Shown: piece by piece, positions 1 through 64,000 of the stretch
How positions within the stretch are numbered: position 1 is the first letter of the stretch
How the letters are laid out: every line of letters begins with the position of its first letter
The notes under the pieces: generated by a model
What the model was told of the DNA's origin: nothing
Seen by the model: only the letters and a program-made list of their open reading frames with translations
Database searches by the model: none
Translations under genes and position numbers: made by a program
Source: an uncultured Verrucomicrobiae bacterium
Lineage (GTDB): Bacteria > Verrucomicrobiota > Verrucomicrobiia > Limisphaerales > Palsa-1400
Direction of reading: 5' to 3'
Assembly: GCA_963702845.1 (NCBI GenBank)
Contig: OY969763.1
Span: 3,424,001-3,488,000, forward strand
DNA length: 64,000 nucleotides

Positions 1-805
1 CAATTCCTTTTGGCCGGCTGAAGTGCCCTGACGTGTCGCCATTGCTCCCGAACATCGAAACAAAATTCCCGCTCAGTTCAAAAACCTGCACCCGGCAATT
101 TAGAGAATCAGTCACCAGCCAATGCCCCCGCCCGTCATTGGCAATGTGTGTGGGAAAGTTAAACTCGCCCTGCCCTGTGCCCCGCTTGCCGAACTGAAAC
201 TGCAGCTTGCCTTTCAGATCAAAAACAAAAACCGCATGCGCCTGGGAATCGGCCACTGCAAGCGTGTCACCTGCAACTGCAACACCGGACGGCCGCAACA
301 ACGGTTCGGAAATGGTCCAGATCGATTTGCCGTTTTCCTTAAACGCGATCACTCGCGCCAACTCAGAATCCGCTACATAAAAAATCCCCTTCTCACGCGC
401 GACGGCGACGGGCGACGCAAAACGAACCTTGTCCACCGCCTCATAATTGCGCCACTGCTTCTTGTTCAGATCCACATACGAAATCCGCTTCGCGCCCGTA
501 TCGGTAATGCACAAATTGCCAACGTCATCGATGCAAACGCCAAACGGCTTCTGCAACGCCATTTCCTCATTTTCGTCGCCGGTGATCCAACGTCCAAACC
601 TGGCGAAAGCCGACACCCGCTGACCGATATCGCGTGGATGATTCAAGTTCCGCACGTATTCAATTCGCGCATCGTCCGGTGGGGACGGCCACACGCGCCG
701 TTTCACCACCACCGCAGGTTTCTCCCGCGCACTGGAAAAACTGCATATTCCCAGTACGACCAAAACGACAATAGCAAGCAGGCTGTAATGAACTCTTTTC
801 AACAT
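1..805 (-). CDS. NHL-repeat (6-bladed beta-propeller) protein, exported; runs off the left window edge
   Basis: Not in the ORF track; translated by hand from ATG at 805, adjacent to the stop of the porin gene. MLKRVHYSLLAIVVLVVLGIC..VWPSPPDDARIEY..QKPFGVCIDD..FASPVAVA..FYVADSE..RPSGVAV..GKRGTGQGEFNFPTHIA..LVTDSLNCRVQVF..GHFSRPKGI are NHL repeats. Confidence 0.9.
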   Translation of the reverse strand, partial: MLKRVHYSLLAIVVLVVLGICSFSSAREKPAVVVKRRVWPSPPDDARIEYVRNLNHPRDIGQRVSAFARFGRWITGDENEEMALQKPFGVCIDDVGNLCITDTGAKRISYVDLNKKQWRNYEAVDKVRFASPVAVAREKGIFYVADSELARVIAFKENGKSIWTISEPLLRPSGVAVAGDTLAVADSQAHAVFVFDLKGKLQFQFGKRGTGQGEFNFPTHIANDGRGHWLVTDSLNCRVQVFELSGNFVSMFGSNGDTSGHFSRPKGI

Positions 806-2839
806 TTAGAAAGTCCTCCTCAGTTTGAAGAACACGTAATCGCGCACCTTCGTCTCGCGCAGGTAATCGACATTATCGTGCTCGTAACCCATGTTCATTT
901 GGATCCTGCCCACCATCCAATTCAGATACGAGCGCGCGGCGAACAAGTTCTCGTTGATATTCAAACCGGTTTGATATTGGTAACCAATTTCATTTTTCCA
1001 ACTCAACCTCGGCAGCGGCCGCCAGTCATGACTGAGCATGAAATTGTAAAACGTGGAATGTTGCTTCAATTGCGTCTGAGCCGGCCCGCTCGCGCTGATA
1101 TCATCCGACCATTGTTGGTTGAAATTAATTTCGAGTGTCGAGTTGTCCGTCATATCCATCGAATAGCTCTCCGACAAATTGAAGCTCTTCAGGGTGAAAA
1201 ACGTCGAGTGCTGATCGGTGTAATCCGCAGTCAACACCAGCCTTTTCCACGTGAAATTAGCGCCCGCCTCAAACACATCTTCGTTATCGACAATGACGTC
1301 AGGCGACGACGCGTGATTATCCGTGAAACTGTATCGCGCATAGATCGACGCCATCTCGTTCCAAAAACTCAATCGTAATTGCACCGCATCACTGAAACTC
1401 GTCGAACTCGCCGTCGGATTGATTTGCACCGTGTAAGTCACCTGGATCACCGCGCCGGGTTGAATGTGGCTCGGACCAAACGGATTGATCTGAATCTGCC
1501 ACGGCTCGGAATGAATGACCGTGTAATCCGTCGTGTCAAGCGGCACAGTATTCGAGTCAACGATACTCACGAGCGTCAGCGCGCGCACATGACTCAAACG
1601 CACGATGGTGTTTGCCGGCACAACGTGCGATTCATTCGCAATTAGCAGAATCCCTCCGCTGGTGCTTTGATGATTCAAATTAAAACTCGCGCTATCACTC
1701 AAGGACAGCCGCCCCCAAGAGCCAAGCCGCTTGCTGTAGTCTTCAGTGATGGTGGTGCCTGCTGAAGTGGACTCCGTTGAGTCTGTGCTCGACCCGTTGT
1801 TCGCCCAACTCCCATGCACATCGATCGAGGAGGCAAGGCTTTCGTAGAGTTGATGCCTCAAACCAGCGCTCGCATATCCATACGTCGAATCAAATCCGTC
1901 GCCCGCGTATTGCGAATACGACCCCTGGTAATAGTTGTGCAATCGCTCAGTTAGATCCAAATCATAGTTCACCGCGCCGGTAAAATCATTCACCGACGAC
2001 AGATCGGACTCACGATTCGCTAACCGCAGCGTCGATTTCAAAATGCTTCGCTCAAAATGTTCTGTGTCCTGCACATCCACACGATTGATCGAGCTATCAT
2101 TCGAAATAGTCCTTCCCGTTCCGGTTGCATTCCCGGTCTGAACCGTGCGGTCAAACTCCGTATACTGGTAAGTGAAAAAAGTTGTGTTGTGATTCTGACG
2201 CTCGTTTTGCGCGGAAAGGTCCAGGTCTCGTTGCGTGGTAAGTGCCCTTTGAAACAACTCATCAGCATCCTCATGTGACTCGTTAAACGACAACTGCACT
2301 GGAATTCCTCCTTGCCGATATCCTGTGACAATCCCCCACGTCTCCGAATCAACCGAGGCCATGTTGAAGAACCCATACTGCACCTCATCATGGCCGCGAT
2401 CGAACGTAAACGTCGTTGCATACGGCTTGGCCGAAAGAAACTGGGCGTTAACTTTGCCGTTCACCGTGAACTCGTTGTTATCATTCGGCGCTCCATTCAC
2501 GGACGTGCGCCGCCAGGTGTAGCCGGGCTCAAACAGCGCCGAGTAGGTCAACAAATACGGGTGGTAGATGTAATTGTCCCAACCCACGGCAACTCTTGGC
2601 GAAATGTAATACCGCGTGACCTCCTGGTGGCCGCCGAACTGCGAGTCAAATGTGTCCCGCTGCGCATCCGTGTCCACGAGCATGTATTTGAATTTCGGAA
2701 TCCACCGTGAGTTCGCCTGTTCTTCTTCCCCGATCCAATCGCGATACTCCGCGCGCGCGCCAATCACAGTCACGAACATCCACAACACCATCACAACCTG
2801 TGCGATGGTCGCTGTTATTTTGGATGGTCTTAGGTTCAT
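806..2839 (-). CDS. Large outer-membrane beta-barrel (porin of a porin-cytochrome complex)
   Basis: 677 aa with a signal peptide (..VIGARA), many alternating amphipathic strands rich in Y/F/S/T/N/D and a terminal Phe (..YVFFKLRRTF). Overlaps the multiheme cytochrome gene by 4 bp. Confidence 0.8.
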   Translation of the reverse strand: MNLRPSKITATIAQVVMVLWMFVTVIGARAEYRDWIGEEEQANSRWIPKFKYMLVDTDAQRDTFDSQFGGHQEVTRYYISPRVAVGWDNYIYHPYLLTYSALFEPGYTWRRTSVNGAPNDNNEFTVNGKVNAQFLSAKPYATTFTFDRGHDEVQYGFFNMASVDSETWGIVTGYRQGGIPVQLSFNESHEDADELFQRALTTQRDLDLSAQNERQNHNTTFFTYQYTEFDRTVQTGNATGTGRTISNDSSINRVDVQDTEHFERSILKSTLRLANRESDLSSVNDFTGAVNYDLDLTERLHNYYQGSYSQYAGDGFDSTYGYASAGLRHQLYESLASSIDVHGSWANNGSSTDSTESTSAGTTITEDYSKRLGSWGRLSLSDSASFNLNHQSTSGGILLIANESHVVPANTIVRLSHVRALTLVSIVDSNTVPLDTTDYTVIHSEPWQIQINPFGPSHIQPGAVIQVTYTVQINPTASSTSFSDAVQLRLSFWNEMASIYARYSFTDNHASSPDVIVDNEDVFEAGANFTWKRLVLTADYTDQHSTFFTLKSFNLSESYSMDMTDNSTLEINFNQQWSDDISASGPAQTQLKQHSTFYNFMLSHDWRPLPRLSWKNEIGYQYQTGLNINENLFAARSYLNWMVGRIQMNMGYEHDNVDYLRETKVRDYVFFKLRRTF

Positions 2840-4029
2840 TGTGATTTAGGCAATGCCGTCAGAGCCTTCGACACGGGTTTGAGCAAATGCTTTTGCTCGC
2901 TGAAATGTGGGTTGTGACATTCGACGCACGATTTGCCTTCCGACCCTGCGTGCCCGGCCAACGCCGCCATGTCCTTCTGCTCGTGGCAATCCATACAAAT
3001 CGTCGACCCGGGCTTCGCGAGCATGAACCGCTCATTCGAAGCGTGCGGCGTATGGCACATCATGCATTCGCCGTTTTGAATCGGCGCGTGGACCGACTTG
3101 GCGACCTGAAGCTGACTCTGAAAATCATCGTGACATTGGTAACAGGTGTCGCCCCCTTTGTGCTTGAGAAGTTTTTCATTTTGCGTGGAGTGCGGATTGT
3201 GGCACACGGTGCAGTCGCCCGATTCGACCGGCGCGTGCACAAACTTGGCCGTCTTCGCGAAATCATCGTGACATTTGTAACAGAGTTCTTTGCCGGCGAA
3301 CTTCGTCAGGAACTTGTTCGGCCCGCCGTGCGGCAGATGACATTCCAGGCAACCGTTCATCTCCAGCGCGGCGTGCTTCACCGGCTCTTGCCCGATCTGC
3401 TCATGACATTTCAAACAAAGGGCGTTGCCCGTCCTCAGCAACAACTTCTTATTCGGAGATCTATGTGGATCGTGACACTTCGTGCACTGCCCCATTTCCA
3501 CTGGCTTATGCTTCACCGCAACCGGCATTGCGAAATTCTTCTTGTGACACTGCATGCAAAGCTCCAGTTGCGGCATTTTCAGAACCGGATTCAGGGCCGA
3601 CCCGCCATGGCATTGCCCACACTCCTGTTTTTCGAAGGGCGGATGGAAAACAAAGTTCGATGTCGTGTTCTGAGAAAAACGAAATGCCGAAAGCACCGAA
3701 GGCCTCTTTCTCGTTGAATCTCTCCTGGGACCAGTTTTGGTTACCTTGTTTGTGACACCCTCATCAGGAACTCCATCGAACAGAAACTTCAGGATTTTGT
3801 GCTTTTTCGATTCAGCCTTGGTCGGCGTTGCATTCGTGGATTGAACTGCCGCGGGCACGGCGTTTGTGGATTGAGCCTTGGACACGTCTGGTTTCGCCGT
3901 TTCAACCGCCTTGCTCGCGATCACACCACCGCAAAGAACGGCCGCCACAGCCACGACAACCAACAGGCTTCTACTGAGGGGATTCACTCTCTCACTCACT
4001 GGCGGATGTTCTTTGGGAGCGACGTTCAC
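2836..4029 (-). CDS. Multiheme c-type cytochrome, 11 CxxCH motifs (paired-CXXCH/cytochrome c3-like repeats)
   Basis: CGQCH, CMQCH, CTKCH, CLKCH, CLECH, CYKCH, CTVCH, CYQCH, CMMCH, CMDCH and CVECH in a repeating H-x-P..CxxCHxPH..L..LCxxCH unit; hydrophobic N-terminal signal/anchor. Confidence 0.95.
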   Translation of the reverse strand: MNVAPKEHPPVSERVNPLSRSLLVVVAVAAVLCGGVIASKAVETAKPDVSKAQSTNAVPAAVQSTNATPTKAESKKHKILKFLFDGVPDEGVTNKVTKTGPRRDSTRKRPSVLSAFRFSQNTTSNFVFHPPFEKQECGQCHGGSALNPVLKMPQLELCMQCHKKNFAMPVAVKHKPVEMGQCTKCHDPHRSPNKKLLLRTGNALCLKCHEQIGQEPVKHAALEMNGCLECHLPHGGPNKFLTKFAGKELCYKCHDDFAKTAKFVHAPVESGDCTVCHNPHSTQNEKLLKHKGGDTCYQCHDDFQSQLQVAKSVHAPIQNGECMMCHTPHASNERFMLAKPGSTICMDCHEQKDMAALAGHAGSEGKSCVECHNPHFSEQKHLLKPVSKALTALPKSQ

Positions 4030-5163
4030 TTCTTGTGACCGAAGCCGTACACGGCAACCTTGTGCGGTCCCAGTTGGTTGATGACGATCACCAGGTGCTC
4101 AACAACGAAATTTGGCGAAGTGTACTTTTTGAAATACTCAACGTCCTCGTAATCGACGGCGACTTTCGTCGGCAGGATTTGGATGCGCGGTCCTTCACCT
4201 GGATCACCAAAGAACGTCAGCAGCTTTCCTTCATCGTTAAAAATCTGGATGACCTGTGACATCGCGTCCGCCGCATAAATCTGGTGCGCGCGATCGACCG
4301 CGATTCCTTTCAGGCGAGCGAACATGCCGAGCCCATCACCCATTTCGCCAACCGTCCGAATATGCTTCCCGTCCGGCTGATAAATTTGAACGTGTCCAGC
4401 GCCCGTATCGCTGACATACAGTCGGCCCTGATCGTCTATCGCGAGATTGCCAGGTGTAAACAAGCCCGTGATCTCGTTCGTTGCAGCCGCTCCGTTAACG
4501 AGGTTCGTCACGTAATTGCGCGACGCCTTCTCATAAATACGAACGTTGTGCGATTGCACGTCCGCCACATAAATCCGATCAGCGCCAATCGCGACATCGC
4601 GCGGTTTCATCTCACCCGTCTTGCCGATGGTGCCGGCGTAAGCGCCCTGTTTATCAAAAACAACAACCTGCTCGCGCGTGCTGTCAGCGACGTAAGCCGT
4701 GCCATCGGTTTTATCGATTGCGATGTTCAACGGCGTTCGCAACGCACCTTCGCCTGTCGCCTCAAGCATCCCGATCTTCTGCTCCTTCAGGTCCACCACC
4801 AACACCGTGCCCAGCGCCGTGTCGCAAACGAAAATCTTATGGTCGTACGTCAGTCACTCCATAGGGCTTGCTTATTTCCTTCGTGGCCTCCTGCTGGCCA
4901 GTAATGAACGATTTGAAACTGTGGCTCTTTTTTTGGCGAAATGATTTCTCCGAAGCAAACCCTGTCAGATACTGCAAACGCGGCGCATCCGGCGGCGCCG
5001 GATAGAAAATATCTGTGCGCTGGTTCGCCGGGGGTTTTTCAGCTCCCTTCTTCTCGCTCTTGCCGAGCGCTGAAGCAGCACCACTGGTCAAAAAGCCAGT
5101 GATCATCGTTGCGAACACGACTCCCAGAACTGTTTGTTGAAACGTGTGTTGGAGGTTCTTCAT
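4026..5163 (-). CDS. NHL-repeat beta-propeller protein (split by one frameshift near 4850)
   Basis: ORF 4837..5298 (likely start MKNLQHTF at 5163; signal peptide; FYPAPPDAPRLQY..KPYGV) continues in the frame of ORF 4026..4805 (..KIFVCDT..AYVADS..KPRDVAI..IYVADV..LYVSDTG..FARLKGIAVD). Confidence 0.85.
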
Positions 5164-5425
5164 ATGTGCAATTTTCCTATGCCTCCAAGTGTAGAAACCG
5201 GTGAAAAACTGCACTAACCGTATCTTGCTATTGTCCCCGCCTAAATTGGTTAGCCCTCTCGATAAGAAGGCCAGAATGGATATGTGATAGATTGACATCG
5301 TTGCAACTAAATATGTTCAGTCTTTTCGGAGCCTGCCTTTTATGCGGCTCAACATTTACGCCGCCCCGAACTTCTGGACCCAATTAACACCGTTAGGCTC
5401 GTCATGACCGCCGCCTCCCAAGTAC

Positions 5426-5459
5426 AAAAAACAGGGCCACATGTTTCCATGTGACCCTG
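5426..5459 (-). terminator. Rho-independent terminator downstream of the tetraheme cytochrome gene
   Basis: Minus strand reads CAGGGTCACATG-GAAA-CATGTGGCCCTG-TTTTTT: a 12-bp stem (one G-U pair), GAAA tetraloop and U-tract. Confidence 0.85.
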
Positions 5460-5491
5460 ATGAAACGCAGCGTTAAGCTGCATGCAGTTGA

Positions 5492-6283
5492 TTACTTATC
5501 GTGGCACGTCAAACACAGCTGGCCACCTTGAAGGGGAACCATCAGCGCATGGTCGTATTGAATTGTGCCGGAAGAACCGATCGTTTCATGAATGTCATGG
5601 CACGAGGCGCATTCCATCGTACGGGTACCAGCGGGTCCCTTAATCATGTGCGAGATCATCGTTCCATTAACGACAGGTTTCAGCTGAGGATCCGCTGCCA
5701 CTGCCTGGTCGTAATTGACGCCGAGCGGGTGCATGTGGGTCAGGTCTGTGCTGCCACCAACCGTCTCAACAGCAAAACTTGGAGCAAAGACGTTCGTCGT
5801 CACTGTTCCGTCACCGTTGAATGTGGTTTTGCCATAAGCCTGGTTGATACCGATTGAGCCGTCATGGCAGCTCAAGCAGGCAGCCGACGATCCCAACGAA
5901 GTGATCGCACCGAGACCAAGCGCGTTAAACGTGGCCGATCCGCCTTGATCATACGTCATATAACGGGTGGTCGCGTTGCTCGCCGCATTGTGGTTCCACA
6001 ACGGCGCATTCACAGCGCTGTAAGACGGGGCTTTGTGCGGAATGTGGCATACCTGGCAGGGATTTTCATAATACGCGGCTGCATTGACGCTGCCGTTTGC
6101 ATTGGTCTTAACTCCACCACCCCATGCAAACTTGGCGGCTTGTACCTGGCTGAGCGCACCAGCTCCTCCTGTGGAACTGAAGTCGTGCACGCTACCTATG
6201 ATAGTCGCACTTACAGTCGTCGCCGATAAGGCAACTACTGCTCCCAGGGCTAAGCCTGCGAGGATTGTTTTTGGTGTTGTCAT
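5492..6283 (-). CDS. Secreted tetraheme c-type cytochrome, OmcE-like
   Basis: Signal peptide (..TTVSA) followed by HDFSS, CQVCHIPH, PLWNH, CLSCHDG, DLTHMHP, ECASCHDIH and QLCLTCHDK-stop. Motif order matches my recollection of Geobacter OmcE. Confidence 0.85.
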   Translation of the reverse strand: MTTPKTILAGLALGAVVALSATTVSATIIGSVHDFSSTGGAGALSQVQAAKFAWGGGVKTNANGSVNAAAYYENPCQVCHIPHKAPSYSAVNAPLWNHNAASNATTRYMTYDQGGSATFNALGLGAITSLGSSAACLSCHDGSIGINQAYGKTTFNGDGTVTTNVFAPSFAVETVGGSTDLTHMHPLGVNYDQAVAADPQLKPVVNGTMISHMIKGPAGTRTMECASCHDIHETIGSSGTIQYDHALMVPLQGGQLCLTCHDK

Positions 6284-6428
6284 ACTTAGGTTCGCTTTCT
6301 ACTAGCTAGTTGTTCGATTTCGATGTCGTTTTGGAGATGCATCGTGTGATGCACCCACTTCTGGACTCGATTCGTCGTTCTAGCGCTAGACCGCGGATCG
6401 TTTCCAAAATTGTTTTGTTGTTTGTTTT

Positions 6429-7550
6429 TCATGCTGCGCATGGAACTGCTCCGTACACCGGAACAGCCCGTTCTGATTGCCTGGGCGCTTTCACTGGCTT
6501 GCCCACCGGTCCAGTCAATTTCTCCATCAATTCAATCGTGTGCTGCTCGACGATCGCACGGCACGTCTCGATCTCCTGCTGGCGCAGACGAACGTTCTCC
6601 TTCACGATTTGTTCCAGATCATCGATGTCGTAGAGGAACACGTTCTCGAGTTCCTGCACGTTGGGATCGATGTCGCGCGGCACGGCGATGTCGATTAAAA
6701 CCAGAGGACGATTGCGTCGCGTTTGCATGACTGCGGCGACATCATCGCGGTCGAGCACCGTCTCAGGGCACCCGGTCGAACTGACGACAATGTCGGCATT
6801 GCGCATCTCAGCGATGCCATCGTCCATGAAATTCACTGCGCGCGCGCCGAACTCGTCGGCCAACTTTTGTGCGCGTTCCATCGAGCGGTTTGCCACGATG
6901 ACCGATTTGATGCCCTTCTTGGCCAGATGCCGCACACACGCTTCTCCCATTTTACCTGCGCCAACGATCATCACCGTTTTATCGGCCAGCGCGGTTCCGA
7001 AAATCTTTTCAGCAAGTTGAAGCGCGACACTACCGACTGACGTAGCGCCGCGCTGAATTTGGGTTTTGCTCCGGATCGCTTTGGCGGTCTGCAGGGCCTT
7101 TTGAAACATCCGGTTGGTAACAGAGCCCGTCAGTTTAACTTGATACGCTTTTTCGTAAGCACCTTTGACCTGACCGGCGATTTCCGTTTCGCCAAGAACC
7201 ATCGAGTCGAGTCCGCTCACCACAGAAAATAAATGCCGCGCCGCGCCGTCGTTCTCGTGCGCATATATATAGGGCGTCACATCAAAGCCGCCGCGCGCCA
7301 CCGAATTCAGAACGGTTTCAGCCGTGCCACGATCCGGCGCAACGCCATAAATTTCCACGCGATTGCAAGTGGACAAAACGACCACTTCGCTGAGACCCTT
7401 TTTCACCTTCAGTTGGCACCCTGTGCAGGCGAGGGCATGTTGCGAAATCGCCATCTTTTCGCGCACTTCAACTGGTGCCGTTTTGAAGCTGATACCGGCG
7501 ACAAAGGGAACGCTGGTCTGATTTGTTGTTCTAATGAAATTCATATTCAT
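6429..7550 (-). CDS. hemA: Glutamyl-tRNA reductase
   Basis: TAPVEVRE, LSTCNRVEIY (catalytic Cys), SGLDSMVLGETEIAGQVK, GAGKMG NADPH-binding motif and DIAVPRDID. C-terminus is short. Confidence 0.97.
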   Translation of the reverse strand: MNMNFIRTTNQTSVPFVAGISFKTAPVEVREKMAISQHALACTGCQLKVKKGLSEVVVLSTCNRVEIYGVAPDRGTAETVLNSVARGGFDVTPYIYAHENDGAARHLFSVVSGLDSMVLGETEIAGQVKGAYEKAYQVKLTGSVTNRMFQKALQTAKAIRSKTQIQRGATSVGSVALQLAEKIFGTALADKTVMIVGAGKMGEACVRHLAKKGIKSVIVANRSMERAQKLADEFGARAVNFMDDGIAEMRNADIVVSSTGCPETVLDRDDVAAVMQTRRNRPLVLIDIAVPRDIDPNVQELENVFLYDIDDLEQIVKENVRLRQQEIETCRAIVEQHTIELMEKLTGPVGKPVKAPRQSERAVPVYGAVPCAA

Positions 7551-7863
7551 GAATTCGATGGGCTAATCATTGTCGTTTCGTTCAAAATTCGGCTGCACCG
7601 AAATTGCGAATTTCATGCACTCTTTTGAGTGAGTATTTGGGCTACACACGCGCGCAGTGATCGGGCGCCGGCTCACTCCACATTTATTGTCAAACATCAC
7701 ATAGAGATGCTGACCCGTACCGTAAGTTCCCTCTACACAACCATTGCCAATGCATAACCATTTTTTGCGCCCGAACCAAATCCGGTTAACTCTCAAAACG
7801 CGACCCGCCACCCTACCGGTTTAGCAAAAAATGTTAGGTGTATGACAAGTGCGGTGGAGTGCG

Positions 7864-7884
7864 AGTTGAGACTCAGTCTTAACT
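7864..7884. promoter_or_regulatory. Fur-like operator (10-1-10 inverted repeat) upstream of feoA
   Basis: AGTTGAGACT-C-AGTCTTAACT (one mismatch), 16 bp upstream of the feoA ATG; resembles TGAGAATnATTCTCA-type Fur boxes. Confidence 0.55.
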
Positions 7885-7900
7885 TGGAGCCAATAAAAGT

Positions 7901-8233
7901 ATGAAACTTTCAGACTTGTGGCACATCGCGAAAGAAGCAGTCACCTCGACTGGTAGCGCGTATCGCTCTGCGACCTCCGTGACGCTGGCCTGTTCAAGTC
8001 CAGCCACCTACCCGCTCAGCCGTGTCAAAGCCGGCGCTGAAGTTCGCATCAAAGAACTCTCCACCCCTGAAGATGTTTCAAAGCGCCTGCGCGAAATCGG
8101 CTTCTGCGAACAACAAGTCCTGAAACTATTGGTAAGCCAATCCAGCCTGATCTGTTTAGTCTGCAACGCGCGAGTTGCTCTCAGTTCAGATATCGCCGGG
8201 ATGATTATGGTAGAACCGGTCCGCCCCAACTAA
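7901..8233 (+). CDS. feoA: FeoA-family (SH3-like) ferrous iron transport protein A
   Basis: PLSRVKAGAEVRIKEL..KRLREIGF..LICLVCNARVALS..IMVEP is the typical FeoA pattern. No adjacent feoB. Confidence 0.85.
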   Translation: MKLSDLWHIAKEAVTSTGSAYRSATSVTLACSSPATYPLSRVKAGAEVRIKELSTPEDVSKRLREIGFCEQQVLKLLVSQSSLICLVCNARVALSSDIAGMIMVEPVRPN

Positions 8234-8427
8234 GTTAGTCCAGCGGTAATCAGGGACGATTTCGCCGGTCATCGCTCCACCATCTTTCCGTAAAAGACCC
8301 TGACAAACGATCAGTCGAAGTCGTATTGAATCCCCGAAACTCCCCCGCTAACACTCACGATCAGTCCGAGCAAAATCGTCCTTTGTGTTTGTTTAACTTC
8401 TTGGAATCCGCCGCTAAAAGGAGTAAC

Positions 8428-9636
8428 GTGTTTGACACCGCTGTGAAACAGATTCACAAACCATTCCGCCTCGCCCTTCTCCTATTGGCGCTGCTGATAC
8501 CTGCCATCGCAGCGCTTGCCGCAGACAACGCCACCTTAATTTCCGTTTCCATCACCAACGGCACGCCCGTCATGCCGCGCACCGTCTTCACCCAGAGTTG
8601 GACCTTCCAAAACACCGGCACCACAACGTGGTCATCCGGCTCCAGCTATACACTGAACCTCATCGGCACTGACTCCCTGGGGGCCATTCCGCTCCATACC
8701 AATACCACAAAGACCTTCACCACAGTCGCGCGAATCTCCAGCAACACATCCATCGCACCCGGTGCGCAAGGCACATTCAAAATGATGTTCATAGCGCCCG
8801 AGAAACCGGGCCTCGTCTCCAACGTATTTCAATTAAACAACTCCAGCGGCGTCTTCTTCGGCCCGCTAGTCGCCGTGCAAATCAACGTCCAAAACGCTGG
8901 CTCAACCAACCAATACGATCGCGCCAGGGCCATTTCATACGCCAACAACTACGCAGCTTACATTGCCAGCGACGGATATTTTTGGACCAACGGCAACGTG
9001 CCCGCAGACTGGTCCTACTTTTACTACGGTGCCGGCACGCCCGTCCCCAGCAACCTCACCGGTGACGACTGCGCTCATTTCGTTTCCTGTTGCATTGGCC
9101 GCCAGCCGGCGCAATGGGGCGGCGGCCTCTACATTCCCAGCCGAACCTCACCGACCTACGGCGAACCCGGTGCCGGTCGTCTCGTCAACACCGTCCTCAT
9201 CGGCGGCTGTTACGCCGAAGAAGTCTCCTCCCTTTCTGAAATGGAACCCGGCGACGTCATTGGCTGGAACTGGGAAGGCGACCACAACATTGCTAATCTC
9301 GACCACGTCACCATGTACACGGGCAACGGCCACGTCGCCTCACACGCCGCCTCAGTCCTCAACACCTCTGCAGCCACCTGGTATGGTTCAAGCGCCGTCC
9401 ACCATTACATCCACATCTTCGACGCCCCATCCCTTGACTGCGCCGTCGCCAACAACAAAATGATCTTCAGTTGGACCACCAACTGGGCCGGCTACAACCT
9501 TTATTCCTCAACCAACGTGGCTGCTGCAGCTGCTTGGAAAAAAATCACGACAACACCCAGCAAAGTTGGCAACACCTACAAACTCACCAACACCATCGCC
9601 TCCCCCAACCTCTTCTACCGCCTCTCAATGCCTTAA
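8428..9636 (+). CDS. Secreted amidase (Amidase_6/NlpC-P60-like Cys-His) with N-terminal NBR1-like Ig domain and C-terminal FYRL tail
   Basis: AAGGAG precedes GTG at 8428; signal peptide; FTQSWTFQNTGTTTW (NBR1/FW-type Ig); YDRARAISYA..DDCAHFVSCCI..PGDVIGW..DHVTMY; ends NLFYRLSMP. Confidence 0.75.
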   Translation: MFDTAVKQIHKPFRLALLLLALLIPAIAALAADNATLISVSITNGTPVMPRTVFTQSWTFQNTGTTTWSSGSSYTLNLIGTDSLGAIPLHTNTTKTFTTVARISSNTSIAPGAQGTFKMMFIAPEKPGLVSNVFQLNNSSGVFFGPLVAVQINVQNAGSTNQYDRARAISYANNYAAYIASDGYFWTNGNVPADWSYFYYGAGTPVPSNLTGDDCAHFVSCCIGRQPAQWGGGLYIPSRTSPTYGEPGAGRLVNTVLIGGCYAEEVSSLSEMEPGDVIGWNWEGDHNIANLDHVTMYTGNGHVASHAASVLNTSAATWYGSSAVHHYIHIFDAPSLDCAVANNKMIFSWTTNWAGYNLYSSTNVAAAAAWKKITTTPSKVGNTYKLTNTIASPNLFYRLSMP

Positions 9637-9683
9637 TTCGCCCGAGCCTTTGGAACCTCAAAGTTGCTCGCATGGCTATGTCC

Positions 9684-9718
9684 TATCTGATATCTGCTAT
9701 CTGCCATTTGCTATCGCC
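9684..9718 (+). repeat. Degenerate heptamer tandem repeat
   Basis: TATCTGA TATCTGC TATCTGC CATTTGC TATCGCC; a similar ATTTGCC-type array is at 10114..10141. Confidence 0.7.
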
Positions 9719-9962
9719 GCCGCCCGCGTCCGTTTCCGTGCTGCCGATCGCGATCAAACGCAATTCCCAAACAACTGCTGGGACACTTCCCCAAACTCCG
9801 CTAGGAGTGCCATATCTATAGATCAACCGCCAAAAAAAATTATCCATTGTTTCCGCGGGCCGACACCCGTCCGCAAGCGAGCGCTAGTAATCCAGGGTAA
9901 GGCGCTCGCTGCTGTAGCGACGGCAAAGTTTCGCAGACACCCACCCCCACCGGGGGGTTAGA

Positions 9963-10044
9963 GCCGTCAGGCCGTCAGGAATGTTGGTGGTCAATGGGTT
10001 GCGGGCCAATTCAGCCGTCAGGCTGACGGCAGGCACCCGTCAGG
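9963..10044. repeat. CCGTCAGG direct/inverted repeat cluster
   Basis: CCGTCAGG at 9964, 9972, 10015 and 10037; palindrome GCCGTCAG-G-CTGACGGC at 10014..10030. Confidence 0.75.
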
Positions 10045-10057
10045 TTTAATTTCAATC

Positions 10058-10094
10058 AAAAAGCCCGGAGCACAATCGCTGCTTCCGGGCTCTT
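10058..10094 (-). terminator. Probable intrinsic terminator
   Basis: AAAAAGCCCGGAGCA..TGCTTCCGGGCT hairpin with a T-run on the minus strand, between the convergent amidase and S8 genes. Confidence 0.55.
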
Positions 10095-10171
10095 GAATTT
10101 TGTGAGGCCAGCGATTTGCCCTTCGCCATCCGCCATTTGCCATATTACTCAACCGTTGCCGCCTGTGACCA

Positions 10172-10200
10172 GGTAGGGCTCGTCGCTCCGCGAGCGCCGC
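10172..10200 (+). repeat. GTAG-type REP-like element, copy 1
   Basis: GGTAGGGCTCGTCGCTCCGCGAGCGCCGC; 27 of 29 bases identical to 61673..61701. Confidence 0.75.
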
Positions 10201-10415
10201 TAACGGCGGCACCTGGAGCGGGATTATTTTATACTGTGTAGCCGACCACGACGACCCAACCCTGTGGCACCTCGCGATCAGAGACGGAGAAAGCAACGCT
10301 CACGACGTCTTTACAAAGAGAAAATAAACTCCCGTCGTTTGCAATTTGTATTTGCCTGTCGTCTCCGCATCGCATAGGGCAACCTACCTAGAGCCAGCGA
10401 GTTAGCCCTTGTAGG

Positions 10416-12839
10416 TTATGCTCTGACGCGCGATTGAAGTTGGACTTGAGCGAGCACTCGGGCCTGAACTTGACTATACAAACGCTGACACCGTCCGGTG
10501 GTATCTTCTAACCGGACCGCAAGCCCTAATGGAACCGACGTCGTGTCTTTACACCATGATGCGGCAGACAGTGAAACGGCCAAAATGTAGTCATTCGCGC
10601 TGAACTCTGATTCGTGATCGTGCCACTCAAAAACATCACGCTGCAGAGTGCCGACAGAGCGCCTCTGAATTTTCAGCTTTCCGGGAAGATGATCAACTTG
10701 CACATCAGACGTTAAGTTTTCCTCATCATCGTTGCGTTGCATCATTGAAACAATCTGGTCAGTAGGCTTATCCCCTCGAAACAATCGGAATTTCAATCGT
10801 GCACCGAGATACTCAGCGACACCCCACTGTTGCACCGGTGGAGCACTCGCGACGGCTATGGTTATCCTTTTCAACCCATTTTCTGAATCGCGGATTTCTA
10901 CAGGCACAGGAATCCGAAACAATCCCACTCTATCAACTAAGATTGCACCGTCGTAGAACAGGATGACAGAATGCGGTGCACAATCGGTCGCGCGACTCGC
11001 AATCGGCAACCCATACCCAACGCATTTTAGCAAATCTTCCGCTCTCGCAAAAACAGGATCTGTCGGCGCTTCGGCTGACAACGCCAAAAACGCACGAAGA
11101 AGGGGTGCTGAGGGTTGAGCGATTAGTGGCCGCAAATCCCGAACGATAGATGCTAATTGGTTTGCGACCCGCGGGCCAGCGTAGCTGTTACCGTTCCCAT
11201 GTTGAAGTGGAGGAGTTAACTTGTTACTCGCCATTACAACGTTGGTTCCAGCATTGGAGGCGACCCGCTGTTGAGGATCGCGAACAAGATTTCCGCCTCG
11301 TTCTACAAAGTCTGGTTTGACTGCTTGGCCGAACCCAGGACCTGTCCGCGTAAATGGTGAGGGCTGGTTTTCTCGTGCAATTGGGACCGATGGCGCAACG
11401 ATCACCCTTTCAGAGGGCGCAAGCGACCCGACGGTAACAGCTAACGCCGCTTGTCCAGGATCAAGGATTTTCGCGAGCGCCTGGCGCAAGTACAATGGAT
11501 ATTGCTGATTAGCAGAGAGGTCTTCGACATCAGCGGGAGAGAGGTTGCCTGTAATTGCGACGAACACGACATCGAAGTCTCGCGAAAGCTGGTCCACCGT
11601 CCGCGCCACCCATGAATTGCGGGGCACAAGGTTGCCTCCGGCTTGATTCCAAATGTGCCCGACAATGCTAAACGAAAGCACGAAGATGCGGACCCCATTC
11701 GGACGGAAGTGAGCAACTACATCCCTGAGGATTCTCGATAGGAGTCGGGCTTCCCGTAAACGCTGGACGCCATCGTCATCAATGTACGGGGTGTCCAGCT
11801 CTCCTGCATCGTTGGTTATGCGGGCGGATGCGACGAATGCAGATGCCGAGTTGGCAGACCCGTGGCTCATGTCAATTTGATAGTACGCCGCTAACGACGC
11901 TACGCCTGACCCGTGTCCCACGCCATCTGCATCAGGAGCAAAACCATCAATAAAACTGTGTGATATTTGCGTGCGTAGTACAGGTTGCAGAAATGGGTTA
12001 GCACCGGCTACACCGGTATCGATGACGCAAATCGTCTCGGCATCATCGGGCGGCGTGCTCAGCGTGGTGTTCGAGACCGAAAAGCTCTGGTAAACCGTCT
12101 CAAACGTTTCGAAATGTGGTCGCTTCTCAAACAAAACGATTTGACGCCACCACCGCGGATCCTCAACAAGCGCCTTCAACTTCTCACCTGTGCTGGATAA
12201 GACAGCTCTTGCACCAACACCGGCAAAGTCCGTTTCGTAAATTCGGCCGTCGATTGCGCCGAGAAACTCACGCAGTTCCGTTAAGCTACGCTCCACCTCG
12301 CGACGACGTGTCTCTAATCGCGTTGCAAAGCTTGCCACCTCTATTTCGTAAACAACGAATTCTTGGTGAATAAGTGATTCATAGTCGGCTGCAAATTCCG
12401 GCGACAACCGAGCTTTAGGATCAGCAACTGCAATCGATGAAATGCGGGTGACAAACTCAACTCCCGTTGGCCGTTCAGAAACAGTGTCAGCCGCGATTTT
12501 GCCAAGACGTTCTTCCAGCGTCTCTAAACTTTTTTTCTTCGGTACGACCAAAGTCTCGGTCGAAGTCGAAGGGCCCATCGGCATAAGACCGGTTCCACGA
12601 AGGTCCAATTTTGTCAGCGGTCTATCATGCGTCAGTTTAAGAAATGCCGCTCGCCTCTGCTCAGGTGTAAGTTGACGCACAACTGTCGCAATTTCTCGAA
12701 GTTCCGTTCGAAGGGTGTGACATTTTGTGGTCCTTTCCGAAACGGCAACGGGTGGCAACCTAGGAAATGGTAACCTTTCGCGCCTACGGGCGCTTATATG
12801 AGGTTGAGAGATTTGAATTGGCGGGTATTCGCTATTCAT
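10416..12839 (-). CDS. S8 (subtilisin-like) serine peptidase, IetS/Y4bN-like
   Basis: Triad motifs VIDTG, GHGSGVAS and GNSYAGP; SPFTRTGPG..KPDFVERGGN; VGYGLP. No signal peptide; 4-bp overlap with the upstream ATPase. Confidence 0.9.
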   Translation of the reverse strand: MNSEYPPIQISQPHISARRRERLPFPRLPPVAVSERTTKCHTLRTELREIATVVRQLTPEQRRAAFLKLTHDRPLTKLDLRGTGLMPMGPSTSTETLVVPKKKSLETLEERLGKIAADTVSERPTGVEFVTRISSIAVADPKARLSPEFAADYESLIHQEFVVYEIEVASFATRLETRRREVERSLTELREFLGAIDGRIYETDFAGVGARAVLSSTGEKLKALVEDPRWWRQIVLFEKRPHFETFETVYQSFSVSNTTLSTPPDDAETICVIDTGVAGANPFLQPVLRTQISHSFIDGFAPDADGVGHGSGVASLAAYYQIDMSHGSANSASAFVASARITNDAGELDTPYIDDDGVQRLREARLLSRILRDVVAHFRPNGVRIFVLSFSIVGHIWNQAGGNLVPRNSWVARTVDQLSRDFDVVFVAITGNLSPADVEDLSANQQYPLYLRQALAKILDPGQAALAVTVGSLAPSERVIVAPSVPIARENQPSPFTRTGPGFGQAVKPDFVERGGNLVRDPQQRVASNAGTNVVMASNKLTPPLQHGNGNSYAGPRVANQLASIVRDLRPLIAQPSAPLLRAFLALSAEAPTDPVFARAEDLLKCVGYGLPIASRATDCAPHSVILFYDGAILVDRVGLFRIPVPVEIRDSENGLKRITIAVASAPPVQQWGVAEYLGARLKFRLFRGDKPTDQIVSMMQRNDDEENLTSDVQVDHLPGKLKIQRRSVGTLQRDVFEWHDHESEFSANDYILAVSLSAASWCKDTTSVPLGLAVRLEDTTGRCQRLYSQVQARVLAQVQLQSRVRA

Positions 12840-13855
12840 GAAGCTCGTGAGCCCGAACGAGACGCAGCATGCAGTTTTTTACGCCATGCGTGACACTCCT
12901 TCACAATTTCATCCACGGGAGTAATAGAAGTGCGCTCAAGGAGTTTGGTTTTGGCAACCTCTCTTACGGCGCGATCAATTTCTGCATATGAATAGCTTTT
13001 TAACTTCCGGGCAGCGCCGACCAAATCTCCTTGAACACGGAGGCCGCCGGTTAAAAACCGAAGTTGTGCCGCGCGTTCCGGTTCGCCCGGAAGGGGGAAT
13101 TCGATAACGTCGTCAAATCGCCGCCAAATCGCTGGGTCAAATGTCTGCGAATGGTTGCTGGCCAAAATCACCAGGCTATGTTTCGGTGAGAAATAGTCCA
13201 AAGCCTGTAACAAGGAGTTCACAACACGCCGCAGCTCTCCAACGTCATTACGATCTCCTCGTGCCTTCGCAACTGCATCTGCTTCATCGATCAGGAGCAC
13301 CATCGGTCTACCTTCTGCGACGGCAAATACTTTCTGCAAATTCGAAGCTGTTTCGCCAACATAGCTGGTTATTAGACTACTTAACCGAACCACGCCGCAT
13401 GGAATGCCGAGATCACTCGCTATTAGACGCGCAGCTGCGGACTTCCCACATCCAGGAGGACCCCAGAACAACAACCTTCGTTTCGGCTGCAGTCCACCCT
13501 GCTCAAGCTGGTGAACCGCTCGATATTCTAAAGCTATGCGATCTAGCGAGCTCTGAGTATCGCGACTGAAAAACAGTTGCTCACGACGAAGTCCTTCGGG
13601 TACGAATGTGACCAACGAATCAGCCTGCCGCGTTAAAACCTGAACTGTTGCGGGAACCGAGTTGCCGTTTCGTTTTATTTGAGTCAATGCCTCTCGTAGA
13701 GCTTTTGCTTCGCTCGGGCGGTTGCTCATACTCAACTCACGGACGATGGTTTCGGCATTTCGAGAGAACCCAGTCTCATCGTGCATCGCATGCGCGAGCA
13801 CGAGCTTGCGGATGCAATCAAAAATCTCAGGAATCGGCATCGTCGGTTTCAGCAT
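12836..13855 (-). CDS. AAA+ ATPase, IetA-like partner of the S8 peptidase
   Basis: Walker A GPPGCGKS, SYVGETASNL, Walker B LLIDEAD, DVGELRRVVNSLLQ and DPAIWRRFD. Confidence 0.92.
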   Translation of the reverse strand: MLKPTMPIPEIFDCIRKLVLAHAMHDETGFSRNAETIVRELSMSNRPSEAKALREALTQIKRNGNSVPATVQVLTRQADSLVTFVPEGLRREQLFFSRDTQSSLDRIALEYRAVHQLEQGGLQPKRRLLFWGPPGCGKSAAARLIASDLGIPCGVVRLSSLITSYVGETASNLQKVFAVAEGRPMVLLIDEADAVAKARGDRNDVGELRRVVNSLLQALDYFSPKHSLVILASNHSQTFDPAIWRRFDDVIEFPLPGEPERAAQLRFLTGGLRVQGDLVGAARKLKSYSYAEIDRAVREVAKTKLLERTSITPVDEIVKECHAWRKKLHAASRSGSRAS

Positions 13856-14232
13856 ACGGACTTTATCTTACAGCTACAAGCCGAGCGTATTCTGATGAAA
13901 AACAGCGTTCAAGGACGTTACGCATCATTTTGTTTCGTTGTTACGCCGTACCGTAAGCCCGAATCATGCAAGCCACTTTCTGTTTTTCAAGCTGCCGCGC
14001 GCGCCTTTGCTTTGACGAAGTCACATACGGTCACCCAAAAAAAAGTTTTTAAAAACGACCTCGAATCGCAGAAAAGTCCACGCCCGCTTACGTTTTGCTC
14101 CATTTTGCACTGCAAAAAACCACGCATTTTCGCGCCATTTTTTGCACGTTCACCATCGTCCTTGCCAGTTTACTCTCTGCAGCTCGCTATTTCCGTTGTA
14201 GCTCCAGGGCGGTTTCGCTAAAACTATCCCTA

Positions 14233-15494
14233 ATGCCCTCATCCGTCGCCGAAACCACCGCGCCCACGACCGCCGTCGCGTCTAATCGCGAAAAATGGCT
14301 CGTGCTCGCCGCTGCCTTTTTCGGCTGGATGTTCGACGGACTTGAACAAGCCGTTTTCCCACTCGCCGGTCGCCCTGCCTTGCAGGACCTCTTGCACACC
14401 CAAAACGACGCCATCATCGGCCAATACTTCGGTTACATCACTGCCTTGTTTTTAATCGGTGCTGCCCTCGGCGGCTTCGTCTTCGGCTGGCTCGGGGACC
14501 GCTTCGGCCGCGTTCGCACAATGACTTGGAGCATCCTCACCTACTCCATCTTCACCGGGCTCTGCTACTTCGCGAACAGTCCGTACCAACTCGGCGCGCT
14601 CCGTTTCATTTCCGCCATCGGCATGGGCGGCGAATGGGCTCTCGGCGTCGCGCTCGTCATGGAATTCTGGCCTGAAAAAGCGCGCCCACTTCTCGCCGGC
14701 GCAATCGGTGCAGCTTCCAACGCCGGATATGCCTTGATTTCCTTCCCGGAATGTTCATCAAAATCGACCAAACCTCCTGGCGCTGGGTCATGCTCGCAGG
14801 CGCGGCGCCGTCCTTGCTCAGCTTGCTAATCGCGTATCTTCGTCCCCGAATCCGACGTTGGAAAGCCGCCGTCGAAACAGCCAAACCCATCCCGTCCGCG
14901 AAGTATTCTCACGCGCAATGTTGCGTCGGACCCTCCTTGGAATTGCCATTGCCGCCATTGCTCTGATCGGCACATGGGGCTCCGTGCAATGGATCCCGAC
15001 ATGGGTCAACAAAATGGTCGGGCATCAAAACCCACACGCCGCACCCACTTCACTCCTCTTCGCAGCCATTGGCGCGATGATCGGATGCTTTGTCGGTTCC
15101 CTGCTGGCCGAGCATTCGGCCGCCGCTGGACCTACTTCCCCTCTGCCTCGCATCGTGGATCATCACCACAACCCTATTCCGCAGCTTCGATCATTACAGC
15201 CTCTGCTTCGCCGTTAATGTTCGGCCTCGTCGGCCTGTTCACCGCCGCATTCTACGGCTGGTTGCCGCTCTATTTCCCGAACTCTTCCCCACCCGCATGC
15301 GCGCCACCGGCCAAGGCATGTGCTTCAATTTCGGTCGCATCTTCGCCGCCGCTGGCGTCTTTTCAAGGCAACTCGTCACCGCCTACAACGGCAGCTACCC
15401 ACACGCCGGCACGATGGTCGTGCTCGTTTACTTCGCCGGCATGGTCGTCATCTGGTTCGGCCCCGAAACAAAAGGCAAACCTCTGCCGGACTAA
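14233..15494 (+). CDS. MFS transporter (several frameshifts, probably sequencing errors)
   Basis: GWMFDGLE, GWLGDRFGRVR (motif A), GMGGEW, PELFPTRMRATGQG..FNFGR and GPETKGKPLPD, spread across 4-5 overlapping ORFs. Confidence 0.85.
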
Positions 15495-15596
15495 TCGAAA
15501 CGAATCCTCTTTCCAAAAACTTGGTGTCTTGGTGCCCTGGTGGTTAAAACGTTTCTATTTGAATTTTCTGCGGCACGGGGTTTACTTCCCGCTTCG

Positions 15597-16653
15597 ATGA
15601 AAACGAAAGCCTACGCCTCTGCCGGTGTTGACATTGATTTGGGCAACCGAGTCAAAAGCACATTCCCGCAGCCTACTCGCTTCCACCCATCGTCCTGAAG
15701 TCCTCGGCAAAGTCGGCGGCTTCGGCGGCCTGTTCGCTTTCGACACCAAAAAATATCGCCAACCCGTTCTCGTCTCCAGCGCCGACGGCGTCGGCACGAA
15801 ACTCAAAATCGCGTTCGCGATGAACAAGCACGACACCGTCGGCGCCGACCTCGTCAATCATTGCGTCAACGACATCGCCGTCCTCGGCGCTGAACCCCTG
15901 TTCTTCCTCGACTACATCGGCACCGGCAAATTGAAGCCCAAAGTTTTCCAGCAACTCATCACCGGTTTCGCTCGCGCCTGCGCCAAAACAATTGCGCCCT
16001 CATCGGCGGCGAAACCGCCCAAATGCCCGGCTTCTATCAGGAAGGCGAATACGACGTCAGCGGCACCATCGTTGGCGTGGTTGAAAAATCAACAATGCTC
16101 GATGGCAAAACCATCAAACCTGGCGACACCATTATCGGCATCGCCTCGAGCGGCCTGCACACAAACGGCTATTCGCTCGCGCGCAAAATCCTCTTCGAAA
16201 AACTGAAGCTCAAGCCCACTTCACGGTTGCCCGGCATTCGCAATTCCGTCGGCAAAGAACTGCTCAATGTTCACGTCAGTTACGGCCCGCTCGTGCAGAA
16301 GTTGCTGAAACAATTTAATCGTGGCAACAACAGACCGCGTCATCAAAGGCCTCGCTCACATCACTGGCGGCGGCTTCATCGACAACATTCCGCGCGTGCT
16401 GCCAAAAACCTGCGACGTCCTCATTCAAAAAGGTTCCTGGCCTGTCCTGCCGATTTTTCAACTACTCCGCGACAAAGGCGGCGTCGACGAACAGGAATTG
16501 TATCAAGTGTTCAACATGGGCATCGGCATGACAGCTATCGTCGCGACTGAAAAATCGAAGCCGTCCTCAAATCCATCCACGCTCAAAAACACAAAGCCTG
16601 GATCATCGGCAAGTGTCTGTCGCGGTCGGGGAGTTGTAAGATTGTCTAGTTAA
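15597..16653 (+). CDS. purM: Phosphoribosylformylglycinamidine cyclo-ligase (frameshifted)
   Basis: [65 protein letters not shown] and FNMGIGM across several frames. Confidence 0.93.
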
Positions 16654-19424
16654 TCGCGCCAGTGTTCCGGCAGGACTGCCGTGCGCGGGAATGTGCAAAT
16701 CACGTTCGTGCCACGTGGCGCATTCGGTTTGATCTCAAATTGCCCACCCGCTGCTCGTGCGCGATATTCCATGATTCGCAAGCCCATCCCGCCACCCGTG
16801 AGCACGTGCGACGAATCATTGACTACAGTCGGTGCCGGCGGCGGCAACCGAAAACCTTTTCCGTCATCGCTAATACTGAAATTCACTTCGCTCCCGTCCA
16901 CCGCAAGTTCCACCCGGATTCTCTTCGCTGCCCCGTGATTCACCGCGTTATGAATTGCCTCCTGCGCGATACGATAGAGCGCGAGCGCTGCTTCCGGCCG
17001 CAACGGCAAGTGCGTTTGATTGCACTCAAAATGGCAATCCACATCGAACATGTTCTCCGACATATCGGCCAGCGTTGAAAGCGCCGAAATCACTCCGCGC
17101 CCTTCCAACTCAATCGGCTGCAATCCATGAGCAAGACGTCGCGTTTGGCTTAGCGCCTCGCGCATCAAGGCACTCAGCGTTTTTACGTCGTCCTTGCGAT
17201 CGCTTGGAATCGCGCCATTCGACGCCTCCAGTGCGACCTCCAGCGCCTTCACCTTAAAAGCCACGCCCGCGAGGAACTGCCCGAGCCCATCATGCAATTC
17301 ATGACCGATGCGTTGCCGCTCCATCGCCGCAATTTCCAACATCTGCCGTTCCAGATTTTTTTGTTCGGTGATGTTTTCGATCATCGAAATGACATACCGA
17401 ATTTTCTCATCCGCTCCGCGCACCGCCGAAGTCGTCAACATCGTTGACACCACCGTTCCGATCCTTTCGCACGTACCGGATTTCATTGCGATAAGTATCT
17501 ACATGCCCCTGGATCAACGCTTCGAACATCTCACGTTCGCCAACCACATCATCAGCATGGGTCACTGCCGCCGAACTGCCGAACGCCTGCAGTTCCGCTC
17601 CTTGTAGCCGGTGATATTCTCGTAAGCCAAATTGATCTGCAAATAACGACCATCGACATGATGCAAAGCGATGCCAATCGGCGAGGATTGAAACAGGCTG
17701 CGAAACCGCTCTTCGCTCTCCCGCAAAATTGCTTCGGCACGATACCGTTCAGTCATGTCACGCCCGATACCCATCAAACCAATTAGCTCACCATCGCTGT
17801 TCCTGACTTCAGAAGTGCTCAAAAAAATTGGAAACTCGCTACCATCCTTGCGCACGTCCCAAACTTCCCCCACCCAACCGCCCTTGTGCGTTTGCTCCAC
17901 AATCGCCTCTGCCAACCCGGGTGGATTACGTGGCGAATGAAGCATCGAACTGTGTCTCCCAAGGATCTCGTCACGCGTGTAACCCGTAGACAATTCAAAA
18001 GCGTGATTGGCGAAAATCACCTTGTTATTTAAGTCCGTGATACTGATCGGTTCCGTACTGCTTTCGACGGCGTGACCCAATGCCGCCAGCTTTTCATCGA
18101 GTTGCTTTTCCTCGGTAATATCCTCAGCAAGACCAACGATACGATACGGTTTACCGTCCTGGTCCTTCACCGGAAACGCGCGATCGCGAATCCAGCGCAT
18201 CGTTCCATCTGGACGCAAAATTCGATAAACCTGGTTGTATTCTCCAACCTCCTGCTTTTCGAACGCCGCGTTCAACGTGCGCTCTTTGTCGTCCGGATGA
18301 AGGGCATCCACCCAATCCTGCGGTCGTTCATACAAGCTCTTGCACGACCGGCCCCAAATGATTTCGTATCCCGGGCTGACGTAAAGCATTTGCTGTTTCG
18401 TCAGGTCCGTCATCCAAAGCACTTCCTTGATGTTCTCCGCAAGTTGCCGGAACCGTTCTTCACTCTCACGCAGCCCCGCGTTCGCCAATTCAAGTTCGCT
18501 CGTGCGCGCCCGGACACGCGATTCCAATTCCTCATTCGCCTGCAGCAATGCAAATTCCGCTTGCTCTTGCCGACGCCCGATTCGACGCGCCACCAGCGAA
18601 ACAACCAGCGTGACAAATAAAGCCGAAACAAGCGTCTGAAATGCGTCGCGAACTACCGGGTTCAAATTTTTGTAGGCGCGAAACCAGTGCGACAAACATC
18701 CGTCCATGAACACGACAAGAAACGTGATCGGCAAGAATGCTCGCAAAAGCTGTGCGCTCGAGGATCGTCCCGTTAACGCACGCATCGGCAGATATTCAGG
18801 TCCAGCAGCAGCAACCAGCCCGACACTCAAAGCAACGAAAGCAATCGTCGTCGACAGCGCGACCGGGCCCAGCGGACTGTTTCGCTTTCCGCCATAGAGC
18901 AACGGCGTCCCGTAAAGATATCCAAGCAATACGACACACGAGCCAATCAACACAATCGTGGCAAGCGGCGGCACCAGCGATTTAAGTCGAATCCCCTTGC
19001 GCAACAGCAAGACCAACCCGATACCGCACAGAATCAGTCCCGCTCCTGAAATGCGCGAAATCCCGACAAACGGGCGGATATTATAGTCGTAACCATTGAA
19101 CGGAATCGACTGTGGCACAACCTTAACACCGAAGAACAACGGCAGCAGGTCATACCCGCCGAGCAACCCGATCAAGATGCAGAGTGGAATCGCGCCACTC
19201 CTCGCCTTCGTCCAATTTGTTTGCGTCAACAGCAGAGCGGCGCCGAAAGCAATCAGATAAGCCGCAAGATGCGGTGACATCGAAGCGTACTTGGTCTGAA
19301 AAGACGAAAGAAGGAGATTGCCAGTCGCTTTAGCAACGATGCCTAAAACGCCAAACAAAATAACCACGAATCCACAAATCCTCGCCGTCCGTACACAACG
19401 AACATTTAAAGGATTATAGTGCAT
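16650..19424 (-). CDS. Membrane-bound multi-PAS sensor histidine kinase (HisKA_3/NarX-like; frameshifted near 17450-17600)
   Basis: About 7 TM helices; three PAS/PAC segments (WVDALHPDD..WIRDRAFP; RKDGSEFPI); ERQRIGHELHDGLGQ, EAIHNAVNH, DDGKGF and GMGLRIM. Confidence 0.88.
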
Positions 19425-19439
19425 CGCGGGCTGTCTATC

Positions 19440-20279
19440 TTATAGCAGCCCCCGCCCCGCGCAGCAAGATTTCAGGAAATACGATAAACCATCCACTATT
19501 TGTCCACCCGGGTACTCAACCGTGACCTCCGCCGTGTAAACCAATTCACCAAAATTCGCCCCACCTTCATCCTCGCCGTCAGACGCCGATCCAGAAATAG
19601 ATGTCACTCCCACCGCCTTGCTGGCCCTCGAAGAATTCCCATACTCCGCGTATCGCGCCAACTGCGTCCCAGCCGGTGTAACATGAACGGTTTCGCCCAT
19701 CTTTTGCGCAACCAGCTTGAAACCAAACTTACTCTCCAAAAGCTCTTTCTTTTCCGACGCCTTATCGCACGCCTCCGCCAAAGCCTTTTTCTTATAAGTC
19801 GCCTTGTCTGTTTGCTCAAATTCCACGCCGAGATACCGCGCCTCAGTCACGCTATCCACCACGCCCGCGACCGCCTGAAACTCCTTCTCATTATGAACCG
19901 TGACCTTGATCGTATTCTCCACCACATAACTTTTCGCCTTATCGCCGAACAAACCGTATTTAGGCGTTTGCGAAAACTGCGACGCCTTGATCTGGTCCGC
20001 CTTCAGCCCCTTTTGAATCAGCGACGAAATAATTTCCGCGCGCAGCTTCTGATTCCCGTGCAACGCCGTTGCCAGCAGCTTATCCTCCGTGCGCACGCTC
20101 AAGCTGACAACCGCACGATCCGCCTGCACCTTCACCTCAGCCGTCCCCACCACCGAAACCGTTTTCGGAATATCCTTCAAATACTGCGCCAACTCCGTGG
20201 GACTCCCGCGCAATTCAGGTTCAGCGAATGCGGTGGGAATAATGCCGATAATTAGTGCGATGGTTGCTAAAATTTTCAT
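19440..20279 (-). CDS. SIMPL (DUF541) periplasmic protein
   Basis: Signal peptide; TVSVVGTAEVKVQADRAVVSLSV..KKALAEA..AEVTVEY. The true end may be YRVDK-stop at about 19496 if one C is an indel. Confidence 0.85.
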   Translation of the reverse strand: MKILATIALIIGIIPTAFAEPELRGSPTELAQYLKDIPKTVSVVGTAEVKVQADRAVVSLSVRTEDKLLATALHGNQKLRAEIISSLIQKGLKADQIKASQFSQTPKYGLFGDKAKSYVVENTIKVTVHNEKEFQAVAGVVDSVTEARYLGVEFEQTDKATYKKKALAEACDKASEKKELLESKFGFKLVAQKMGETVHVTPAGTQLARYAEYGNSSRASKAVGVTSISGSASDGEDEGGANFGELVYTAEVTVEYPGGQIVDGLSYFLKSCCAGRGLL

Positions 20280-20450
20280 AAAACAAGAATCTCCTTCTGA
20301 AGCGCGAGTCTAAAACCCCTTACGACCAATGCAACATCGTTCAATCGTAGCAGCCGAGGACAGTAAGTTCCGGAGAGACGCTGCCGCTCCGTTACCCGAC
20401 GCCTCATTTCCAGCATCTCTGTGCCTCTTTGCCTCTGTGGTATTCTGACG

Positions 20451-22166
20451 TCAAGCCCTTCTCCAATTTAACAACCGACCCCAAAACGGATGCGCTTGCC
20501 TGGCCTCACGTGCGGATTTTTGCGCGCTCGCGACGGGCAATCGAATCCAGAATCGGCTGCCCTGGCCGATTTCCGACTCGACGCCGACACTACCGCCCAT
20601 CCGTTCGGCGGCTTTCGCCACTACGGAAAGCCCGATTCCTGTACCCTTGTAAGCTGCGGGGGCCGCGCGTTCGAAGATCTCAAAAATCCGTTTCTGATCC
20701 TTTGCCTCGATACCAATGCCGTTGTCTTCCACGAAGACAGTAGCCGTTGAATCTTCCCGCGTGGCGCGAATCACCACCTGTGGCGTTCGTTCCCTGGGAA
20801 CAAAACGAACAGCGTTCGAAAGCAGGTTCCCCAAACTTTGGGCCAGGAGTGTAGCATGGCCCCGCACGCTTGGGAGTTTGGAAACAATTTGAAAACATGG
20901 GCGTTGGTCCGGCGGAAATCCTTCGATCAATTGATGAACTAACGGATCGAGTTCGACAGTATTCATCGGCCACTTCGAATTTGCGGTACGACTGTAGGTC
21001 AGGACGTCCTCGATCAATTGGTCCATGCGAGAACCACTAGTAACGATGCGCTCCAGGTAATCTTGCCCGACAGAATCGAGTTTTTTGTAATAGTCTTCTT
21101 TCAGTGCCGCGGCAAAGCCGGTGATGCCACGTAACGGCGCACGCAGGTCATGGGAGAGCGAATGAGAAAAAACGTGCATCGATTCGTTTGCCTCCCGCAA
21201 TTCGGCCTCAACCTTGCGCCGGGCGAGAATCTCTCTCCGCATGAAGAAATTCCATGACAACAGCAGAACTCCGGCAACCACTGTCGCGATGAAAACTTCC
21301 TTTGCCCGCTTCTGCAAGAGGCCAGCGCGTCGATGCGCTTCCAGGCCAAACAAAAGGTGTTTGCTAACGATATCGTCCAGTTCTTCCTGGGAAACCGAGG
21401 CCAGCCCCTTGTTCAAAATCGCGACTGCCAAACCAGAACCCAGACTGCGCCGTACCGCCATCCTTAAAGACTGATCGGATTTAGAGATCACACCCGTGAT
21501 GTCTAAATTGATTTCCGGATGGCTGTTCAGATATTGACTGGCGACGAACAGGTTCACGACAGTCGCGTCCGCTTTTTTCTTTGCGACCAATTCGAAGCAT
21601 TCATCCTGGGTTGCCGCGAAAATCACCTCCGACAAGGGTACACGCTTAGCCATTGTTTGCGTCGTATTATGTCGTCTCGGTAACGCGAGCTTCTTGTGAC
21701 GCAAAACGGCTGCGGGGCCAAATGTCTCGCTTCCTTCCCGTTCAACAATAACATCCGGTGACGTGGAATATTCCTTCGTAAACTCGGCTATCTGTTCCCG
21801 AAGCGGCGATTGCGCGGTACTGCACACCATATCTACCTTGTCCAGGTTCGTTACCAAATTTTCCCAGCTTGTTTGGCGTATTAGTTCAAATCTCAAGCCC
21901 GTCCGCTGCGAGATGATCTCCAGAAGATCAATATCAATTCCGGTCAAACTTCCATCTTCACGGACATAAGAGAACGGAGCCCAAGTCGTCAGACAACCGA
22001 CGCGCAGGACCGGATGCATGGCGATCCACACGTGCTCCTGCGGCGATAGTTGTACACGGCTTTCCTCTGCTGTATTCGTCGAAGCAAACAATCGCGCATT
22101 TGCCACGACAAGCCCGACAATGAGCAAGACGTGTCTGGCTCCCAATTTCACTGGGCAACCTCGCAT
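20451..22166 (-). CDS. Sensor histidine kinase with periplasmic solute-binding (Venus flytrap) domain
   Basis: LSPQEHVWI..LRVG..WAPFSY..GIDIDLL (BvgS/EvgS-type), one TM helix, SHDLRAPL, NLLSNA, DNGIGI and GTGIGL. Confidence 0.9.
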   Translation of the reverse strand: MRGCPVKLGARHVLLIVGLVVANARLFASTNTAEESRVQLSPQEHVWIAMHPVLRVGCLTTWAPFSYVREDGSLTGIDIDLLEIISQRTGLRFELIRQTSWENLVTNLDKVDMVCSTAQSPLREQIAEFTKEYSTSPDVIVEREGSETFGPAAVLRHKKLALPRRHNTTQTMAKRVPLSEVIFAATQDECFELVAKKKADATVVNLFVASQYLNSHPEINLDITGVISKSDQSLRMAVRRSLGSGLAVAILNKGLASVSQEELDDIVSKHLLFGLEAHRRAGLLQKRAKEVFIATVVAGVLLLSWNFFMRREILARRKVEAELREANESMHVFSHSLSHDLRAPLRGITGFAAALKEDYYKKLDSVGQDYLERIVTSGSRMDQLIEDVLTYSRTANSKWPMNTVELDPLVHQLIEGFPPDQRPCFQIVSKLPSVRGHATLLAQSLGNLLSNAVRFVPRERTPQVVIRATREDSTATVFVEDNGIGIEAKDQKRIFEIFERAAPAAYKGTGIGLSVVAKAAERMGGSVGVESEIGQGSRFWIRLPVASAQKSAREARQAHPFWGRLLNWRRA

Positions 22167-22786
22167 TGGTTACACCCGTTTAACAGGGAGGGAAAATCGT
22201 AAAAATTTAACGGCAGACGGACCGGTCGTAACCCTTCCGACTTTCTCTTTTACCAGAACTCAGGAACGAAAGGGGGTCTGTTCGTGGTGCCGACATATTT
22301 CATCAAACATCGGCGTCCTTTCCAGCGCCCGCTGTATCTCCGTCGCTCTATGGCTTCTCCGATCCGATCTCCCAACCCCAAAGCGGGTTGAGTCACGCCG
22401 CCCAGCGGTTGCGAGGCACGACCTACCCTGGGTAAAAACCAAACAAACGAAGTTTCACTTCCTGTCCCGCTCGGCATGGATTGCGCAAGAGTTGGCGATC
22501 AATCAAAACGCACCGATATCATTTGTTCTATTGGCATCGCGCGAACAAATGGAATGGGCGCAGTTGTCGATACTGAGAGGCCACTAAGAACCCCGAGCCT
22601 TTAAACAACTATGTCAACACCGTTGACCGACCGCTTCCTCGCCAAAGATTTGCAATCTCTGGACTCCGCTCACTTTCAATGTGCTACAAAACTGCCCTCT
22701 TAACCATTGCGCCGTATCGTATTTTCACCTATCATTCCAACGGTCCTGGCTCTACTGGCAATGCAACAATCAAAGGCAATGGCAAT

Positions 22787-23110
22787 ATGATATCAAACGA
22801 ACGTCCGTCCGGTTACTCCCCTTCATTCAACGATCGCTCCTTTAATTCTGATCGCCCCTCCTATCAATCAGCGCCACTCCGACCACGCGTCGACGAGGAC
22901 ACTCTCAAAACTGAAACAATTCAGATCGAGCGCAAAACTTTCATCCTCACTCTGAAAGAGAACCCTCGCGGTCGTTTCCTCCGCATTACCGAGGACGTCA
23001 ACGGCCGTCGCGATAACGTCATTGTTCCATCTACCGGCCTGGAAGACTTCGCGAGGATTGTTACTGAAATGGCGCAGACAGCCGGCCAGACACCATCACA
23101 GCCCGCGTAA
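22787..23110 (+). CDS. PUR-domain (Pur-alpha/DUF3276-like) ssDNA/RNA-binding protein
   Basis: LKTETIQIERKTFILTLKENPRGRFLRITE..RRDNVIVPSTGLEDF matches the PUR repeat. Confidence 0.85.
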   Translation: MISNERPSGYSPSFNDRSFNSDRPSYQSAPLRPRVDEDTLKTETIQIERKTFILTLKENPRGRFLRITEDVNGRRDNVIVPSTGLEDFARIVTEMAQTAGQTPSQPA

Positions 23111-23159
23111 CTTTCGTTGATTCACGACGCGCGACTTCGTCGCAATCAAATAACGTAGT

Positions 23160-23194
23160 GCATCGGCGGTGTCATCGCCGCCGATGCCTTCTTC
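23160..23194 (+). terminator. GC-rich hairpin downstream of the PUR gene (possible terminator)
   Basis: GCATCGGCGGTG-TCAT-CGCCGCCGATGC followed by CTTCTTC; the U-tract is weak. Confidence 0.45.
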
Positions 23195-24057
23195 ATCCGC
23201 ATCGACCTTCATCACATCGCCGGGCCGATTCGGATCACGTTGCGGCGCCTCGGTGGGTCGTCGAGGCGTTTCATAAACCTACTACAAGTGCCTCATTTGA
23301 AGTAACCTCTGCGTCTCCGTAACTCTGTGGTTTCTCCGATTCGTGTTCAATCAGTGGCTAAAAAACCGCTCAGCAACCTTCGTGCCTTGGCGTCTTAATG
23401 GTAACATTTTGTGCAGAAAAAATGCTGTTTCTTTCCCTCCTTTCCCTGGCTTCCCTACAGTTTTTTACACGTAGCTACTTTATGCCATCATTGGTGGCGT
23501 TATGCGATACATGCAACATAAACATAAAGCGGCGATTCCGATTCCCACACCGAGCCAAACGAGCCACGACAATTCTTTGTCGATGGTGACTGCGGCTTCC
23601 TTGCCACCGACGCCTGCCCACTTCCGTCCATTTTCAACCAAAGGGGGGTGCCCACTTTCGTCCATTAACATCCAATTGCGCCCAAAAACGACCACTTGCG
23701 TCCACTAAAAGCCAAAAAAAATATTTTTACCAAACCTTATGAACACAACTAAAGAACTTGAAAACCCGATGTTGCCAACATCAACAACATCACGGTGCCG
23801 AGTCCCACCCATCGAACATCACCCGGCCCAACCGCAAGGTTTTGCACGCTTAAATGTTGGATTTTCTCTGAAGTTTGGAGTTTGAATTTTGAAGCTTCAC
23901 CACGTTTACTGCATGATCACCGCACGGGAAATACGTCCAACTACACCGAAATACACCATCAACAGAAGCTTTTCGGAGGAACGGACACCTAAAATACCAA
24001 TTGACAGAATTCCCGAATGAAGGCTTACTTAACATAAGCAACCTTACTAAGAAACTA

Positions 24058-25770
24058 ATGATTACCGCAGAGCACCTCAAGGCAGAGCAGAAGTTGACCC
24101 GAAACGAAGGGCTGAAGCAAGCAGATCCGTTGCTGCGCGGCACCATTCGTCAGACTCTCGACGACGCCACCAAAGACCGTTTTTCCGAAGACGATTACGA
24201 GTTCATGAAGTTCCACGGCATCTACCAGCAAGATGACCGGGACAAGCGCAAAGTCGGCAAGCAATATATATACATGGTGCGCGGCCGTTTGCCCGGCGGC
24301 ATCGTGCAGCCGAATGTTTATCTCGCGTTCGACACGCTTGCGAGTACGTGCGGCAACAACACATTGCGCATCACCACGCGCCAGGGCTTTCAATTTCACG
24401 GCGTGACAAAGGGTGTCCTCGGCAAATTCATGAAGGGCATCAACGACGCCATGGCCACCACCCTCGCCGCCTGCGGTGACGTCAATCGTAACGTCATGGC
24501 CGCGCCGACGCCGGCGACGAGTCCGTTAGTCGATTCGATTCAACAGCACGCCAAAGAAGTTTCCGACGCGTTGCTCCCGAAGACGCGCGCCTATCACGAA
24601 ATTTGGGTCGAAGGCACCGAACTCAAGCTCGAGGAAGACGCAAATTTCGTCGACCCGCTTTACGGCAAAACATATTTGCCGCGCAAATTCAAAGTCGCCT
24701 TCGCCATTCCGCCACTGAACGACATTGATATCTTCACCAATTGCTGCGGCTTCATCGCCATCATCGAAAACGACAAACTCGTCGGATACAATTTAACGGC
24801 CGGCGGCGGCATGGGCATGAGCCACGGCAATGCGCACACCTACCCGCGCATGGCGGACGTCATCGGTTTCATCGAACCGCATCAAGTCATCGACGCCGCC
24901 AAAGGCGTGCTCACGATTCACCGGGATTTCGGCGATCGCACCAATCGCAAACACGCGCGATTGAAATACGTCATCGAAGAACGCGGCGTGGAATGGTTCA
25001 CACAAGAACTCAAAAAGCGCCTCAGCTTCCCTGTTCAACCGGCGCGTCCGTTTCATTTTACGAAACAAAACGACGTCTACGGCTGGCAAAAGCAATTCGA
25101 CGGAAAATATTTCCTCGGTCTGTTCATCGAAAACGGCCGCATCAAAGATGCCGACAATTACAAACTCAAATCAGGCCTGCGCCGCGTCGTGGAACAATTC
25201 CAACCGGAAATGCGCCTGACTGCGTCGCAGAATTTGTTGCTCGTCAATATTCCCGAAGCGCAACGTGACGCCATTTCCAAAGTCTTCGCCGAACACGGTG
25301 TGCCGGTGGAAAACCAGGCCTCGATTCTTCGTCGTGCTTCCATCGCTTGCCCCGCCCTGCCGACGTGCGGTTTGTCGCTCGCCGAATCTGAACGCGCGAT
25401 TCCCGACATTTTGGGTCGCATCGAAAACCTTTTGGCGGAAGTGGGAGTGCCGAACGAGGAAATCGTCATTCGCATGACCGGTTGCCCGAACGGTTGCGCT
25501 CGCCCTTACGCCGCGGAAATCGGATTCGTCGGCCGTGCCCCAGGTAAATACGCGCTCTTCCTCGGCGGCAATGAGGCCAGCACGCGCTTGAATTGGACTT
25601 ACAAAGAGAGCGTAAAAAACGAAGAGATCGTCAACGAATTGCGTCCGCTCTTCACTCGTTTCGTGCAACAACGAATCACCGGCGAACGCTTCGGCGATTT
25701 CTGCCAGCGGGTGATCAAGCCGGAGGTTGATGCGTTGAAGGCGCATTCGCCGGCGGCAATCGGGCTCTAA
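24058..25770 (+). CDS. cysI: Assimilatory sulfite reductase hemoprotein subunit
   Basis: KFHGIYQQDDRD, TTRQGFQFHG, ACGDVNRN, YLPRKFK, ACPALPTCGL and MTGCPNGCARP (siroheme/4Fe-4S ligands). Confidence 0.95.
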   Translation: MITAEHLKAEQKLTRNEGLKQADPLLRGTIRQTLDDATKDRFSEDDYEFMKFHGIYQQDDRDKRKVGKQYIYMVRGRLPGGIVQPNVYLAFDTLASTCGNNTLRITTRQGFQFHGVTKGVLGKFMKGINDAMATTLAACGDVNRNVMAAPTPATSPLVDSIQQHAKEVSDALLPKTRAYHEIWVEGTELKLEEDANFVDPLYGKTYLPRKFKVAFAIPPLNDIDIFTNCCGFIAIIENDKLVGYNLTAGGGMGMSHGNAHTYPRMADVIGFIEPHQVIDAAKGVLTIHRDFGDRTNRKHARLKYVIEERGVEWFTQELKKRLSFPVQPARPFHFTKQNDVYGWQKQFDGKYFLGLFIENGRIKDADNYKLKSGLRRVVEQFQPEMRLTASQNLLLVNIPEAQRDAISKVFAEHGVPVENQASILRRASIACPALPTCGLSLAESERAIPDILGRIENLLAEVGVPNEEIVIRMTGCPNGCARPYAAEIGFVGRAPGKYALFLGGNEASTRLNWTYKESVKNEEIVNELRPLFTRFVQQRITGERFGDFCQRVIKPEVDALKAHSPAAIGL

Positions 25771-25772
25771 CG

Positions 25773-26603
25773 ATGTTCGAACGCAAACACAAACCGCTTT
25801 CCGTTCCGCGCGCAAGTGTTGCACCGTTTCTACCGTCGAGCGACGCACCGTCGGACCCCGAGCCCCCGTTTCGCCTCACCGCACAAGATGTCACGGACCT
25901 CAATCGGCGGTTCGCGAAAACCGATACGGCTGAAATTTTGATCTGGGCCTGGGAACGTTTCGGAACTCGCGCCGCCATCGGGACAGCCTTTCAGGGCGCA
26001 GGCCTCGTGATGTTGCATCAGGCCAAAATTCACGGCCTGCCGTTCCCGGTTTTTACGTTAGACACCGGCTTGCTCTTTCCCGAGACGCAACAGCTCAAGA
26101 AACGGCTCGAAGCTTTTTTCGGTTACGAAATCGAATCGCTTCACCCCGATTTGACAATCGCTGAACAAGACGAAGCGCACGGGCCGAATTTGTGGGACCG
26201 CGACCCCGACCTGTGCTGCACGATGCGCAAAGTTTTACCGCTACGCGACCGGCTTTCGAAACTTGACTGCTGGATCACCGGCCTGCGCCGCGAACAATCC
26301 GATTCACGCGCCAACGTCGGCATCGTCGAAATCTATAAAGCGGACGAGGGCAACGAGCGCGAAATCGTGAAGCTGAATCCAATGGCGTTGTGGGCGCGCG
26401 ACGCCGTTTGGGCCTACATTCGCGAACACAAGATTCCGTACAATCCCCTGCACGATCAAGGCTACCGCTCCATCGGTTGCACGACCTGCACACGCAAAAC
26501 GACCGAAGGCGAACACGAACGGGCGGGACGCTGGACAGGGTTCAAGAAAATTGAATGCGGCATCCACACGTTCATGTCGCGCAAGAACGATTTTCAGATT
26601 TAG
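25773..26603 (+). CDS. cysH: APS/PAPS reductase (4Fe-4S APS-reductase type)
   Basis: LDTGLLFPET, CCTMRKV, TGLRREQS, YNPLHDQGYRSIGCTTC, RAGRW and ECGIH. Confidence 0.95.
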   Translation: MFERKHKPLSVPRASVAPFLPSSDAPSDPEPPFRLTAQDVTDLNRRFAKTDTAEILIWAWERFGTRAAIGTAFQGAGLVMLHQAKIHGLPFPVFTLDTGLLFPETQQLKKRLEAFFGYEIESLHPDLTIAEQDEAHGPNLWDRDPDLCCTMRKVLPLRDRLSKLDCWITGLRREQSDSRANVGIVEIYKADEGNEREIVKLNPMALWARDAVWAYIREHKIPYNPLHDQGYRSIGCTTCTRKTTEGEHERAGRWTGFKKIECGIHTFMSRKNDFQI

Positions 26604-26663
26604 GTAGTAACTTAATCGTCTTCGATGACGTCTCCCTTATTCGGTCGAACTCGTCGTTCGCTG

Positions 26664-27230
26664 TTAATGAGCGCCGAGTTTGAGGACGGTGGTTTTACCC
26701 TGGTAGTCCAGAGTAACAGTCGTCGACTCGATTTTTGTGACGGTGGCGCCATTAATTTCTCCGCCGACCTGCACGGAACCTTCGTTGATCAATGCAGTCG
26801 GATTCTTCGTGTAAAGAATCCCTTTGAGACGAAACGTCGGGACAGCAGGAGCCGTCACCGGTGCAGGGGTAGCTGTGACAGTCGTATTAGAAAGTGTGAG
26901 TGCAGCCGGAACGGGAACATCGGCCTGCGGTGCTACGGCTTTGGCTGGTTCGGTCGCGGCGATTTTTGCAACGATTGGTTGAGCCTCGGGCACTACTTTC
27001 GCAGGTTGAACTGCGACAGGCTCAGGCGCTGCGGTTCTGGATTTGGCATAAACAAAACCAACAACGCCAATCGCACCGACAAACAAAGCGACCGAAACCC
27101 AGAAAAGATGGTTCGACCGTTCCTGGTAGACTGGTTGCATCGCGCGCGTTTCGAAATCGGCTTGTGCCGCTGACGGTTTACCGCGCTCGGCCTCGCTCAC
27201 TTTTTTGAGGGCGTCGTTGATCAGGCTCAT
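26664..27230 (-). CDS. ExeB/GspB-like membrane protein
   Basis: MSLINDALKK start, one TM helix, Pro/Ala linker, C-terminal LKGILY..ALIN..VGGEING.TVTKIE domain; coupled to an ExeA-like gene. Confidence 0.75.
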   Translation of the reverse strand: MSLINDALKKVSEAERGKPSAAQADFETRAMQPVYQERSNHLFWVSVALFVGAIGVVGFVYAKSRTAAPEPVAVQPAKVVPEAQPIVAKIAATEPAKAVAPQADVPVPAALTLSNTTVTATPAPVTAPAVPTFRLKGILYTKNPTALINEGSVQVGGEINGATVTKIESTTVTLDYQGKTTVLKLGAH

Positions 27231-28042
27231 GCGCCGAGATCTCCTTCGAGTTCACGCAGCGCCCGGCCGACCATGCGGTAGTTGATGGTTTGACTTTGTT
27301 GCACGTAACCAGCCAAAAGGCATTTATCGCAAAGTGCGTTGATGAGTCGCGGAATGCCGTGGCTGTAACGATAGATGCGCCAAAGCGCGGGCCTGGTGAA
27401 GTAAGGCGCGCCGTTTCCGCCGGAAATTTGCAGGCGGTGTTGAATGTAGTGGCCAACTTCAGAACGACGCAGCGGATTCAAGTGATAACGAACAGTGATG
27501 CGCTGGCGCAGTTGGCGAAGTCGATGGTCGTTGAGACGTTCGCGCAATTCGGTTTGGCCCATCAGAACGATCTGGAACAGCTTGCGCTCGTCAGTCTCGA
27601 GGTTCGAGAGCAGGCGAACTTGCTCAAGCAGTTCGAGCGTGAGGTTCTGGGCTTCGTCGATAATGAGAACCGACTCCCTGCCCTGCTCGACCTGCTGGAG
27701 CAGAAATTTATTGAGCATCGCGAGAATTTCCAACCGATCCATCCGTTTTGGGACGAGGTTGAATTCCATGGCGATGGCTTTGATCAATTGGTCGGCGTCG
27801 AGAACCGGATTGAGAATAAGCGCGGTCGAGTAGTTAGCGCCGAGTTGGTCGAGGAGAGCGCGGCAAAGCGTCGTTTTACCAGCGCCAACTTCGCCGGTGA
27901 GCTGAACGAAACCCTTTCGTTCGCGAATGCCGTAAAGCAAATGATTGAACGCTTCGCGATGTCTCGGGCTGAAGAACAGGAACCGCGGATTCGGCGTTAT
28001 GCTGAAGGGCGGTTCATTCAGTCCGTAATATTGCAGATACAT
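27227..28042 (-). CDS. ExeA/GspA-family AAA ATPase (ATPase domain only)
   Basis: MYLQYYGLNEPPFSITPNPRF, TGEVGAGKT, IIDEAQNL, LEQVRLLSNLET, QLRQRI and GIPRLINALCD. Confidence 0.92.
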   Translation of the reverse strand: MYLQYYGLNEPPFSITPNPRFLFFSPRHREAFNHLLYGIRERKGFVQLTGEVGAGKTTLCRALLDQLGANYSTALILNPVLDADQLIKAIAMEFNLVPKRMDRLEILAMLNKFLLQQVEQGRESVLIIDEAQNLTLELLEQVRLLSNLETDERKLFQIVLMGQTELRERLNDHRLRQLRQRITVRYHLNPLRRSEVGHYIQHRLQISGGNGAPYFTRPALWRIYRYSHGIPRLINALCDKCLLAGYVQQSQTINYRMVGRALRELEGDLGA

Positions 28043-28215
28043 TTTGTCTCACCCTTTTCGCAATGTTGTAACGAAAGGGCCTGTTTTTAGCGAAGAAATT
28101 ATCATGCCAACCTGGGACAATCGTGCGGGCAACTGAAAAGTAGAGGGCGAAATCAGGGTGTAGCAGCGAGAAAAAGGTTAGAGACTCCTTACGTCATCTT
28201 CTACAATGGTGACGC

Positions 28216-28839
28216 TTGCGAAAAGTTGTTGTCATTTTGTTGGTGGCTGTGGCGGCGGTTGTAGGATGGTGGCTTTGGCCGACGAGCGTTCACTATGCCA
28301 ATTTGCCGCCGAACGCGAAAGGGCCATGGATTGCGCTTGGGGATAGCTTGACCGCTGGCTATGGAGCGAATCCAGCCAGTGATTATCCGACGGTGCTTGG
28401 GAAAAAATTGGGAATCACGATTGAAAACGCAGGCCGCAACGGCGAGACGTCACAAGATGGATTGAATCGAGTGGAGTCGATTGTGCAATTGCACCCGCGC
28501 GTCGTGTTGTTGTGTTTCGGCGGCAATGACGCGCTGCAACAGGTGCCGCGCGAGAAGACGTTTCGTAATCTGGGCACGATCGTTGATCGGCTGCAGAAGC
28601 AAGGAACGTTCGTGGTTTTGATCGGTGTTCGAAGTGCGACCTTGCGCGATAAAAACGCAGCCTGGTTCAAAGATCTGGCCCGAGAGAAACACGTGCTTTA
28701 CGTGCCCAATATCCTGGACGGTGTGCTGACGCACCCGAACATGATGGCAGATGAGGTACACCCAAATGACAAAGGGTACGCGTTTATCGCGGAGCGGATT
28801 GGGACGGCGTTGGAGCCGGTGATGCCGCAATTGCGCTAG
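28216..28839 (+). CDS. SGNH/GDSL hydrolase (TesA/arylesterase-like), N-terminal anchor
   Basis: GDSLTAGYG, NAGRNGETS, GGND and DEVHPNDKGY. Confidence 0.9.
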   Translation: MRKVVVILLVAVAAVVGWWLWPTSVHYANLPPNAKGPWIALGDSLTAGYGANPASDYPTVLGKKLGITIENAGRNGETSQDGLNRVESIVQLHPRVVLLCFGGNDALQQVPREKTFRNLGTIVDRLQKQGTFVVLIGVRSATLRDKNAAWFKDLAREKHVLYVPNILDGVLTHPNMMADEVHPNDKGYAFIAERIGTALEPVMPQLR

Positions 28840-29270
28840 TCGTGTTCGATTTCGTCAGAGAGCTGATTTTTGCCACCGGCCTGCCGTGGGAAATGCTCGG
28901 CCATTAACGCTCCGGCACGACGAATCGCGTGGATGATCCCGCCGGTAAAGTCTGCTTTACGGAAATGGCCTGACATTTCGTGGGCCACTTCTTTCCAGAA
29001 ATTGTCGCCACACTTCTGGTGAATGGCGACGTCGCCGATGATGGCGAACTTTCGAACTCGCGGTGCGACGTAAATGAGGACGCCATTGCGTTCCGTTGTT
29101 TTCGTCATGCCTAGCTTTTCAAAGCGGCGTTGGGCAGTAACGACCGCGTCTTCGGGTTCCTTGCGGCTGATGAAGATGCGGATTTCGCCGCACATCTTCG
29201 ATTCGGCTTCACGGATTGCTCCGACAATTTGGTCGTGCTCGAGTTGGCTGAAAAAATCGCGCGCTTTCAT
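28836..29270 (-). CDS. TPM-domain protein (short type)
   Basis: IREAESKMCGEIRI..FEKLGM..ERNGVLIY..AIIGD..HFP..NQLSDE; third gene of the LemA operon. Confidence 0.85.
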   Translation of the reverse strand: MKARDFFSQLEHDQIVGAIREAESKMCGEIRIFISRKEPEDAVVTAQRRFEKLGMTKTTERNGVLIYVAPRVRKFAIIGDVAIHQKCGDNFWKEVAHEMSGHFRKADFTGGIIHAIRRAGALMAEHFPRQAGGKNQLSDEIEHD

Positions 29271-30046
29271 TACCAGCTACCTCCTGCACCGCCGCCGCCG
29301 GTGCTGCCACCACCGCCTGAAAAGCTGCCGCCGCCGCTGAAGTCTCCTCCACCACCAGACCAACCGCCGCCGCTGGACATCCCACCCGTCCAAAAACCAC
29401 CACCGGAGTAGCCGCGGTTATGGATCGTGTAACCACGACGCATCGTGGACCGCGCTATCAAGATTGGAATCAGGACGAACAGAAACATCAGGACGAACGG
29501 CCACATCGCTTGATTACCGCCGCGCCCGCGTTGTCGTTCGGCAACGGTGCGTCCGGTGCCTTTGTATTCGCCTTTCGTGGCGGCGATAACAGCATGAACA
29601 CCTGCGGTGACACCACCGTTGAAGTCGCCTTGTTTAAAGCGCGGAACGATTTCGTTTTCGACGATGCGCTTGCAAGTTACGTCTGGCAGCGCTCCTTCCA
29701 AACCGTATCCGGTTTGAATGAAGAGCTTGTGGTCCTGGATGAAGATGAAAAGGACGACGCCGTTGTTTTTCTCCTTGGTGCCGACTCCCCAACTTCGAAA
29801 TACCCGAACGGCGTAATCTTCAATCGCGGAATCCGTTTCCATTTTCGGATAAATGGCGACGACAAATTGATTGCCAGTATCGCGCTCGAACTGTGTGAGT
29901 TCGTTGTTTAGCTGTGTCGCGGTGCCCGGCGAGATGACGTTTGCGTAGTCGTTGAAATGGTTCTTAGGTGCAGGCGGAATGACTTCCTTCGCCTGCGCGA
30001 TTGCGCAACAAAGCGTCAGCCACAAGATGACAATAGCACGCGTCAC
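29270..30046 (-). CDS. TPM-domain (YgcG/DUF477) membrane protein with Gly-rich tail
   Basis: NDYANVI, WGVG..NNGVVL, GYGLEGALPD and a GGGGAGGSW end. Confidence 0.9.
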   Translation of the reverse strand: MTRAIVILWLTLCCAIAQAKEVIPPAPKNHFNDYANVISPGTATQLNNELTQFERDTGNQFVVAIYPKMETDSAIEDYAVRVFRSWGVGTKEKNNGVVLFIFIQDHKLFIQTGYGLEGALPDVTCKRIVENEIVPRFKQGDFNGGVTAGVHAVIAATKGEYKGTGRTVAERQRGRGGNQAMWPFVLMFLFVLIPILIARSTMRRGYTIHNRGYSGGGFWTGGMSSGGGWSGGGGDFSGGGSFSGGGGSTGGGGAGGSW

Positions 30047-30684
30047 GGTTTAGCGGCTGGAGCTTTGGAGTTGAAGTCGAACTGCACTTTGGGCGCGGTT
30101 TCAGCGCCGGGCGTGGCGGTAAAATATGGCTTTTCTTTAAAACCCATCGCTCCGGCGTAAAGCAGGGTCGGAAACGATTTCAGGCGCGTATCGTACGATT
30201 GAACGGCGTCGTTAAAATCCCGACGAGCGACCGCGATGCGATTTTCAGTGCCTTCGAGCTGCGCCTGAAGGTCACGGAAATTCGCATTGGCCTTTAGGTC
30301 CGGATAGCGTTCGACGACGACGAGCAACCGCGACAATGCCGACGAGAGTTGCCCCTGAGCTTTGTCGAATTGAGCGAGCGTATTGGCATCGGCAGGCGCG
30401 ACGTTTGGGTTGATGTTCACCTTACCCACAGACGCGCGCGCTTCGGTGATATCGGTCAAAGTCGATTTTTCGAAGTTCGCGGCACCGGAAACCGTGTTCA
30501 CAAGATTGGGGACGAGATCAGCGCGGCGTTGGTAGTCGTTTTGAACCTGCGCCCATTTGCTGTTCACGTTTTGGTTGTCGACATTGAGACGGTTGTAGCC
30601 GCCGATGCCAGTTACCGCGACAATGATGACAAAGAAAATGAAAATGGCGATGAGCCCACCGACGACGATCAAAAGTTTCTTCAT
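30043..30684 (-). CDS. lemA: LemA family protein
   Basis: YQRRADLVPNLV, ERYPDLKAN and QLEGTENRIAVARRDFN. Confidence 0.95.
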   Translation of the reverse strand: MKKLLIVVGGLIAIFIFFVIIVAVTGIGGYNRLNVDNQNVNSKWAQVQNDYQRRADLVPNLVNTVSGAANFEKSTLTDITEARASVGKVNINPNVAPADANTLAQFDKAQGQLSSALSRLLVVVERYPDLKANANFRDLQAQLEGTENRIAVARRDFNDAVQSYDTRLKSFPTLLYAGAMGFKEKPYFTATPGAETAPKVQFDFNSKAPAAKP

Positions 30685-30904
30685 AATTCGTTATTCGTTC
30701 AACAACGGTTTACGCCACCTCACAGTATCGCACAATTACAATAGCGGGCGACGTTTGTAGAACCGGCAAAAGGAGAGTTCGCAACACATTCTGCACACAA
30801 GATGCTGATTTTGAGCAGCAACGATGACTGAGCGCACTTGGCGCAGTTCTAGCTACAGCTCATAATTAAGATATTTGATAAAAACTTAAACGATCGGAGC
30901 CACT

Positions 30905-32209
30905 GTGCAAACCGAAGAAATTTCAATGAACCGCGCCGGGTTGGAACTACCTCGCGCGCATAAAATATTTTTTGTCGAAGACGACAAAGAAATAGTCGCC
31001 ATCTACAAAGAATCGCTCGAGCAACAGGGATTTGTTGTCGAGTCGGCGGAGGACGGATTGCAGGCCATCAAGATGGTTCGACTGGTTCAGCCCGATGTCA
31101 TCGTTCTGGATTTGCTCATGCCGAAGTTAAACGGCGTTGACGTGGTCAAATATGTGCGAAACCACGCGGAAACCGCGAAAATTCCTATCGTCATTCTTTC
31201 GAACGCATTCATGAGTGACCTGGTGCAGCGCGCAGCGGATGCGGGCGCGAACATCGGTTTACTCAAATCGAATTGCACCCCGAATAAATTGATTGGCGTA
31301 ATCAACAACGTTCTCGCGGGAGACGAGTTTGATACAAAGCACATGTCGCTGCTGGCGGCGCCGTTGCGAGATAAACGCGATGCTTCCACGGCCTTCACTC
31401 CCCCGGCAGCACCTGAAATACCACAATCACAGCCTCGGAACCTATCTGACATTCCACAGGAGCGGCCCAGTGCCGGTGGAACACAAATGCGGCATGCGTT
31501 CACCGTGACCGAGGCGCGCACCATTACGGAAATGCGCGCGCTGTGGCAAAATGTTTTACTGCACGACGGAGTGGCTGCACAGAAGCTCGCCATGAATGAG
31601 ATTTGGACGAAGCTGCGTACGGTCAATGCCAGCGCGACGGCAGCTGGGTGTGTGTATATCGCTCGATTTACGGGCGCCGTGGAAAGCCTCTTGCGCGATC
31701 TCAACTCGGATCCTGAGAGCATCAATTATTCACGGATGTTGACCGTCGCCGAAGGCATCGACTTTCTCAAACATCTCTTTAACGCAACCGGTGGTGTCAA
31801 TTTCGGCAGCCCCAACCCGAGTAGCGTGTTGTTAATCGATCCCGATATTGAATTCGCTTTCACACTAGAAAGAGCGTTTGCGAACTTCAACTTGCGTCTT
31901 ATCCAGGCGACAGATTCGGCAACCGCTTCATTGCTGTTGGAACGAGATACGTTCGATTTGATGCTCGTGGAGAGCGATCTTCCGGACGTCTCTGGATTCA
32001 ATTTCTCTTTGGGCACACGCTCATTACCAGCTCACGGCAAGACTCCGATCATGTTCGTGACCTCGAAGCTTGACGTCGATAGTCGGGCGCATGCCGTTTT
32101 ATGCGGCGGCCAAGAAATCATAGGCAAACCGTTGTTGGCAAGTGAAGTCATTGTCAAAGTGCTGATGCAAATTATGCACGATCAAATCGACGCCGCGAAG
32201 CCAGCCTGA
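30905..32209 (+). CDS. Response regulator: REC - Hpt-like helical bundle - degenerate REC
   Basis: FVEDD..VLDLLMP..K first receiver; helical middle region; LLIDPD..LVESDLP..IGKP second receiver; no DNA-binding domain. Confidence 0.8.
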   Translation: MQTEEISMNRAGLELPRAHKIFFVEDDKEIVAIYKESLEQQGFVVESAEDGLQAIKMVRLVQPDVIVLDLLMPKLNGVDVVKYVRNHAETAKIPIVILSNAFMSDLVQRAADAGANIGLLKSNCTPNKLIGVINNVLAGDEFDTKHMSLLAAPLRDKRDASTAFTPPAAPEIPQSQPRNLSDIPQERPSAGGTQMRHAFTVTEARTITEMRALWQNVLLHDGVAAQKLAMNEIWTKLRTVNASATAAGCVYIARFTGAVESLLRDLNSDPESINYSRMLTVAEGIDFLKHLFNATGGVNFGSPNPSSVLLIDPDIEFAFTLERAFANFNLRLIQATDSATASLLLERDTFDLMLVESDLPDVSGFNFSLGTRSLPAHGKTPIMFVTSKLDVDSRAHAVLCGGQEIIGKPLLASEVIVKVLMQIMHDQIDAAKPA

Positions 32210-32211
32210 TC

Positions 32212-35200
32212 TTAGTTCCCGATTACGCGATAGTAGCGTGAGGGCGCAACCAACGGTGCAAGTCGGCGATTCTGGCCGAAATCCGAGAAACTCGTAATCG
32301 GCGATGTGGCGTTCGTATTTCCTACTAATTGCCATTGATCACTGAATGCATCGCGAGACTCGATGCGCAACGACGTGCCAACGGGCGCGCTGATTTGAAC
32401 ATGCGTTGCTCCCAGTTCGTTGGGCGGAAATCAGTTCGATTGCGTTAAACAGGGAGGGCACATCCAATAAACTCACATCAAAGGAGACATTGTCCCACGT
32501 TGTTGCCCATGCGTTGTTCAACTGAACAGCAATAGTGTTCGTGCCAACCGTCAGCAGATTTTGAAACGGCGTCAGGTCGAAATACTTTGTTTCGTTACCA
32601 TCGGAACTGACGGCGTTAATTCCGGATGTGATAATCTCCAAACCGTTTATCCACAATCGAAGTGGATACGTGGTGCCGGCAAAGTCATCCGTGCAATTGG
32701 CCTCCAGGAGGAGCTCTTCGAAATCAATGTCGCATAATGTGAATGTCGTTCGAAAGTAGTAAGACGGCTTGAACGCGGGAAGAGGTGTCGCAATGTTTGT
32801 CGGCCCACTTCCAGCGCCGAATTTTGCGGCACCGATTGGCCAGACGGTATCGGCAAAATTCGTAGTAAACCATGAGGCTGCGGGAGTGCTGTTGAAGTAC
32901 CGCCACGGCGATCGGAACGGAAGCAGGACGTTCCAATGTGAATCGCTCAGCGGTGGCAGAGCACGAAAGAAAATATTATCGAGATAGATTGAGCCACTCG
33001 CGGGTGATGCACTTTGGAATCGATGGCGCAGTTCCACATTCGGGAAACCGACCGGCATCGTGAACACTCGATTCAAGTAAGTCCAAGGCGTTGCTGTTGG
33101 GCCAATGGCAAGCGGAGGCGTGAAGTAGTTCGGAAAAGGAAAAGTTGGACGCGCATTGTGGTCGTCGCCTGTCAATGATGAGGTCCATTCGAACCAATTC
33201 GTTGTCGCGGTTGTTAGACCGCCACTTTGCATGTATCCACCGAAACTGTAGAGCGTGCCGGCGCTGACGGGAAGGTAAGAACGCGGGGTGCCGTAGACGA
33301 CGTACTGATTCAGATCCGTCAGTCGTCGTTTGGTTCCGCAGTTCCACCTGCATGGATTGATGGCCCTGGAAAGCGTTGCTCGACCCAATAACATTTGTCC
33401 ATGGAAGATTCCCCGTATCCCATTTGTCCCAATGACTGTTGTCGTTCTCTTCGAAACCAGCATTTGCAATAAGGTTGCCATTGAGCAACGAAAGAACTGC
33501 GAACGGCGCGGAACGAACCTCTCTGCCGTTCACAATGGCTGCGAGTTCATAGATATATTGCCATCCGACATCGAAACCAGAATCAGTGTAATTGGTAGCG
33601 CTGTTTGGGAGAGTTGCGACCAGGTTGAAAACGCCAGTTTGGATCGGATGCGCGATAAAGCGATAAGCAGAAACAATGTTCGTCCCCTGCTCTGCCCATT
33701 CGAAATAGGCTTTTTCGTAACCGCCGATTTTTTTGGTCACGATCGGCGTATTTGGCGGAAATAGTGAGCGGACCAAGATTGCCGTCGCGTCGCGCGTTGC
33801 CACGATGTGTCGCCCATGAAACATTTGTCGCGTTATTGGCGCCGAAATTTTGGACGTAAACCTGACCGGCGAGAGAACGATAGACGACATCAAGCGAACC
33901 GTCGCCATTCACGTCCGCAAGAAACGGGATATGTTTGAGACCACCGGGGACATTCAGCTGTTTGTTTCAACGTCCCATCCAACGCAAAAACATAGAGAGC
34001 GCCACTGGATGGGTTGTGCGCCGGATCGTAGGTGCCGATAACGAGTTCCTGCTGACCATCACCATCAACGTCGCCGACAACAGGTGGAGTTGGAATGAAC
34101 GGGAAAAAATTCTTCGGCCAGCCCGGTCGATCGACCAATTCAACACCGTTCCAGGTGCGGAAATTAATTTCGTATGAGTGCGTGAAACTGACAACGTCGA
34201 TGCGATTGTCGTGATCAGGATTAATCGGGAAAGCGCAGGCGTTGTTAAACCAACCATTGTTGTTCGTGATCGTGACCGCCTGTTTCCATTTACGCCACAG
34301 GAGCGCGCCATCATCGTCGAGAAATGATTCATGGGGTTGCCACAAACAATTGAATTGGGTCGTGACTGAAAGCACTTCGTCCAGGCCATCGCCATCAATG
34401 TCACAGGGATAAATATCAATGCCTTGTTGATAGAAACCAGAAGTCATGCGCAAATTCTTGCCAAACATTTTGTGCAGTTGACCATTGCCATAGAAACCAA
34501 AGGGCTTGGATTTATCAAAGCAAACGATGCTGTCGCTGTCGTTGAGCACATAGGTTTCGAGTCCCCCTGCGGTTTGCGACCGACCGAGCCCGAGACCTGA
34601 TTCGACGAGCTGGTGGAGATGGTAAACGTAATCTTTTGCACCGGTGAGCGCGTTAAAAAACACAACACCGCCGGACCACGACTCTCCAACAGTGCCCCAT
34701 TCGCCACCGCCAAAGATGTCGTTGATAAAGGGGTTGTAATCCTGTTGACCACCATCGGGTCAGGATCGATCTTCCACGCAGTCGCAATTTGTTTTACGCC
34801 AGTGCCACCGAAGTCGGCAACATCGGCGACGAAACTTGTGAGGAGAACACCGCGTTCGCCGGTAATGTCGGCATGAAATTGATTATCTGTCGTCAGATAG
34901 AATCCATTGGTGACAACCTGATAGCCGCTTTGCGGAATGTAATTTTGATAGGTTACGGCGTTTGACCACATGACCGAGCCGTTGCCGCGCAGTGCGATGA
35001 GTCCGTTGCCGCGATAAAAATAATCTCCATTTTGCCATCGCCATCGAGATCATAGAGCGTCGGCGAAGTATTCATCTCATCGGAACCGCTGCTATAGGGA
35101 AACCCGGCAGCGCGTGCCGTTCCATTTAAAGGCATCGAGGAACCATTGACCGTTATTGTCTCGATATGGAACAACAATCTCCAAGGCGGAATCCGAATCC

Positions 35201-35409
35201 AAATTTCCTACAGCAAGTGTGCCCATGTGCCAACCGCCTGTGCCTGCCTGAAAACTGGACAGCGTTGTCGCGGTAGCCGTGGAGTAAGAGAAAAGCAGAC
35301 ATGCAGAAGCCCATATTGCGACAGAGAATAAGTTTCTGAAGCAATTGAACTCCTTAATCTGACAACGGCAGAACCGTGTCGCGCCCACAATACCTTTGGC
35401 GCGTTGCAT
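32212..35409 (-). CDS. Secreted FG-GAP-repeat protein with carbohydrate-binding-like domains and RYYRV tail (multiple frameshifts; start uncertain)
   Basis: Joined ORFs 35092..35472, 34953..35177, 34444..34971, 33890..34663, 33583..33912, 32976..33908 and 32339..33481 carry DLDGDGKMEI, DIDGDGLDEV, DVDGDGQQEL, NLIANAGFE and SPWRY..FGAG. The hand-translated end is ..DQWQLV..SRYYRVIGN-stop at 32212. Confidence 0.7.
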
Positions 35410-35504
35410 GCCCCCATAGGTAGCTCGAAACGTGCCACGACTGCTATTCAGGCGGTCGCGATTACGAAACAAAGACAGTTGCCGAGTCGCCGAAAAAGGA
35501 GAAT

Positions 35505-35756
35505 TTGTATATGAACATCATCGTTTATAAAAAAACCGGCTGTCCCTGGGCGCAGGATGTTGAAGACTTCCTGAAGGAAAAGGGGCTTCAATACGAGGAA
35601 AGAGACATGATGAAGAAATCGCAATATCGGGATGAAGCGCAGCAACTATCAGGGCAGTCAAGGAGCCCGACGGTGATTATCGACGACAAAGTATTTCCAG
35701 ACACTGATGTCGACCATCTTGAAGAATATTTTGAATCGCGCGGTGTCGGCGTTTAG
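35505..35756 (+). CDS. Glutaredoxin-like protein (monothiol CPWA)
   Basis: IVYKKTGCPWAQDV..YEERD..SGQSRSPTVIIDD. Confidence 0.85.
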   Translation: MYMNIIVYKKTGCPWAQDVEDFLKEKGLQYEERDMMKKSQYRDEAQQLSGQSRSPTVIIDDKVFPDTDVDHLEEYFESRGVGV

Positions 35757-36341
35757 CGCTGTAACAAACGTCGAAGTTGCGTCCGCGGGCGCCTCGATCG
35801 TCGTATCGGTCCAAACGACAAAGTCTGACTGGCGCTATTTTTCTTATCAACCGGCCATTGAGCGGCGATTCGGTTCTGAAGCTCTTCGTCGCTCCAACCG
35901 CGTTGGCGCAGACGAATGATTTGGGTTTCGTTGTGAACACGCAAGGCAGACTGTCGCGCTGAAAATGCAGATTGAGCGTTGGTTTCAAATAGCAGCGGGA
36001 TGATACGCGGCTGCTGCGTTTTATTTTCGTCTCGCCATTGTTGCGCGGCGTCAAACCACACTGCACGGAATCGTCGGATGCAGAATCGATTCCAATTTGG
36101 CGCGCTTAACGGGATCGCGAAATACTTCCGCAGCGAGTTCCCTCCGTAAGAGTTCTCCTTTTTCGTTGATCAATTGATCGCCCAATTCGCGTTTGATTTC
36201 GTTTAAAGCCGGTTGACCGGTTTGCACGATATCTCGCGCAATCTGGTCGGTATCAATTACTGCAACCCCAAGTTTTTGCAAAATACCGGCGGCAGTGGAC
36301 TTTCCCATTCCAACTCCGCCAGTTATTCCAAAAAGCGTCAC
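35753..36341 (-). CDS. coaE: Dephospho-CoA kinase (frameshift near 36060)
   Basis: GITGGVGMGKST, IDTDQIARDIV, LESILHP, IIPLLFE and RIAAQWP. Confidence 0.9.
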
Positions 36342-36345
36342 GTTG

Positions 36346-39300
36346 TTAGTGAGGCATGCGGAATGCGCGATAGTAACGGGTCGATGAACCCGTTGCCGCG
36401 CTATCGGTGATGGTAAATGTCCCGCCGACTGGCGTGTTGGTGCTGATCGTAATCCAGTTCGTCAGATCAGTTGAGAATTGCGACGATGTATGGTTCGCCG
36501 GTTTGACCATTAAGTGTTAATCTGGAAGCCGGTTCCATGCTGGTATGTGCCAGTCAACTGGGCGCTGGCAGCTTGAGTGACCGTGTTGACAAACGATGCG
36601 GTGTTGTCGATTCGTATACAGATCAGTGCATCGGCTGAAACAGTTGCGCTGAATTAGTCATGGCTCCAGAGGCTAACAGCCTGAACGCGAATGAATGCCG
36701 ACCGGACTGGAACCTGAAGCAAGCGATGGGAGACGGCAGTTAAGAAGATTGCCGCTGACGTCTGTGGTGCCGGATGCGATGGATGCAGAGACCAACGACA
36801 CGCCGGCCGGCAACGTGTCAGAAATCACAACATTAGTTGCGGCCGCAGGACCGGCATTATCAACTGTGACAACGTAGTCGACTAAATTGCCCGTGAGCAG
36901 GCTGGCAGGCGTGCCGGCCATGGTCAATGAAAGCGCTGCAGCCGGATTGACAGTATTTGCCACAGTCAATGTCAGCGACCAACCACCAATGCTACCTGAA
37001 TTACCCGCAGCGTCGTCGAGAACGTAGAGCGACCACGTTCCGTTCGCAGGGCTGCCGTTGAGCGCGCTCATCGTTGTGCTGGACGTGCCTGAGAATGCCG
37101 GGAAATGAAGTTGGCGAAAATGCGGAAGGTTTATAGCTGCCAGAAGTAATCTGCGCGGTGGCCGACAGATAGCTTGCTGCAGCGTCGTCCACTGTAATAT
37201 CGACATTGGCAATGCTATGCGCGCCGCCGCAATGTGCCATTGCGATGACACTTTGGCCGGTTGGGCTGACGAGCAGAACGTTGACGTCGTTCGGGAACGT
37301 ATGGGTTACCTTGCTCAGCTTGAGCACAGCTTTGCTGACAACACCCGGAACGTTCGAGATTGTGATCGTTGATGGATAAGGCGAAGCCGGTCCGGCTGAA
37401 GGAATTGTGACGCCCACGCCATTGGTGTATGAACTGGTTGTGGGAACTACGAACGAAAACGTTGGCGCGGGAAATTCATAGACGCCGTCTGCTAATGCCA
37501 GCTGAAGCACATTTGTGCTGCCCGCCGGCTGTGTTCCGATGAACGAATAGGTTGCAATAACGCTTGCTCCTGGAGCGATGCTGCCGAACTGCTGGAAGCC
37601 GATAATCGGAACGACGCCGCCGTTGTTTTGGACCTGGCTTTGTAGGTTCGTGGTCGCAGCGGTCCCAATATTCTTCAACGTGATCTGGATCGTGACAGTT
37701 TCGTTCGGGTCAACAGCACCGTTTTGAACGCCGTTTTCTAACACCAGTTTGACACCCGTTGGAACGATCACTGGCACCGGTTGCAGAACCGTTGAAGGGA
37801 TGGCAACTGAATTGTCTGCGTTATTTGCATCCGATGAACCGCTGACAACAGCTATAGTGTTGGTGACAAGCCCAGCAATGCTCGGTGCTACTGTAATCGT
37901 TGCGGTTGCCGCCGAATGAGGCGCCATGTTGCCAAACGCAATCGTCACGAGATTGCCACTTACACCGGCTGTGCCCTGGCTCGCAGTCGAATTGACGTAA
38001 GTGAAACCGGCGGGCAGCGGGTCGGTCAACGTCGCATTGAGAGCAACGTTCGGACCGCGATTCGTTACACCGATCGTGTAAACGAGATTATTGCCGATGG
38101 TAATTGGGTTGACTGAAGCCGTAGCGGACAGACCAAGATCAACAATTGGCAGAGCGACATTCACGGAAGGCGTCGCTGTATTGTTGCCAAAGTTAGCATC
38201 GAGTTCATTGGCACCGACACTTACCGAGTCCGTTTGTGTTCCGACAGCAGTTGCCTTTGCGGTAACGGTGAAGATCACATTACTGCCCAACGCAAGTTGT
38301 GGGAGCGTGAACACGATCGTTTGGCCGCTGGTTGTGTAAGTTGATTGTGGCGGGCCGGAAACGGAGACGAGCGACAACCCTGCGGAAAGCACGTTTGTCA
38401 TCTTCACGCCTGTCGCGGCAGCCGGGCCATCGTTCTTGACCCCGAGTTGGAACGTTACATTGTCACCAACCAAAGCTGATGTCGGCGTTGCCGGATTTAA
38501 TCCAGCGGTGACTGCCAGTTCAACCAGAGGATTGACCGGCTGGGCCGTCGTAATTGCAATGCTCCAACCACCTGCGATACTGCCTGAATCGCCCGTTGAA
38601 TCATCAGCTACATACAATGACCATGAGCCGTTTGGATTGGAGCCTCCGAAAGCAGCAATATTTGCGTCATAAGGTCCGACAGGCGGCGCGGGCGCGTTGG
38701 TTGGGAACACATAAGCAGGCGTATAGGACGCCGGCGCGTAACGCGTGGAAATCAACTGATTGTCGCTCGGGATTATCGTAGAAGCCGCAGAATCAAAGAT
38801 AGGGCTGATATTCGACACTGGAATGTCGCCACCGGCGTGGGCCATCAGAATCGATTTGCGTCCTGTAGGATGCACAACAAGCGTGCCGATATCTTGCGGA
38901 AACGTATGTGACAGCCCCGCCAACGTCACAGCGACTCGCGACACAAAGCCAGTGATACCTGACACCTGGATCGTGGACGGATATATCGAAGCGGCCTTCG
39001 GTCCGGAAGCCGTGGCATCAAGAATGGTAATTGCTGCGGAATTCGAAAACACCGTCGTGGTCGGAAGCGCAAACGTATAATTGATCGTCCCAACATTGGT
39101 ACCGTTATTTTGAACTTGAAGAGTGGCTGTGACGCTGCCGCCGTTTGTCCCAGTCGCAGCAAACGTAAATGGAGCCGAACCAATGCCATTGACTCCAATG
39201 GCACCATAGGACTGCTGGCCGCTTGGGGAATTCACGCCATTTCCAGACAACAAGGTCGCCGTAACCGATGATGCAGTGATGTTACCCTGGTTCTGCAAGC

Positions 39301-42300
39301 GCAGTTGGAGCGTTACAGTTTCGCCGATGTCGATAGTGCCGTTTGCAGGCGGGATACTTTCAGCAGTGAGCGTCGCTCCTGCGCCAGCAATCTTGATAAA
39401 GGGCTGCTGCACTGGTGTGTGCAAGATAAAGTTATTATTGGCAGTGTTCGGATCATTCTGAACCGAAGACACACTTGCCGCCGACAGAATGGTCGTCGGC
39501 AGTGCCGGAGCTTTCGCATAAACAATCGCAGTAACGACCGCGCCGGGCTGCATTGTCCCGATGTTTGCGGTCACGGCGCCGTTCTGATTCGAGATTGTTC
39601 CCGTCGTGATCGTGTTACTGAGAATGGTCGCACCACCTTGCACCGACTGAGACATTTGCACCGCCTGGGCAAGGCTCGGACCGTGGTTCACAACCGTGAT
39701 GGTGTAGGCGAAGTTGCTATTCAGAAGAACGCTGGCCGGATTCGCAACCATGGTGATTTCGAGGTCAGCAGCGGGATTCACGGTCGTCGAAACGGAGGCA
39801 TGGTTGTTTCCGGTGACAGGATCGAAAATAAAGCTGTCGGACGCTACTTGTGCAGAGGCATTGAAGATCCCCACGGCTGTTGGGCTGACGACAATCGTCA
39901 CTGTCGCTGTGGAACCTGCGGAGATATTGCCGAGGAGCGTTAAAATACCTGCCGAAGAATTTGCAAACATTCCCTGGCTCGTGGTCGAAGAAATAAATAC
40001 CACGTTCGCCGGCAGGAGGTTCGTTAGAACGACCCCTGTCGCAGTGAACGGCCCATTGTTGGTGACAACCATGGTGTAGGTAAGCGTTCCACCGGCGAGG
40101 ACGGGGTTCGGAGCTCCAATCATTGTCACCGCAATATCAGCAGTTGGCTTTTCGACGCGTGTTGTAGCGGTTGCCGAGTTGTTCGAATGATCCCCGTCGA
40201 CTGAAGGCGAACCAACATTCGCGGTGCTGGAGATGATCCCGTTGGTCAGCGGCGTAACAGTGACGGTCACGGTCGCAGTACCGTAAACAGATAAGCTGCC
40301 GATGTTAGCAGTGACGGTGCTCAACGACTGATTCACGGCTCCTTGCGTCGTTGTTGCGGAAACGAATTGAACGCTCGGGGGTAGCGATTGGTTCAAGACC
40401 ACCGCCTTCGCCGTCGCCGGGCCGAGGTTCGAGACAACCATCGTGTAAGTGAGGTTGCTGGTGACGAGCACTGGATCCGGGTTGTCGGTTATTGTGAGCG
40501 ACAGGTCTGAACCAGGACATTCGCCGCCGCCGTCGGTGCATACATATGGGGCGATCGACAACGACCAACAATTGAGCGTGCCAACGTCAATAAATACCTG
40601 ATCCACGATGTGCAGATACCAAGTGCCATTGACGTTGGTGCCGGTTTTAAGATTAAACGTGGCGAGCGCTTGTTGCGGTTGGAAAGAACCGACATATGGC
40701 GGCAAACCGGCAGTTATTGAATTCGTCGCATTGTCGTCGAATGTCGTGCGATTTGAATCTGGCGTGCAGTTGATGCCGTAGTTGTCACCATTAAAGCCGT
40801 TATTTTGCGACAGGAGAACTTTGGTACCGTCGGGCGCGATGAGTTCCATCATCAAATCGGAATCGAAGGTATGGGAGATAAACATTGACGCGGTCACGTG
40901 GGCAATCCCACCCAGAATATTTGTCACGGTTATCGGCGACATGATGCCGGTCTGATTAGCGTCAGGGATTACGACGGCGGTGTTGTTCTGGAATAAAATG
41001 GGAGCCCCATTTGTGCCGGTGAGAATTGTGATAGCGTTCGTCCGAATGTCCTGGTCCGAAGTGATGATGAGGTCAAACTGGAGCGGCGTGCCGCAGACCA
41101 GTTCAGGAGTCGTGCTGATCCCGAACGGCGTCAGACAAACAGCCGCATTTGTACCGGGAATGACGGGCCAGGTTGAAAAAGGTTGAGTGACAAACACACC
41201 GACGGTCTTTGAAATCAGTTTTGCGGAAATGCTTCCGACGATGAGCGTGCCCCGGTTTGTAAGGGTAATATTCATCTGGTTGCATTCGTCGGGATCGACG
41301 ATTCCGTTATTGTTGCCGCCGAGGAGCGAGTTGGTGAAATAGCCAAGGCCAGGAATATTGTATGATTCGATAACGCCGACAGTCGTCGAATTGATCGGAA
41401 CGAACGCTCCCGCACCCATACCCCGCTTGGCGAATCCGCGCCAGATTTCATCGGCATTTGCTGCGTTGTTGTCAATACGGTCAGCTGCGAGGATTGCATC
41501 GCGAGATTCAAGAAAGGTCGGATTAGCCGGACAGAGCTTCATCGCGTCAGTGGTGAGCTGCAGCATTTTCTGGTTGCCAATGTCGCCATATTTGGTGATG
41601 AGGTTTGCGCGCACTTCCCAAAGAGCACTGCACCAAACTTCGCCTGCATGATGCACTTCGTCCGCTTCGTTCGGATCAAACGGTGAGTAGACGGGGCTGT
41701 ACGGAATGCCGGTGTGCGGACTGACTTGGGTTGGGTCGATGTCCTTTAGGGTAAACGGATTCTTGCTCATGTCCGTTGTATAAGGATAGTGACGAACACC
41801 AAAGTAGTAGTTCGCGGTCATGCCAAAGAACTGATAGGTATCGTAACCGCCGAGAGCGTAATTGCCATTAACATCATCGCCTGGCTGGCTGAGAAGGGAT
41901 AATGCGTAGAAGTCCGACCATCCTTCTCCCATTTCGGACGGTTGTAGTTCGGTGATCGAAACACCGCCGCCAACAAGGCGCGTGCTTACGCCATGCGTAC
42001 TCTCGTGCAGGTAAACTTCCTGATCCACAGCGCCGTCACGAATTGGCGTTGGGAAATCGAAAACAAATTCAACAATATGACCAGATTGTCCGTCCGGTGC
42101 CGATAGGAAGAATGAGTTATCAGCGATTCCAACATCGGCGCCAAATTGCGTGTGCGCAATAATCGGATCCCCACCCAAGCCACCACGATTAAAATTATTT
42201 TGCTGATAGTTACCAGCAGCTTCGGTAAAGCCATAACCGTAGAGCGTGTCGTGATACCAATTTTGCCAATAAAACATATGAACCACTGAAGCATCTGAAT

Positions 42301-43558
42301 ACGTGCTCGGATCACTATTCAAATTGATCGGTATGTCGAACACACGATTTGGATTGCCAGTCGGACGCGCGCGGTCGGGCTGGAAATCGCCGTCGCGATC
42401 GAGAAACACATCCACGTTATTTCCGGTCGTCGAGTTGTTATTATCGTCGATCCAGCCGTTTGGCGATGCGTTGGTGTTCAACGCGGCAATTGTCACGAGA
42501 GTGCGAGCAACGGTTGTAGGTTGGAAGCTGGATGGAGTAGACAAGCCGGGAGAGAACGGAGATGGGCTATCGCTCGTCCACACGCGGTAGCTGGCATCGC
42601 TGATATGGCAGGTCAGATTCTGACGCAGCAGGATTTCACCGGTCTGCGCATCAACAAGTGTCTGGAAACGTTCCACAGGCGTACCGACTGTGACGAGTAC
42701 TTGCCAGCATAAGCGAACAGTGTTGGCATCCATCGGCAACCAAGTGAGATGAATGTAAGAATCGCCATAAATCTTACCGGGCGCTTTCAGGTTCTGCGCC
42801 TGTTCAGAACCATTAGCATCGGACACCGTTTGGATGTCATCAGCGTTTAGAGAATTTCCAACATCTTGCGCAGCCAAAACCAACGCCTGCCGTGCGGAAA
42901 TGGGCAAATTGGCTTTTAGCGCCGCGCGGGTCGCGGCGTCCTGATGTGCAGCCGCAGCTGGATCAGGCAGAAAATGCGTCGAAATGTTAACGAGTTCACT
43001 GTTCTTAGTCACGTGACCCATGAGCACTGCCTCGAATACCGAAATATCATCCAGTTGCTGTTCCCAGATCATGGTATGCAGGCCATTGTGCGCTGTCGTG
43101 TAATCGCGTTTGACCTTTGCACCATTTAATACTTCGCCGCCATGGCCGAAGAGAGCTGAGTGCTCGTTGAGGAATGATTTAATAATCTGCTGATGCGTTG
43201 CATTTTGCGCGTGGCTTTTGGCCAGAGCACCGCCCTGCCCGTTTGGTCCAGTGAGGAATCCATCGGCTGATTGCACCCAGTGCGGCGTATTCAGAAGGCG
43301 GTCGACACTGACTTTTGCGCCCGGCACAAGTTGTTCGAGCTTGTGTAAACCATTTTTCTTTTGCGCGGGTAACTCCGGTGTAAGCATCGCATGTCGTTTA
43401 TCAACATTCGGCGTGGGCGCATGGTCGCGATTGAACGCTTGTTGCGCACTGGCGCACTGCACAAGCGGCGTCAGCAAGAGCGCCGCGATGATGCAAGATG
43501 CCTGCCGCAAAACCCGGGCGGCGCAATTGATTTGTGAGGTTGTGGGTCGGTTTTTCAT
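36346..43558 (-). CDS. Giant secreted M36 (fungalysin-type) metallopeptidase with proprotein-convertase P-like and DUF11 domains, about 2400 aa (frameshifts after about 37100)
   Basis: Signal peptide and propeptide; YGFTEAAGNYQ, HESTHG, GEGWSDF, EVHHAGEVW and WRGFAKRGMG; P-like SHTFDSDL..GTWYL; DUF11 DLSLT..LTYT..N.GP..A. Continues via ORF 36673..37251 to ..STDLTNW..TRYYRAFRMPH-stop at 36346. Confidence 0.88.
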
Positions 43559-43568
43559 GGACGATGAA

Positions 43569-46500
43569 CTATTGCGCTCGCAGACGGAAGAATCGCGCGG
43601 AATTGGATGAGGACACCTGGAATTGGTATTGCCCGTTCACCAGCACTGCCGAGGAATCGGTCACTGGCGTCCACACACCAGAAGGTGCGAGGCTGGTTGT
43701 TTGCTCAATGACAAAGTTGCTTCCGGCCCACCCAGGCCACGTCAACACCAAACCGTTCTGGGCGGCAAACGCCCCGAGCGCTGGCCCGTCAATTTCAACT
43801 TTCGTAGAAGCGGTGTTGTTGCCCTTGAGGGGATCAAACGTTGCGCTGGCAACACGAACCGTTACCAGATTTGTCGTCCCGCCTAAGCCAACCGCCGATG
43901 CAGTAATCGTCACTGTCGGCGAGGTATTCGGATCCGAGTTCACTGGCAAGTCGCCGAGCGCAACCACGACGAGCCCGGTTGAGTTCGTAGTAATTACAGC
44001 AGAGCCGAGACTGCTCGAAACGCTTTGCAGCGCCAATCCAGCGGGCAATTGGTTGGTAAGCATGACGGCGGCTGCAGTCGAGAACCCGTTGTTGATTGCC
44101 CTCATCGTGATGGTGACATTGGTGTTGATCAGCACCGGGTTCGGACTAACCGAGATGGCAGCAGCCATGTCGGCTTGCGCTGTATCGACTTCAGTCAAAA
44201 CGCTTGCGATGTTGTTCGCCAGGTTCGGGTCAAACTGGTCTGCCACAACTGTGATCGTATTGGTGAATGTTCCAGTCACATCAGCGCGCACGAAGATGTC
44301 GAAGCTTTGCGTGCCATCCTTGAGCAGGTAGGCCAGCGGACAGCTCAACGTGTTGCTGCTGATGTTGAAAGTGCAGTTGCAAGTGTTGGATAGATACGTC
44401 ATACCGGCAGGCAGCGCATCAGTGAACACAAGATTGGTAGCGCCGGCAGGTCCGTAGTTACTGAACGTAATGTGGTAGTTAACAACGTTACTGACAGTCG
44501 CGGGAACAAGTAATTGTGTCATGCTGACTGCGAGATCGGCACTCTGGTCCAGGCGCGCGCCTGTCGTTAAGTTAAGGATCCAGCCGTTGTTAATCGTGCC
44601 GCTGTCGTGGTAAGTCGAGTCGACGATATACAGCGACCACAGGCCATTCGGGTTGATTCCGTTGAAAGCACCCATCGACACCTGGTAAGGTCCAGGCGGA
44701 GCGTCTGGGAACGACGGATAGAAAAACGGCTCGCTCGCGGCCGTGCCGAGCGTTGGCTTGTTAGTGCCAGTCGTAATTGGCGCCTCATTCGGCAATGCTG
44801 GATATGAATCATCGAACGTCAGGCGAACGTTGCTAATGCTGAAAGGCCCACCATCCGCTGCCATGAGCAGTGTGTTCGGAGCAGACCCGCTCGAATTATT
44901 TGGAGCTGCCAACAATGCATCAATGTCGTCAGGATACGTGTGGCTCACGCCGGCCAACGTTGCCGTGACTTTCGCAACAGTTCCGACCACGCCAGAGACG
45001 TTCATCTGTGCCGGATATGGCGTCGCTTTAGTCGGTGCGTTTGAACTGTCATTAATCACGATCGTGGCCGAATTCGTGAAGGAATAGGTGTGACCACCAA
45101 TCGGGAATGCGAACAGGCCCGTTCCCAACGGTCGACGAATAGCGCCGACAACATCCTCGAGCACGAAGGTCGCAGTAATCGTTTGTCCGTTTGTCGCATT
45201 CGCTTTGAACGAAAAGCGCTGAGACACAGACGGACCATTCTCGATGAGCGTCCCGTACGATCCCGAGTTACCCACACCATTATAAGGTGTCGCGGCAGTC
45301 GCGTTCGTGACGCCGTTGGTATTCAGAAGCGTCGCGATTAGGTTCGTTGTGTTACCACCACCCGTATTGCGGAAGGCGAAGTAGAGCGTGACGGTTTCGC
45401 TCGGATCAATCAAACCGTTGACCGGACCGCTCTCGCTCAAGAGCGCAACACCAGCGGGAACAACCAGACTGCCGTTATCTTCAACAATCGTCAGCGTTGC
45501 CGTTGTTGGCGTAATCAGCACTGCGCCCGTTGAAGGATTGGACAGCGTTAACACCACCGTTTTATCGCCGGTAATGATGTTGTTATCTTGAACGACAACA
45601 TCGAACGTCTTAATCGTCTCACCGGGCAGGAATAAAAGCGTGCCGTTGGTGGCCGCGTAGTTAATCGGGGCGGTTGCCGACCCATCTTTGGTTGCGAAAT
45701 CTACGCTCGCCGATCCGTTGGTAACACTGGTGCGTTGCACAGTGATCGTAACGGCATGCCCGTTCTTCAATACACGATAATTTGCGCTGGAGAACCGCAG
45801 TCCGATATCGTTGTCCAGCACAGTCAGCACAGCATTGGAGCTGGTAATTTTAGCTCCGGTGGAAGGATTGAACAGGTTCAAGAGCACCGTTTGGTCACCG
45901 TCAACAGCCGTGTTATCAATGATCGGGACAGTAAACGTCGCGGTGGCCTGGCCATTGACGAATGTCAACAAACCGTTCGTGCCAACATATCGTAATCCGG
46001 CGCGGGCGGTGCCGTCAGCCGTCGAGAAACCGACAGTAACAGTCCCGGTATTAATGGAACTTCGGTTGACTGTGATCACTGCGTTCGTCCCGCCTTCATT
46101 GACGACGTAGGTCGGGCTCGAGTAGCTCAGGCCAGAGTGTGTATTGATAATCGTCACCACAGCCGAATTAGGCAAACCAAGGAAGGTGTTTGGCGCCGGG
46201 TTCCTCAAGATAATAGAAAACTGTTCATCTGCGGTGATCTGACCGTCGTCCAGAATCGGGATGAAGATCAACTTGGTCACTTCACCGGGTCCGAACGTCA
46301 ACGTTCCCGACGTTGTTGTGTAATCCTCACCGGCCACCGCGACACCGTTAGTGCTCAGCGCGTTGGTGGTTGAATAGTCGACGGTCACAGTTCCGTTCGT
46401 TCCACTGTTGCGAACAACAGTGACAAACACAGAACCGGCATCCTGACGCACGAAGTACGCCGGATTCGCGAACGTGAAGTTCACATGATCATCGTTGATC

Positions 46501-49500
46501 GTAACCGTGGCAGCGCCAATCCCTCCGATGATCGCCCCGCCTTGCGGATTACTCAAAGTAACGTTGAAGATTTTATCCGGCTGGACTGTCGTGTGATGAG
46601 CGATCGGAATGTTCACCGTCTTTGCAATTTCGCCATCGGCGAAATTCACCACAACGCTCGTCGTCGTGTAATCCTGACCGGCAATTGCCGTGACGTCAGA
46701 TGTTGTCAGCTGAACGGAAACCGGGCCGGTACTGCCGTTCGTGCGCAACACATTAATCGCGACTGCGCCGCCAGATTGAATCACGGAGTAATTGGTTTGC
46801 GACAAAGTCAATGCACCGTGGCCAAAGCTCGATTCGGCAATCGTCAGGGTAGCCACATTCGGCGAGACAAGATATCCGCCTTGCGGATTGCTCAATTGCA
46901 GCCCCACCGTTTGATCACCGTCAACCAGCCCGTCGTTGAGAATCTGGATGCGGAACAGCTTGTTACTTTCGCCGTCGTTGAACACAAACGTGTTCGTCGT
47001 CGGAACGTAATTGATGAACGGAATAGCACTGCCGCCAACCGTTGCCACATCGACCGAGATCGTGCCAATTGTACTGCCAGTACGAATAACTGGAATCACT
47101 GCTGAGCCGGACGGAGTGTTTTCGGCCACTCGGGTACTGAGCCGCATCAAATGACACACCGCTGTCGTCATTGATGATGGTCAGGATAGAATATGGCTGA
47201 GGTCCGAGAGCCCCGTTGTGCGCATTGAGAATCAAATCCAGGAATCGATCGCCGTCGACAAGGTTGTTGTCGATGATGGGGACAATCACCGTCTGATATG
47301 TTTCGCCACGAGGGAAGATAATCGTATTCGTCACACCAACGTAATCGATGCCCGCAACCGCCGATTCATCGCGAGTAATCACATCGAAAGATGCAGGATT
47401 GACCGAAGACGTTTCGGTACCTTCAATTCTGCGCAACGTGATAATGGCGTTGGTTCCGTTTTCATTGACCACGTACTCTGCTGAAGTGAACGTGACTTTA
47501 CCCTCGCCTTTGATTGCACCTCCGGCCAACCGGGCAATGCAACCTTGTGCAATATTGTCGAAATGCGTAAAGCCGCCGCCGACGATGATCTGGTCGTCTG
47601 CCTGCAATACCATGGTGCCGACAAAATTATCGGCTCCTGCTCCGAAGTTAATGCTGGGGTCAACCGTTCCATCTGCAGCAAGTCGGGTCAGGCGATAACG
47701 GGTTACCCCGTTCGCCTGGGTAAATTCGCCGGCTACGAGAACGCGGCCTTGTGAATCAAGCGCCAGCGACAGCACTGAATCGTTCGCACCCACGCCGACA
47801 TTGAACGTCGGATCCACAGTACCATCCGCATTCAATCGAGCCACGTGGCTAAGAGCTGTTCCGTTAACAGCGGTAAACAGTCCACCAACGACAATCTTAC
47901 CGTCTGGCTGAACCGCGATCGCACGCACAGAACCATTTGTCCCGGTGTCAGGGTTAAACGTCGCATCAAGTGAACCGTCAGGATTCAAACGTGCGATGTG
48001 ACCGTGCGGCACTCCATTGAAAATGGTGAAATCACCACCAATGACGATTTTGCCGTCCGCCTGCTGCGCCATTGCAAAAATCGTGCCGTCAACTCCGACA
48101 ACACCATTTCCGGGATTGAACGTCGGATCAACGGTCCCGTTGTCATTGATGCGCACCACGCCGTTGGCAGGGAAACCGTTGAAGGTTCCAAATGCGCCAG
48201 CGGCATACATTTGACGATTTTGCTTCGGTCCAAAAAACGTTTCCACCAGTGCATAGATTGCACCATCTGCGCCAGCGCCCGGATTGAACGTCTCGTCCAA
48301 ACTTCCATCCTGGTACAAGCGTGCGATTTTGTGCCTGAAGACATTGTTGACGGTGTCAAATGCACCGGCAATCACGATCGGGCCATTCGTAAATCCGCTG
48401 GGAATCTGATTCGTTGTCTGAATCAGGATTGCGCGAACGGTGTTATCTACTCCGCTGAAGCCATTTCCAAAGGTTGTATCAGTTGTGCCATCTACATTTA
48501 GTCGTGCGATACGATTATGCACCTGATTATTGGCCAGCGTGAAATCGCCGCCGGCGACCAGTTTTCCATCCTGCTGCAATGCTGTCGCCAGGACGAAATT
48601 GTTAAATCCAGGATTCGCATAGGTCGTGTCGACGGAACCTGCGGGCGTGTGATACGTCTCGTCATCGATGATGGTCGCAATCGCGTTCGTCAATGCAACT
48701 GCATTGGTAGGAGGGGGTGGCGTTTGATTGGTCAAAATTAGACCGAACGTCCGGTTCGGGTCCTGACTATCGTTATTGCGCACCGGAACATCGAAGCTCT
48801 TGCTGAGTTCACCGGGCAGGAATGTAAGAACGCCGCTCGTCGGCGTATAATGGCTGCCCGGTTGAGCATAGATGTTGGCGTTCGTTCCAAGCGTAAGCGT
48901 TGAAAACCCTGCCGACACGGTTCCGGCTGTGCCACCGGTTCGAGAAACCGTCACACGAAGGGAACCAGCATCCTCTGTCACATTGAAGTTCTGCACAATG
49001 AAAGCGAGTTGTCCGTTGAAATCTTCATTGAGAATATTTAGAACAGCATTCGCCACCGTGCCCAGCACGTTAGTGTTGTTCGAGTTCGAAGGATCGCTCG
49101 CCACGACGGGGTTCGTGAGCGTTAACTGGACCGTCAGGTTTGATGTGACGATGCTGTCATGAATGAGCGGCACGTAAAAGGATTTCGGCGTAATATCGGT
49201 ATTGTTCCATCGCAACGTGCCGTTGGTGCCGACATAGTTCTGTCCATTGGTAGCAGTGATATCGCCAGTCTTGAAGTCGACCGCAATCGCCCCGACGCTG
49301 CCGCCAGTTCGGTTAACCGTGATTTTGGCAGATCCAGCAGCTTCACCGACAGAATAGGCTGCGGCACTGAAGTTCAGGTGGCCTGGAGCAAAGTTGTCGT
49401 CGATGATCGTAACGACCGAGTTCGTCGGCAAAATGCTGATATCATTCGTCGCGTAGTTGCCGGGATTGGACGAAAACGTCATGCCGACGTTGAAGAACTT

Positions 49501-52500
49501 ATCCGCCTGGGCAACGTTCGTGCTGACGATCTTCACCTGAAAGGTGCGGCTGGACACGCCGGGCCCGAAGGTGAGCGTTCCATTTGTTTTCACATAATCG
49601 ACTCCGGCCAACGCCGTTCCATTCGCCGTGGCGAAATTGACTCCCACGGAACCGGTCAACCCGTTCGTCCGCAGAAGTGTGACCGTGACCGTGCCAGCTT
49701 TGCGGCTCACGGCATAGTTCGTCGACGAGAACCCAAACGTGCCCGCATAGTAATCATTGTCGATAATTTGTAGTTTCGAATCACGATTCCCGAACGCTAC
49801 TCCGAGGGGAATTGTTTCGCCGCCAAGGGAGAAAGTGCTGGTGCCGTCGGGCTGCAACAGATCCAACAACGCTGACCGATTGCCATCAACCAAGCTGTTG
49901 TCATTAATATTGAGATACAACGGGATGGTTGGCTCCTTCGTATTAGGCGTTGGGACAAGGCTCTCGCTCGGGCCGGAAAAACCATCGCTCTTCATCCAGC
50001 CCCACTGAGTAGGAAGAATGGTAGTCGTCGCGGGCCAATAGGTCTGGTACGTCGGCTCCTTCGTGTTGTTCGCATTTAAACTGAAGTCGTTCGACGTCGC
50101 CGCTCCCGGTCCAACCGGAAGGAAGTTCGTATTGAAATTAACTGCCACGGCACCAAGGGTACCATTCGTCCGAAGCAGGTTGATGAAGCAGCCTTTTACA
50201 CCGGAATTTTCATCCGCGGTATAGGTATTCTTGGTCAGCAGAACGTTGCCCGGTCCCGGCGTCGCTCCGCCGATGAGACGCGCCACGTTGTAACGGTCGC
50301 GTATGTCATCGCGCGCGCCGCCACCGCCAACACGTTGGAAGCCGCCACCGATCATCACGTTGCCATTGGATTCCAAGCCGATCGCAAGCACAAAATTTCG
50401 CGCGTTATTCGGGCTATACCCATCGGTCACATCGTAAACGGACTCGTTGTGAAAATGGTTCGGCAAACCGGCAAACTGATTGTACGCCGTATCCATGAAG
50501 CTGGTATCCAACCAACCGTTCGTCAGCAACCGGGCGACACCCACGCGTCGCGTATCGTTGATGTTGTTGAAACGACCGCCGATAAGAATTCCCCCGTCAC
50601 TCTGCAGTGACACTGCATAAACAGTCGAGTCGACGCCGGTTCCAACGTCTAGCGTAGGATCGTAAGAACCATCAGAATTGATACGCACGATACCATTGGC
50701 TTGAGCGAGGTTATAGGAAGCGAATGCACCACCAATCACGAGCTTGCCATCCGCTTGCACCGCGATCGCATAGACGTTGTCGTCAAAGCCGCCGCCAGAG
50801 TTGAAGGTGGTGTCAAGCGAGCCATCCGTGTTCAGTCGTGCAATATGCGCCTGCGGAACGCCGTTGACCTTAGTAAATTGGCCGCCGATAACGACCTTGC
50901 CATCGGATTGACCCGCAATGGCGAATACCGTGTCATTCGCTCCTGATGATGGAGCGAAGCTCGCGTCCAACGAACCATCCGTGTTGATACGAGCGATTGC
51001 GTTGCGATTCGTCGCATCATAAGCACTGAATTCACCTCCGATGAGAATCTTGCCGTCAGGTTGCAACGTGGTCGCCCAAATAGTGGCATTCGCGCCAAAG
51101 CCGGGCTTGAACGAAGTGTCAAGGGCACCGCTCTGCAATAGCCTCGCCAAGTGATAACGTGTCGTGCCATTGAACGAGGTGAATCCACCGCCGATGACGA
51201 TTTTGCCGTTCGAATCGATAGCGGCCGAGGTGATAAACTCATTCGCACCATCGCCGGGGTTAAAGTTGGAATCCGGCAAACCGCCAGTCGTCAGGCGAGC
51301 GATACGATTCGCGGGAACCGTGTCAAACGCCGTGAAATCGCCAACTATGACAGACTGGTCGTCCCCTTGAACTGCGACGCCATACACTGGTCCGTTCGCG
51401 CCCGGAATCGGGTTGAAACTTGGATACGATCCAGCGGAAAAGTCAGGGTTATGGCCGCGATCAACCGCGCCCGCCGGCTGATCGCCGAATTTGATCGTTA
51501 CCGTTGCTTCGCTCTGGCTGCCTAAGATACCTGGCGGCGTCCCTTTTTGGTTGGGTTGCGGATTGAACAACTGAAGACGGATATCTTCGTTGAATTCCAC
51601 CAACGTGTCATTGGATGCAAATGGTCTCGTCAACCCAATCTCAGCCAACCAATTTCCGGGGCCAGGGACAGTTACAGTGCCCTTAATTTCAGTACAGATC
51701 GATACCAGGCTTGCCATAATCCGACCCGGGTTCCAACGGATACGTGTGGTAATTATCATAAGTATTCGGACTCGGCAGCCAGTTAATGCGATACTGCACG
51801 GATGCCCCGCTTTGCGGCGCATTCCAGATCTGTATCCAAATCCCACTTTCGCCTGGGCGACCATGGACCGGCGTCGGGTTTCCTCCCTCACCGACTGTAT
51901 AGCGCGCATATTCCCAGTTGAAGATCGTATTCGTTTCGCAAGCCGAAACATTTGGGGTCACAACGTCCGTTTCGAGAAGATTGATCGATGCAGAACCATC
52001 CACCGGGTCAATCGTCGGCGGGACAACGTCCGGGCTTTCCAATGCATCAATGTACGCATTCGTGATGTTCAGGACAAACGTGCGGTTCACACCGTAGTGG
52101 AAATAATTGAAGTCAGACGGAAAAAAAGAAGCGTCAGGCTGGCTAAAAGCAACGGCAGTTAAGTCCACAGGTGCAGTCGCACTCATCTGGAAGTCATCGA
52201 AAACCATCTCATTCGTTCCAGTGGGATATACAGGCACGTAGTTAGGCACAAACGCATCCGGGTCGACGTCCCCACCCACAACGGAATCAACATATCCAAA
52301 CCCCGGTGCGAAAGTGTCGCAGAAGATGTTAGTAGTCGTTACCGTATACAAGTTGTTTGTGTCTGGGCCGACCGTGACGGTGTCGCTCGAGTTCAAACAT
52401 GGCCCTGAAAAAAGAGTGCAAGTCGAAGTGACTGACGTTTTGAACGTTCTTGGTGGACCGTTTGTTGTTAAGATGTTTGTAACTCCAACAGATATTGTAC

Positions 52501-53555
52501 CTATGTCTTCGTCATAAACGCCCAAACCGTCTTTGCCGGTGTTTCCATAAAGGTTGTCCTGATACTGATTTATGAAAGACAAGTTCGTAATTAAATAGTT
52601 AGTGTAAGTCACAACGGGGTCCACAGTTGGGTCAGGAATCGCACCGGGGGGCGCTTGATAAGTCGTTATCAAAATATTTGTACCAGAATAGTTTGTTGTA
52701 TAGATGTTCGTATAAATGGTGCTAGTGACTTCGTATTGGACGTGAACACGACCGCTAAAGCCGCCCTTGCGCGTGATTGTCACCGTATTCGTTTGGTCAT
52801 TATCGCTAGTCAAATACATCAAACGCGTTGGAAATCCGCCTGCCGAACGGATACCTTTGGTGGGGACATTCTGCTCGGCAACAGGTCCTGCCACCACCAA
52901 CATAGATGAGTTGGCCGGTTTGGACGCCACTTGCCCATGCGAATACGCCGGAGGCGGGCGAATTATACCAATTCAATACGACAGTCCCCGGTGCGTCCGG
53001 AGCGCCGGTTGTCGAATTGATGCCGCTGTCTACCGCGATGTAATAGGTTTTGCCACCAACAGCTTGGAAGTCGACGCGGCTGATCGTATCGTTGGCATTG
53101 GCAGTTGGATCGTCGTTGTTTGGGTTACCTGTGTTTGAGCTCGTTGGAACGGGCCCCAATTGATCGATCGGAGCATTTGTGTAAACACCGAGAACCGTAT
53201 TGAGGTTGTTTCCGTTCGAATCCGTGCTCCCGCGTGTGTCAAACGTATACCAGGCGCTGTTTGGAGCCGTCCATGCGTACCAGATTGAATTCGTAGCTCC
53301 CACACCGTTATGCGCCGGTTCGCCACTCTCTGCGGTTGCACCGATATCACTGCCATGCACGCTGCCGGAAGTACCCGAAATCGCTTGCGCGTTCGCGAAC
53401 TTGTCATTGGGCGGCAATTGCGCGCTCGCCGAAACGGCGGCCAGCCCAATCAAGGCTGGCAAAAACATCTTGCGGATCAACCCGACAAGAAACTGTTTCC
53501 CGCCCTGCGGGACGGATACGGCGCGTCGCTGTGCTCTCTCTTCGACTTTATACAT
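43569..53555 (-). CDS. Giant secreted protein (about 3300 aa): pre-peptidase-like Ig, delta-60/DUF5122 beta-propellers, tandem Calx-beta, P-like, DUF11, FFRL tail (three frameshifts)
   Basis: ORFs 52806..53555, 51689..52930, 46963..51951 and 43569..47171 overlap in series with domain continuity (junctions near 52900, 51695 and 47135). PPNDKFANA..SIWYAW; QxDGKIxIGGxFT..ARLNxDGSLDxxF repeats; FS...Y.V.E..GTA.AG.DY..GTLTF Calx-beta; ends SARFFRLRAQ. Confidence 0.8.
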
Positions 53556-53588
53556 ACTAAGGTCCTGGTTGCTGTTCCCCTGCGCCCC

Positions 53589-56500
53589 TTACGGATTATC
53601 CAACCGTACGGCGCCACTTTGATCGGCCCCCGAGAAAAACCCACGGGCATTGTTCTGGTTTTGCAGCATGACGCCATTGAGTTGGCGCACGCGGCTGCTC
53701 GTCGGATCTGTGAATTGGCCGTTGATTAGGCCAGTATTCGGGCTCAATTTTAGACTCAGTCGCGGATTCGTTGAGCTAAAGGTAAAATTGTTTGCGTTAA
53801 ACGTAATAACTGGCGCGAGATCTGTGACGAGGTTGCCTCCGCTCAATGTGATAATCGGCGTGGTCAGATTCAGGCCGCTTGTCCGGTTCTTCGGTGCAAC
53901 CCAGATCGAACCAATCAACGACACTGCGTTGGTGAATCCAGCGCGATAGTTCCCAAACGTCGATGGATTTTTAATCCAGTTCACCGTGCCGCTCATCACG
54001 CCACTTCCGTCGATGTGTGCCCATCCAATCACCATTTCGCGGCCAAAAACCGACATGAACAACGGCCAGTTACCATCCTTCGAAACTGCCACCACCGGCG
54101 ACAGTGTGACGCCATCAGCGAGGTGAATTGCCGAAACAAGTGTACCGAGGCGGTTGATAAATGGCGTTCCGTAACTGTCGCCAGCGGGACCGGCGCTTGG
54201 ATCGTTTGTTCCCTGCCACGCAAATGTGTAGTTGCCAGTGAATGGCGCAGGATTGCGGCCATTGAATACAGAGCGGTCCGCAATGAGATTGACGGTCCAA
54301 TTCGTATCACACGAAACTGTCCCCGTGATTTGCTGCGAAGCTCCCGTCGTGTCCAGCTTCAACTTCAAAATCAGCGACGGCTTTTTACCACGCGTAATGA
54401 TCGACGTTGCGTTTCCATCCACATCAAAATGGCCGCCGAACGGCACCGATGCCGCCGCATTCATTCCTAAGTGGCCGGAGAATCCGCCCTGCTGATCAAC
54501 CGAGAAGTTGACCGAACCGGCGCTGTCCATCGTCACTTTGTTCGTGTCGAAGAACAACCCGTTGAAACTGCCTTTCAATGCGATAAACGGATTGGTCACG
54601 AACCGCGCATTCAACACCATGTTGGAAGACAATGCGAACGAGATATTCGGCTGCGTCGTATTAATGCTGCCACTCCATCCGGCGAACAAGTTTCCGGGGT
54701 TTGGATTCGCACGCAGATTGTAAATGTGACCCAGCTGCACGACGGGGCTCTTTTGCTGTGGCGTCACTTTGCCGGAGCCTGTCACCGAAACCGCAAGGCT
54801 CGTCAGTGGTCCAGCGCCGTGATTCTCGGTGAGGAACGTCCGGATGCTCGTCGTCAAAGTATCGCCAGGGCACGGCAGGCTGAAATCAGGATTGCCGATA
54901 TTGTCCAGTGGGAATGCGTCCTTGGCATTTACCACGCCGTCGTTGTCCAAATCGATGATTGTGCTTTGGGCCAATGATTGGTTCATCAGGCAGATGCTGC
55001 CGTCAACGCGTGGCACTGCCGCTGTGCTGTTCGGCCCCGTGAAGCTGTTGGCCCAAACCAAACGTCCAGGATAGACGGCCTGCAGTTTGTCCGGTTCAAA
55101 GTTACACGCGGCGAAGTACACCGTCATGTTCGGATCGATAATCAGACCGTTGCGATAATCGTCGAAGGAGAAGTCGCGCAATTCCAGAAAATCGACATAG
55201 AGTGCATTCTGGCCACCAGCGGCAGAAATGTGAATGGAACTGTTCGATCCCTGCCGATCCAACACAAGACGGCCAATAACCAGATTGTTGTTGAATCCAT
55301 CTGATCCTGCGCCGTCGTCTTCCGCCGACCAAATGATTTGCGACTGATTACGATTGGTGGCCGCGCAAACGATTTCCGTTCCAAACAAATCGCCGTCCGG
55401 TTTTTGTGGAACACTAATTCCATTGTTCACCTGCCAGAAATTGATCAGCACATTAGTGGTTCCGGGAAGGTTCGGCACGAAATCACTCAAACTGTCGGTG
55501 ACATTCAGCGTCAGCTTGCCAATCGTTCCATTTTGGCCAGCAACGATTGTCGAATTTGTCACGTTGACCGTCGTAGCATCGATCTCGATATCGCGATCAG
55601 CAAGCAAGGTATTGGTCGGACCAACATTGCTCATCGGGCCGACAATCAGATCGACCGTATTGGCTTGAATAATCATTGAGCCACCGTTGGTGGCCAGAAT
55701 CTCGCCCGTATTTTCAACATAGTTCGCTTTGATCAACGGGGCCGTCGCGGCTAACAAACCATGATTGATGAATGTATTGATGCCCTTGGTCACATCCCAA
55801 CCGATGAACGCCGTGTCATCGACCTGGAGCGCACCGTTGGTGTCGATCAGCATGTCTTTGAGGTGCGGAACATTAGCACGCGTAAACTCACGCACTTGTT
55901 CCGTCAAATGCACGATTGAGTTGATATCAAGAAATTCCGCATCGAACGTCGCAGTTTTCACAACGCGCAACTTGTCTTCGATAACAGTGTTTGTTCCGTG
56001 CAACGTAATGTTCTGGAAGGTTGGTTGGTAACTGCCACGCAATTCATGGTCAACGATCAACACGTGCAGGAACATATTGTTCGTCTGCGTGCTATTGGTC
56101 GCAACATTGTTCCACGTCCCGCTCCACGCATACACGTCACCGCGCACGCGCTTAAACTCAGTTGGAACAACTTGCGAGATCTGAAGAAAACCGTTCGTGC
56201 TTCCGAGAATACCGTTAAGACTCCCCGCGTCCACACCAGCCAGGCCGCCTGGAAAGAGATGCTTCGTGTTCACCGCCAGCACACCTTCGCTTCGCAAATT
56301 GGCCGATGTCAGGTCGAGGTTCGTTGCATTAATTTCAATTCGCGGAATGTCGTTCGATACGTCAGGCAAGTTCAGGAAGAAGTTGTTGAAACCGCCTAGA
56401 CCGAAGAAAAATTGGTTCGTCGCAATAGTCACGCCAGCAACCGTCTCCGGGTTACGTCCGACCTGGGTACCATAAGTCCCGGAAGTATAGGCGACAATTT

Positions 56501-57875
56501 TGTTCTCGTATTTGCCCTGTCCCAAGGTGCCGCCGTTCGGGACCGAGTTATAAATCAAAGTCGGATCATACGGCACTAAACCTTGTCCAAAATTGAAGCC
56601 ACCTTGGAAAAAGTCGTTCGTCACGATCGAGAACCATTCAAATGGTGTCGCGGTCGTAATCTCGAAGTTCGACGGTCGCCCGTATTGATTAGGACTCACC
56701 ACGTTCGTCGTCATGACGATCGGATCCTCCAACGCACCCGTATCGATCAAATAAAACGAATTGTCAACATATTGGCCCGTCGTGACATCATACACGTTCG
56801 TGACCGTGAACCGGATAACGCCAGTCGCCGCGTTGATGTTTGTTGCGTTTATGTTGAAATTCCCACCGCTCGGAGAAAACTCAGCATCGATCTGCACATT
56901 CGTGTCATTTGCATTCGTGCGGAAGAAAATGACATTGATGTAGTAATCAAACCCGGTGTTATTCGGAATCGCATTAACAAATGCTTTTGCATCCAGGGAT
57001 GCAGTAAAATCGAGCGGAATGGACGTCGAACCAATGAAAACTCCATTGTTGGGACTGGAGCGAGATCGCACCTGTTCGATGGGCGAACTAGCGGGAAATC
57101 CATTTCCAAAACCAAAATTACCAAAGAAGCTGGAAACCGCCAAGGTGGAGGAATCGAACTTCTTGCCCGCCTGTGCTCCCCAAAACAGATCATAAACGTG
57201 CGGTGGCGCGATGAAATGATTCACTCCATCGGTAAACCCGCGCCCGGTCGTCTGGCCGAGAAAATTAATCACGCCAAAATTGCTCAGGAAGATGTTCGTG
57301 TTCAGGTCAGCGATGTCACCGGCGGCGAGCGTGCCACGTTCGAGATCGATGTCTCTTCCGTTCAAACGCATCAGACCGATGTTCCCGCAGCTCATCAGGC
57401 CGCGATTAACAATATTTGTCGCGTCGACCAGGCAGTAAGAACCCGCGGTTTGGACCTGCGTGAAAAGCCATTGCCCATTCGCCGGGTTAATTGAACCAAA
57501 CCAAAATAACGGGCTGTCCAGGCCTTGAATCGTGCCGCTTTCGTAATTGGTGAACGCGAGAGCACATTTGCGATTCGTCGCCGTCACCGTATCAAAGCGA
57601 AATCCGACTTCGCCATTCATGTCACCGTGATTGAGGAAAACTTTCGTATCCGTCATGTCAGCGGGGAACCCCGTCACGATATCAAAAAACACGCCTCGGT
57701 TATCAAAAACAACCGCGTCAATCGCCGGCCAGTTGGTCGTCGTCTGAAAATTCTGGTAAACCGGTGTCACGGCGCCCCAGCTTCGGGCCGCTGTCGCCAA
57801 CAACACGACGCCGACAAACAACCAACTGGTTGCAGAGCGGAGTTGTCGCGAAATGTTTGGATTAAACAAATTCAT
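53589..57875 (-). CDS. Large secreted Asn/Thr-rich protein (possible beta-helix) with TSP3-like motif, InlB B-repeat-like segment and repetitive C-terminal beta domain
   Basis: Signal peptide (..RSWG); DLDNDGVVNAKDAFPLD; VTGSGKVTP..LRANPNPGNLFAGWSG; C-terminal KGSFNGLF..FSG..G.FD domain. Confidence 0.75.
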   Translation of the reverse strand: MNLFNPNISRQLRSATSWLFVGVVLLATAARSWGAVTPVYQNFQTTTNWPAIDAVVFDNRGVFFDIVTGFPADMTDTKVFLNHGDMNGEVGFRFDTVTATNRKCALAFTNYESGTIQGLDSPLFWFGSINPANGQWLFTQVQTAGSYCLVDATNIVNRGLMSCGNIGLMRLNGRDIDLERGTLAAGDIADLNTNIFLSNFGVINFLGQTTGRGFTDGVNHFIAPPHVYDLFWGAQAGKKFDSSTLAVSSFFGNFGFGNGFPASSPIEQVRSRSSPNNGVFIGSTSIPLDFTASLDAKAFVNAIPNNTGFDYYINVIFFRTNANDTNVQIDAEFSPSGGNFNINATNINAATGVIRFTVTNVYDVTTGQYVDNSFYLIDTGALEDPIVMTTNVVSPNQYGRPSNFEITTATPFEWFSIVTNDFFQGGFNFGQGLVPYDPTLIYNSVPNGGTLGQGKYENKIVAYTSGTYGTQVGRNPETVAGVTIATNQFFFGLGGFNNFFLNLPDVSNDIPRIEINATNLDLTSANLRSEGVLAVNTKHLFPGGLAGVDAGSLNGILGSTNGFLQISQVVPTEFKRVRGDVYAWSGTWNNVATNSTQTNNMFLHVLIVDHELRGSYQPTFQNITLHGTNTVIEDKLRVVKTATFDAEFLDINSIVHLTEQVREFTRANVPHLKDMLIDTNGALQVDDTAFIGWDVTKGINTFINHGLLAATAPLIKANYVENTGEILATNGGSMIIQANTVDLIVGPMSNVGPTNTLLADRDIEIDATTVNVTNSTIVAGQNGTIGKLTLNVTDSLSDFVPNLPGTTNVLINFWQVNNGISVPQKPDGDLFGTEIVCAATNRNQSQIIWSAEDDGAGSDGFNNNLVIGRLVLDRQGSNSSIHISAAGGQNALYVDFLELRDFSFDDYRNGLIIDPNMTVYFAACNFEPDKLQAVYPGRLVWANSFTGPNSTAAVPRVDGSICLMNQSLAQSTIIDLDNDGVVNAKDAFPLDNIGNPDFSLPCPGDTLTTSIRTFLTENHGAGPLTSLAVSVTGSGKVTPQQKSPVVQLGHIYNLRANPNPGNLFAGWSGSINTTQPNISFALSSNMVLNARFVTNPFIALKGSFNGLFFDTNKVTMDSAGSVNFSVDQQGGFSGHLGMNAAASVPFGGHFDVDGNATSIITRGKKPSLILKLKLDTTGASQQITGTVSCDTNWTVNLIADRSVFNGRNPAPFTGNYTFAWQGTNDPSAGPAGDSYGTPFINRLGTLVSAIHLADGVTLSPVVAVSKDGNWPLFMSVFGREMVIGWAHIDGSGVMSGTVNWIKNPSTFGNYRAGFTNAVSLIGSIWVAPKNRTSGLNLTTPIITLSGGNLVTDLAPVITFNANNFTFSSTNPRLSLKLSPNTGLINGQFTDPTSSRVRQLNGVMLQNQNNARGFFSGADQSGAVRLDNP

Positions 57876-57881
57876 ACAATA

Positions 57882-59283
57882 CTAAAAAACTGGGTTATAC
57901 GCCCCGCTGACATTCGTATCGACCAATGCGGGATTAAGCACTTGGTTTTCAATCTCTCGAATGCTTGTTCCCTGCGGATAAATCACAGGAGCATTCGTCG
58001 TCCCGTCGAACGATCCCCAGATAAACCCAGCCTGCGCGGTTTGCTCATCGAGGAAAAACGGATGCGAGTTAAACAAAAGCGGTCCGACTTTATTGAACGT
58101 TACAATCGACTGAGGCGCTATGATGCCGGGGCCCGCCGTGGCAATTACCGAGGTCGTTCCATTAGTGACAAACGAAATCGAACGCGTCAAAGAACTGTAA
58201 ACAGGAGGCGCGGATATATCTGCGGCAGTAAAGAGAATATCCGGTTGAGTAATCGTGCGGCGAATCGTCTGATTAACCAGGTGGAAGTTCGTTACAATCG
58301 GAATGTTGTAGGTAAACGTGATTGGCCGGAACGTCGATCCAAACAGTGAATCATAACGAGTTTTTACTGTACGTAACCTTCTCAATGCCACCACGCAATG
58401 CCAGCGTGTTGGTGGCGAAAACATTAGTGAACGAAAACGTATTCACGGGCGTCCAGGGACTCACCGCCGTGGTCGCGGTGGCATCGGTTGGCAGCACCTC
58501 ATTGTTGTAGTTGTCGTGCCGATACAAGTAGCGCAACCCACCAACGTCGTCGCGCGTCAGCCCAAGGTAAAAACCGCCAAATCGTTCCCCGGACAGATCA
58601 GAAGCAACTGAAGTCGGCACGATGGCCGTCGGATCCACCGGAATCTCCACCGCATCACCAACAGAACGAACCGGACAAAGATCCTCGATCTGGTAAGTGT
58701 ATAACACCCCGTTTACGTAATGGGTCGGTTCCCACGTGATTGGGTCAAAGTTACGATTGATGACTACGTAATCGAATTGGCATGCACCGGCTGGCTGTGC
58801 AATGCGTTGCCGAAGGTCGAACGTATGTGTCTCGCTCATTAAGCCCATGTGCTCAATGATCAAAAACATAGTTGCTGACTTTAAATCTATAAGATTCAAC
58901 GCCTGCGCAGACTGGTTGATGCGCTGATTGCCTTCGGTGATGAATTCCGACAAATCAGCGCTCGTGCGCGACACTGCCGGCAAATGATTGAAAACAGCAA
59001 ATGCCGCATCGACCGCTTTGACGCCGTTGGAGCCGAAGTAATCGAGAAACGTAAAATCGAAACCGTAAGTGATGATTGGCGTGTTGAGCCGCCATTCATC
59101 TCCGAGATTCTTCGGTCCGGCGAGTTCCGCGCCACCCTGAATCGGTCGCGCCGCGTAATCCAGATCCGCCGTCTGCCATGATTCAAACGGGCCCGTTGGA
59201 GTAAATGCCAGCGCGCTCTGCGCTACTGCTACCGCGCCAACCAGTGCCAGGATTGTTTTGCTCATCGAAATCATAGGTCTCAT
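57882..59283 (-). CDS. Secreted hypothetical protein, degenerate matrixin/M10-like (probably one gene frameshifted near 58360)
   Basis: Signal peptide (..QSALA); WRLNTPIITYGFD..AFAVFN; DLKSATMFLIIEHMGL; LTRDDVGGLRYLY. Continues in ORF 57882..58424. Confidence 0.6.
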
Positions 59284-60662
59284 TGCGCAGCGTTAAGGGT
59301 GTAAGCCTGGCCGTATAGATCAAACCCAAACCGCGCGATAAAGCTGGTCCACACAACCAGGAATCGATCAACCCCGTTCCATGCAACCGTCGGATGCATC
59401 TGCTGACTCACGCGTGTCGTATTCACCAAAAATTCATCTCCGGAAACCTGCGATCCGTTCGCCACAAATCGACCGAACACACCTTCGCGATTACCGTCCT
59501 GTCCAAGGCTCGTCCAAACTGCCATCACACCCGACGGGCAAGCCGCCAGCGCGGGATGATATTGGTCGCCAAAACGGAACGAGTTAATCAGGAATTCATC
59601 GCCGCGCGCAGTCCCCTCCGGATTAAAGGCGCGGCCTTTGATTTCCCAGCTATTGGTTTTGACAATCAAATCACGTTCGCTCCAGGCCGCCATGAAACCG
59701 CCATCGCTCAGACCAACAACAGCCGGGTTCGCGCAAAGATTCACCGACGATGAACTCATCAGAAATTCATCCGTGACCGGCGTGAGGTTCGGCGCGAAAA
59801 TTCGGCCGTAAATGTCAACGCTGTCCAACACGTTGTAGTTCTGCTGTTCAGAAACCCATGTGACAATGAAATTGCCGTTGGCCAATAAAGCCACGGCTGG
59901 AGAACGTCGTCCACCGCGATCACCGCGACTGGAATAGCCCGCGTCGCTAAATTGGTTCACTTCAAACTCATGCGTCGGCGTCAGCAGACCCTTCGCGCTG
60001 ATCTTGCGGGCGAAAATGCCGCTGGGGCAACCATCCTGCCATGCGCTCTGCCAGACGATGATCGCGCAACCGTCATTCAACGCCGCAATCACAGGCGCGG
60101 ACTGCGCATCCTTCAAGTAAGTGTTAACGCGTAAATCCGCAGTGAGCCCGAGATTATTCGTCTTGATCAGGCGCGCATAAATATCCGAGTTGCCTGTCGC
60201 AGTGCTCTGCCAGACGAACAACGTCAATCCATTCGTGGCCAGCAAGGCCGCTTGCGGGTTAAACTGGTTTTGAATTGAAATCGCATTGATCTGCGTCGTC
60301 TTCGGCACGGTCGCAAACGTCGTTCCCGAAAATCGACGCATCCCGATCCCTGAACCATTTCTATCCACACCGTTATCCTCCCAGGTCACCAACCCACCGT
60401 TCGATGTCAGCACCAGATTTGGATGAACTTGATCGCCAGGTATATTACCGAGCACGGAAAATTCGCTTCCCGCTGGAGCAAGGTAGTTACCACTTACATC
60501 TTTTGCCGCAACTGAGCTATCGACAGAGCCGCTAATTGTCGTCGCGGAGAGTCCCGTCAGTAGCGGAGTTGTCTTGGCTTCATCAGCCGAAACTGCTGTC
60601 ACCAAAACAGTGCAAAACCCTAGTAAACACAGGGGTTTTATAGCGCGAAGCAGGAACGACAT
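59280..60662 (-). CDS. Secreted repeat protein (EFxVN..Q..P.VA..GGF.V.W beta-propeller-like repeats)
   Basis: Likely start MSFLLRAIKP at 60662; signal peptide; about 6-7 copies of the EF(L/E)(V/I)N..Q..P.(V/L)A..VVW unit. Confidence 0.75.
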   Translation of the reverse strand: MSFLLRAIKPLCLLGFCTVLVTAVSADEAKTTPLLTGLSATTISGSVDSSVAAKDVSGNYLAPAGSEFSVLGNIPGDQVHPNLVLTSNGGLVTWEDNGVDRNGSGIGMRRFSGTTFATVPKTTQINAISIQNQFNPQAALLATNGLTLFVWQSTATGNSDIYARLIKTNNLGLTADLRVNTYLKDAQSAPVIAALNDGCAIIVWQSAWQDGCPSGIFARKISAKGLLTPTHEFEVNQFSDAGYSSRGDRGGRRSPAVALLANGNFIVTWVSEQQNYNVLDSVDIYGRIFAPNLTPVTDEFLMSSSSVNLCANPAVVGLSDGGFMAAWSERDLIVKTNSWEIKGRAFNPEGTARGDEFLINSFRFGDQYHPALAACPSGVMAVWTSLGQDGNREGVFGRFVANGSQVSGDEFLVNTTRVSQQMHPTVAWNGVDRFLVVWTSFIARFGFDLYGQAYTLNAAQ

Positions 60663-60699
60663 ATCAGTATTTATTTGTATCAAGCTGGGCTCGCGATGT

Positions 60700-61653
60700 C
60701 TATGCATTCTGGTTGAAAAAGTCAGATTTTCTGAGCCGCGCCTGCTCCAGCTCGTGTAATAAAGTGCGAAAGCCCCACCCTTCATAAAGGTGGTGCAAAC
60801 TTTCAAAGTCGACTTCCCGGACCGCTAACTCTTCCACTGGTGGTCCGCATTCGACCTTGTCATTTAATCGCACTAACTCTTGGTTTCGCCGGACTGCCTC
60901 CGCCGAAGATTGCAAGCTCCCCCGTAATCGTTCCGAACTGACTTCGTCGATGCGACGATAAATACCGTCGATCGAACCAAATTGCTTGAGTAACTCACAA
61001 GCAGTCTTTGGGCCAACACCCGGCACTCCGGGGATGTTGTCCACCGTGTCACCAATTAAGGCAAGCCAGTCCACGATTTGTTCAGGTTCCACGCCACTTT
61101 TCGCGCGGACATGTTCCCTGCCCCACAACGGCTGCTCTTTGTCAGTCGGGATATGCAGCCAGACATGGTCACTGACTAACTGCATGAAATCTTTATCAGA
61201 ACTGGCGATAACTACTTCATAACCGCCGGCACTCGCCCTCTTCGTCATTGCTGCAATGCAGTCGTCCGCCTCACAACCGTCTTTGACGTAAGAGCCAACG
61301 TTAGAAGCTTTCAGCCACGCGACAATTTGATCGAGCTGCTGCTCCATCTCCGAAGGCATCTCCTTGCGCTGTTGCTTGTATTGCGGCAGCAACGTCATTC
61401 GTTCGGCGGCGTTGCCACCATCCCACATCACCAACAAATGCGTCGGACGAACTATCTCCTGGATTTTCGTCAGCATTCGAATGAACCCATAAATGGCGTT
61501 CGTCGGCTGTCCAGTCGGAGAATTCAGTCTGCGAATCGCGTAAAATGCGCGATAGGCGTAGGAATGGCCGTCCACCAATAACAATCGCGACCGCCCTGCT
61601 GGCAGGACGGGCACCTGGGCTTGCGCCTCAGTTTGTTGCGATTTACTTGGCAT
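60700..61653 (-). CDS. Stand-alone 5'-3' exonuclease/flap endonuclease (PolA N-terminal-like)
   Basis: LLLVDGHSYAYRAFYA, YKQQR, EADD, SSDKDFMQL and ALIGDTVDNIPGVPGVGPKTA; no polymerase domain. Confidence 0.93.
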   Translation of the reverse strand: MPSKSQQTEAQAQVPVLPAGRSRLLLVDGHSYAYRAFYAIRRLNSPTGQPTNAIYGFIRMLTKIQEIVRPTHLLVMWDGGNAAERMTLLPQYKQQRKEMPSEMEQQLDQIVAWLKASNVGSYVKDGCEADDCIAAMTKRASAGGYEVVIASSDKDFMQLVSDHVWLHIPTDKEQPLWGREHVRAKSGVEPEQIVDWLALIGDTVDNIPGVPGVGPKTACELLKQFGSIDGIYRRIDEVSSERLRGSLQSSAEAVRRNQELVRLNDKVECGPPVEELAVREVDFESLHHLYEGWGFRTLLHELEQARLRKSDFFNQNA

Positions 61654-61672
61654 GGCGAATTTACCTTCTTTG

Positions 61673-61701
61673 GGTAGGGCGCGTCGCTCCGCGCGCGCCG
61701 C
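61673..61701 (+). repeat. GTAG-type REP-like element, copy 2, followed by a CTTCAGC heptamer array (61704..61731)
   Basis: GGTAGGGCGCGTCGCTCCGCGCGCGCCGC, then CTTCAGC x3 and TTTCAGA. Confidence 0.75.
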
Positions 61702-61750
61702 TTCTTCAGCCTTCAGCCTTCAGCTTTCAGACTTCTTCCTTCTGCCGCCG

Positions 61751-64000
61751 TTATGGATTCCCAGGCGCCGGTTGCGGCGGAATCTGAGTGCGCGCAAAAG
61801 GCATCTCTTCATCCGTGTGCAAACGATTACCAGCGGGATCAATCAGGGTCGGCGTTACAAATACGAGCAGGTTTTTCTTGCTGCTTTCGTTCGACTCACT
61901 GCGGAACAGGCGGCCGAAGAACGGCAGATCGCCCAGGACCGGCACTTTGTCTTTAATCTTGCGAATATCTTCGGAAATCAATCCGCCGAGCACAACCGTC
62001 TGACCGTCCCACACATTGCAGGTCGTCACCACTTGGCGCACGCGCAAGCGTGGCAGCGGCAATACTGCAGTCAACGGAATACCAACAGTTGATCCACCGA
62101 CCGATTGCGCCTGCGGCACGAATTGTCCCGGATTGTCGTAACCAAGGAATTCGGTAAACGTCGGGATCATGACCATCTGGATCGAGTAACCATCAGCCGA
62201 AACCGTAGGCATGACATCCAACGTCGGACCGAATGGCAACTGGTCGGTCGAAAACGTAATCGAACTCGCAACGACACCAACGCTAGCAGTGCTGTTGTTG
62301 TTCGCCGCGCCGGAACCACCAGCCGTCTGGCTGAGATCGACACCGGTAACAATCTGCACGAGGTCCAACACTGAAATGTGTGCCTGACGTCCGCTCAACG
62401 TCGTCACTTTTGGTGCCGACAGCAGGTCAGCTCCTGAACGTTGTTCAATCGCGCGAATCACCACACGAAATTGCGGGTCAGTCAAAATACCAGTGATCGT
62501 TCCTATTGCCGGAACGTTGTTGTTATTGCCAACGGTCTGTCGCAATCCCGCTGTCAGCAACTGGTCAGAGGCAGAGGTTCCAATCGCGCCCGCTCCAGGA
62601 ATAAACGTTCCATTTCCGAGAGGAATACCGCCACCGGGGAAGATTCCGCTTGGATTTGCCGTTGTTGGGTTGCCTTGGAAGGAGGGCGCTGTGCCAGCTT
62701 GTAAACCAATGCTACCACCAGCAGTCGTGGTGTTTCCCAGGAACCAATCAAAGCCCAGAGCTCTGCTGTCATCCTGGGTCATTTCCGCGAACTTCGATTC
62801 AATCGTCAATTGCGGCGGCGCCTGGTTCAACATTTCAACCGCGGCCTCAATGATCTCCAGGTCCTGCAACGATCCGCGAACCAGAAGCAAACCAGTGCGG
62901 TCGTTGAAAAACACGCTCTTGCCCGGATCGGTCAACGTCACGCCTGCAGCCGTAAAATAAGCACGAACCATTTCATGCAACGTCTGCGTGTTGTTCGTGT
63001 GTGTCACAAAATTAATTCCAACGCCTTGACCAACCCCACCACTTTGACCACCACGGCCGCCCCCTTGCGACGCGGCCAGTCCAATGCTCGGAATTTCAAC
63101 TGTTGGCGAACTATTTTGGCCACCACCACCGCTGCTGCGGCCACCGCCCTTGCCGCCGCCGCCACCTTGACCAAAGTTACTCAAGTCCAGCAAGCGAACG
63201 CTTTCCAAACCTTGAATGAACGTATTCGGGTCAACGTGAAATTGTTTGCTATACAGGGCCACCGCTTCCGGCGGGCGCGGCGCAAAAACAACCGCATAGT
63301 CTTCGATCGTATATTTAATCGGAACGTCGGCAACCTTCGTGATCGCATCCAACACATCCGCCAACGTGACATCGTTCAACGGCGGAGAAATCTTAATCGT
63401 CACCTGGCTCAGATCGACTGTCGTCGGAGCAGCAGCCAAGGGCGCGGGCGTCGTTCCCGGAGGCGCGTTTACATCTGGCCCGGGCCCGGCACTCACGCCA
63501 GCATCGCTGTGCGGGTTGATCAGGAAGTTAATACCCCTCTGGTCGGGATCACGCTTCTTGGATTCATCGCGCAGGGTCTTGAGCACTTCACTCAAAGGCA
63601 AGTCGTAGCTGACTTCGTTAAGGTGAATTTGGTCGAGCTTGGCTAAAATATTTTGACGGCCTTTCGTCGTATAGACGAGGTTCGTGCGAGCCATCGGATT
63701 GGCGATCCCAAGGCCTTCAGACTTATGGCTGGGCAACCAGGAGGCTTCCACCGAAAGCACGCGTTCCTTTTCATATTCCTCACGTGCTGACGCTCGGTTG
63801 CGATACGTCGCTTCTTTAATCAGGTCCAGATAGTAATAGGCCGCCTTGTTATTCGGCTCAATCGCGATAGCTGCTTTCAGCTCAACTTCCGCTTCCTTCA
63901 AACGCCCCATTTCATAAAGCAGTTTTCCGTTTTGAACTTTGGTCGAAACATCAATCTGCCGTTGTTGCTCCTCGGGGATTTTCTTCAGGACATCGACACT
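61751..64000 (-). CDS. Secretin (GspD/PilQ family) with N-terminal TPR-like region; 5' end lies outside the window
   Basis: The frame is open to the window edge. QLTIESKFAE, LLSAPKVTTLSG, DGQTVVLGGL, KVPVLGDLPFFGRLFRS and NLLVFVTPTLI; TPR-like LYEMGRLKEAE..IEPNNKAAYYYL. Confidence 0.93.
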   Translation of the reverse strand, partial: SVDVLKKIPEEQQRQIDVSTKVQNGKLLYEMGRLKEAEVELKAAIAIEPNNKAAYYYLDLIKEATYRNRASAREEYEKERVLSVEASWLPSHKSEGLGIANPMARTNLVYTTKGRQNILAKLDQIHLNEVSYDLPLSEVLKTLRDESKKRDPDQRGINFLINPHSDAGVSAGPGPDVNAPPGTTPAPLAAAPTTVDLSQVTIKISPPLNDVTLADVLDAITKVADVPIKYTIEDYAVVFAPRPPEAVALYSKQFHVDPNTFIQGLESVRLLDLSNFGQGGGGGKGGGRSSGGGGQNSSPTVEIPSIGLAASQGGGRGGQSGGVGQGVGINFVTHTNNTQTLHEMVRAYFTAAGVTLTDPGKSVFFNDRTGLLLVRGSLQDLEIIEAAVEMLNQAPPQLTIESKFAEMTQDDSRALGFDWFLGNTTTAGGSIGLQAGTAPSFQGNPTTANPSGIFPGGGIPLGNGTFIPGAGAIGTSASDQLLTAGLRQTVGNNNNVPAIGTITGILTDPQFRVVIRAIEQRSGADLLSAPKVTTLSGRQAHISVLDLVQIVTGVDLSQTAGGSGAANNNSTASVGVVASSITFSTDQLPFGPTLDVMPTVSADGYSIQMVMIPTFTEFLGYDNPGQFVPQAQSVGGSTVGIPLTAVLPLPRLRVRQVVTTCNVWDGQTVVLGGLISEDIRKIKDKVPVLGDLPFFGRLFRSESNESSKKNLLVFVTPTLIDPAGNRLHTDEEMPFARTQIPPQPAPGNP

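Follow-up and report, generated by a model that had tools for sequence, protein, structure and literature searches.

An OmcE-type cytochrome cluster adjoining candidate inner-membrane electron-transfer genes in a Limisphaerales genome

The closest described counterpart of the locus presented here is the OmcE nanowire cluster of Geobacter sulfurreducens and Desulfuromonas soudanensis (7TFS, 9YUQ; PMC13712944). As set out in the main text of that paper, its minimal form comprises a tetraheme subunit with eight conserved histidines, two propellers, two multiheme cytochromes, and one large barrel, without a glycosylation block; such clusters are described from five named phyla, to which the Verrucomicrobia do not belong, and no anchor or tip candidate is reported in the operons. 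In this type of cluster the propellers are lipoproteins, and the subunits polymerise through a His–heme bond between neighbouring chains. The Geobacter-type cluster is flanked by purHDE-resB-ccsB and ffh. Geobacter reportedly does not need OmcE for Fe(III) oxide reduction or current, and deletion of the neighbouring GSU0616 increased reduction rates. The osc (OmcS companion) operon (Shen et al. 2025, as summarised in PMC13194489 and PMC13712944) also joins a nanowire gene to folding and porin-like secretion genes. The export, start, and anchoring of cytochrome nanowires are stated as open in papers of 2025–2026.

Porin–cytochrome clusters have also been described from the same phylum and order. 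He et al. (2017; PMC5615132) found porins beside periplasmic eight-heme cytochromes in the phylum, stated that homologues of Geobacter-type outer-surface cytochromes were absent, and proposed humics reduction. A separate locus in the genome studied here (C1:2685888-2689074; C1 denotes contig coordinates), whose seven CxxCH and single atypical motif precede a probable porin, suits that description better than the locus below. The EET1-3 and EET4 (Limisphaerales) clusters of Fiorito et al. (bioRxiv 10.64898/2026.05.27.727921) share the syntenic porin–multiheme layout; the preprint mentions OmcE-like and MtrA-like cytochromes of 8–13 hemes and reports Limisphaerales porin–cytochrome clusters transcribed in anoxic peat. 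It reads its clusters as Mtr-like conduits, and the terms nanowire, NHL, propeller, ImcH, and CbcL are absent from its main text. EET4 and the present locus probably belong to the same family. Fe(III) respiration has been reported for cultured Limisphaera, whose described cytochrome loci (one to three genes) do not resemble this cluster. We found in print neither a nanowire reading for Verrucomicrobia nor an OmcE fusion as a candidate wire anchor.

Here, we describe a run of 18 co-directional genes (22 kb, 67 CxxCH motifs, 70 heme motifs in all) from a Limisphaerales genome that is about 90 per cent complete, a placement that agrees with the verrucomicrobial origin first supposed. The window, that is, the whole analysed stretch of 64,000 nucleotides, holds the beginning of the run; its bases 1..805 end at C1:3424805. 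The features, in gene order, are:

7901-8233, plus strand: orphan feoA, divergent (PF04023, E 5e-10)
7866..7882, no strand: 17-bp palindrome, 18 bp before feoA
6429-7550, minus strand: hemA, second copy in the genome (TIGR01035, 365 bits, cut-off 210)
5492..6283, minus strand: OmcE-type tetraheme cytochrome, 263 aa, signal peptide, candidate filament subunit (matches 9YUQ, 7TFS)
5432..5459, minus strand: intrinsic-terminator-like hairpin 3' of omcE, 12-bp stem, U6
4026..5163, minus strand: NHL beta-propeller 1, frameshifted near 4851 (PF01436)
2836..4029, minus strand: 11-heme cytochrome, MtrA-like, FDGVP motif (PF09699, six matches)
806..2839, minus strand: predicted outer-membrane beta-barrel, 677 aa, ~28 strands, C-terminal Phe (AlphaFold2 pLDDT 86)
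1..805 (whole gene C1:3423777-3424805), minus strand: NHL beta-propeller 2, 342 aa (PF01436, E 7e-32)
C1:3422049-3423773, minus strand, left of base 1: OmcE-fusion cytochrome, 574 aa, 12 hemes
C1:3421287-3421994, minus strand: secreted protein, 235 aa, no significant match
C1:3420120-3421286, minus strand: cytochrome, 388 aa, nine CxxCH and one CxxxCH (PF09699)
C1:3419118-3419552, minus strand: monoheme cytochrome c (PF00034)
C1:3418674-3419006, minus strand: monoheme cytochrome c (PF00034)
C1:3417105-3418592, minus strand: ImcH-like quinol oxidase, 495 aa (PF03264)
C1:3413159-3417012, minus strand: tetraheme cytochrome, Fe-S protein, NrfD/DsrP-like membrane protein, and 148-aa protein of unknown family (PF13247, PF03916, PF00027)
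C1:3410852-3413116, minus strand: CbcL-like multiheme c/cytochrome b fusion, 11 hemes, 754 aa (PF01292)
C1:3409098-3410963, minus strand: CbcL-like multiheme c/cytochrome b fusion, nine hemes, 621 aa (PF01292)

The original prediction of a co-directional series of hemA, tetraheme, NHL, 11-heme, 677-aa barrel, and NHL genes with a divergent feoA is borne out, all but feoA lying on the minus strand, with gaps of -4, -4, and 0 bp among propeller 1, the 11-heme gene, the 677-aa gene, and propeller 2. The locus was also expected to run past the left edge of the window, and it does so: the propeller 2 gene extends 223 bases beyond it, and 12 further co-directional genes follow over 14.9 kb. Heme motif counts of 4, 11, and 11 are far above chance, with shuffle maxima of 1, 3, and 2 (2000 shuffles per protein). 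No sigma-70 promoter signal rises above chance at the locus. A survey of sequencing runs found six DNA runs with small shares and listed no RNA run.

By sequence, the 263-aa tetraheme protein is an OmcE homologue, and its proposed OmcE type stands. It matches 9YUQ (E 7e-19) and 7TFS (E 1e-8), and with the family profile these two solved OmcE filaments are the only significant PDB matches (E 2e-26 and 4e-16); identity to solved OmcE is low. The four CxxCH motifs and four distal histidines are in register with OmcE, all eight heme histidines aligning. Distal histidines 33, 83, 185, and 232 are kept in 61/61 sequences, all four distal-His motifs are kept in 76 of the 78 related tetrahemes, and the chain ends two residues past the last motif, a flush C-terminus found in 78/80 relatives. 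A heme-free model is poor (pLDDT 58), and a Foldseek search with it returned nothing at E<=0.001, 7TFS ranking first at E 1.3. The hairpin 3' of omcE (z -3.9) has the longest stem among the 12 terminator-like sites in 1-8400 (10.4 expected by chance), and a similar hairpin occurs in 31 of 78 related loci. In codon adaptation, omcE stands at the 41st percentile relative to a self-selected reference, which is not a highly expressed gene set. That the subunit polymerises into a filament seems to us fairly likely.

The 677-aa protein had been called a beta-barrel, and the AlphaFold2 model supports this: it is predicted to fold as a barrel of about 28 strands closest to MtrB, the best fold match being 6R2Q_B (Z 21.7, rmsd 8.0, 466 aligned). 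The sequence has no match in Pfam, NCBIfam, or PDB, nor among the MtrB/PioB porin families, and an inserted beta domain at residues ~397-475 has none in Pfam. The Foldseek matches were all to large barrels of a generic kind (FimD, Cir, LptD, MtrB; TM<0.4), and we therefore do not claim an usher relationship. The 11-heme family profile matches 6R2Q_A best (E 4e-25), so the best matches of the barrel by fold and of the 11-heme family by sequence are chains B and A of one entry. The FDGVP motif is conserved; heme number in relatives ranges from 5 to 23, and a lipobox Cys common among them is absent from this genome's protein. With 11 hemes and 127.9 bits against a cut-off of 192.2 (DmsE/MtrA, TIGR03508), it falls outside the MtrAB/MtoAB decaheme definition. 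We regard it as a candidate wire from periplasm to barrel. A complex prediction for barrel residues 45-677 and 11-heme residues 70-385 scored 0.12 against a mark of 0.32 with the controls not folded, and counts neither for nor against the pairing.

The barrel and its neighbouring MtrA-like cytochrome thus resemble the Mtr complex of Shewanella (MtrCAB; 6R2Q), and the whole could be a short Mtr-like porin–cytochrome conduit with no filament. In that case MtrA and MtrC would have their counterparts in the 11-heme protein and the 12-heme fusion, which would span the barrel, and the tetraheme protein would act as a monomeric carrier, either on the surface or secreted. The preprint models its own clusters as Mtr-like conduits. 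A ninth invariant histidine (98) in the close tetraheme subfamily fits this as well: it is Arg in both solved OmcE proteins and, among 80 wider relatives, His in 53 and Arg in 22, and the main text of PMC13712944 makes the case that a tetraheme with nine His could cap, not extend, a wire. Unlike MtrCAB, the locus has a barrel with no MtrB-family sequence match and an inserted beta domain, a cytochrome family of variable heme number, and both propellers and OmcE. Two points speak against the filament-free conduit: the combination of two propellers with OmcE is the nanowire cluster signature according to that same text, and the four OmcE distal histidines, the flush C-terminus, and the terminator suit a polymer subunit. 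We consider such a conduit unlikely, though the most credible of the rival readings.

In its gene content, the locus corresponds to the published minimal OmcE cluster: the OmcE-homologous tetraheme, a nearby large barrel (as modelled), two propellers, and the 11-heme and 12-heme cytochromes are all present, and no glycosylation block was seen here either. It differs in its flanks, which hold hemA and the ImcH/CbcL/NrfD genes, and apparently in that one of its cytochromes bears an OmcE domain. A comparison with PCC3-type clusters, made in the original prediction, fails on defining features: 11–12 hemes stand against medians of 34 and 21, about 28 strands against porins of up to 42, and in place of a conserved ~300-aa five-helix inner-membrane protein the run encodes membrane proteins that measure 495, 581, 754, and 621 aa and are built from other domains. 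Membership of the osc operon, as summarised in the sources above, was also rejected, the subunit being tetraheme and OmcE-type rather than hexaheme OmcS and its profile matching only OmcE entries. Conservation of the gene set, a point on which the prediction could have fallen, is evident: among 401 genomes of the order, OmcE-domain matches occur in 42 and barrel matches in 44, all 42 within the 44, and the six-gene order is kept in 9/9 further genomes opened.

Propeller 1 was predicted as an NHL propeller gene; the PF01436 propeller is there, but the gene has no single open frame. An N-terminal part runs from ATG 5163 to a stop at 4837, a C-terminal part ends at 4026, and two frames are needed against intact relatives. 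With ccsB (a cytochrome maturation gene) also in pieces in this assembly and lipoboxes lost (a lipobox-like Cys, present in 13/19 and 11/18 propeller relatives, is absent from propeller 1 and atypical in propeller 2), one might suspect a locus decaying in this strain. Two frames are also needed by 6 of 56 conserved genes tested in this genome, however, and one COX1 gene is split, so the breaks point to assembly indels; the other 17 genes of the run are open and align in one frame with relatives. Contigs of a relative of ~93% identity have one base fewer at 4851, and near-identical sequence pieces in dataset X1 do not cover that position. The frameshift is probably an assembly error, and decay seems to us scarcely credible.

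Left of the window, the fusion cytochrome consists of an N-terminal OmcE domain (residues 12-212 match 7TFS, E 5e-29) plus seven CxxCH and one CxxxCH, the C-terminal 363 aa having no match in PDB. The fusion forms a clade of its own (support 100/99) and has look-alikes in further phyla, among them Acidobacteriota, Planctomycetota, and Nitrospirota. We propose the fusion as a candidate wire anchor or adaptor. The 235-aa secreted protein that follows recurs next to the cluster in relatives.

The inner-membrane modules come next. ImcH has been described (PMC6295460) as a protein of 495–519 aa with three N-terminal helices, a CX3CH and six CX2CH motifs, and a NapC/NirT domain, and is reported only from Fe(III) reducers; compared by description, the 495-aa protein agrees throughout, with three TM helices, a CxxxCH beside them, and six CxxCH. 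Its gene adjoins the cluster in 4/9 further genomes and in relatives G003, G012, and G021. The 621-aa protein, with nine N-terminal CxxCH, PF01292, and a match to 1KQF_C, fits the described CbcL (N-terminal nonaheme, C-terminal FdnI-like cytochrome b), the 754-aa paralogue having 11 hemes. The NrfD/DsrP-like membrane protein carries an inserted cNMP-binding domain; DsrO scores 158 bits (below its cut-off of 200) and DsrP 409 (above its cut-off of 350).

The same hardware could run inward, with Fe(II), reduced humics, or partner cells as the electron source: CbcL/MtoC homologues are known in Fe(II) oxidisers (PMC6295460), the genome has five COX1-family matches, and the run includes two small monoheme cytochromes. 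Yet the ImcH-like gene, the failure to find RuBisCO in this 90 per cent complete genome, and the occurrence of characterised OmcE systems in acceptor-reducing bacteria all speak against it; we hold outward flow to be likely and the inward reading improbable. Slightly less credible still is a system that stores electrons in the envelope or forms a periplasmic enzyme chain, and might for instance buffer oxic–anoxic swings, with the barrel as an export pore only. NrfD/Fe-S modules normally feed periplasmic reductases, and the number of heme motifs in this single locus would suit a store, but family searches (Pfam/NCBIfam type) recognised no catalytic subunit within the run, and the OmcE domain and barrel co-occur near one-to-one. 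Nor did the analysis show the cytochromes to be purely periplasmic enzyme subunits, an outcome that would have told against the original prediction.

Of the heme and iron genes that the locus had been credited with, the heme part holds: hemA lies immediately upstream of omcE in 7/9 further genomes, the other copy being at C1:1591623. The iron part comes down to a single feoA, an orphan. FeoB is encoded just once in the genome, at C1:824k, 2.6 Mb away, with feoA-like genes of its own. The palindrome is the single such site in the window (0.04 expected), with near-copies before and within the feoA–feoB locus (C1:826440, 825786), and is probably an iron or metal regulator box.

Our main reading, to which we assign a probability of roughly 0.6, is that the run joins an OmcE-type nanowire system to its inner-membrane feed. 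Beyond the genes, homologies, conserved ligands, modelled barrel, and synteny given above, the path would be as follows. Menaquinol would be oxidised by the ImcH-like, CbcL-like, and NrfD-type proteins; the small and 10-heme periplasmic cytochromes would relay electrons to the 11-heme cytochrome, docked in or under the barrel; and the 12-heme fusion would couple this conduit to a tetraheme polymer whose export the two propellers would assist. Owing to the terminator behind its gene, the tetraheme protein would be produced in excess, and the extra hemA would supply heme. The cell, on this reading a heterotroph, also has heme-copper oxidase genes; under anoxia it would use the system to reduce acceptors outside the cell, for instance humic quinones or Fe(III). 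A bolder version, which we put forward only tentatively and think rather doubtful, is that Limisphaerales make true OmcE-type nanowires and that the fusion is the missing anchor, so that within one operon hemes would lead without a break from menaquinol to a filament micrometres long. Its OmcE domain would join the filament end by the usual His–heme bond, its C-terminal eight hemes would continue the path as far as the barrel and MtrA-like wire, and the length of the periplasmic wire would be tuned by added heme repeats (5 to 23).

With the fusion, a candidate anchor can be named whose gene lies close to that of the subunit, and the 22-kb run is a single cassette that could be transferred to a laboratory host. 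Since look-alikes of the fusion occur in several phyla, the anchor reading, if true, would explain in general how nanowires of a widespread and mostly uncultured class are attached. Should the wires prove real, about one-tenth of the sampled Limisphaerales genomes encode long-range electron transfer, which would matter for the flow of carbon and the suppression of methane in anoxic soils and peat.

The source genome, of an uncultured Verrucomicrobiae bacterium (G000), is a single contig of 6.03 Mb (C1, OY969763.1; completeness 89.8%) and is placed in the order Limisphaerales, Verrucomicrobiota, because the 90% cluster of its 677-aa barrel protein includes four records titled Limisphaerales bacterium. 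All of the genes listed in the original prediction were recovered in the window (C1:3424001-3488000), and the minus-strand run extends past the left edge to C1:3409098, comprising 18 co-directional genes in 22.4 kb that together encode 67 CxxCH and three CxxxCH motifs. By every testable feature except the lipoboxes, the cluster matches, and is, an OmcE nanowire cluster, with the following core genes:

window 5492-6283, minus strand: 263-aa OmcE-type tetraheme cytochrome (omcE; the subunit)
window 4026-5163, minus strand: NHL beta-propeller (propeller 1)
window 2836-4029, minus strand: 11-heme cytochrome
window 806-2839, minus strand: 677-aa protein (the barrel)
window 1-805 and beyond the left edge, minus strand: NHL beta-propeller (propeller 2)
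C1:3422049-3423773, minus strand, beyond the window: 574-aa cytochrome adjoining propeller 2, with an N-terminal OmcE domain and, in addition, seven CxxCH and one CxxxCH (the fusion)

Against 177,635 PDB sequences, the tetraheme had two matches along the greater part of its mature length, 9YUQ (E 7e-19) and 7TFS (E 1e-8); the remaining seven were weak and short. A profile of 61 homologues retrieved these two entries and nothing else. 7TFS is the OmcE filament of G. sulfurreducens, and 9YUQ is the OmcE bundle of D. soudanensis (PMC13712944). With both structures, the four CxxCH motifs and four further histidines pair one to one; His33, 83, 185 and 232 are each present in 61/61 homologues, and the C-terminus lies two residues past the last CxxCH in all three proteins. 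Counting against the match is His98, which is invariant in the close subfamily and is Arg in both solved OmcE proteins. Since this residue varies among 80 wider relatives (His 53, Arg 22, Lys 1, unmatched 4), His98 is probably not an obligatory ligand. The heme-free model was poor and uninformative (pLDDT 58). A terminator-like hairpin lies 3' of the subunit gene in G000 and after that gene in 31/78 loci (any of three base shuffles passed in 5/78), which fits a subunit produced in excess. In some relatives (L067, L083, L089, L121; G463), a 667-aa heptaheme or 850-900-aa octaheme gene directly follows omcE, possibly encoding a tip or second surface cytochrome.

The first 210 residues of the fusion resemble OmcE more closely than does the tetraheme (7TFS, E 5e-29), and its last 363 have no relative in the PDB. 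Among its best 120 homologues, 117 carry 11 CxxCH, and the four OmcE distal histidines are conserved in at least 99%; 17 conserved non-motif histidines stand against 12 hemes, with His221 (100%) immediately past the OmcE domain. In a tree of 19 pairs from loci holding both genes, stand-alone subunits and fusion domains separate (support 100/99), reflecting an old duplication whose products were inherited together. PMC13712944 expects a wire anchor to be OmcE-like with a spare His and reports none in the operons studied there. The fusion agrees with that description except for its extra hemes; its heme and histidine counts are compatible with such a role, and it is a plausible, if tentative, candidate for the wire anchor. 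In L093 and L102, it occurs as two genes (~217 aa with four hemes, then ~400 aa with seven), reflecting either separable modules or a break in those contigs.

The barrel was modelled by AlphaFold2 from 69 sequences (pLDDT 86) with 28 long strands, counted on the DSSP list, the 17th of which is followed by a small inserted beta domain. Its sequence matched nothing in Pfam, NCBIfam or the PDB, and 1,006 representatives are homologous at E<=1e-30. The best of 48,161 chains in a fold search was the Mtr complex barrel 6R2Q_B (Z 21.7, rmsd 8.0 A, 466 residues; runner-up Z 17.2). The 11-heme family best matches chain A of the same entry (E 4e-25), which we take to be MtrA, the name on the record being unrelated. 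In 21/25 aligned family members, a lipobox-like Cys precedes an F[FL][DE]GVP motif, a combination not kept in G000, whose protein lacks the Cys; members carry 5 to 23 hemes, varying through added repeats; we infer that the family would be a wire of adjustable length tethered to the outer membrane.

Among 401 genomes from the order (including G000), 42 had an OmcE-domain match, all within the 44 with a barrel match; in a phylum-wide sample, the barrel occurred in 3/401: G000 itself and two genomes from other classes, the latter both with the same core cluster. Nine further genomes were picked for long contigs among those matching both OmcE and barrel. The order omcE-propeller-cytochrome-barrel-propeller-fusion holds in 9/9, one of which has an additional cytochrome gene behind omcE; hemA lies before omcE in 7/9, and in 4/9 the cluster adjoins an ImcH-like gene. 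Scanning metagenomes with the tetraheme alignment yielded 446 confirmed loci, and 78 of the best 80 encode tetrahemes. Where at least 7 kb lay downstream (22 loci), barrel was found in 15, propeller in 20, fusion in 20, and barrel plus fusion in 14; in 6/7 lacking a barrel match, the fusion is present past an unannotated gap. These counts are descriptions rather than tests, because kin are not independent. Clusters in G049 and G386 add a 20-23-heme cytochrome (1250-1330 aa) and a 13-heme cytochrome (L025 1606-5583; L034 12330-16100); G386 has two copies of omcE, and G283 an OmcE-like gene with five hemes.

Past the fusion, the run encodes a 10-heme cytochrome, two monoheme cytochromes, a protein of 495 aa that fits the ImcH description in PMC6295460, a module of tetraheme, Fe-S and NrfD proteins, and two proteins resembling CbcL. 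The NrfD/DsrP-like protein (C1:3413610-3415355) is interrupted midway by a cyclic-nucleotide-binding domain (PF00027, E 2e-17), apparently missing from its 422-aa G581 homologue. System II maturation genes are present, with ccsB in pieces. The hemA of the run is a second copy in the genome. Four genes abutting the cluster in G003 and G012 (L021 1341-6323; L024) are presumably hemE-hemN-hemG-hemH, homologues of which lie at C1:5.92 Mb in G000. The feoA gene is an orphan, and the palindrome before it is shared with the feoAB locus. Palindromes of the TTGAGACTnAGTCTCAA type (window 7866-7882; C1:825786, 826440, 2824169, 2824197, 3067837) occur at feoA, at the feoAB locus and, in two copies, at the gene of an uncharacterised secreted protein, and probably mark a small iron regulon. 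There are five COX1-family matches, two of which are parts of a single gene; RuBisCO was not found in the 89.8% complete genome.

The reading frame of propeller 1 is broken near 4851. The break is likely an assembly indel, judging from contigs of a relative with ~93% identity, assembled from two runs on one sample, in which one base is missing at 4851, from 19 full-length copies counted in barrel-bearing metagenome loci, and from 6/56 conserved G000 genes tested that likewise need two frames. At window 14095-16206 (plus strand), two more genes, for an MFS-like transporter and a purM-like protein (names read from translations), fall out of frame, which also points to indel errors in this assembly. 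Elsewhere in the window lie:

8326-9636, plus strand: 436-aa secreted protein carrying an NBR1-like Ig domain and, weakly matched, a putative amidase domain; its gene directly follows feoA
10416-13855, minus strand: AAA ATPase and S8 peptidase pair (PADLOC IetA E 2e-72, IetS E 1e-58), a putative module matching IetAS-type defence / toxin-antitoxin systems
37001-63910, minus strand: a gene run for secreted proteins of very large size (M36 peptidase with DUF11, Calx-beta, DUF5122 propellers), together with several genes that have no Pfam match, a secretin and a fragment of a 5'-3' exonuclease

A second porin-cytochrome locus (C1:2685888-2689074) encodes a DmsE/GSU2203-like cytochrome (seven CxxCH and one atypical motif), then a probable porin with one CxxCH, split in two frames; it fits the descriptions of He et al. 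(PMC5615132) and Limisphaera (PMC13608581).

The cluster is not PCC3, to which the original prediction likened it, and by family cut-offs it is not Mtr either. PMC13712944 sets out a minimal OmcE cluster and names five phyla, Verrucomicrobia being absent from its main text. A preprint (bioRxiv 10.64898/2026.05.27.727921) describes four transcribed cluster types, with EET4 that of Limisphaerales, and a figure legend gives OmcE-like cytochromes with 8-13 hemes; these clusters may belong to the same family as that of G000, and the supplement could already discuss filaments. Clusters with 8-heme cytochromes are described in PMC5615132. Other literature was also consulted (PMC5566968, 10.1101/2023.05.03.539133, PMC13608581, PMC9473688, PMC12954529, PMC12307469, PMC13013709). 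Across titles and abstract openings, with most subscription papers outside this scope, neither a verrucomicrobial nanowire nor an OmcE fusion is described; Shen 2025, known through citing papers, may list Verrucomicrobia.

How much OmcE matters physiologically, even in Geobacter, is doubted on the basis of PMC13194489 and PMC1829397, and these doubts apply equally to the G000 cluster. Extracellular electron transfer by this locus, as originally predicted, is very likely, and the tetraheme likely forms a filament (probability roughly 0.65).

What the first reader, a model, noticed from the sequence alone, without database searches (positions are those of the whole stretch)
5492..6283. Tetraheme cytochrome with the full OmcE nanowire motif layout
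Seen: signal peptide, then HDFSS, CQVCHIPH, PLWNH, CLSCHDG, TDLTHMHP, ECASCHDIH and LCLTCHDK at the extreme C-terminus. That gives 4 CxxCH motifs plus extra His residues placed as distal ligands. From memory, G. sulfurreducens OmcE has HDLS, CVFCHTPH, PLWN, CMSCHDG, DLSNDHP, ECGSCHKVH and LCLGCH in the same order. Inference: a self-polymerising extracellular cytochrome filament subunit. The Gly/Ala-rich insert after HDFSS (GGAGALSQVQAAKFAWGGGVK) appears lineage-specific.
Basis: partly seen in the sequence, partly recalled or inferred. Interest (0 to 1): 0.88.

Follow-up and report, generated by a model that had tools for sequence, protein, structure and literature searches.

The report
OmcE-type nanowire subunit with candidate anchor
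This gene encodes a four-heme protein related to the solved OmcE cytochrome nanowires of Geobacter and Desulfuromonas, in a genome that is likely verrucomicrobial; it likely stacks into an electron-carrying filament, and an eleven-heme neighbour that begins with the same module is predicted to cap one end and would be the filament's anchor.

Summary
Observation confirmed. The 263-aa ORF (5492-6283, minus strand) has every motif named. Its only significant PDB matches are the two solved OmcE filaments (9YUQ E 7e-19, 7TFS E 1e-8), and the match survives masking of the CxxCH motifs. All eight heme histidines are invariant in 77 aligned sequences.

It is an OmcE-family member but not the omcE orthologue. 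Its operon (tetraheme, NHL, 11-heme, barrel, NHL, undecaheme) has the uet-type layout, which differs from the two loci encoding the solved wires. The host is Limisphaerales-like Verrucomicrobiota, a phylum missing from the published OmcE range. The cluster itself probably equals one already described as a porin-cytochrome conduit (EET4).

New points: (1) a strong, conserved terminator follows the gene, as expected for an abundant structural subunit; (2) the operon's undecaheme begins with a whole OmcE module and then copies a subunit N-terminus in cis, the anchor design the OmcE authors looked for; (3) a complex model docks it on the tetraheme's heme-4 end (0.71, best control 0.00; possibly recalled from 7TFS).

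Filament formation is inferred, not shown. The insert is real but sits in a hypervariable loop.

The parts
5492..6283 (-). OmcE-family tetraheme cytochrome c, 263 aa (P0001); predicted filament subunit
6206..6283 (-). Probable Sec signal peptide, residues 1-26, no lipobox
   Evidence: sequence, hydropathy, aligns with leaders of 7TFS and 9YUQ in the profile alignment; no predictor run
6059..6184 (-).
5432..5459 (-). Intrinsic-terminator-like hairpin (12-pair stem, U-run) 33 bases after the stop codon
   Evidence: z -5.46, 0 of 200 shuffles; conserved after related tetraheme genes
6429..7550 (-). hemA, glutamyl-tRNA reductase (heme supply), directly upstream; same position in related Verrucomicrobiota loci
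   Evidence: (TIGR01035 over cut-off)
4026..5163 (-). NHL beta-propeller 1; reading frame split by one extra base near 4851 (likely assembly error)
   Evidence: intact in G003; relatives' contigs lack the base
2836..4029 (-). 11-heme paired-CXXCH cytochrome, 397 aa (MtrA/DmsE-like, below the family cut-off)
806..2839 (-). 677-aa probable outer-membrane beta-barrel ending in Phe; uet-type, not omcE-operon-type
   Evidence: no Pfam, NCBIfam or PDB hit; nearest named Atlas clusters are porins at 0.85-0.89, leads only
1..805 (-). NHL beta-propeller 2 (342 aa; runs off the window to G000:C1:3423777). Next gene, outside the window, is the 574-aa undecaheme (G000:C1:3422049-3423773)

Best explanation
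The gene encodes an OmcE-family four-heme cytochrome that is likely secreted and likely polymerises head-to-tail into an insulated heme wire, each subunit's C-terminal heme 4 predicted to take its sixth ligand from His83 of the next subunit. Shown: the sequence, the eight conserved heme histidines, homology to both solved OmcE filaments, the operon and the terminator. Inferred: hemA supplies heme; the terminator makes the tetraheme far more abundant than the downstream parts; two NHL propellers and the 677-aa barrel assemble and export it. The 574-aa undecaheme, which starts with a full OmcE module and satisfies its own heme 4 in cis, would cap the filament's heme-4 end and anchor it at the barrel. 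[quoted passage not shown] The direction of flow is not tested.
For: Only PDB matches at E<0.001 are 9YUQ and 7TFS; 33% and 26% identity, against 41% between the two solved proteins (bioRxiv 10.1101/2025.10.22.684050). H33, H83, H185, H232 and all four CxxCH are invariant in 77 of 77 aligned tetrahemes (rows were picked by a pattern that demands these motifs) and in 73 of 73 close homologues picked by similarity alone. 86 of 97 tetrahemes from fetched loci end CxxCHxK-stop, leaving no residue after heme 4. Metagenomic protein P0129 holds four whole modules fused head-to-tail. Terminator-like hairpin after 12 of 24 hemA-linked tetraheme genes and 25 of 59 others, 0 of 28 undecaheme genes, 1 of 72 shuffles. 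The undecaheme's first 212 residues match 7TFS at E 5e-29; 37 of 37 long homologues have a His 10-14 residues after heme 4 followed by CxxCHxxH; in three Acidobacteriota loci the gene is split at that junction into two signal-peptide proteins. Complex model, tetraheme with undecaheme residues 1-290 (mature numbering) and four hemes: score 0.71, best of 3 controls 0.00; this mark was reached by 116 of 157 solved complexes and 2 of 215 mismatched pairs; runs agree in at least 80% of contacts, partner pLDDT at least 79; the interface joins C257, L258, K263 and H183-H185 of the tetraheme to the first CxxCHxxH of the partner. Quinol-side genes lie in the same 22-kb stretch. The genome has two cytochrome c assembly (PF01578) matches.
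Against: No filament has been solved for this operon type: the two loci encoding the solved wires have another layout, a barrel that this one does not match pairwise, and no undecaheme within the 20 kb fetched. In the tree the query does not join the solved-OmcE clade; its grouping with the uet-type tetraheme is weak (SH-aLRT 84). The heme-free model is mediocre (pLDDT 63) and its match to 7TFS is weak (Foldseek E 0.007, TM 0.22; Z 4.6 over 70 residues). The complex pass may be recalled from 7TFS (released 2022), the calibration holds only roughly for this job, and it fits a 1:1 dimer equally well. NHL1 is frameshifted in this assembly. One of the two PF01578 matches has two internal TGA. Whether cytochrome filaments carry long-range current in vivo is disputed (PMC11077965, abstract).
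Confidence: 0.62

Rival explanations
1. The tetraheme does not form long filaments. It is a terminal module of a porin-cytochrome conduit, docking 1:1 or as a short oligomer on the undecaheme's OmcE module to extend an Mtr-like trans-membrane wire. This is how the uet, PCC and EET4 papers read such clusters.
For: The complex model is of a heterodimer. Operon layout is that of porin-cytochrome clusters. No filament structure exists for this operon type among PDB matches.
Against: The subunit carries both halves of the interface (a free CxxCHxxH His and a bare C-terminal heme), so nothing stops further addition. A terminator right after the gene, absent after undecaheme genes, points to excess subunit. 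Several loci carry two to four tetraheme paralogues in tandem, and four-module fusions exist.
Confidence: 0.22
2. It forms filaments, but their job is not respiratory export: electron uptake from reduced minerals or humics as proposed for Uet, electron storage, or cell adhesion and bundling, with the long Gly/Ala/Asn loop as a surface contact.
For: Gene order matches the uet cluster of electrode-oxidising Tenderiales. OmcE bundles use variable surface loops. A triple filament mutant still reduced Fe(III) oxide (PMC11077965 abstract).
Against: hemA and several quinol-interacting membrane cytochromes are linked. Two Limisphaera isolates reduce ferrihydrite (PMC13608581), though I did not test whether they hold this cluster. 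Related clusters are transcribed in anoxic peat, if EET4 is this cluster.
Confidence: 0.1
3. The cluster is decaying in this genome: the NHL1 frameshift is real and the wire is no longer assembled.
For: One extra base near window 4851 splits NHL1. The cluster is patchy among kin: 7 of 60 relatives.
Against: All other cluster genes are whole. purM at 15625-16550 is also frameshifted, pointing to indel errors in a single-contig assembly. Contigs about 93% alike from one sample lack the base and G003 has the intact gene; these are relatives, not this strain.
Confidence: 0.06

Closest known systems
OmcE nanowire, Desulfuromonas soudanensis (PDB 9YUQ; bioRxiv 10.1101/2025.10.22.684050, mBio PMC13712944)
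   Same: Best PDB match (E 6.7e-19; 33% over 206 columns); four CxxCH, four distal His, PLWN, CLSCHDG, D-x-x-x-x-HP, C-terminal CxxCHxK; barrel and propeller genes nearby.
   Different: Its locus (L089) runs 23-heme, NHL, 8-heme, NHL, omcE, 776-aa frame, with no undecaheme in 20 kb; first loop 18 residues against 43; different phylum. The paper lists five phyla, not Verrucomicrobiota.
OmcE nanowire, Geobacter sulfurreducens (PDB 7TFS)
   Same: E 9.5e-9, 26% identity over the whole length; the only fold hit in both structure searches; same motif order.
   Different: Its locus (L087) runs 9-heme, 8-heme, NHL, omcE, 756-aa frame, no undecaheme. The same genome (G100) holds a second cluster (L088) with the window's layout, whose tetraheme has no solved structure.
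uet cluster of Tenderiales and Gallionella (UetA tetraheme, UetC barrel, UetH/I NHL, UetJ undecaheme; bioRxiv 10.1101/2022.05.06.490989, PMC10734462)
   Same: Tetraheme first, barrel, two NHL proteins, undecaheme last. Gammaproteobacterial loci L063 and L074 show the published ten-gene order with an OmcE-module tetraheme first, and L023 shows the first nine, so UetA is likely an OmcE-family protein (by gene order; accessions not checked).
   Different: Here one 11-heme cytochrome replaces the three trihemes; no peptidylprolyl isomerase-, cupredoxin- or ccsAB-sized genes in those positions; hemA leads; quinol-side genes follow.
EET4 cluster of peat Limisphaerales (bioRxiv 10.64898/2026.05.27.727921) and verrucomicrobial porin-MHC clusters (PMC5615132)
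   Same: Porin plus multiheme cytochromes in Verrucomicrobiota; the EET figure legend names OmcE-like and OwcA-like cytochromes of 8-13 hemes; transcribed in peat.
   Different: Both read the clusters as Mtr-like conduits; 'nanowire' does not occur in either main text. No tetraheme filament or anchor is proposed in the parts read. Identity with this cluster is probable for EET4, uncertain for the 2017 cluster, and unverified (supplements not seen).

Membership tests
OmcE-family tetraheme cytochromes | Four CxxCH motifs and four further conserved His | tested here: met
   C76/79, C136/139, C225/228, C257/260; H33, H83, H185, H232 invariant; definition
OmcE-family tetraheme cytochromes | Significant full-length similarity to solved OmcE beyond the CxxCH motifs | tested here: met
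   masked-motif test
OmcE-family tetraheme cytochromes | Large outer-membrane beta-barrel and beta-propeller genes nearby (filter used by the 9YUQ paper) | tested here: met
   Two NHL genes; 677-aa protein is barrel-like by C-terminal Phe, Atlas leads and weak profile match to omcE-locus barrels, not by a curated family
OmcE-family tetraheme cytochromes | OmcE fold | tested here: inconclusive
   7TFS is the only hit in both searches but weak; model lacks hemes, pLDDT 63
OmcE-family tetraheme cytochromes | One interfacial heme ligated by a His of the adjacent subunit | tested here: inconclusive
   Heterodimer model places the partner's CxxCHxxH His at the heme-4 end; ligation itself is not reported, homodimer not modelled, 7TFS paper not held
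OmcE-family tetraheme cytochromes | Micrometre extracellular filament | not testable with these tools
   needs cryo-EM
omcE orthologues in the strict sense (operon of the solved wires) | Order multiheme, 8-heme, NHL, omcE, about 750-aa barrel; no undecaheme | tested here: not met
   query outside the clade of the solved proteins. Not filed as an orthologue
uet cluster | Tetraheme, barrel, two NHL proteins and undecaheme in one cluster | tested here: met
uet cluster | Three c7 trihemes, isomerase, cupredoxin and ccsAB in the cluster | tested here: not met
   No such genes between tetraheme and undecaheme or right after. Works like uet; not filed as uet proper
EET4 of Limisphaerales | Sequence and synteny match to the published representative | not testable with these tools
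   Gene-level detail lies in figures and supplements not available
OmcS hexaheme nanowires | Six hemes and similarity to OmcS | tested here: not met
   Four CxxCH; no OmcS chain among PDB matches up to E 10

The most novel reading that the evidence does not exclude
uet-type clusters, found here in at least ten phyla and in about one in eight sampled genomes of this verrucomicrobial order, are self-contained nanowire factories. The OmcE-like tetraheme is the filament. The undecaheme is its missing anchor, an OmcE module fused to a covalent continuation of the heme chain that plugs into the barrel. UetA of electrode-oxidising bacteria is then a nanowire subunit too, and polysaccharide-degrading Verrucomicrobiota wire themselves to humics or minerals.
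Probability: 0.42. Interest if true: 0.86.

Novelty: new variant of a known kind. Interest (0 to 1): 0.66.

Why it matters
How cytochrome nanowires start, stop and attach to the cell is open. The authors of the second OmcE structure looked for an anchor with an OmcE fold and a spare histidine and found none in the operon. This operon type encodes a protein of that design next to the subunit, and cultured organisms carry related loci (the second cluster of G100; Sulfurimonas sp. CS5, L061; Aromatoleum toluolicum T, L064, where the undecaheme was not seen within the stretch fetched), so the idea can be tested by cryo-EM and knock-outs. It would also extend OmcE-type wires to Verrucomicrobiota and recast clusters now drawn as short conduits (uet, probably EET4) as long-range wires, which bears on humic and iron respiration in anoxic soils and peat. 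The protein family itself is known and large (2,552 representatives at E up to 1e-10).

Tried and rejected
AlphaFold2 of the undecaheme gave pLDDT 43 and was not used. Foldseek found no match at E up to 0.001 and did not list 9YUQ. The barrel profile matched no PDB sequence at E up to 1; the omcE-locus and uet-type barrel profiles match only weakly (probability 66%). No RNA holder was listed; the eight DNA runs hold small shares, so no habitat is claimed. No earlier findings of this scan were returned. The 2022 OmcE structure paper is not held, so the inter-subunit His of 7TFS could not be read; the mBio supplement was unreadable. Pattern searches for Ccs/CcmF, cydA, narG, hydrogenases, nifH and EF-Tu found nothing; the EF-Tu miss and the PF01578 hits show the patterns are unreliable, so no absence is claimed. 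The terminator scan as a whole is at chance level (12 found, 10.4 expected); only the one site is argued. The careful tree did not finish, so quick trees were used; deep branches are unresolved and no transfer or root is claimed. Rejected: that the insert marks a new sub-family function (hypervariable loop); that the gene is the strict omcE orthologue; that the cluster is a recent import (GC and GC3 like its neighbours and the 54% genome; same order in kin). A table lists GSU3218-GSU3233 cytochromes as up-regulated with hematite and magnetite (PMC4070692); their link to L088 rests on recalled locus tags, not on a call, and is not used as evidence. Three rows whose titles say Bifidobacteriaceae (L004, L010, L014) share the verrucomicrobial gene order, and the two in the tree fall among Verrucomicrobiota; they were treated as doubtful labels.

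Full report
1. The observation. It has four CxxCH and twelve His. phmmer against 177,635 PDB sequences returned nine rows up to E 10; two lie below 0.001: 9YUQ (6.7e-19) and 7TFS, OmcE (9.5e-9). A profile of 73 homologues gives 1.1e-26 and 1.9e-14. Pairwise identity is 33% to the 9YUQ protein and 26% to the 7TFS protein. The similarity is not only the heme motifs: with CxxCH masked, 0 of 500 shuffles reached the score against 9YUQ and 1 of 500 against 7TFS; with all His masked too, 0 and 12 of 500. Pfam and NCBIfam give only generic paired-CXXCH hits.

2. Conservation and family. The four distal candidates H33, H83, H185 and H232 are invariant in 73 close homologues (73 rows: the query and 72 of the 120 listed) and in 77 diverse tetrahemes (the query and 76 of 97 found by a motif pattern). 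The family is large: 2,267 hits among 8,000 candidates and 2,552 representatives at E up to 1e-10. Of 97 tetrahemes in fetched loci, 86 end CxxCHxK-stop. The insert is real, but it is a long form of a hypervariable loop.

3. Fold. The heme-free AlphaFold2 model has pLDDT 63. 7TFS is the only hit in Foldseek (E 0.007, TM 0.22) and the only chain with Z of 2 or more among 48,161 (Z 4.6, rmsd 2.9, 70 residues). This is specific but weak.

4. Host. RecA is 85-87% identical to three Verrucomicrobiota genomes (one titled subdivision 3, one Limisphaerales), 63% to an Opitutae and 59% to a Desulfuromonadales genome. The closest loci are Verrucomicrobiota. The cluster is patchy: 7 of 60 relatives match the tetraheme profile and 24 of 200 genomes of the order match the undecaheme profile at E up to 1e-30; in a sample of the class of G063 (record title Desulfuromonadales) 75 of 121 match the tetraheme profile.

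5. The operon. On the minus strand: hemA, the tetraheme, NHL1, an 11-heme cytochrome, a 677-aa barrel-like protein, NHL2, and beyond the window a 574-aa undecaheme, a 235-aa unknown, a 9-heme cytochrome, two monohemes, a NapC/NirT-type membrane cytochrome, a tetraheme, a 4Fe-4S protein, an NrfD/DsrP-type protein and two cytochrome c + cytochrome b fusions. Eight of the genome's 36 frames with two or more CxxCH lie in this 22 kb. The core order hemA to undecaheme recurs in L004-L009, L011, L025, L083 and L084. NHL1 carries one extra base near 4851; it is whole in G003 and relatives' contigs lack the base, and purM is also split, so an assembly error is likely but not shown.

6. Not the strict omcE operon. 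The loci that encode the solved proteins (L087, matching 7TFS at E 6e-155; L089, identified with 9YUQ by its printed sequence) run multiheme, 8-heme, NHL, omcE, about 750-aa barrel, with no undecaheme in the 20 kb fetched. The window's order occurs instead as a second cluster in G100 (L088) and in L093. The window's barrel matches those two barrels (E 1e-9, 7e-7) and none of six omcE-locus barrels. Across 96 loci, the uet-type barrel profile hit 39, of which 30 also hold the undecaheme's C-terminal part; none of the 7 omcE-type loci does (the profiles were built from these loci, and several of the 9 exceptions are cut by contig or locus ends). In a quick tree of 63 modules the six omcE-type rows form one side of a branch (87), the 16 long modules another (91), and the query joins neither. 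The gene order equals the published uet cluster in outline, and L063 and L074 show the full uet order with an OmcE-module tetraheme first.

7. Signs of a polymer. (a) The subunit has both halves of an interface: a bare C-terminal heme and an N-terminal CxxCHxxH. OmcE filaments have one interfacial heme ligated from the next subunit (PMC9473688, PMC12954529). (b) A 12-pair hairpin with a U-run sits 33 bases after the stop (z -5.46). By my own thresholds such a hairpin follows 12 of 24 hemA-linked tetraheme genes, 25 of 59 other tetraheme genes, 0 of 28 undecaheme genes and 1 of 72 shuffles; 11 of the 12 misses have a further 7-9-heme gene directly behind. Kin are not independent. (c) P0129 holds four whole modules fused in one chain.

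8. A candidate anchor. The undecaheme's first 212 residues match 7TFS at E 5e-29, better than the query does. In 37 of 37 long homologues a His follows heme 4 by 10-14 residues and the next heme is CxxCHxxH, which copies the start of a subunit; in P0129 the His of module 2 lies 10 residues after heme 4 of module 1. In three Acidobacteriota loci the gene is split at this point and the second half has its own leader. The 9YUQ authors write that an ideal anchor would resemble OmcE and carry an extra His, found a candidate only outside the cluster, and saw no tip candidate in OmcE operons; this agrees with L087 and L089 lacking the gene. A complex model of the mature tetraheme with residues 1-290 of the mature undecaheme and four hemes scored 0.71, best of 3 controls 0.00; the mark was reached by 116 of 157 solved complexes and 2 of 215 mismatched pairs; runs agree in at least 80% of contacts, partner pLDDT at least 79. 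The interface joins C257, L258, K263, G253-G254 and H183-H185 to the partner's first CxxCHxxH, the polarity expected beforehand from sequence. The pass may come from memory of 7TFS, the counts hold only roughly with own alignments and ligands, and it does not distinguish a filament cap from a 1:1 dimer. Whether the protein is base or tip is inferred; I favour base because it is encoded beside the barrel.

9. Mechanism. Most likely (0.62): a secreted subunit of an insulated heme filament, made in excess, assembled by two propellers and a barrel, capped by the undecaheme and fed from the quinone pool. Rivals: a short conduit module (0.22); a filament used for uptake, storage or adhesion (0.10); a decaying cluster (0.06).

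10. Literature and novelty. The 9YUQ paper lists OmcE homologues in five phyla, without Verrucomicrobiota (preprint parts 1-4 of 7 read; mBio version passages, no 'Verrucomicrob' in the main text; supplement not readable, and it may list such homologues). Porin-multiheme clusters of Verrucomicrobia were noted in 2017 and said to lack Geobacter homologues (PMC5615132, passages). A 2026 preprint describes a transcribed Limisphaerales cluster, EET4, names OmcE-like cytochromes of 8-13 hemes in a legend covering four clusters, and models Mtr-like conduits (parts 1-5 of 8 and passages; supplements not seen); it is probably this cluster. The uet preprint speculates that UetA or UetJ might polymerise, without naming OmcE (passages); PMC10734462 passages. 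Limisphaera isolates reduce ferrihydrite (PMC13608581, passages). Against a wire role in vivo: PMC11077965 (abstract) and PMC13194489 (passages). PMC4070692 (one table passage) and the ProPrep preprint (passages) were also seen. Searches for OmcE + nanowire + Verrucomicrobi (5 papers), UetA + OmcE (1 review, listing only) and searches showed no paper that calls this tetraheme a filament subunit or the undecaheme its anchor; the library lacks most subscription papers. Gene labels such as MtrA-like and DsrP-like come; reading the c + b fusions as quinol oxidases is recalled knowledge.

11. Verdict. A real OmcE-family tetraheme in a uet-type operon of a verrucomicrobial genome: a new variant of a known kind. 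The family and probably the cluster are known; the filament reading is likely but untested for this operon type, and the in-operon anchor candidate is the part worth following up. Interest 0.66.

Noticed in passing
L001:4098-18773 (G000:C1:3409098-3423773, just outside the window): Rest of the cluster: undecaheme, 235-aa protein without Pfam or NCBIfam hit, 9-heme, two monohemes, NapC/NirT-type membrane cytochrome, tetraheme, 4Fe-4S protein, NrfD/DsrP-type protein and two multiheme c + cytochrome b fusions.
   Followed up: partly
L001:8610-10355: The NrfD/DsrP-type membrane protein carries an inserted cyclic-nucleotide-binding domain (PF00027, E 2e-17, residues 301-381); a possible regulatory link into the quinol step. 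The G003 counterpart is of like length (566 aa).
   Followed up: no
P0129 (1400 aa), P0136 (1450 aa): Natural fusions of OmcE modules: four whole modules head-to-tail in P0129, followed by non-heme surface domains; two whole modules and parts in P0136.
   Followed up: partly
L052:14290-16217, L056:14289-16216, L060:13422-16225: In three Acidobacteriota loci the undecaheme is split into a tetraheme module and a separate signal-peptide heptaheme at the module junction.
   Followed up: partly
L013, L014, L018, L021, L042, L043, L046, L055, L057, L058, L066: A verrucomicrobial sub-group has an extra 7-9-heme cytochrome (670-1110 aa; PKD domains in the three scanned) right after the tetraheme and no terminator between them.
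   Followed up: partly
L063, L074, L023: Gammaproteobacterial loci with the published uet gene order whose first gene is an OmcE-module tetraheme, suggesting UetA belongs to the OmcE family.
   Followed up: partly
L088 (G100:C1:3532120-3543828): Second OmcE-like cluster of the window's type in the genome that encodes the 7TFS protein; a ready test system.
   Followed up: partly
L090:1638-9641; L053:12617-15904; L073:16817-20005: Very large multiheme frames next to OmcE-like genes: 57 CxxCH in 2667 aa; 42 CxxCH in about 1060-1095 aa.
   Followed up: no
window 15625-16550, 14095-15600, 17562-19424: purM is frameshifted (checked); an MFS transporter and a PAS sensor also look broken or cut, suggesting indel errors in this assembly.
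   Followed up: partly
window 10416-13855: Adjacent genes for an AAA-type ATPase (339 aa) and a subtilisin-like protein (807 aa), judged by eye from the translations; resembles ATPase-protease defence or toxin-antitoxin pairs (recalled, not searched).
   Followed up: no
window 7901-8233: FeoA-domain gene divergent from hemA (PF04023), also seen by DNA match in G012; possible iron supply or regulation for the cluster.
   Followed up: no
G000 genome-wide: 44 frames match a pilin-like N-terminal pattern; single matches to NosZ, cbb3 and aa3 oxidase patterns (patterns recalled, unverified).
   Followed up: no
window 37001-57875: Several very long minus-strand ORFs (2185, 1200, 1662 and 1428 aa), not examined.
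   Followed up: no
L004, L010, L014: Records titled Bifidobacteriaceae carry the verrucomicrobial cluster with a beta-barrel gene (L004, L014); probably mislabelled.
   Followed up: no

What the first reader, a model, noticed from the sequence alone, without database searches (positions are those of the whole stretch)
9420..43760. Shared C-terminal tail on four unrelated secreted proteins: candidate sorting signal for an undescribed secretion or anchoring pathway
Seen: amidase ..FSWTTNWAGYNLYSSTNV..WKKI..NLFYRLSMP; FG-GAP protein ..LRIESRDAFSDQWQLV..FSD..SRYYRVIGN; M36 ..QFSTDLTNWITI..ITD..TRYYRAFRMPH; Calx-beta giant ..LTWP..FVIEQTTSL..WTPV..ARFFRLRAQ. Consensus over about 55-65 aa: hydrophobic-x-S/T-x-x-L..W..R-(F/Y)-(F/Y)-R-hydrophobic, a few residues from the stop. 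All four have N-terminal signal peptides. Known analogy: the T9SS C-terminal domain routes diverse cargo across the outer membrane. I recall this tail being common in verrucomicrobial proteins but know of no assigned machinery. Inference: two of the cargos lie in the same co-directional run as a TPR-secretin, nominating a T2SS-like machine as the cognate exporter.
Basis: partly seen in the sequence, partly recalled or inferred. Interest (0 to 1): 0.82.

Follow-up and report, generated by a model that had tools for sequence, protein, structure and literature searches.

The report
Missing-strand docking tag of Verrucomicrobiota exoproteins
Four unrelated, likely secreted proteins here end in the same small uncatalogued domain, one of about 140 copies in this genome; it is predicted to lack its last strand and to be completed by a partner protein, which would likely clip many enzymes and adhesins onto the cell surface by an undescribed route.

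Summary
The tail is real. All four copies match a profile trained without them. The genome holds 145 matches, 120 within 15 residues of a stop; no Pfam or NCBIfam model passes its cut-off. It is a folded ~75-residue domain, predicted as a fibronectin-III sandwich lacking strand G. The best partner is not the secretin but the TIGR02597 family: 13 of its 14 copies here are fused behind a tail, and in the fusion model its first strand completes the FN3 fold. A split natural pair from another genome co-folds at 0.90 against best control 0.00 (mark reached by 116 of 157 solved, 2 of 215 mismatched pairs). Partner and tail co-occur over 150 genomes (phi 0.63-0.72), and the free partner precedes a PEP-CTERM gene in 40 of 42 loci. 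The secretin link holds within this order (16 of 20 loci) but not outside it (0 of 20 by profile). Nothing is shown at the bench; nine tail-rich genomes lack a detected partner. The scan found this tail before on at least eight other genomes, and this model twice on this genome (unreviewed notes).

The parts
8326..9636 (+). Cargo 1: N_BRCA1_IG + Amidase_6-like protein, likely secreted
9400..9633 (+). Tail domain, copy 1 (ends at the stop)
   Evidence: E 2.7e-8
32212..35472 (-). Cargo 2: FG-GAP protein, in several frames in this assembly
32215..32430 (-). Tail domain, copy 2
   Evidence: E 5.8e-5
36346..43558 (-). Cargo 3: M36 metallopeptidase with DUF11 and P-domains, frameshifted near its 3' end
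36349..36570 (-). Tail domain, copy 3 (last 56 codons in one frame, 36349-36516; 5' part lies in other frames)
   Evidence: (E 1.7e-10)
43569..53555 (-). Cargo 4: giant Calx-beta / delta-60 repeat / DUF11 protein, in four pieces
43572..43805 (-). Tail domain, copy 4 (modelled: six strands, pLDDT 89.7)
   Evidence: E 1.9e-9
53589..57875 (-). Conserved cassette gene C; orthologues end in the tail (16 of 19 by eye), this copy ends in a second terminal domain
53592..53921 (-). Second, different terminal domain (about 110 aa; 21 copies in the genome, 20 terminal)
57882..59283 (-). Conserved cassette gene B (two pieces here); no tail in orthologues
59280..60806 (-). Conserved cassette gene A; orthologues end in the tail (14 of 20 by eye), this copy has none
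61751..64000 (-). Amuc_1098-like TPR secretin (runs beyond the window), last gene of an Amuc_1101/1100/1099/1098-like operon

Best explanation
The tail is a shared ~75-residue C-terminal domain, predicted to be a fibronectin-III sandwich without its seventh strand, that likely docks each cargo protein onto a TIGR02597-like partner whose first dozen residues would supply the missing strand. Shown in sequence: the tail closes about 120 unrelated proteins of this genome; 13 more copies are fused directly to a TIGR02597 domain; the genome has one free short partner (G000:C1:353825-354469: signal peptide, then the strand), followed by two PEP-CTERM genes. Predicted: the partner's N-terminal strand lies antiparallel on the tail's RFYR strand, between strands A and F, backed by a conserved G-x-V and P patch of the partner body. 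Inferred, untested: the partner is held at the envelope by its PEP-CTERM neighbour after exosortase processing, so enzymes and adhesins are displayed many-to-one; the folded proteins likely cross the outer membrane through one of the genome's four secretin machines, which would explain tail genes sitting behind two secretin types in this order.
For: Tails stop 2-5 residues after strand F in 101 of 109 cases, leaving no room for strand G. Tail alone: best Z 7.0, none at 8 or more. Fusion model pLDDT 92, pTM 0.90: FN3 chains now align over residues 1-87, including the first TIGR02597 strand, Z up to 9.0 (rmsd 2.3-2.8, 77-86 aligned), 45 chains at 8 or more. 13 of 14 TIGR02597 domains here are fused behind a tail; fusions also in L213, L252, L294, L300, and split neighbours in L173 and L238. 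Co-fold of the split pair of G060: 0.90, best of 3 controls 0.00; mark reached by 116 of 157 solved and 2 of 215 mismatched pairs; runs agree in at least 97% of contacts; partner pLDDT 89; residues 1-12 pair with tail residues 70-74. 4 of 9 invariant or near-invariant partner residues lie in the 28-residue interface, P 0.004. Co-occurrence: 35/6/5/34, phi 0.73; hold-out genomes 19/6/4/41, phi 0.68; all 150 with tail at 3 or more matches, phi 0.63. Free partner followed by a PEP-CTERM gene in 40 of 42 loci; both exceptions are tail fusions. Two exosortases in the genome. Tandem strand-less arrays: 206 of 483 repeat periods are 80 aa or less.
Against: No experiment. The co-fold used a neighbouring pair of another genome that mirrors a natural fusion, so the model may recall the fusion; the window's tails were not folded with this genome's short partner. 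Nine of 54 genomes with 3 or more tail matches have no detected partner (G009, 018, 062, 072, 089, 092, 122, 128, 143), and two extra searches covering three of them found none. 18 of 63 partner-positive genomes have fewer than 3 tail matches. Genomes are related, so the P values overstate. The tail folds confidently alone (pLDDT 89.7). Partner-to-PEP-CTERM binding rests on gene order only, and the PEP-CTERM body is variable (relatives in 12 of 46 loci). The data do not tell a permanent anchor from a transient escort.
Confidence: 0.6

Rival explanations
1. The strand-completion is real, but the partner is a periplasmic escort or folding chaperone that hands cargo to an export machine and is then released; cargo is not anchored on it.
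For: Fits all binding and co-occurrence evidence. Chaperone-usher pili use a chaperone strand first (PMC10673952, passages). One free partner serves about 120 cargos.
Against: The partner domain is fused permanently at the end of 14 large proteins here and sits beside an anchor-bearing PEP-CTERM gene in 40 of 42 loci. The predicted strand is N-terminal and antiparallel to F, the orientation of the stable subunit-subunit state, not the parallel chaperone state. No secretin within 6 kb in 46 partner loci.
Confidence: 0.15
2. One reading: the tail is an export signal read directly by a secretin or T2SS-like machine (Amuc_1098 type or the pilin-PilN-O-P-secretin module), as the CTD is read by the T9SS.
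For: Same-strand tail gene within 17 kb downstream: Amuc_1098 type 16 of 20, module type 6 of 11, against canonical T2SS 1 of 18, a further type 3 of 10, other secretins 0 of 21, background 6 of 20 on either strand. Three of four true secretin loci in G000 have one (post hoc P 0.01-0.025). GlyGly-CTERM and MYXO-CTERM cargo need a T2SS (10.1101/2023.06.07.544157, passages).
Against: The 16 of 20 reflect one inherited cassette. Outside the order 0 of 20 loci have the cassette or a profile-detected tail, though 17 of these genomes carry 3 or more tails (2 divergent cases by eye; 3 loci under 10 kb). The secretin is in 68 of 80 phylum genomes, phi 0.22 or 0.13 with the tail. Cassette genes A and C lack the tail in this genome.
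Confidence: 0.12
3. The tail is an autonomous six-stranded FN3-derived module that binds a surface glycan or simply caps exported proteins, with no dedicated partner; the fusions are ordinary domain shuffling.
For: Confident stand-alone model; weak sequence likeness to a carbohydrate-binding module of a glucanase/chitosanase (4zy9, E 5e-5); tandem copies; nine tail-rich genomes without a detected partner.
Against: Does not explain the fixed fusion register, the strand completing the fold, the co-fold against controls or the hold-out co-occurrence.
Confidence: 0.1

Closest known systems
Donor-strand complementation in chaperone-usher pili (FimH pilin domain / FimG, FimA; PMC10673952, passages read)
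   Same: Incomplete Ig-like sandwich lacking the C-terminal strand, completed by a partner's N-terminal extension placed antiparallel between strands A and F.
   Different: FN3-type fold; about 120 unrelated cargos share one acceptor domain; the partner carries a donor strand but no acceptor, so no polymer is implied; no usher or chaperone identified.
T9SS type A C-terminal domain (TIGR04183 / PF18962) of Bacteroidota
   Same: About 75-aa beta-sandwich closing dozens to hundreds of unrelated signal-peptide proteins; M36 peptidases carry it where this M36 carries the tail (NF038113).
   Different: No TIGR04183 or PorV match in the genome; no profile match of the tail to it; tandem arrays occur. 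The T9SS CTD is cleaved and its cargo glycolipid-anchored (recalled). Weak Bacteroidota hits are an FN3-like domain about 100 aa before the end that keeps its strand G.
Fibronectin type III domain (PF00041)
   Same: Strand order and W/Y core; best structural matches are FN3; the profile weakly hits true FN3.
   Different: Strand G absent; period 80 aa or less in arrays; below Pfam detection.
TIGR02597 family (NCBIfam paralog model, no function)
   Same: The partner is this family (271 bits, cut-off 50) or its short two-repeat form.
   Different: No function or partner on record in the searches made; the short form matched no Pfam family and was not found by the TIGR02597 model.
PEP-CTERM / exosortase sorting (PF07589, PF09721)
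   Same: The partner's neighbours are true PEP-CTERM proteins; two exosortases present.
   Different: The tail has no transmembrane helix or basic cluster; cargo would use the anchor indirectly.
Cohesin-dockerin display of cellulosomes (recalled)
   Same: Many enzymes share a terminal module that clips onto a common surface scaffold.
   Different: Unrelated fold and chemistry (calcium-binding helical dockerin, recalled); here strand completion is predicted.

Membership tests
T9SS type A CTD | Match to TIGR04183 / PF18962 | tested here: not met
   Four tails against NCBIfam at E<=1: 0 families; 11 tail-sized queries against Pfam: none over a cut-off, none to PF18962
T9SS type A CTD | T9SS machinery in the genome | tested here: inconclusive
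   PorV not found in G000 while a control genome rang; TIGR04183 not found but no control rang; genome 89.8% complete; SprA, PorU not searched
T9SS type A CTD | Cleavage and covalent anchoring after export | not testable with these tools
   needs proteomics
Fibronectin type III | A-B-E / C'-C-F-G sandwich | tested here: inconclusive
   Six strands modelled alone, Z 7.0; full FN3 alignment, Z 8-9, only with the partner strand; middling Z can reflect a common arrangement
Fibronectin type III | Own strand G and PF00041 match | tested here: not met
   Stop 2-5 aa after strand F in 101 of 109; no PF00041 hit
Chaperone-usher pilin (donor strand) | Fold lacks last strand, completed antiparallel between A and F by a partner's N-terminus | tested here: met
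   In prediction only:
Chaperone-usher pilin (donor strand) | Subunit has both donor and acceptor; usher and chaperone genes adjacent | tested here: not met
   Free partner has a donor strand and no tail; cargos have the tail and no donor; no usher in the window; genome-wide usher search not done
PEP-CTERM cargo | PEP motif, transmembrane helix, basic tail | tested here: not met
   Absent from the tails; met by the two genes behind the partner
Amuc_1098 secretin family (NF042912) | Score over 750 bits | tested here: not met
   364 bits, best family
Amuc_1098 secretin family (NF042912) | Amuc_1101-1100-1099-1098 gene order | tested here: met
   (each gene below its own cut-off)

The most novel reading that the evidence does not exclude
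Verrucomicrobiota have their own surface-display system: a strand-less FN3 tag on up to about 140 exported enzymes and adhesins per genome snaps onto the N-terminal strand of one TIGR02597-like scaffold protein, held by an exosortase-processed PEP-CTERM partner. It would be the first many-to-one protein sorting by donor-strand complementation, give a function to TIGR02597 and to one class of PEP-CTERM proteins, and offer a natural plug-and-socket pair.
Probability: 0.5. Interest if true: 0.9.

Novelty: categorically new. Interest (0 to 1): 0.8.

Why it matters
Verrucomicrobiota are major polysaccharide degraders (recalled) with no described route for keeping their many exported enzymes at the surface. 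A domain matching up to 85,174 clusters at 50% identity (upper bound, includes some true FN3) is missing from Pfam and NCBIfam. The model names the receptor, the residues and a 12-residue peptide, so it can be tested with two small recombinant proteins. It also proposes what some PEP-CTERM proteins are for, a long-open question. A Limisphaera sp. genome with a RefSeq-style record carries 62 tail matches and the partner pair (L263/G184).

Tried and rejected
Known domain: no cut-off passed in Pfam or NCBIfam; ESM Atlas neighbours of tail and partner are unnamed Verrucomicrobiota clusters. Print: seven full-text searches (listings only) showed no paper on the tail, and none holds 'TIGR02597'; subscription journals and supplements were not searched. 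Amuc_1098 secretin as universal receptor: rejected. Cassette A-B-C as phylum-wide machinery: 0 of 20 outside the order. Partner beside a secretin: 0 of 46 loci. 'All 14 TIGR02597 copies follow a tail': corrected to 13; the 14th follows a complete FN3-like domain. Carbohydrate-binding-module origin: sequence hint only, not among the top fold matches. The partner body had no clear fold match, but was not folded alone. Control phylum (that of a Cytophagales-titled MAG): 10 of 61 genomes with 1-2 weak matches, none terminal among the 8 loci re-detected of 10; hence the stricter threshold of 3. Expression: no RNA holder listed. The signal-peptide heuristic is crude: 78 of 102 tail frames against 563 of 1283 control frames. 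Secretin types were reassigned by hand from bit scores: 21 of 80 loci with under about 130 bits to any of this genome's secretins were set apart as 'other'.
Full report
Setting. The window lies in a 6.03-Mb single-contig genome with many frameshifts. Relatives of one of its proteins come from records titled Limisphaera, Limisphaerales, Pedosphaera or Verrucomicrobiota, so I treat it as a Limisphaerales-like verrucomicrobium (inference).

The observation. A profile from the four alone gave 26 matches at iE<0.01, 24 terminal; iteration converged on 145 matches, 120 within 15 residues of a stop, with a best reversed-sequence E of 0.74. The 145 include a few true FN3 domains and 13 fusions described below. 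Terminal copies are only about 20% identical in the median, with W (91%) and the R-F-Y-R strand (F 72, Y 77, R 82%) conserved. A profile of 111 copies without the window's four finds just those four. 78 of 102 tail-bearing frames of 300 aa or more look signal-peptide-bearing by a crude rule, against 563 of 1283 control frames; 92 of 102 have no later transmembrane helix. The tail was found in 66 of 150 other genomes of the phylum and only as 1-2 weak, non-terminal hits in 10 of 61 genomes of a control phylum.

What it is. The model has six strands, pLDDT 89.7, with weak FN3/Ig matches (best Z 7.0, rmsd 3.0 over 71). In 101 of 109 terminal copies the chain ends 2-5 residues after the RFYR strand, which is strand F: strand G is missing. 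Among the 150 best library hits, strand-less copies form tandem arrays (206 of 483 periods at most 80 aa; last copy terminal in 121 of 150 proteins), whereas true FN3 arrays in the same list keep strand G. Repeats fit a binding module better than a single cleaved signal (inference).

The partner. Thirteen non-terminal copies are followed by the same ~315-aa domain, TIGR02597; the genome has 14 such domains, the last behind a complete FN3-like domain. In other genomes TIGR02597 is a free protein: signal peptide, a short strand with a conserved V-G, then the body. A shorter form exists, and this genome has exactly one free copy, at C1:353825-354469, followed by two PEP-CTERM genes; two exosortases are present. 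Of 46 loci of this protein examined, 42 had room downstream; 40 have a PEP-CTERM gene next, and the other two are tail fusions. Folding a natural fusion gave pLDDT 92 and pTM 0.90; FN3 chains then align over residues 1-87, that is the tail plus the first TIGR02597 strand, with 45 chains at Z 8 or more against none for the tail alone. In G060 a giant tail protein lies directly before a free TIGR02597 gene. Folded as two chains they score 0.90 against a best control of 0.00 (mark reached by 116 of 157 solved and 2 of 215 mismatched pairs; at least 97% contact agreement; partner pLDDT 89); partner residues 1-12 lie antiparallel on tail residues 70-74 and touch strand A. This pair mirrors a fusion, which may help it pass; no solved like complex turned up. 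Four of nine most conserved partner residues fall in the 28-residue interface (P 0.004; three of eight without the strand, P 0.005). Tail and partner co-occur: 35 both, 6 tail only, 5 partner only, 34 neither in G001-G080 (phi 0.73), from which the partner profiles were built; 19/6/4/41 in the hold-out G081-G150 (phi 0.68); 45/9/18/78 over all 150 with a threshold of three tail matches (phi 0.63). Kin are not independent, and nine tail-rich draft genomes have no detected partner.

The secretin. It is the last gene of an Amuc_1101-1098-like operon; in Akkermansia the 1098 protein is an abundant outer-membrane secretin proposed to serve type IV pili (PMC4960237, passages). I fetched 80 of about 145 secretin loci listed for 30 genomes of the order, and 20 background stretches. 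A same-strand tail gene lies within 17 kb behind 16 of 20 Amuc_1098-type, 6 of 11 pilin-module-type, 3 of 10 of a further type, 1 of 18 canonical T2SS (six with under 7 kb downstream) and 0 of 21 other secretins; background 6 of 20. The signal comes from one inherited cassette, window genes A, B and C. Outside the order 0 of 20 loci carry it or a detected tail, two by eye end in a divergent tail, and secretin presence hardly tracks the tail (phi 0.22, 0.13). So the secretin is a plausible gate, not the demonstrated reader of the tag. Orthologues of gene C end either in the tail (16 of 19) or in a second terminal domain (3 of 19, and this genome); M36 peptidases elsewhere carry T9SS, MYXO-CTERM or GlyGly-CTERM ends (model names). 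Such swaps mark the position as a sorting slot (inference).

Mechanism. Shown: terminal domain, fusions, gene order. Predicted: missing strand supplied by the partner, as in chaperone-usher pili (PMC10673952, passages). Inferred: Sec export, docking on the partner, anchoring through the PEP-CTERM protein, passage through a secretin; other C-terminally tagged cargo needs a T2SS (10.1101/2023.06.07.544157, passages). I put this at 0.6, a transient escort at 0.15, a secretin-read signal at 0.12, an autonomous module at 0.1.

Novelty. No catalogue or searched paper describes the tail (listings only; supplements not seen). Earlier unchecked notes of this scan report the tail on at least eight other genomes and this model on this genome. 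I had noted the missing strand and the TIGR02597 strand before seeing the model notes; they are not counted as support.

Noticed in passing
window 53592-53921 (-): A second uncatalogued terminal domain (about 110 aa, no Pfam hit) with 21 copies in the genome, 20 terminal; it replaces the tail on orthologous cargo. A candidate second sorting signal.
   Followed up: partly
window 57882-60806 and 53589-57875 (-): Three unannotated, likely secreted genes follow the Amuc_1098-type secretin in 19-20 of 20 genomes of the order and in 0 of 20 outside it; possible order-specific pilus or surface accessories.
   Followed up: partly
window 27227-28042 (-): ExeA-like ATPase close to the XrtA/PEP-CTERM-associated family TIGR03015 (306 bits, cut-off 324), standing without an exosortase.
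   Followed up: no
window 806-7550 (-): Porin-cytochrome-like cluster: predicted beta-barrel, multiheme cytochromes, NHL protein and hemA; possible extracellular electron transfer.
   Followed up: no
window 10416-13855 (-): AAA ATPase plus S8 peptidase pair, an arrangement known from toxin-antitoxin or defence loci (recalled).
   Followed up: no
window 22679-23110 (+): Bacterial PurA (PUR-alpha-like) single-strand nucleic-acid-binding protein.
   Followed up: no
L045:9297-20000 (G000:C1:205018-220651): Pilin-PilN-PilO-PilP-secretin module flanked by three tail genes; in 6 of 11 relatives tail genes follow it too.
   Followed up: partly
L051, L052: Secretin domains in open frames of 2900-4260 aa in five genomes of the order.
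   Followed up: no
L307, L308, L312, L314, L316: The nearest relatives of the tail in the control phylum are FN3-like domains about 100-130 aa before the C-terminus that keep strand G, probably the domain preceding the T9SS CTD (recalled); a possible common origin.
   Followed up: partly
L300 (G182), L301 (G183): MAGs titled Binatia and Bifidobacteriaceae carry at least 150 and 77 tail matches and the partner; probably mislabelled Verrucomicrobiota, not checked.
   Followed up: no
L162:3031-11628, L165:3083-16810, L169:2457-6548: In other orders a giant protein follows the Amuc_1098-type secretin and ends in a divergent tail or in another recurring C-terminal domain.
   Followed up: no
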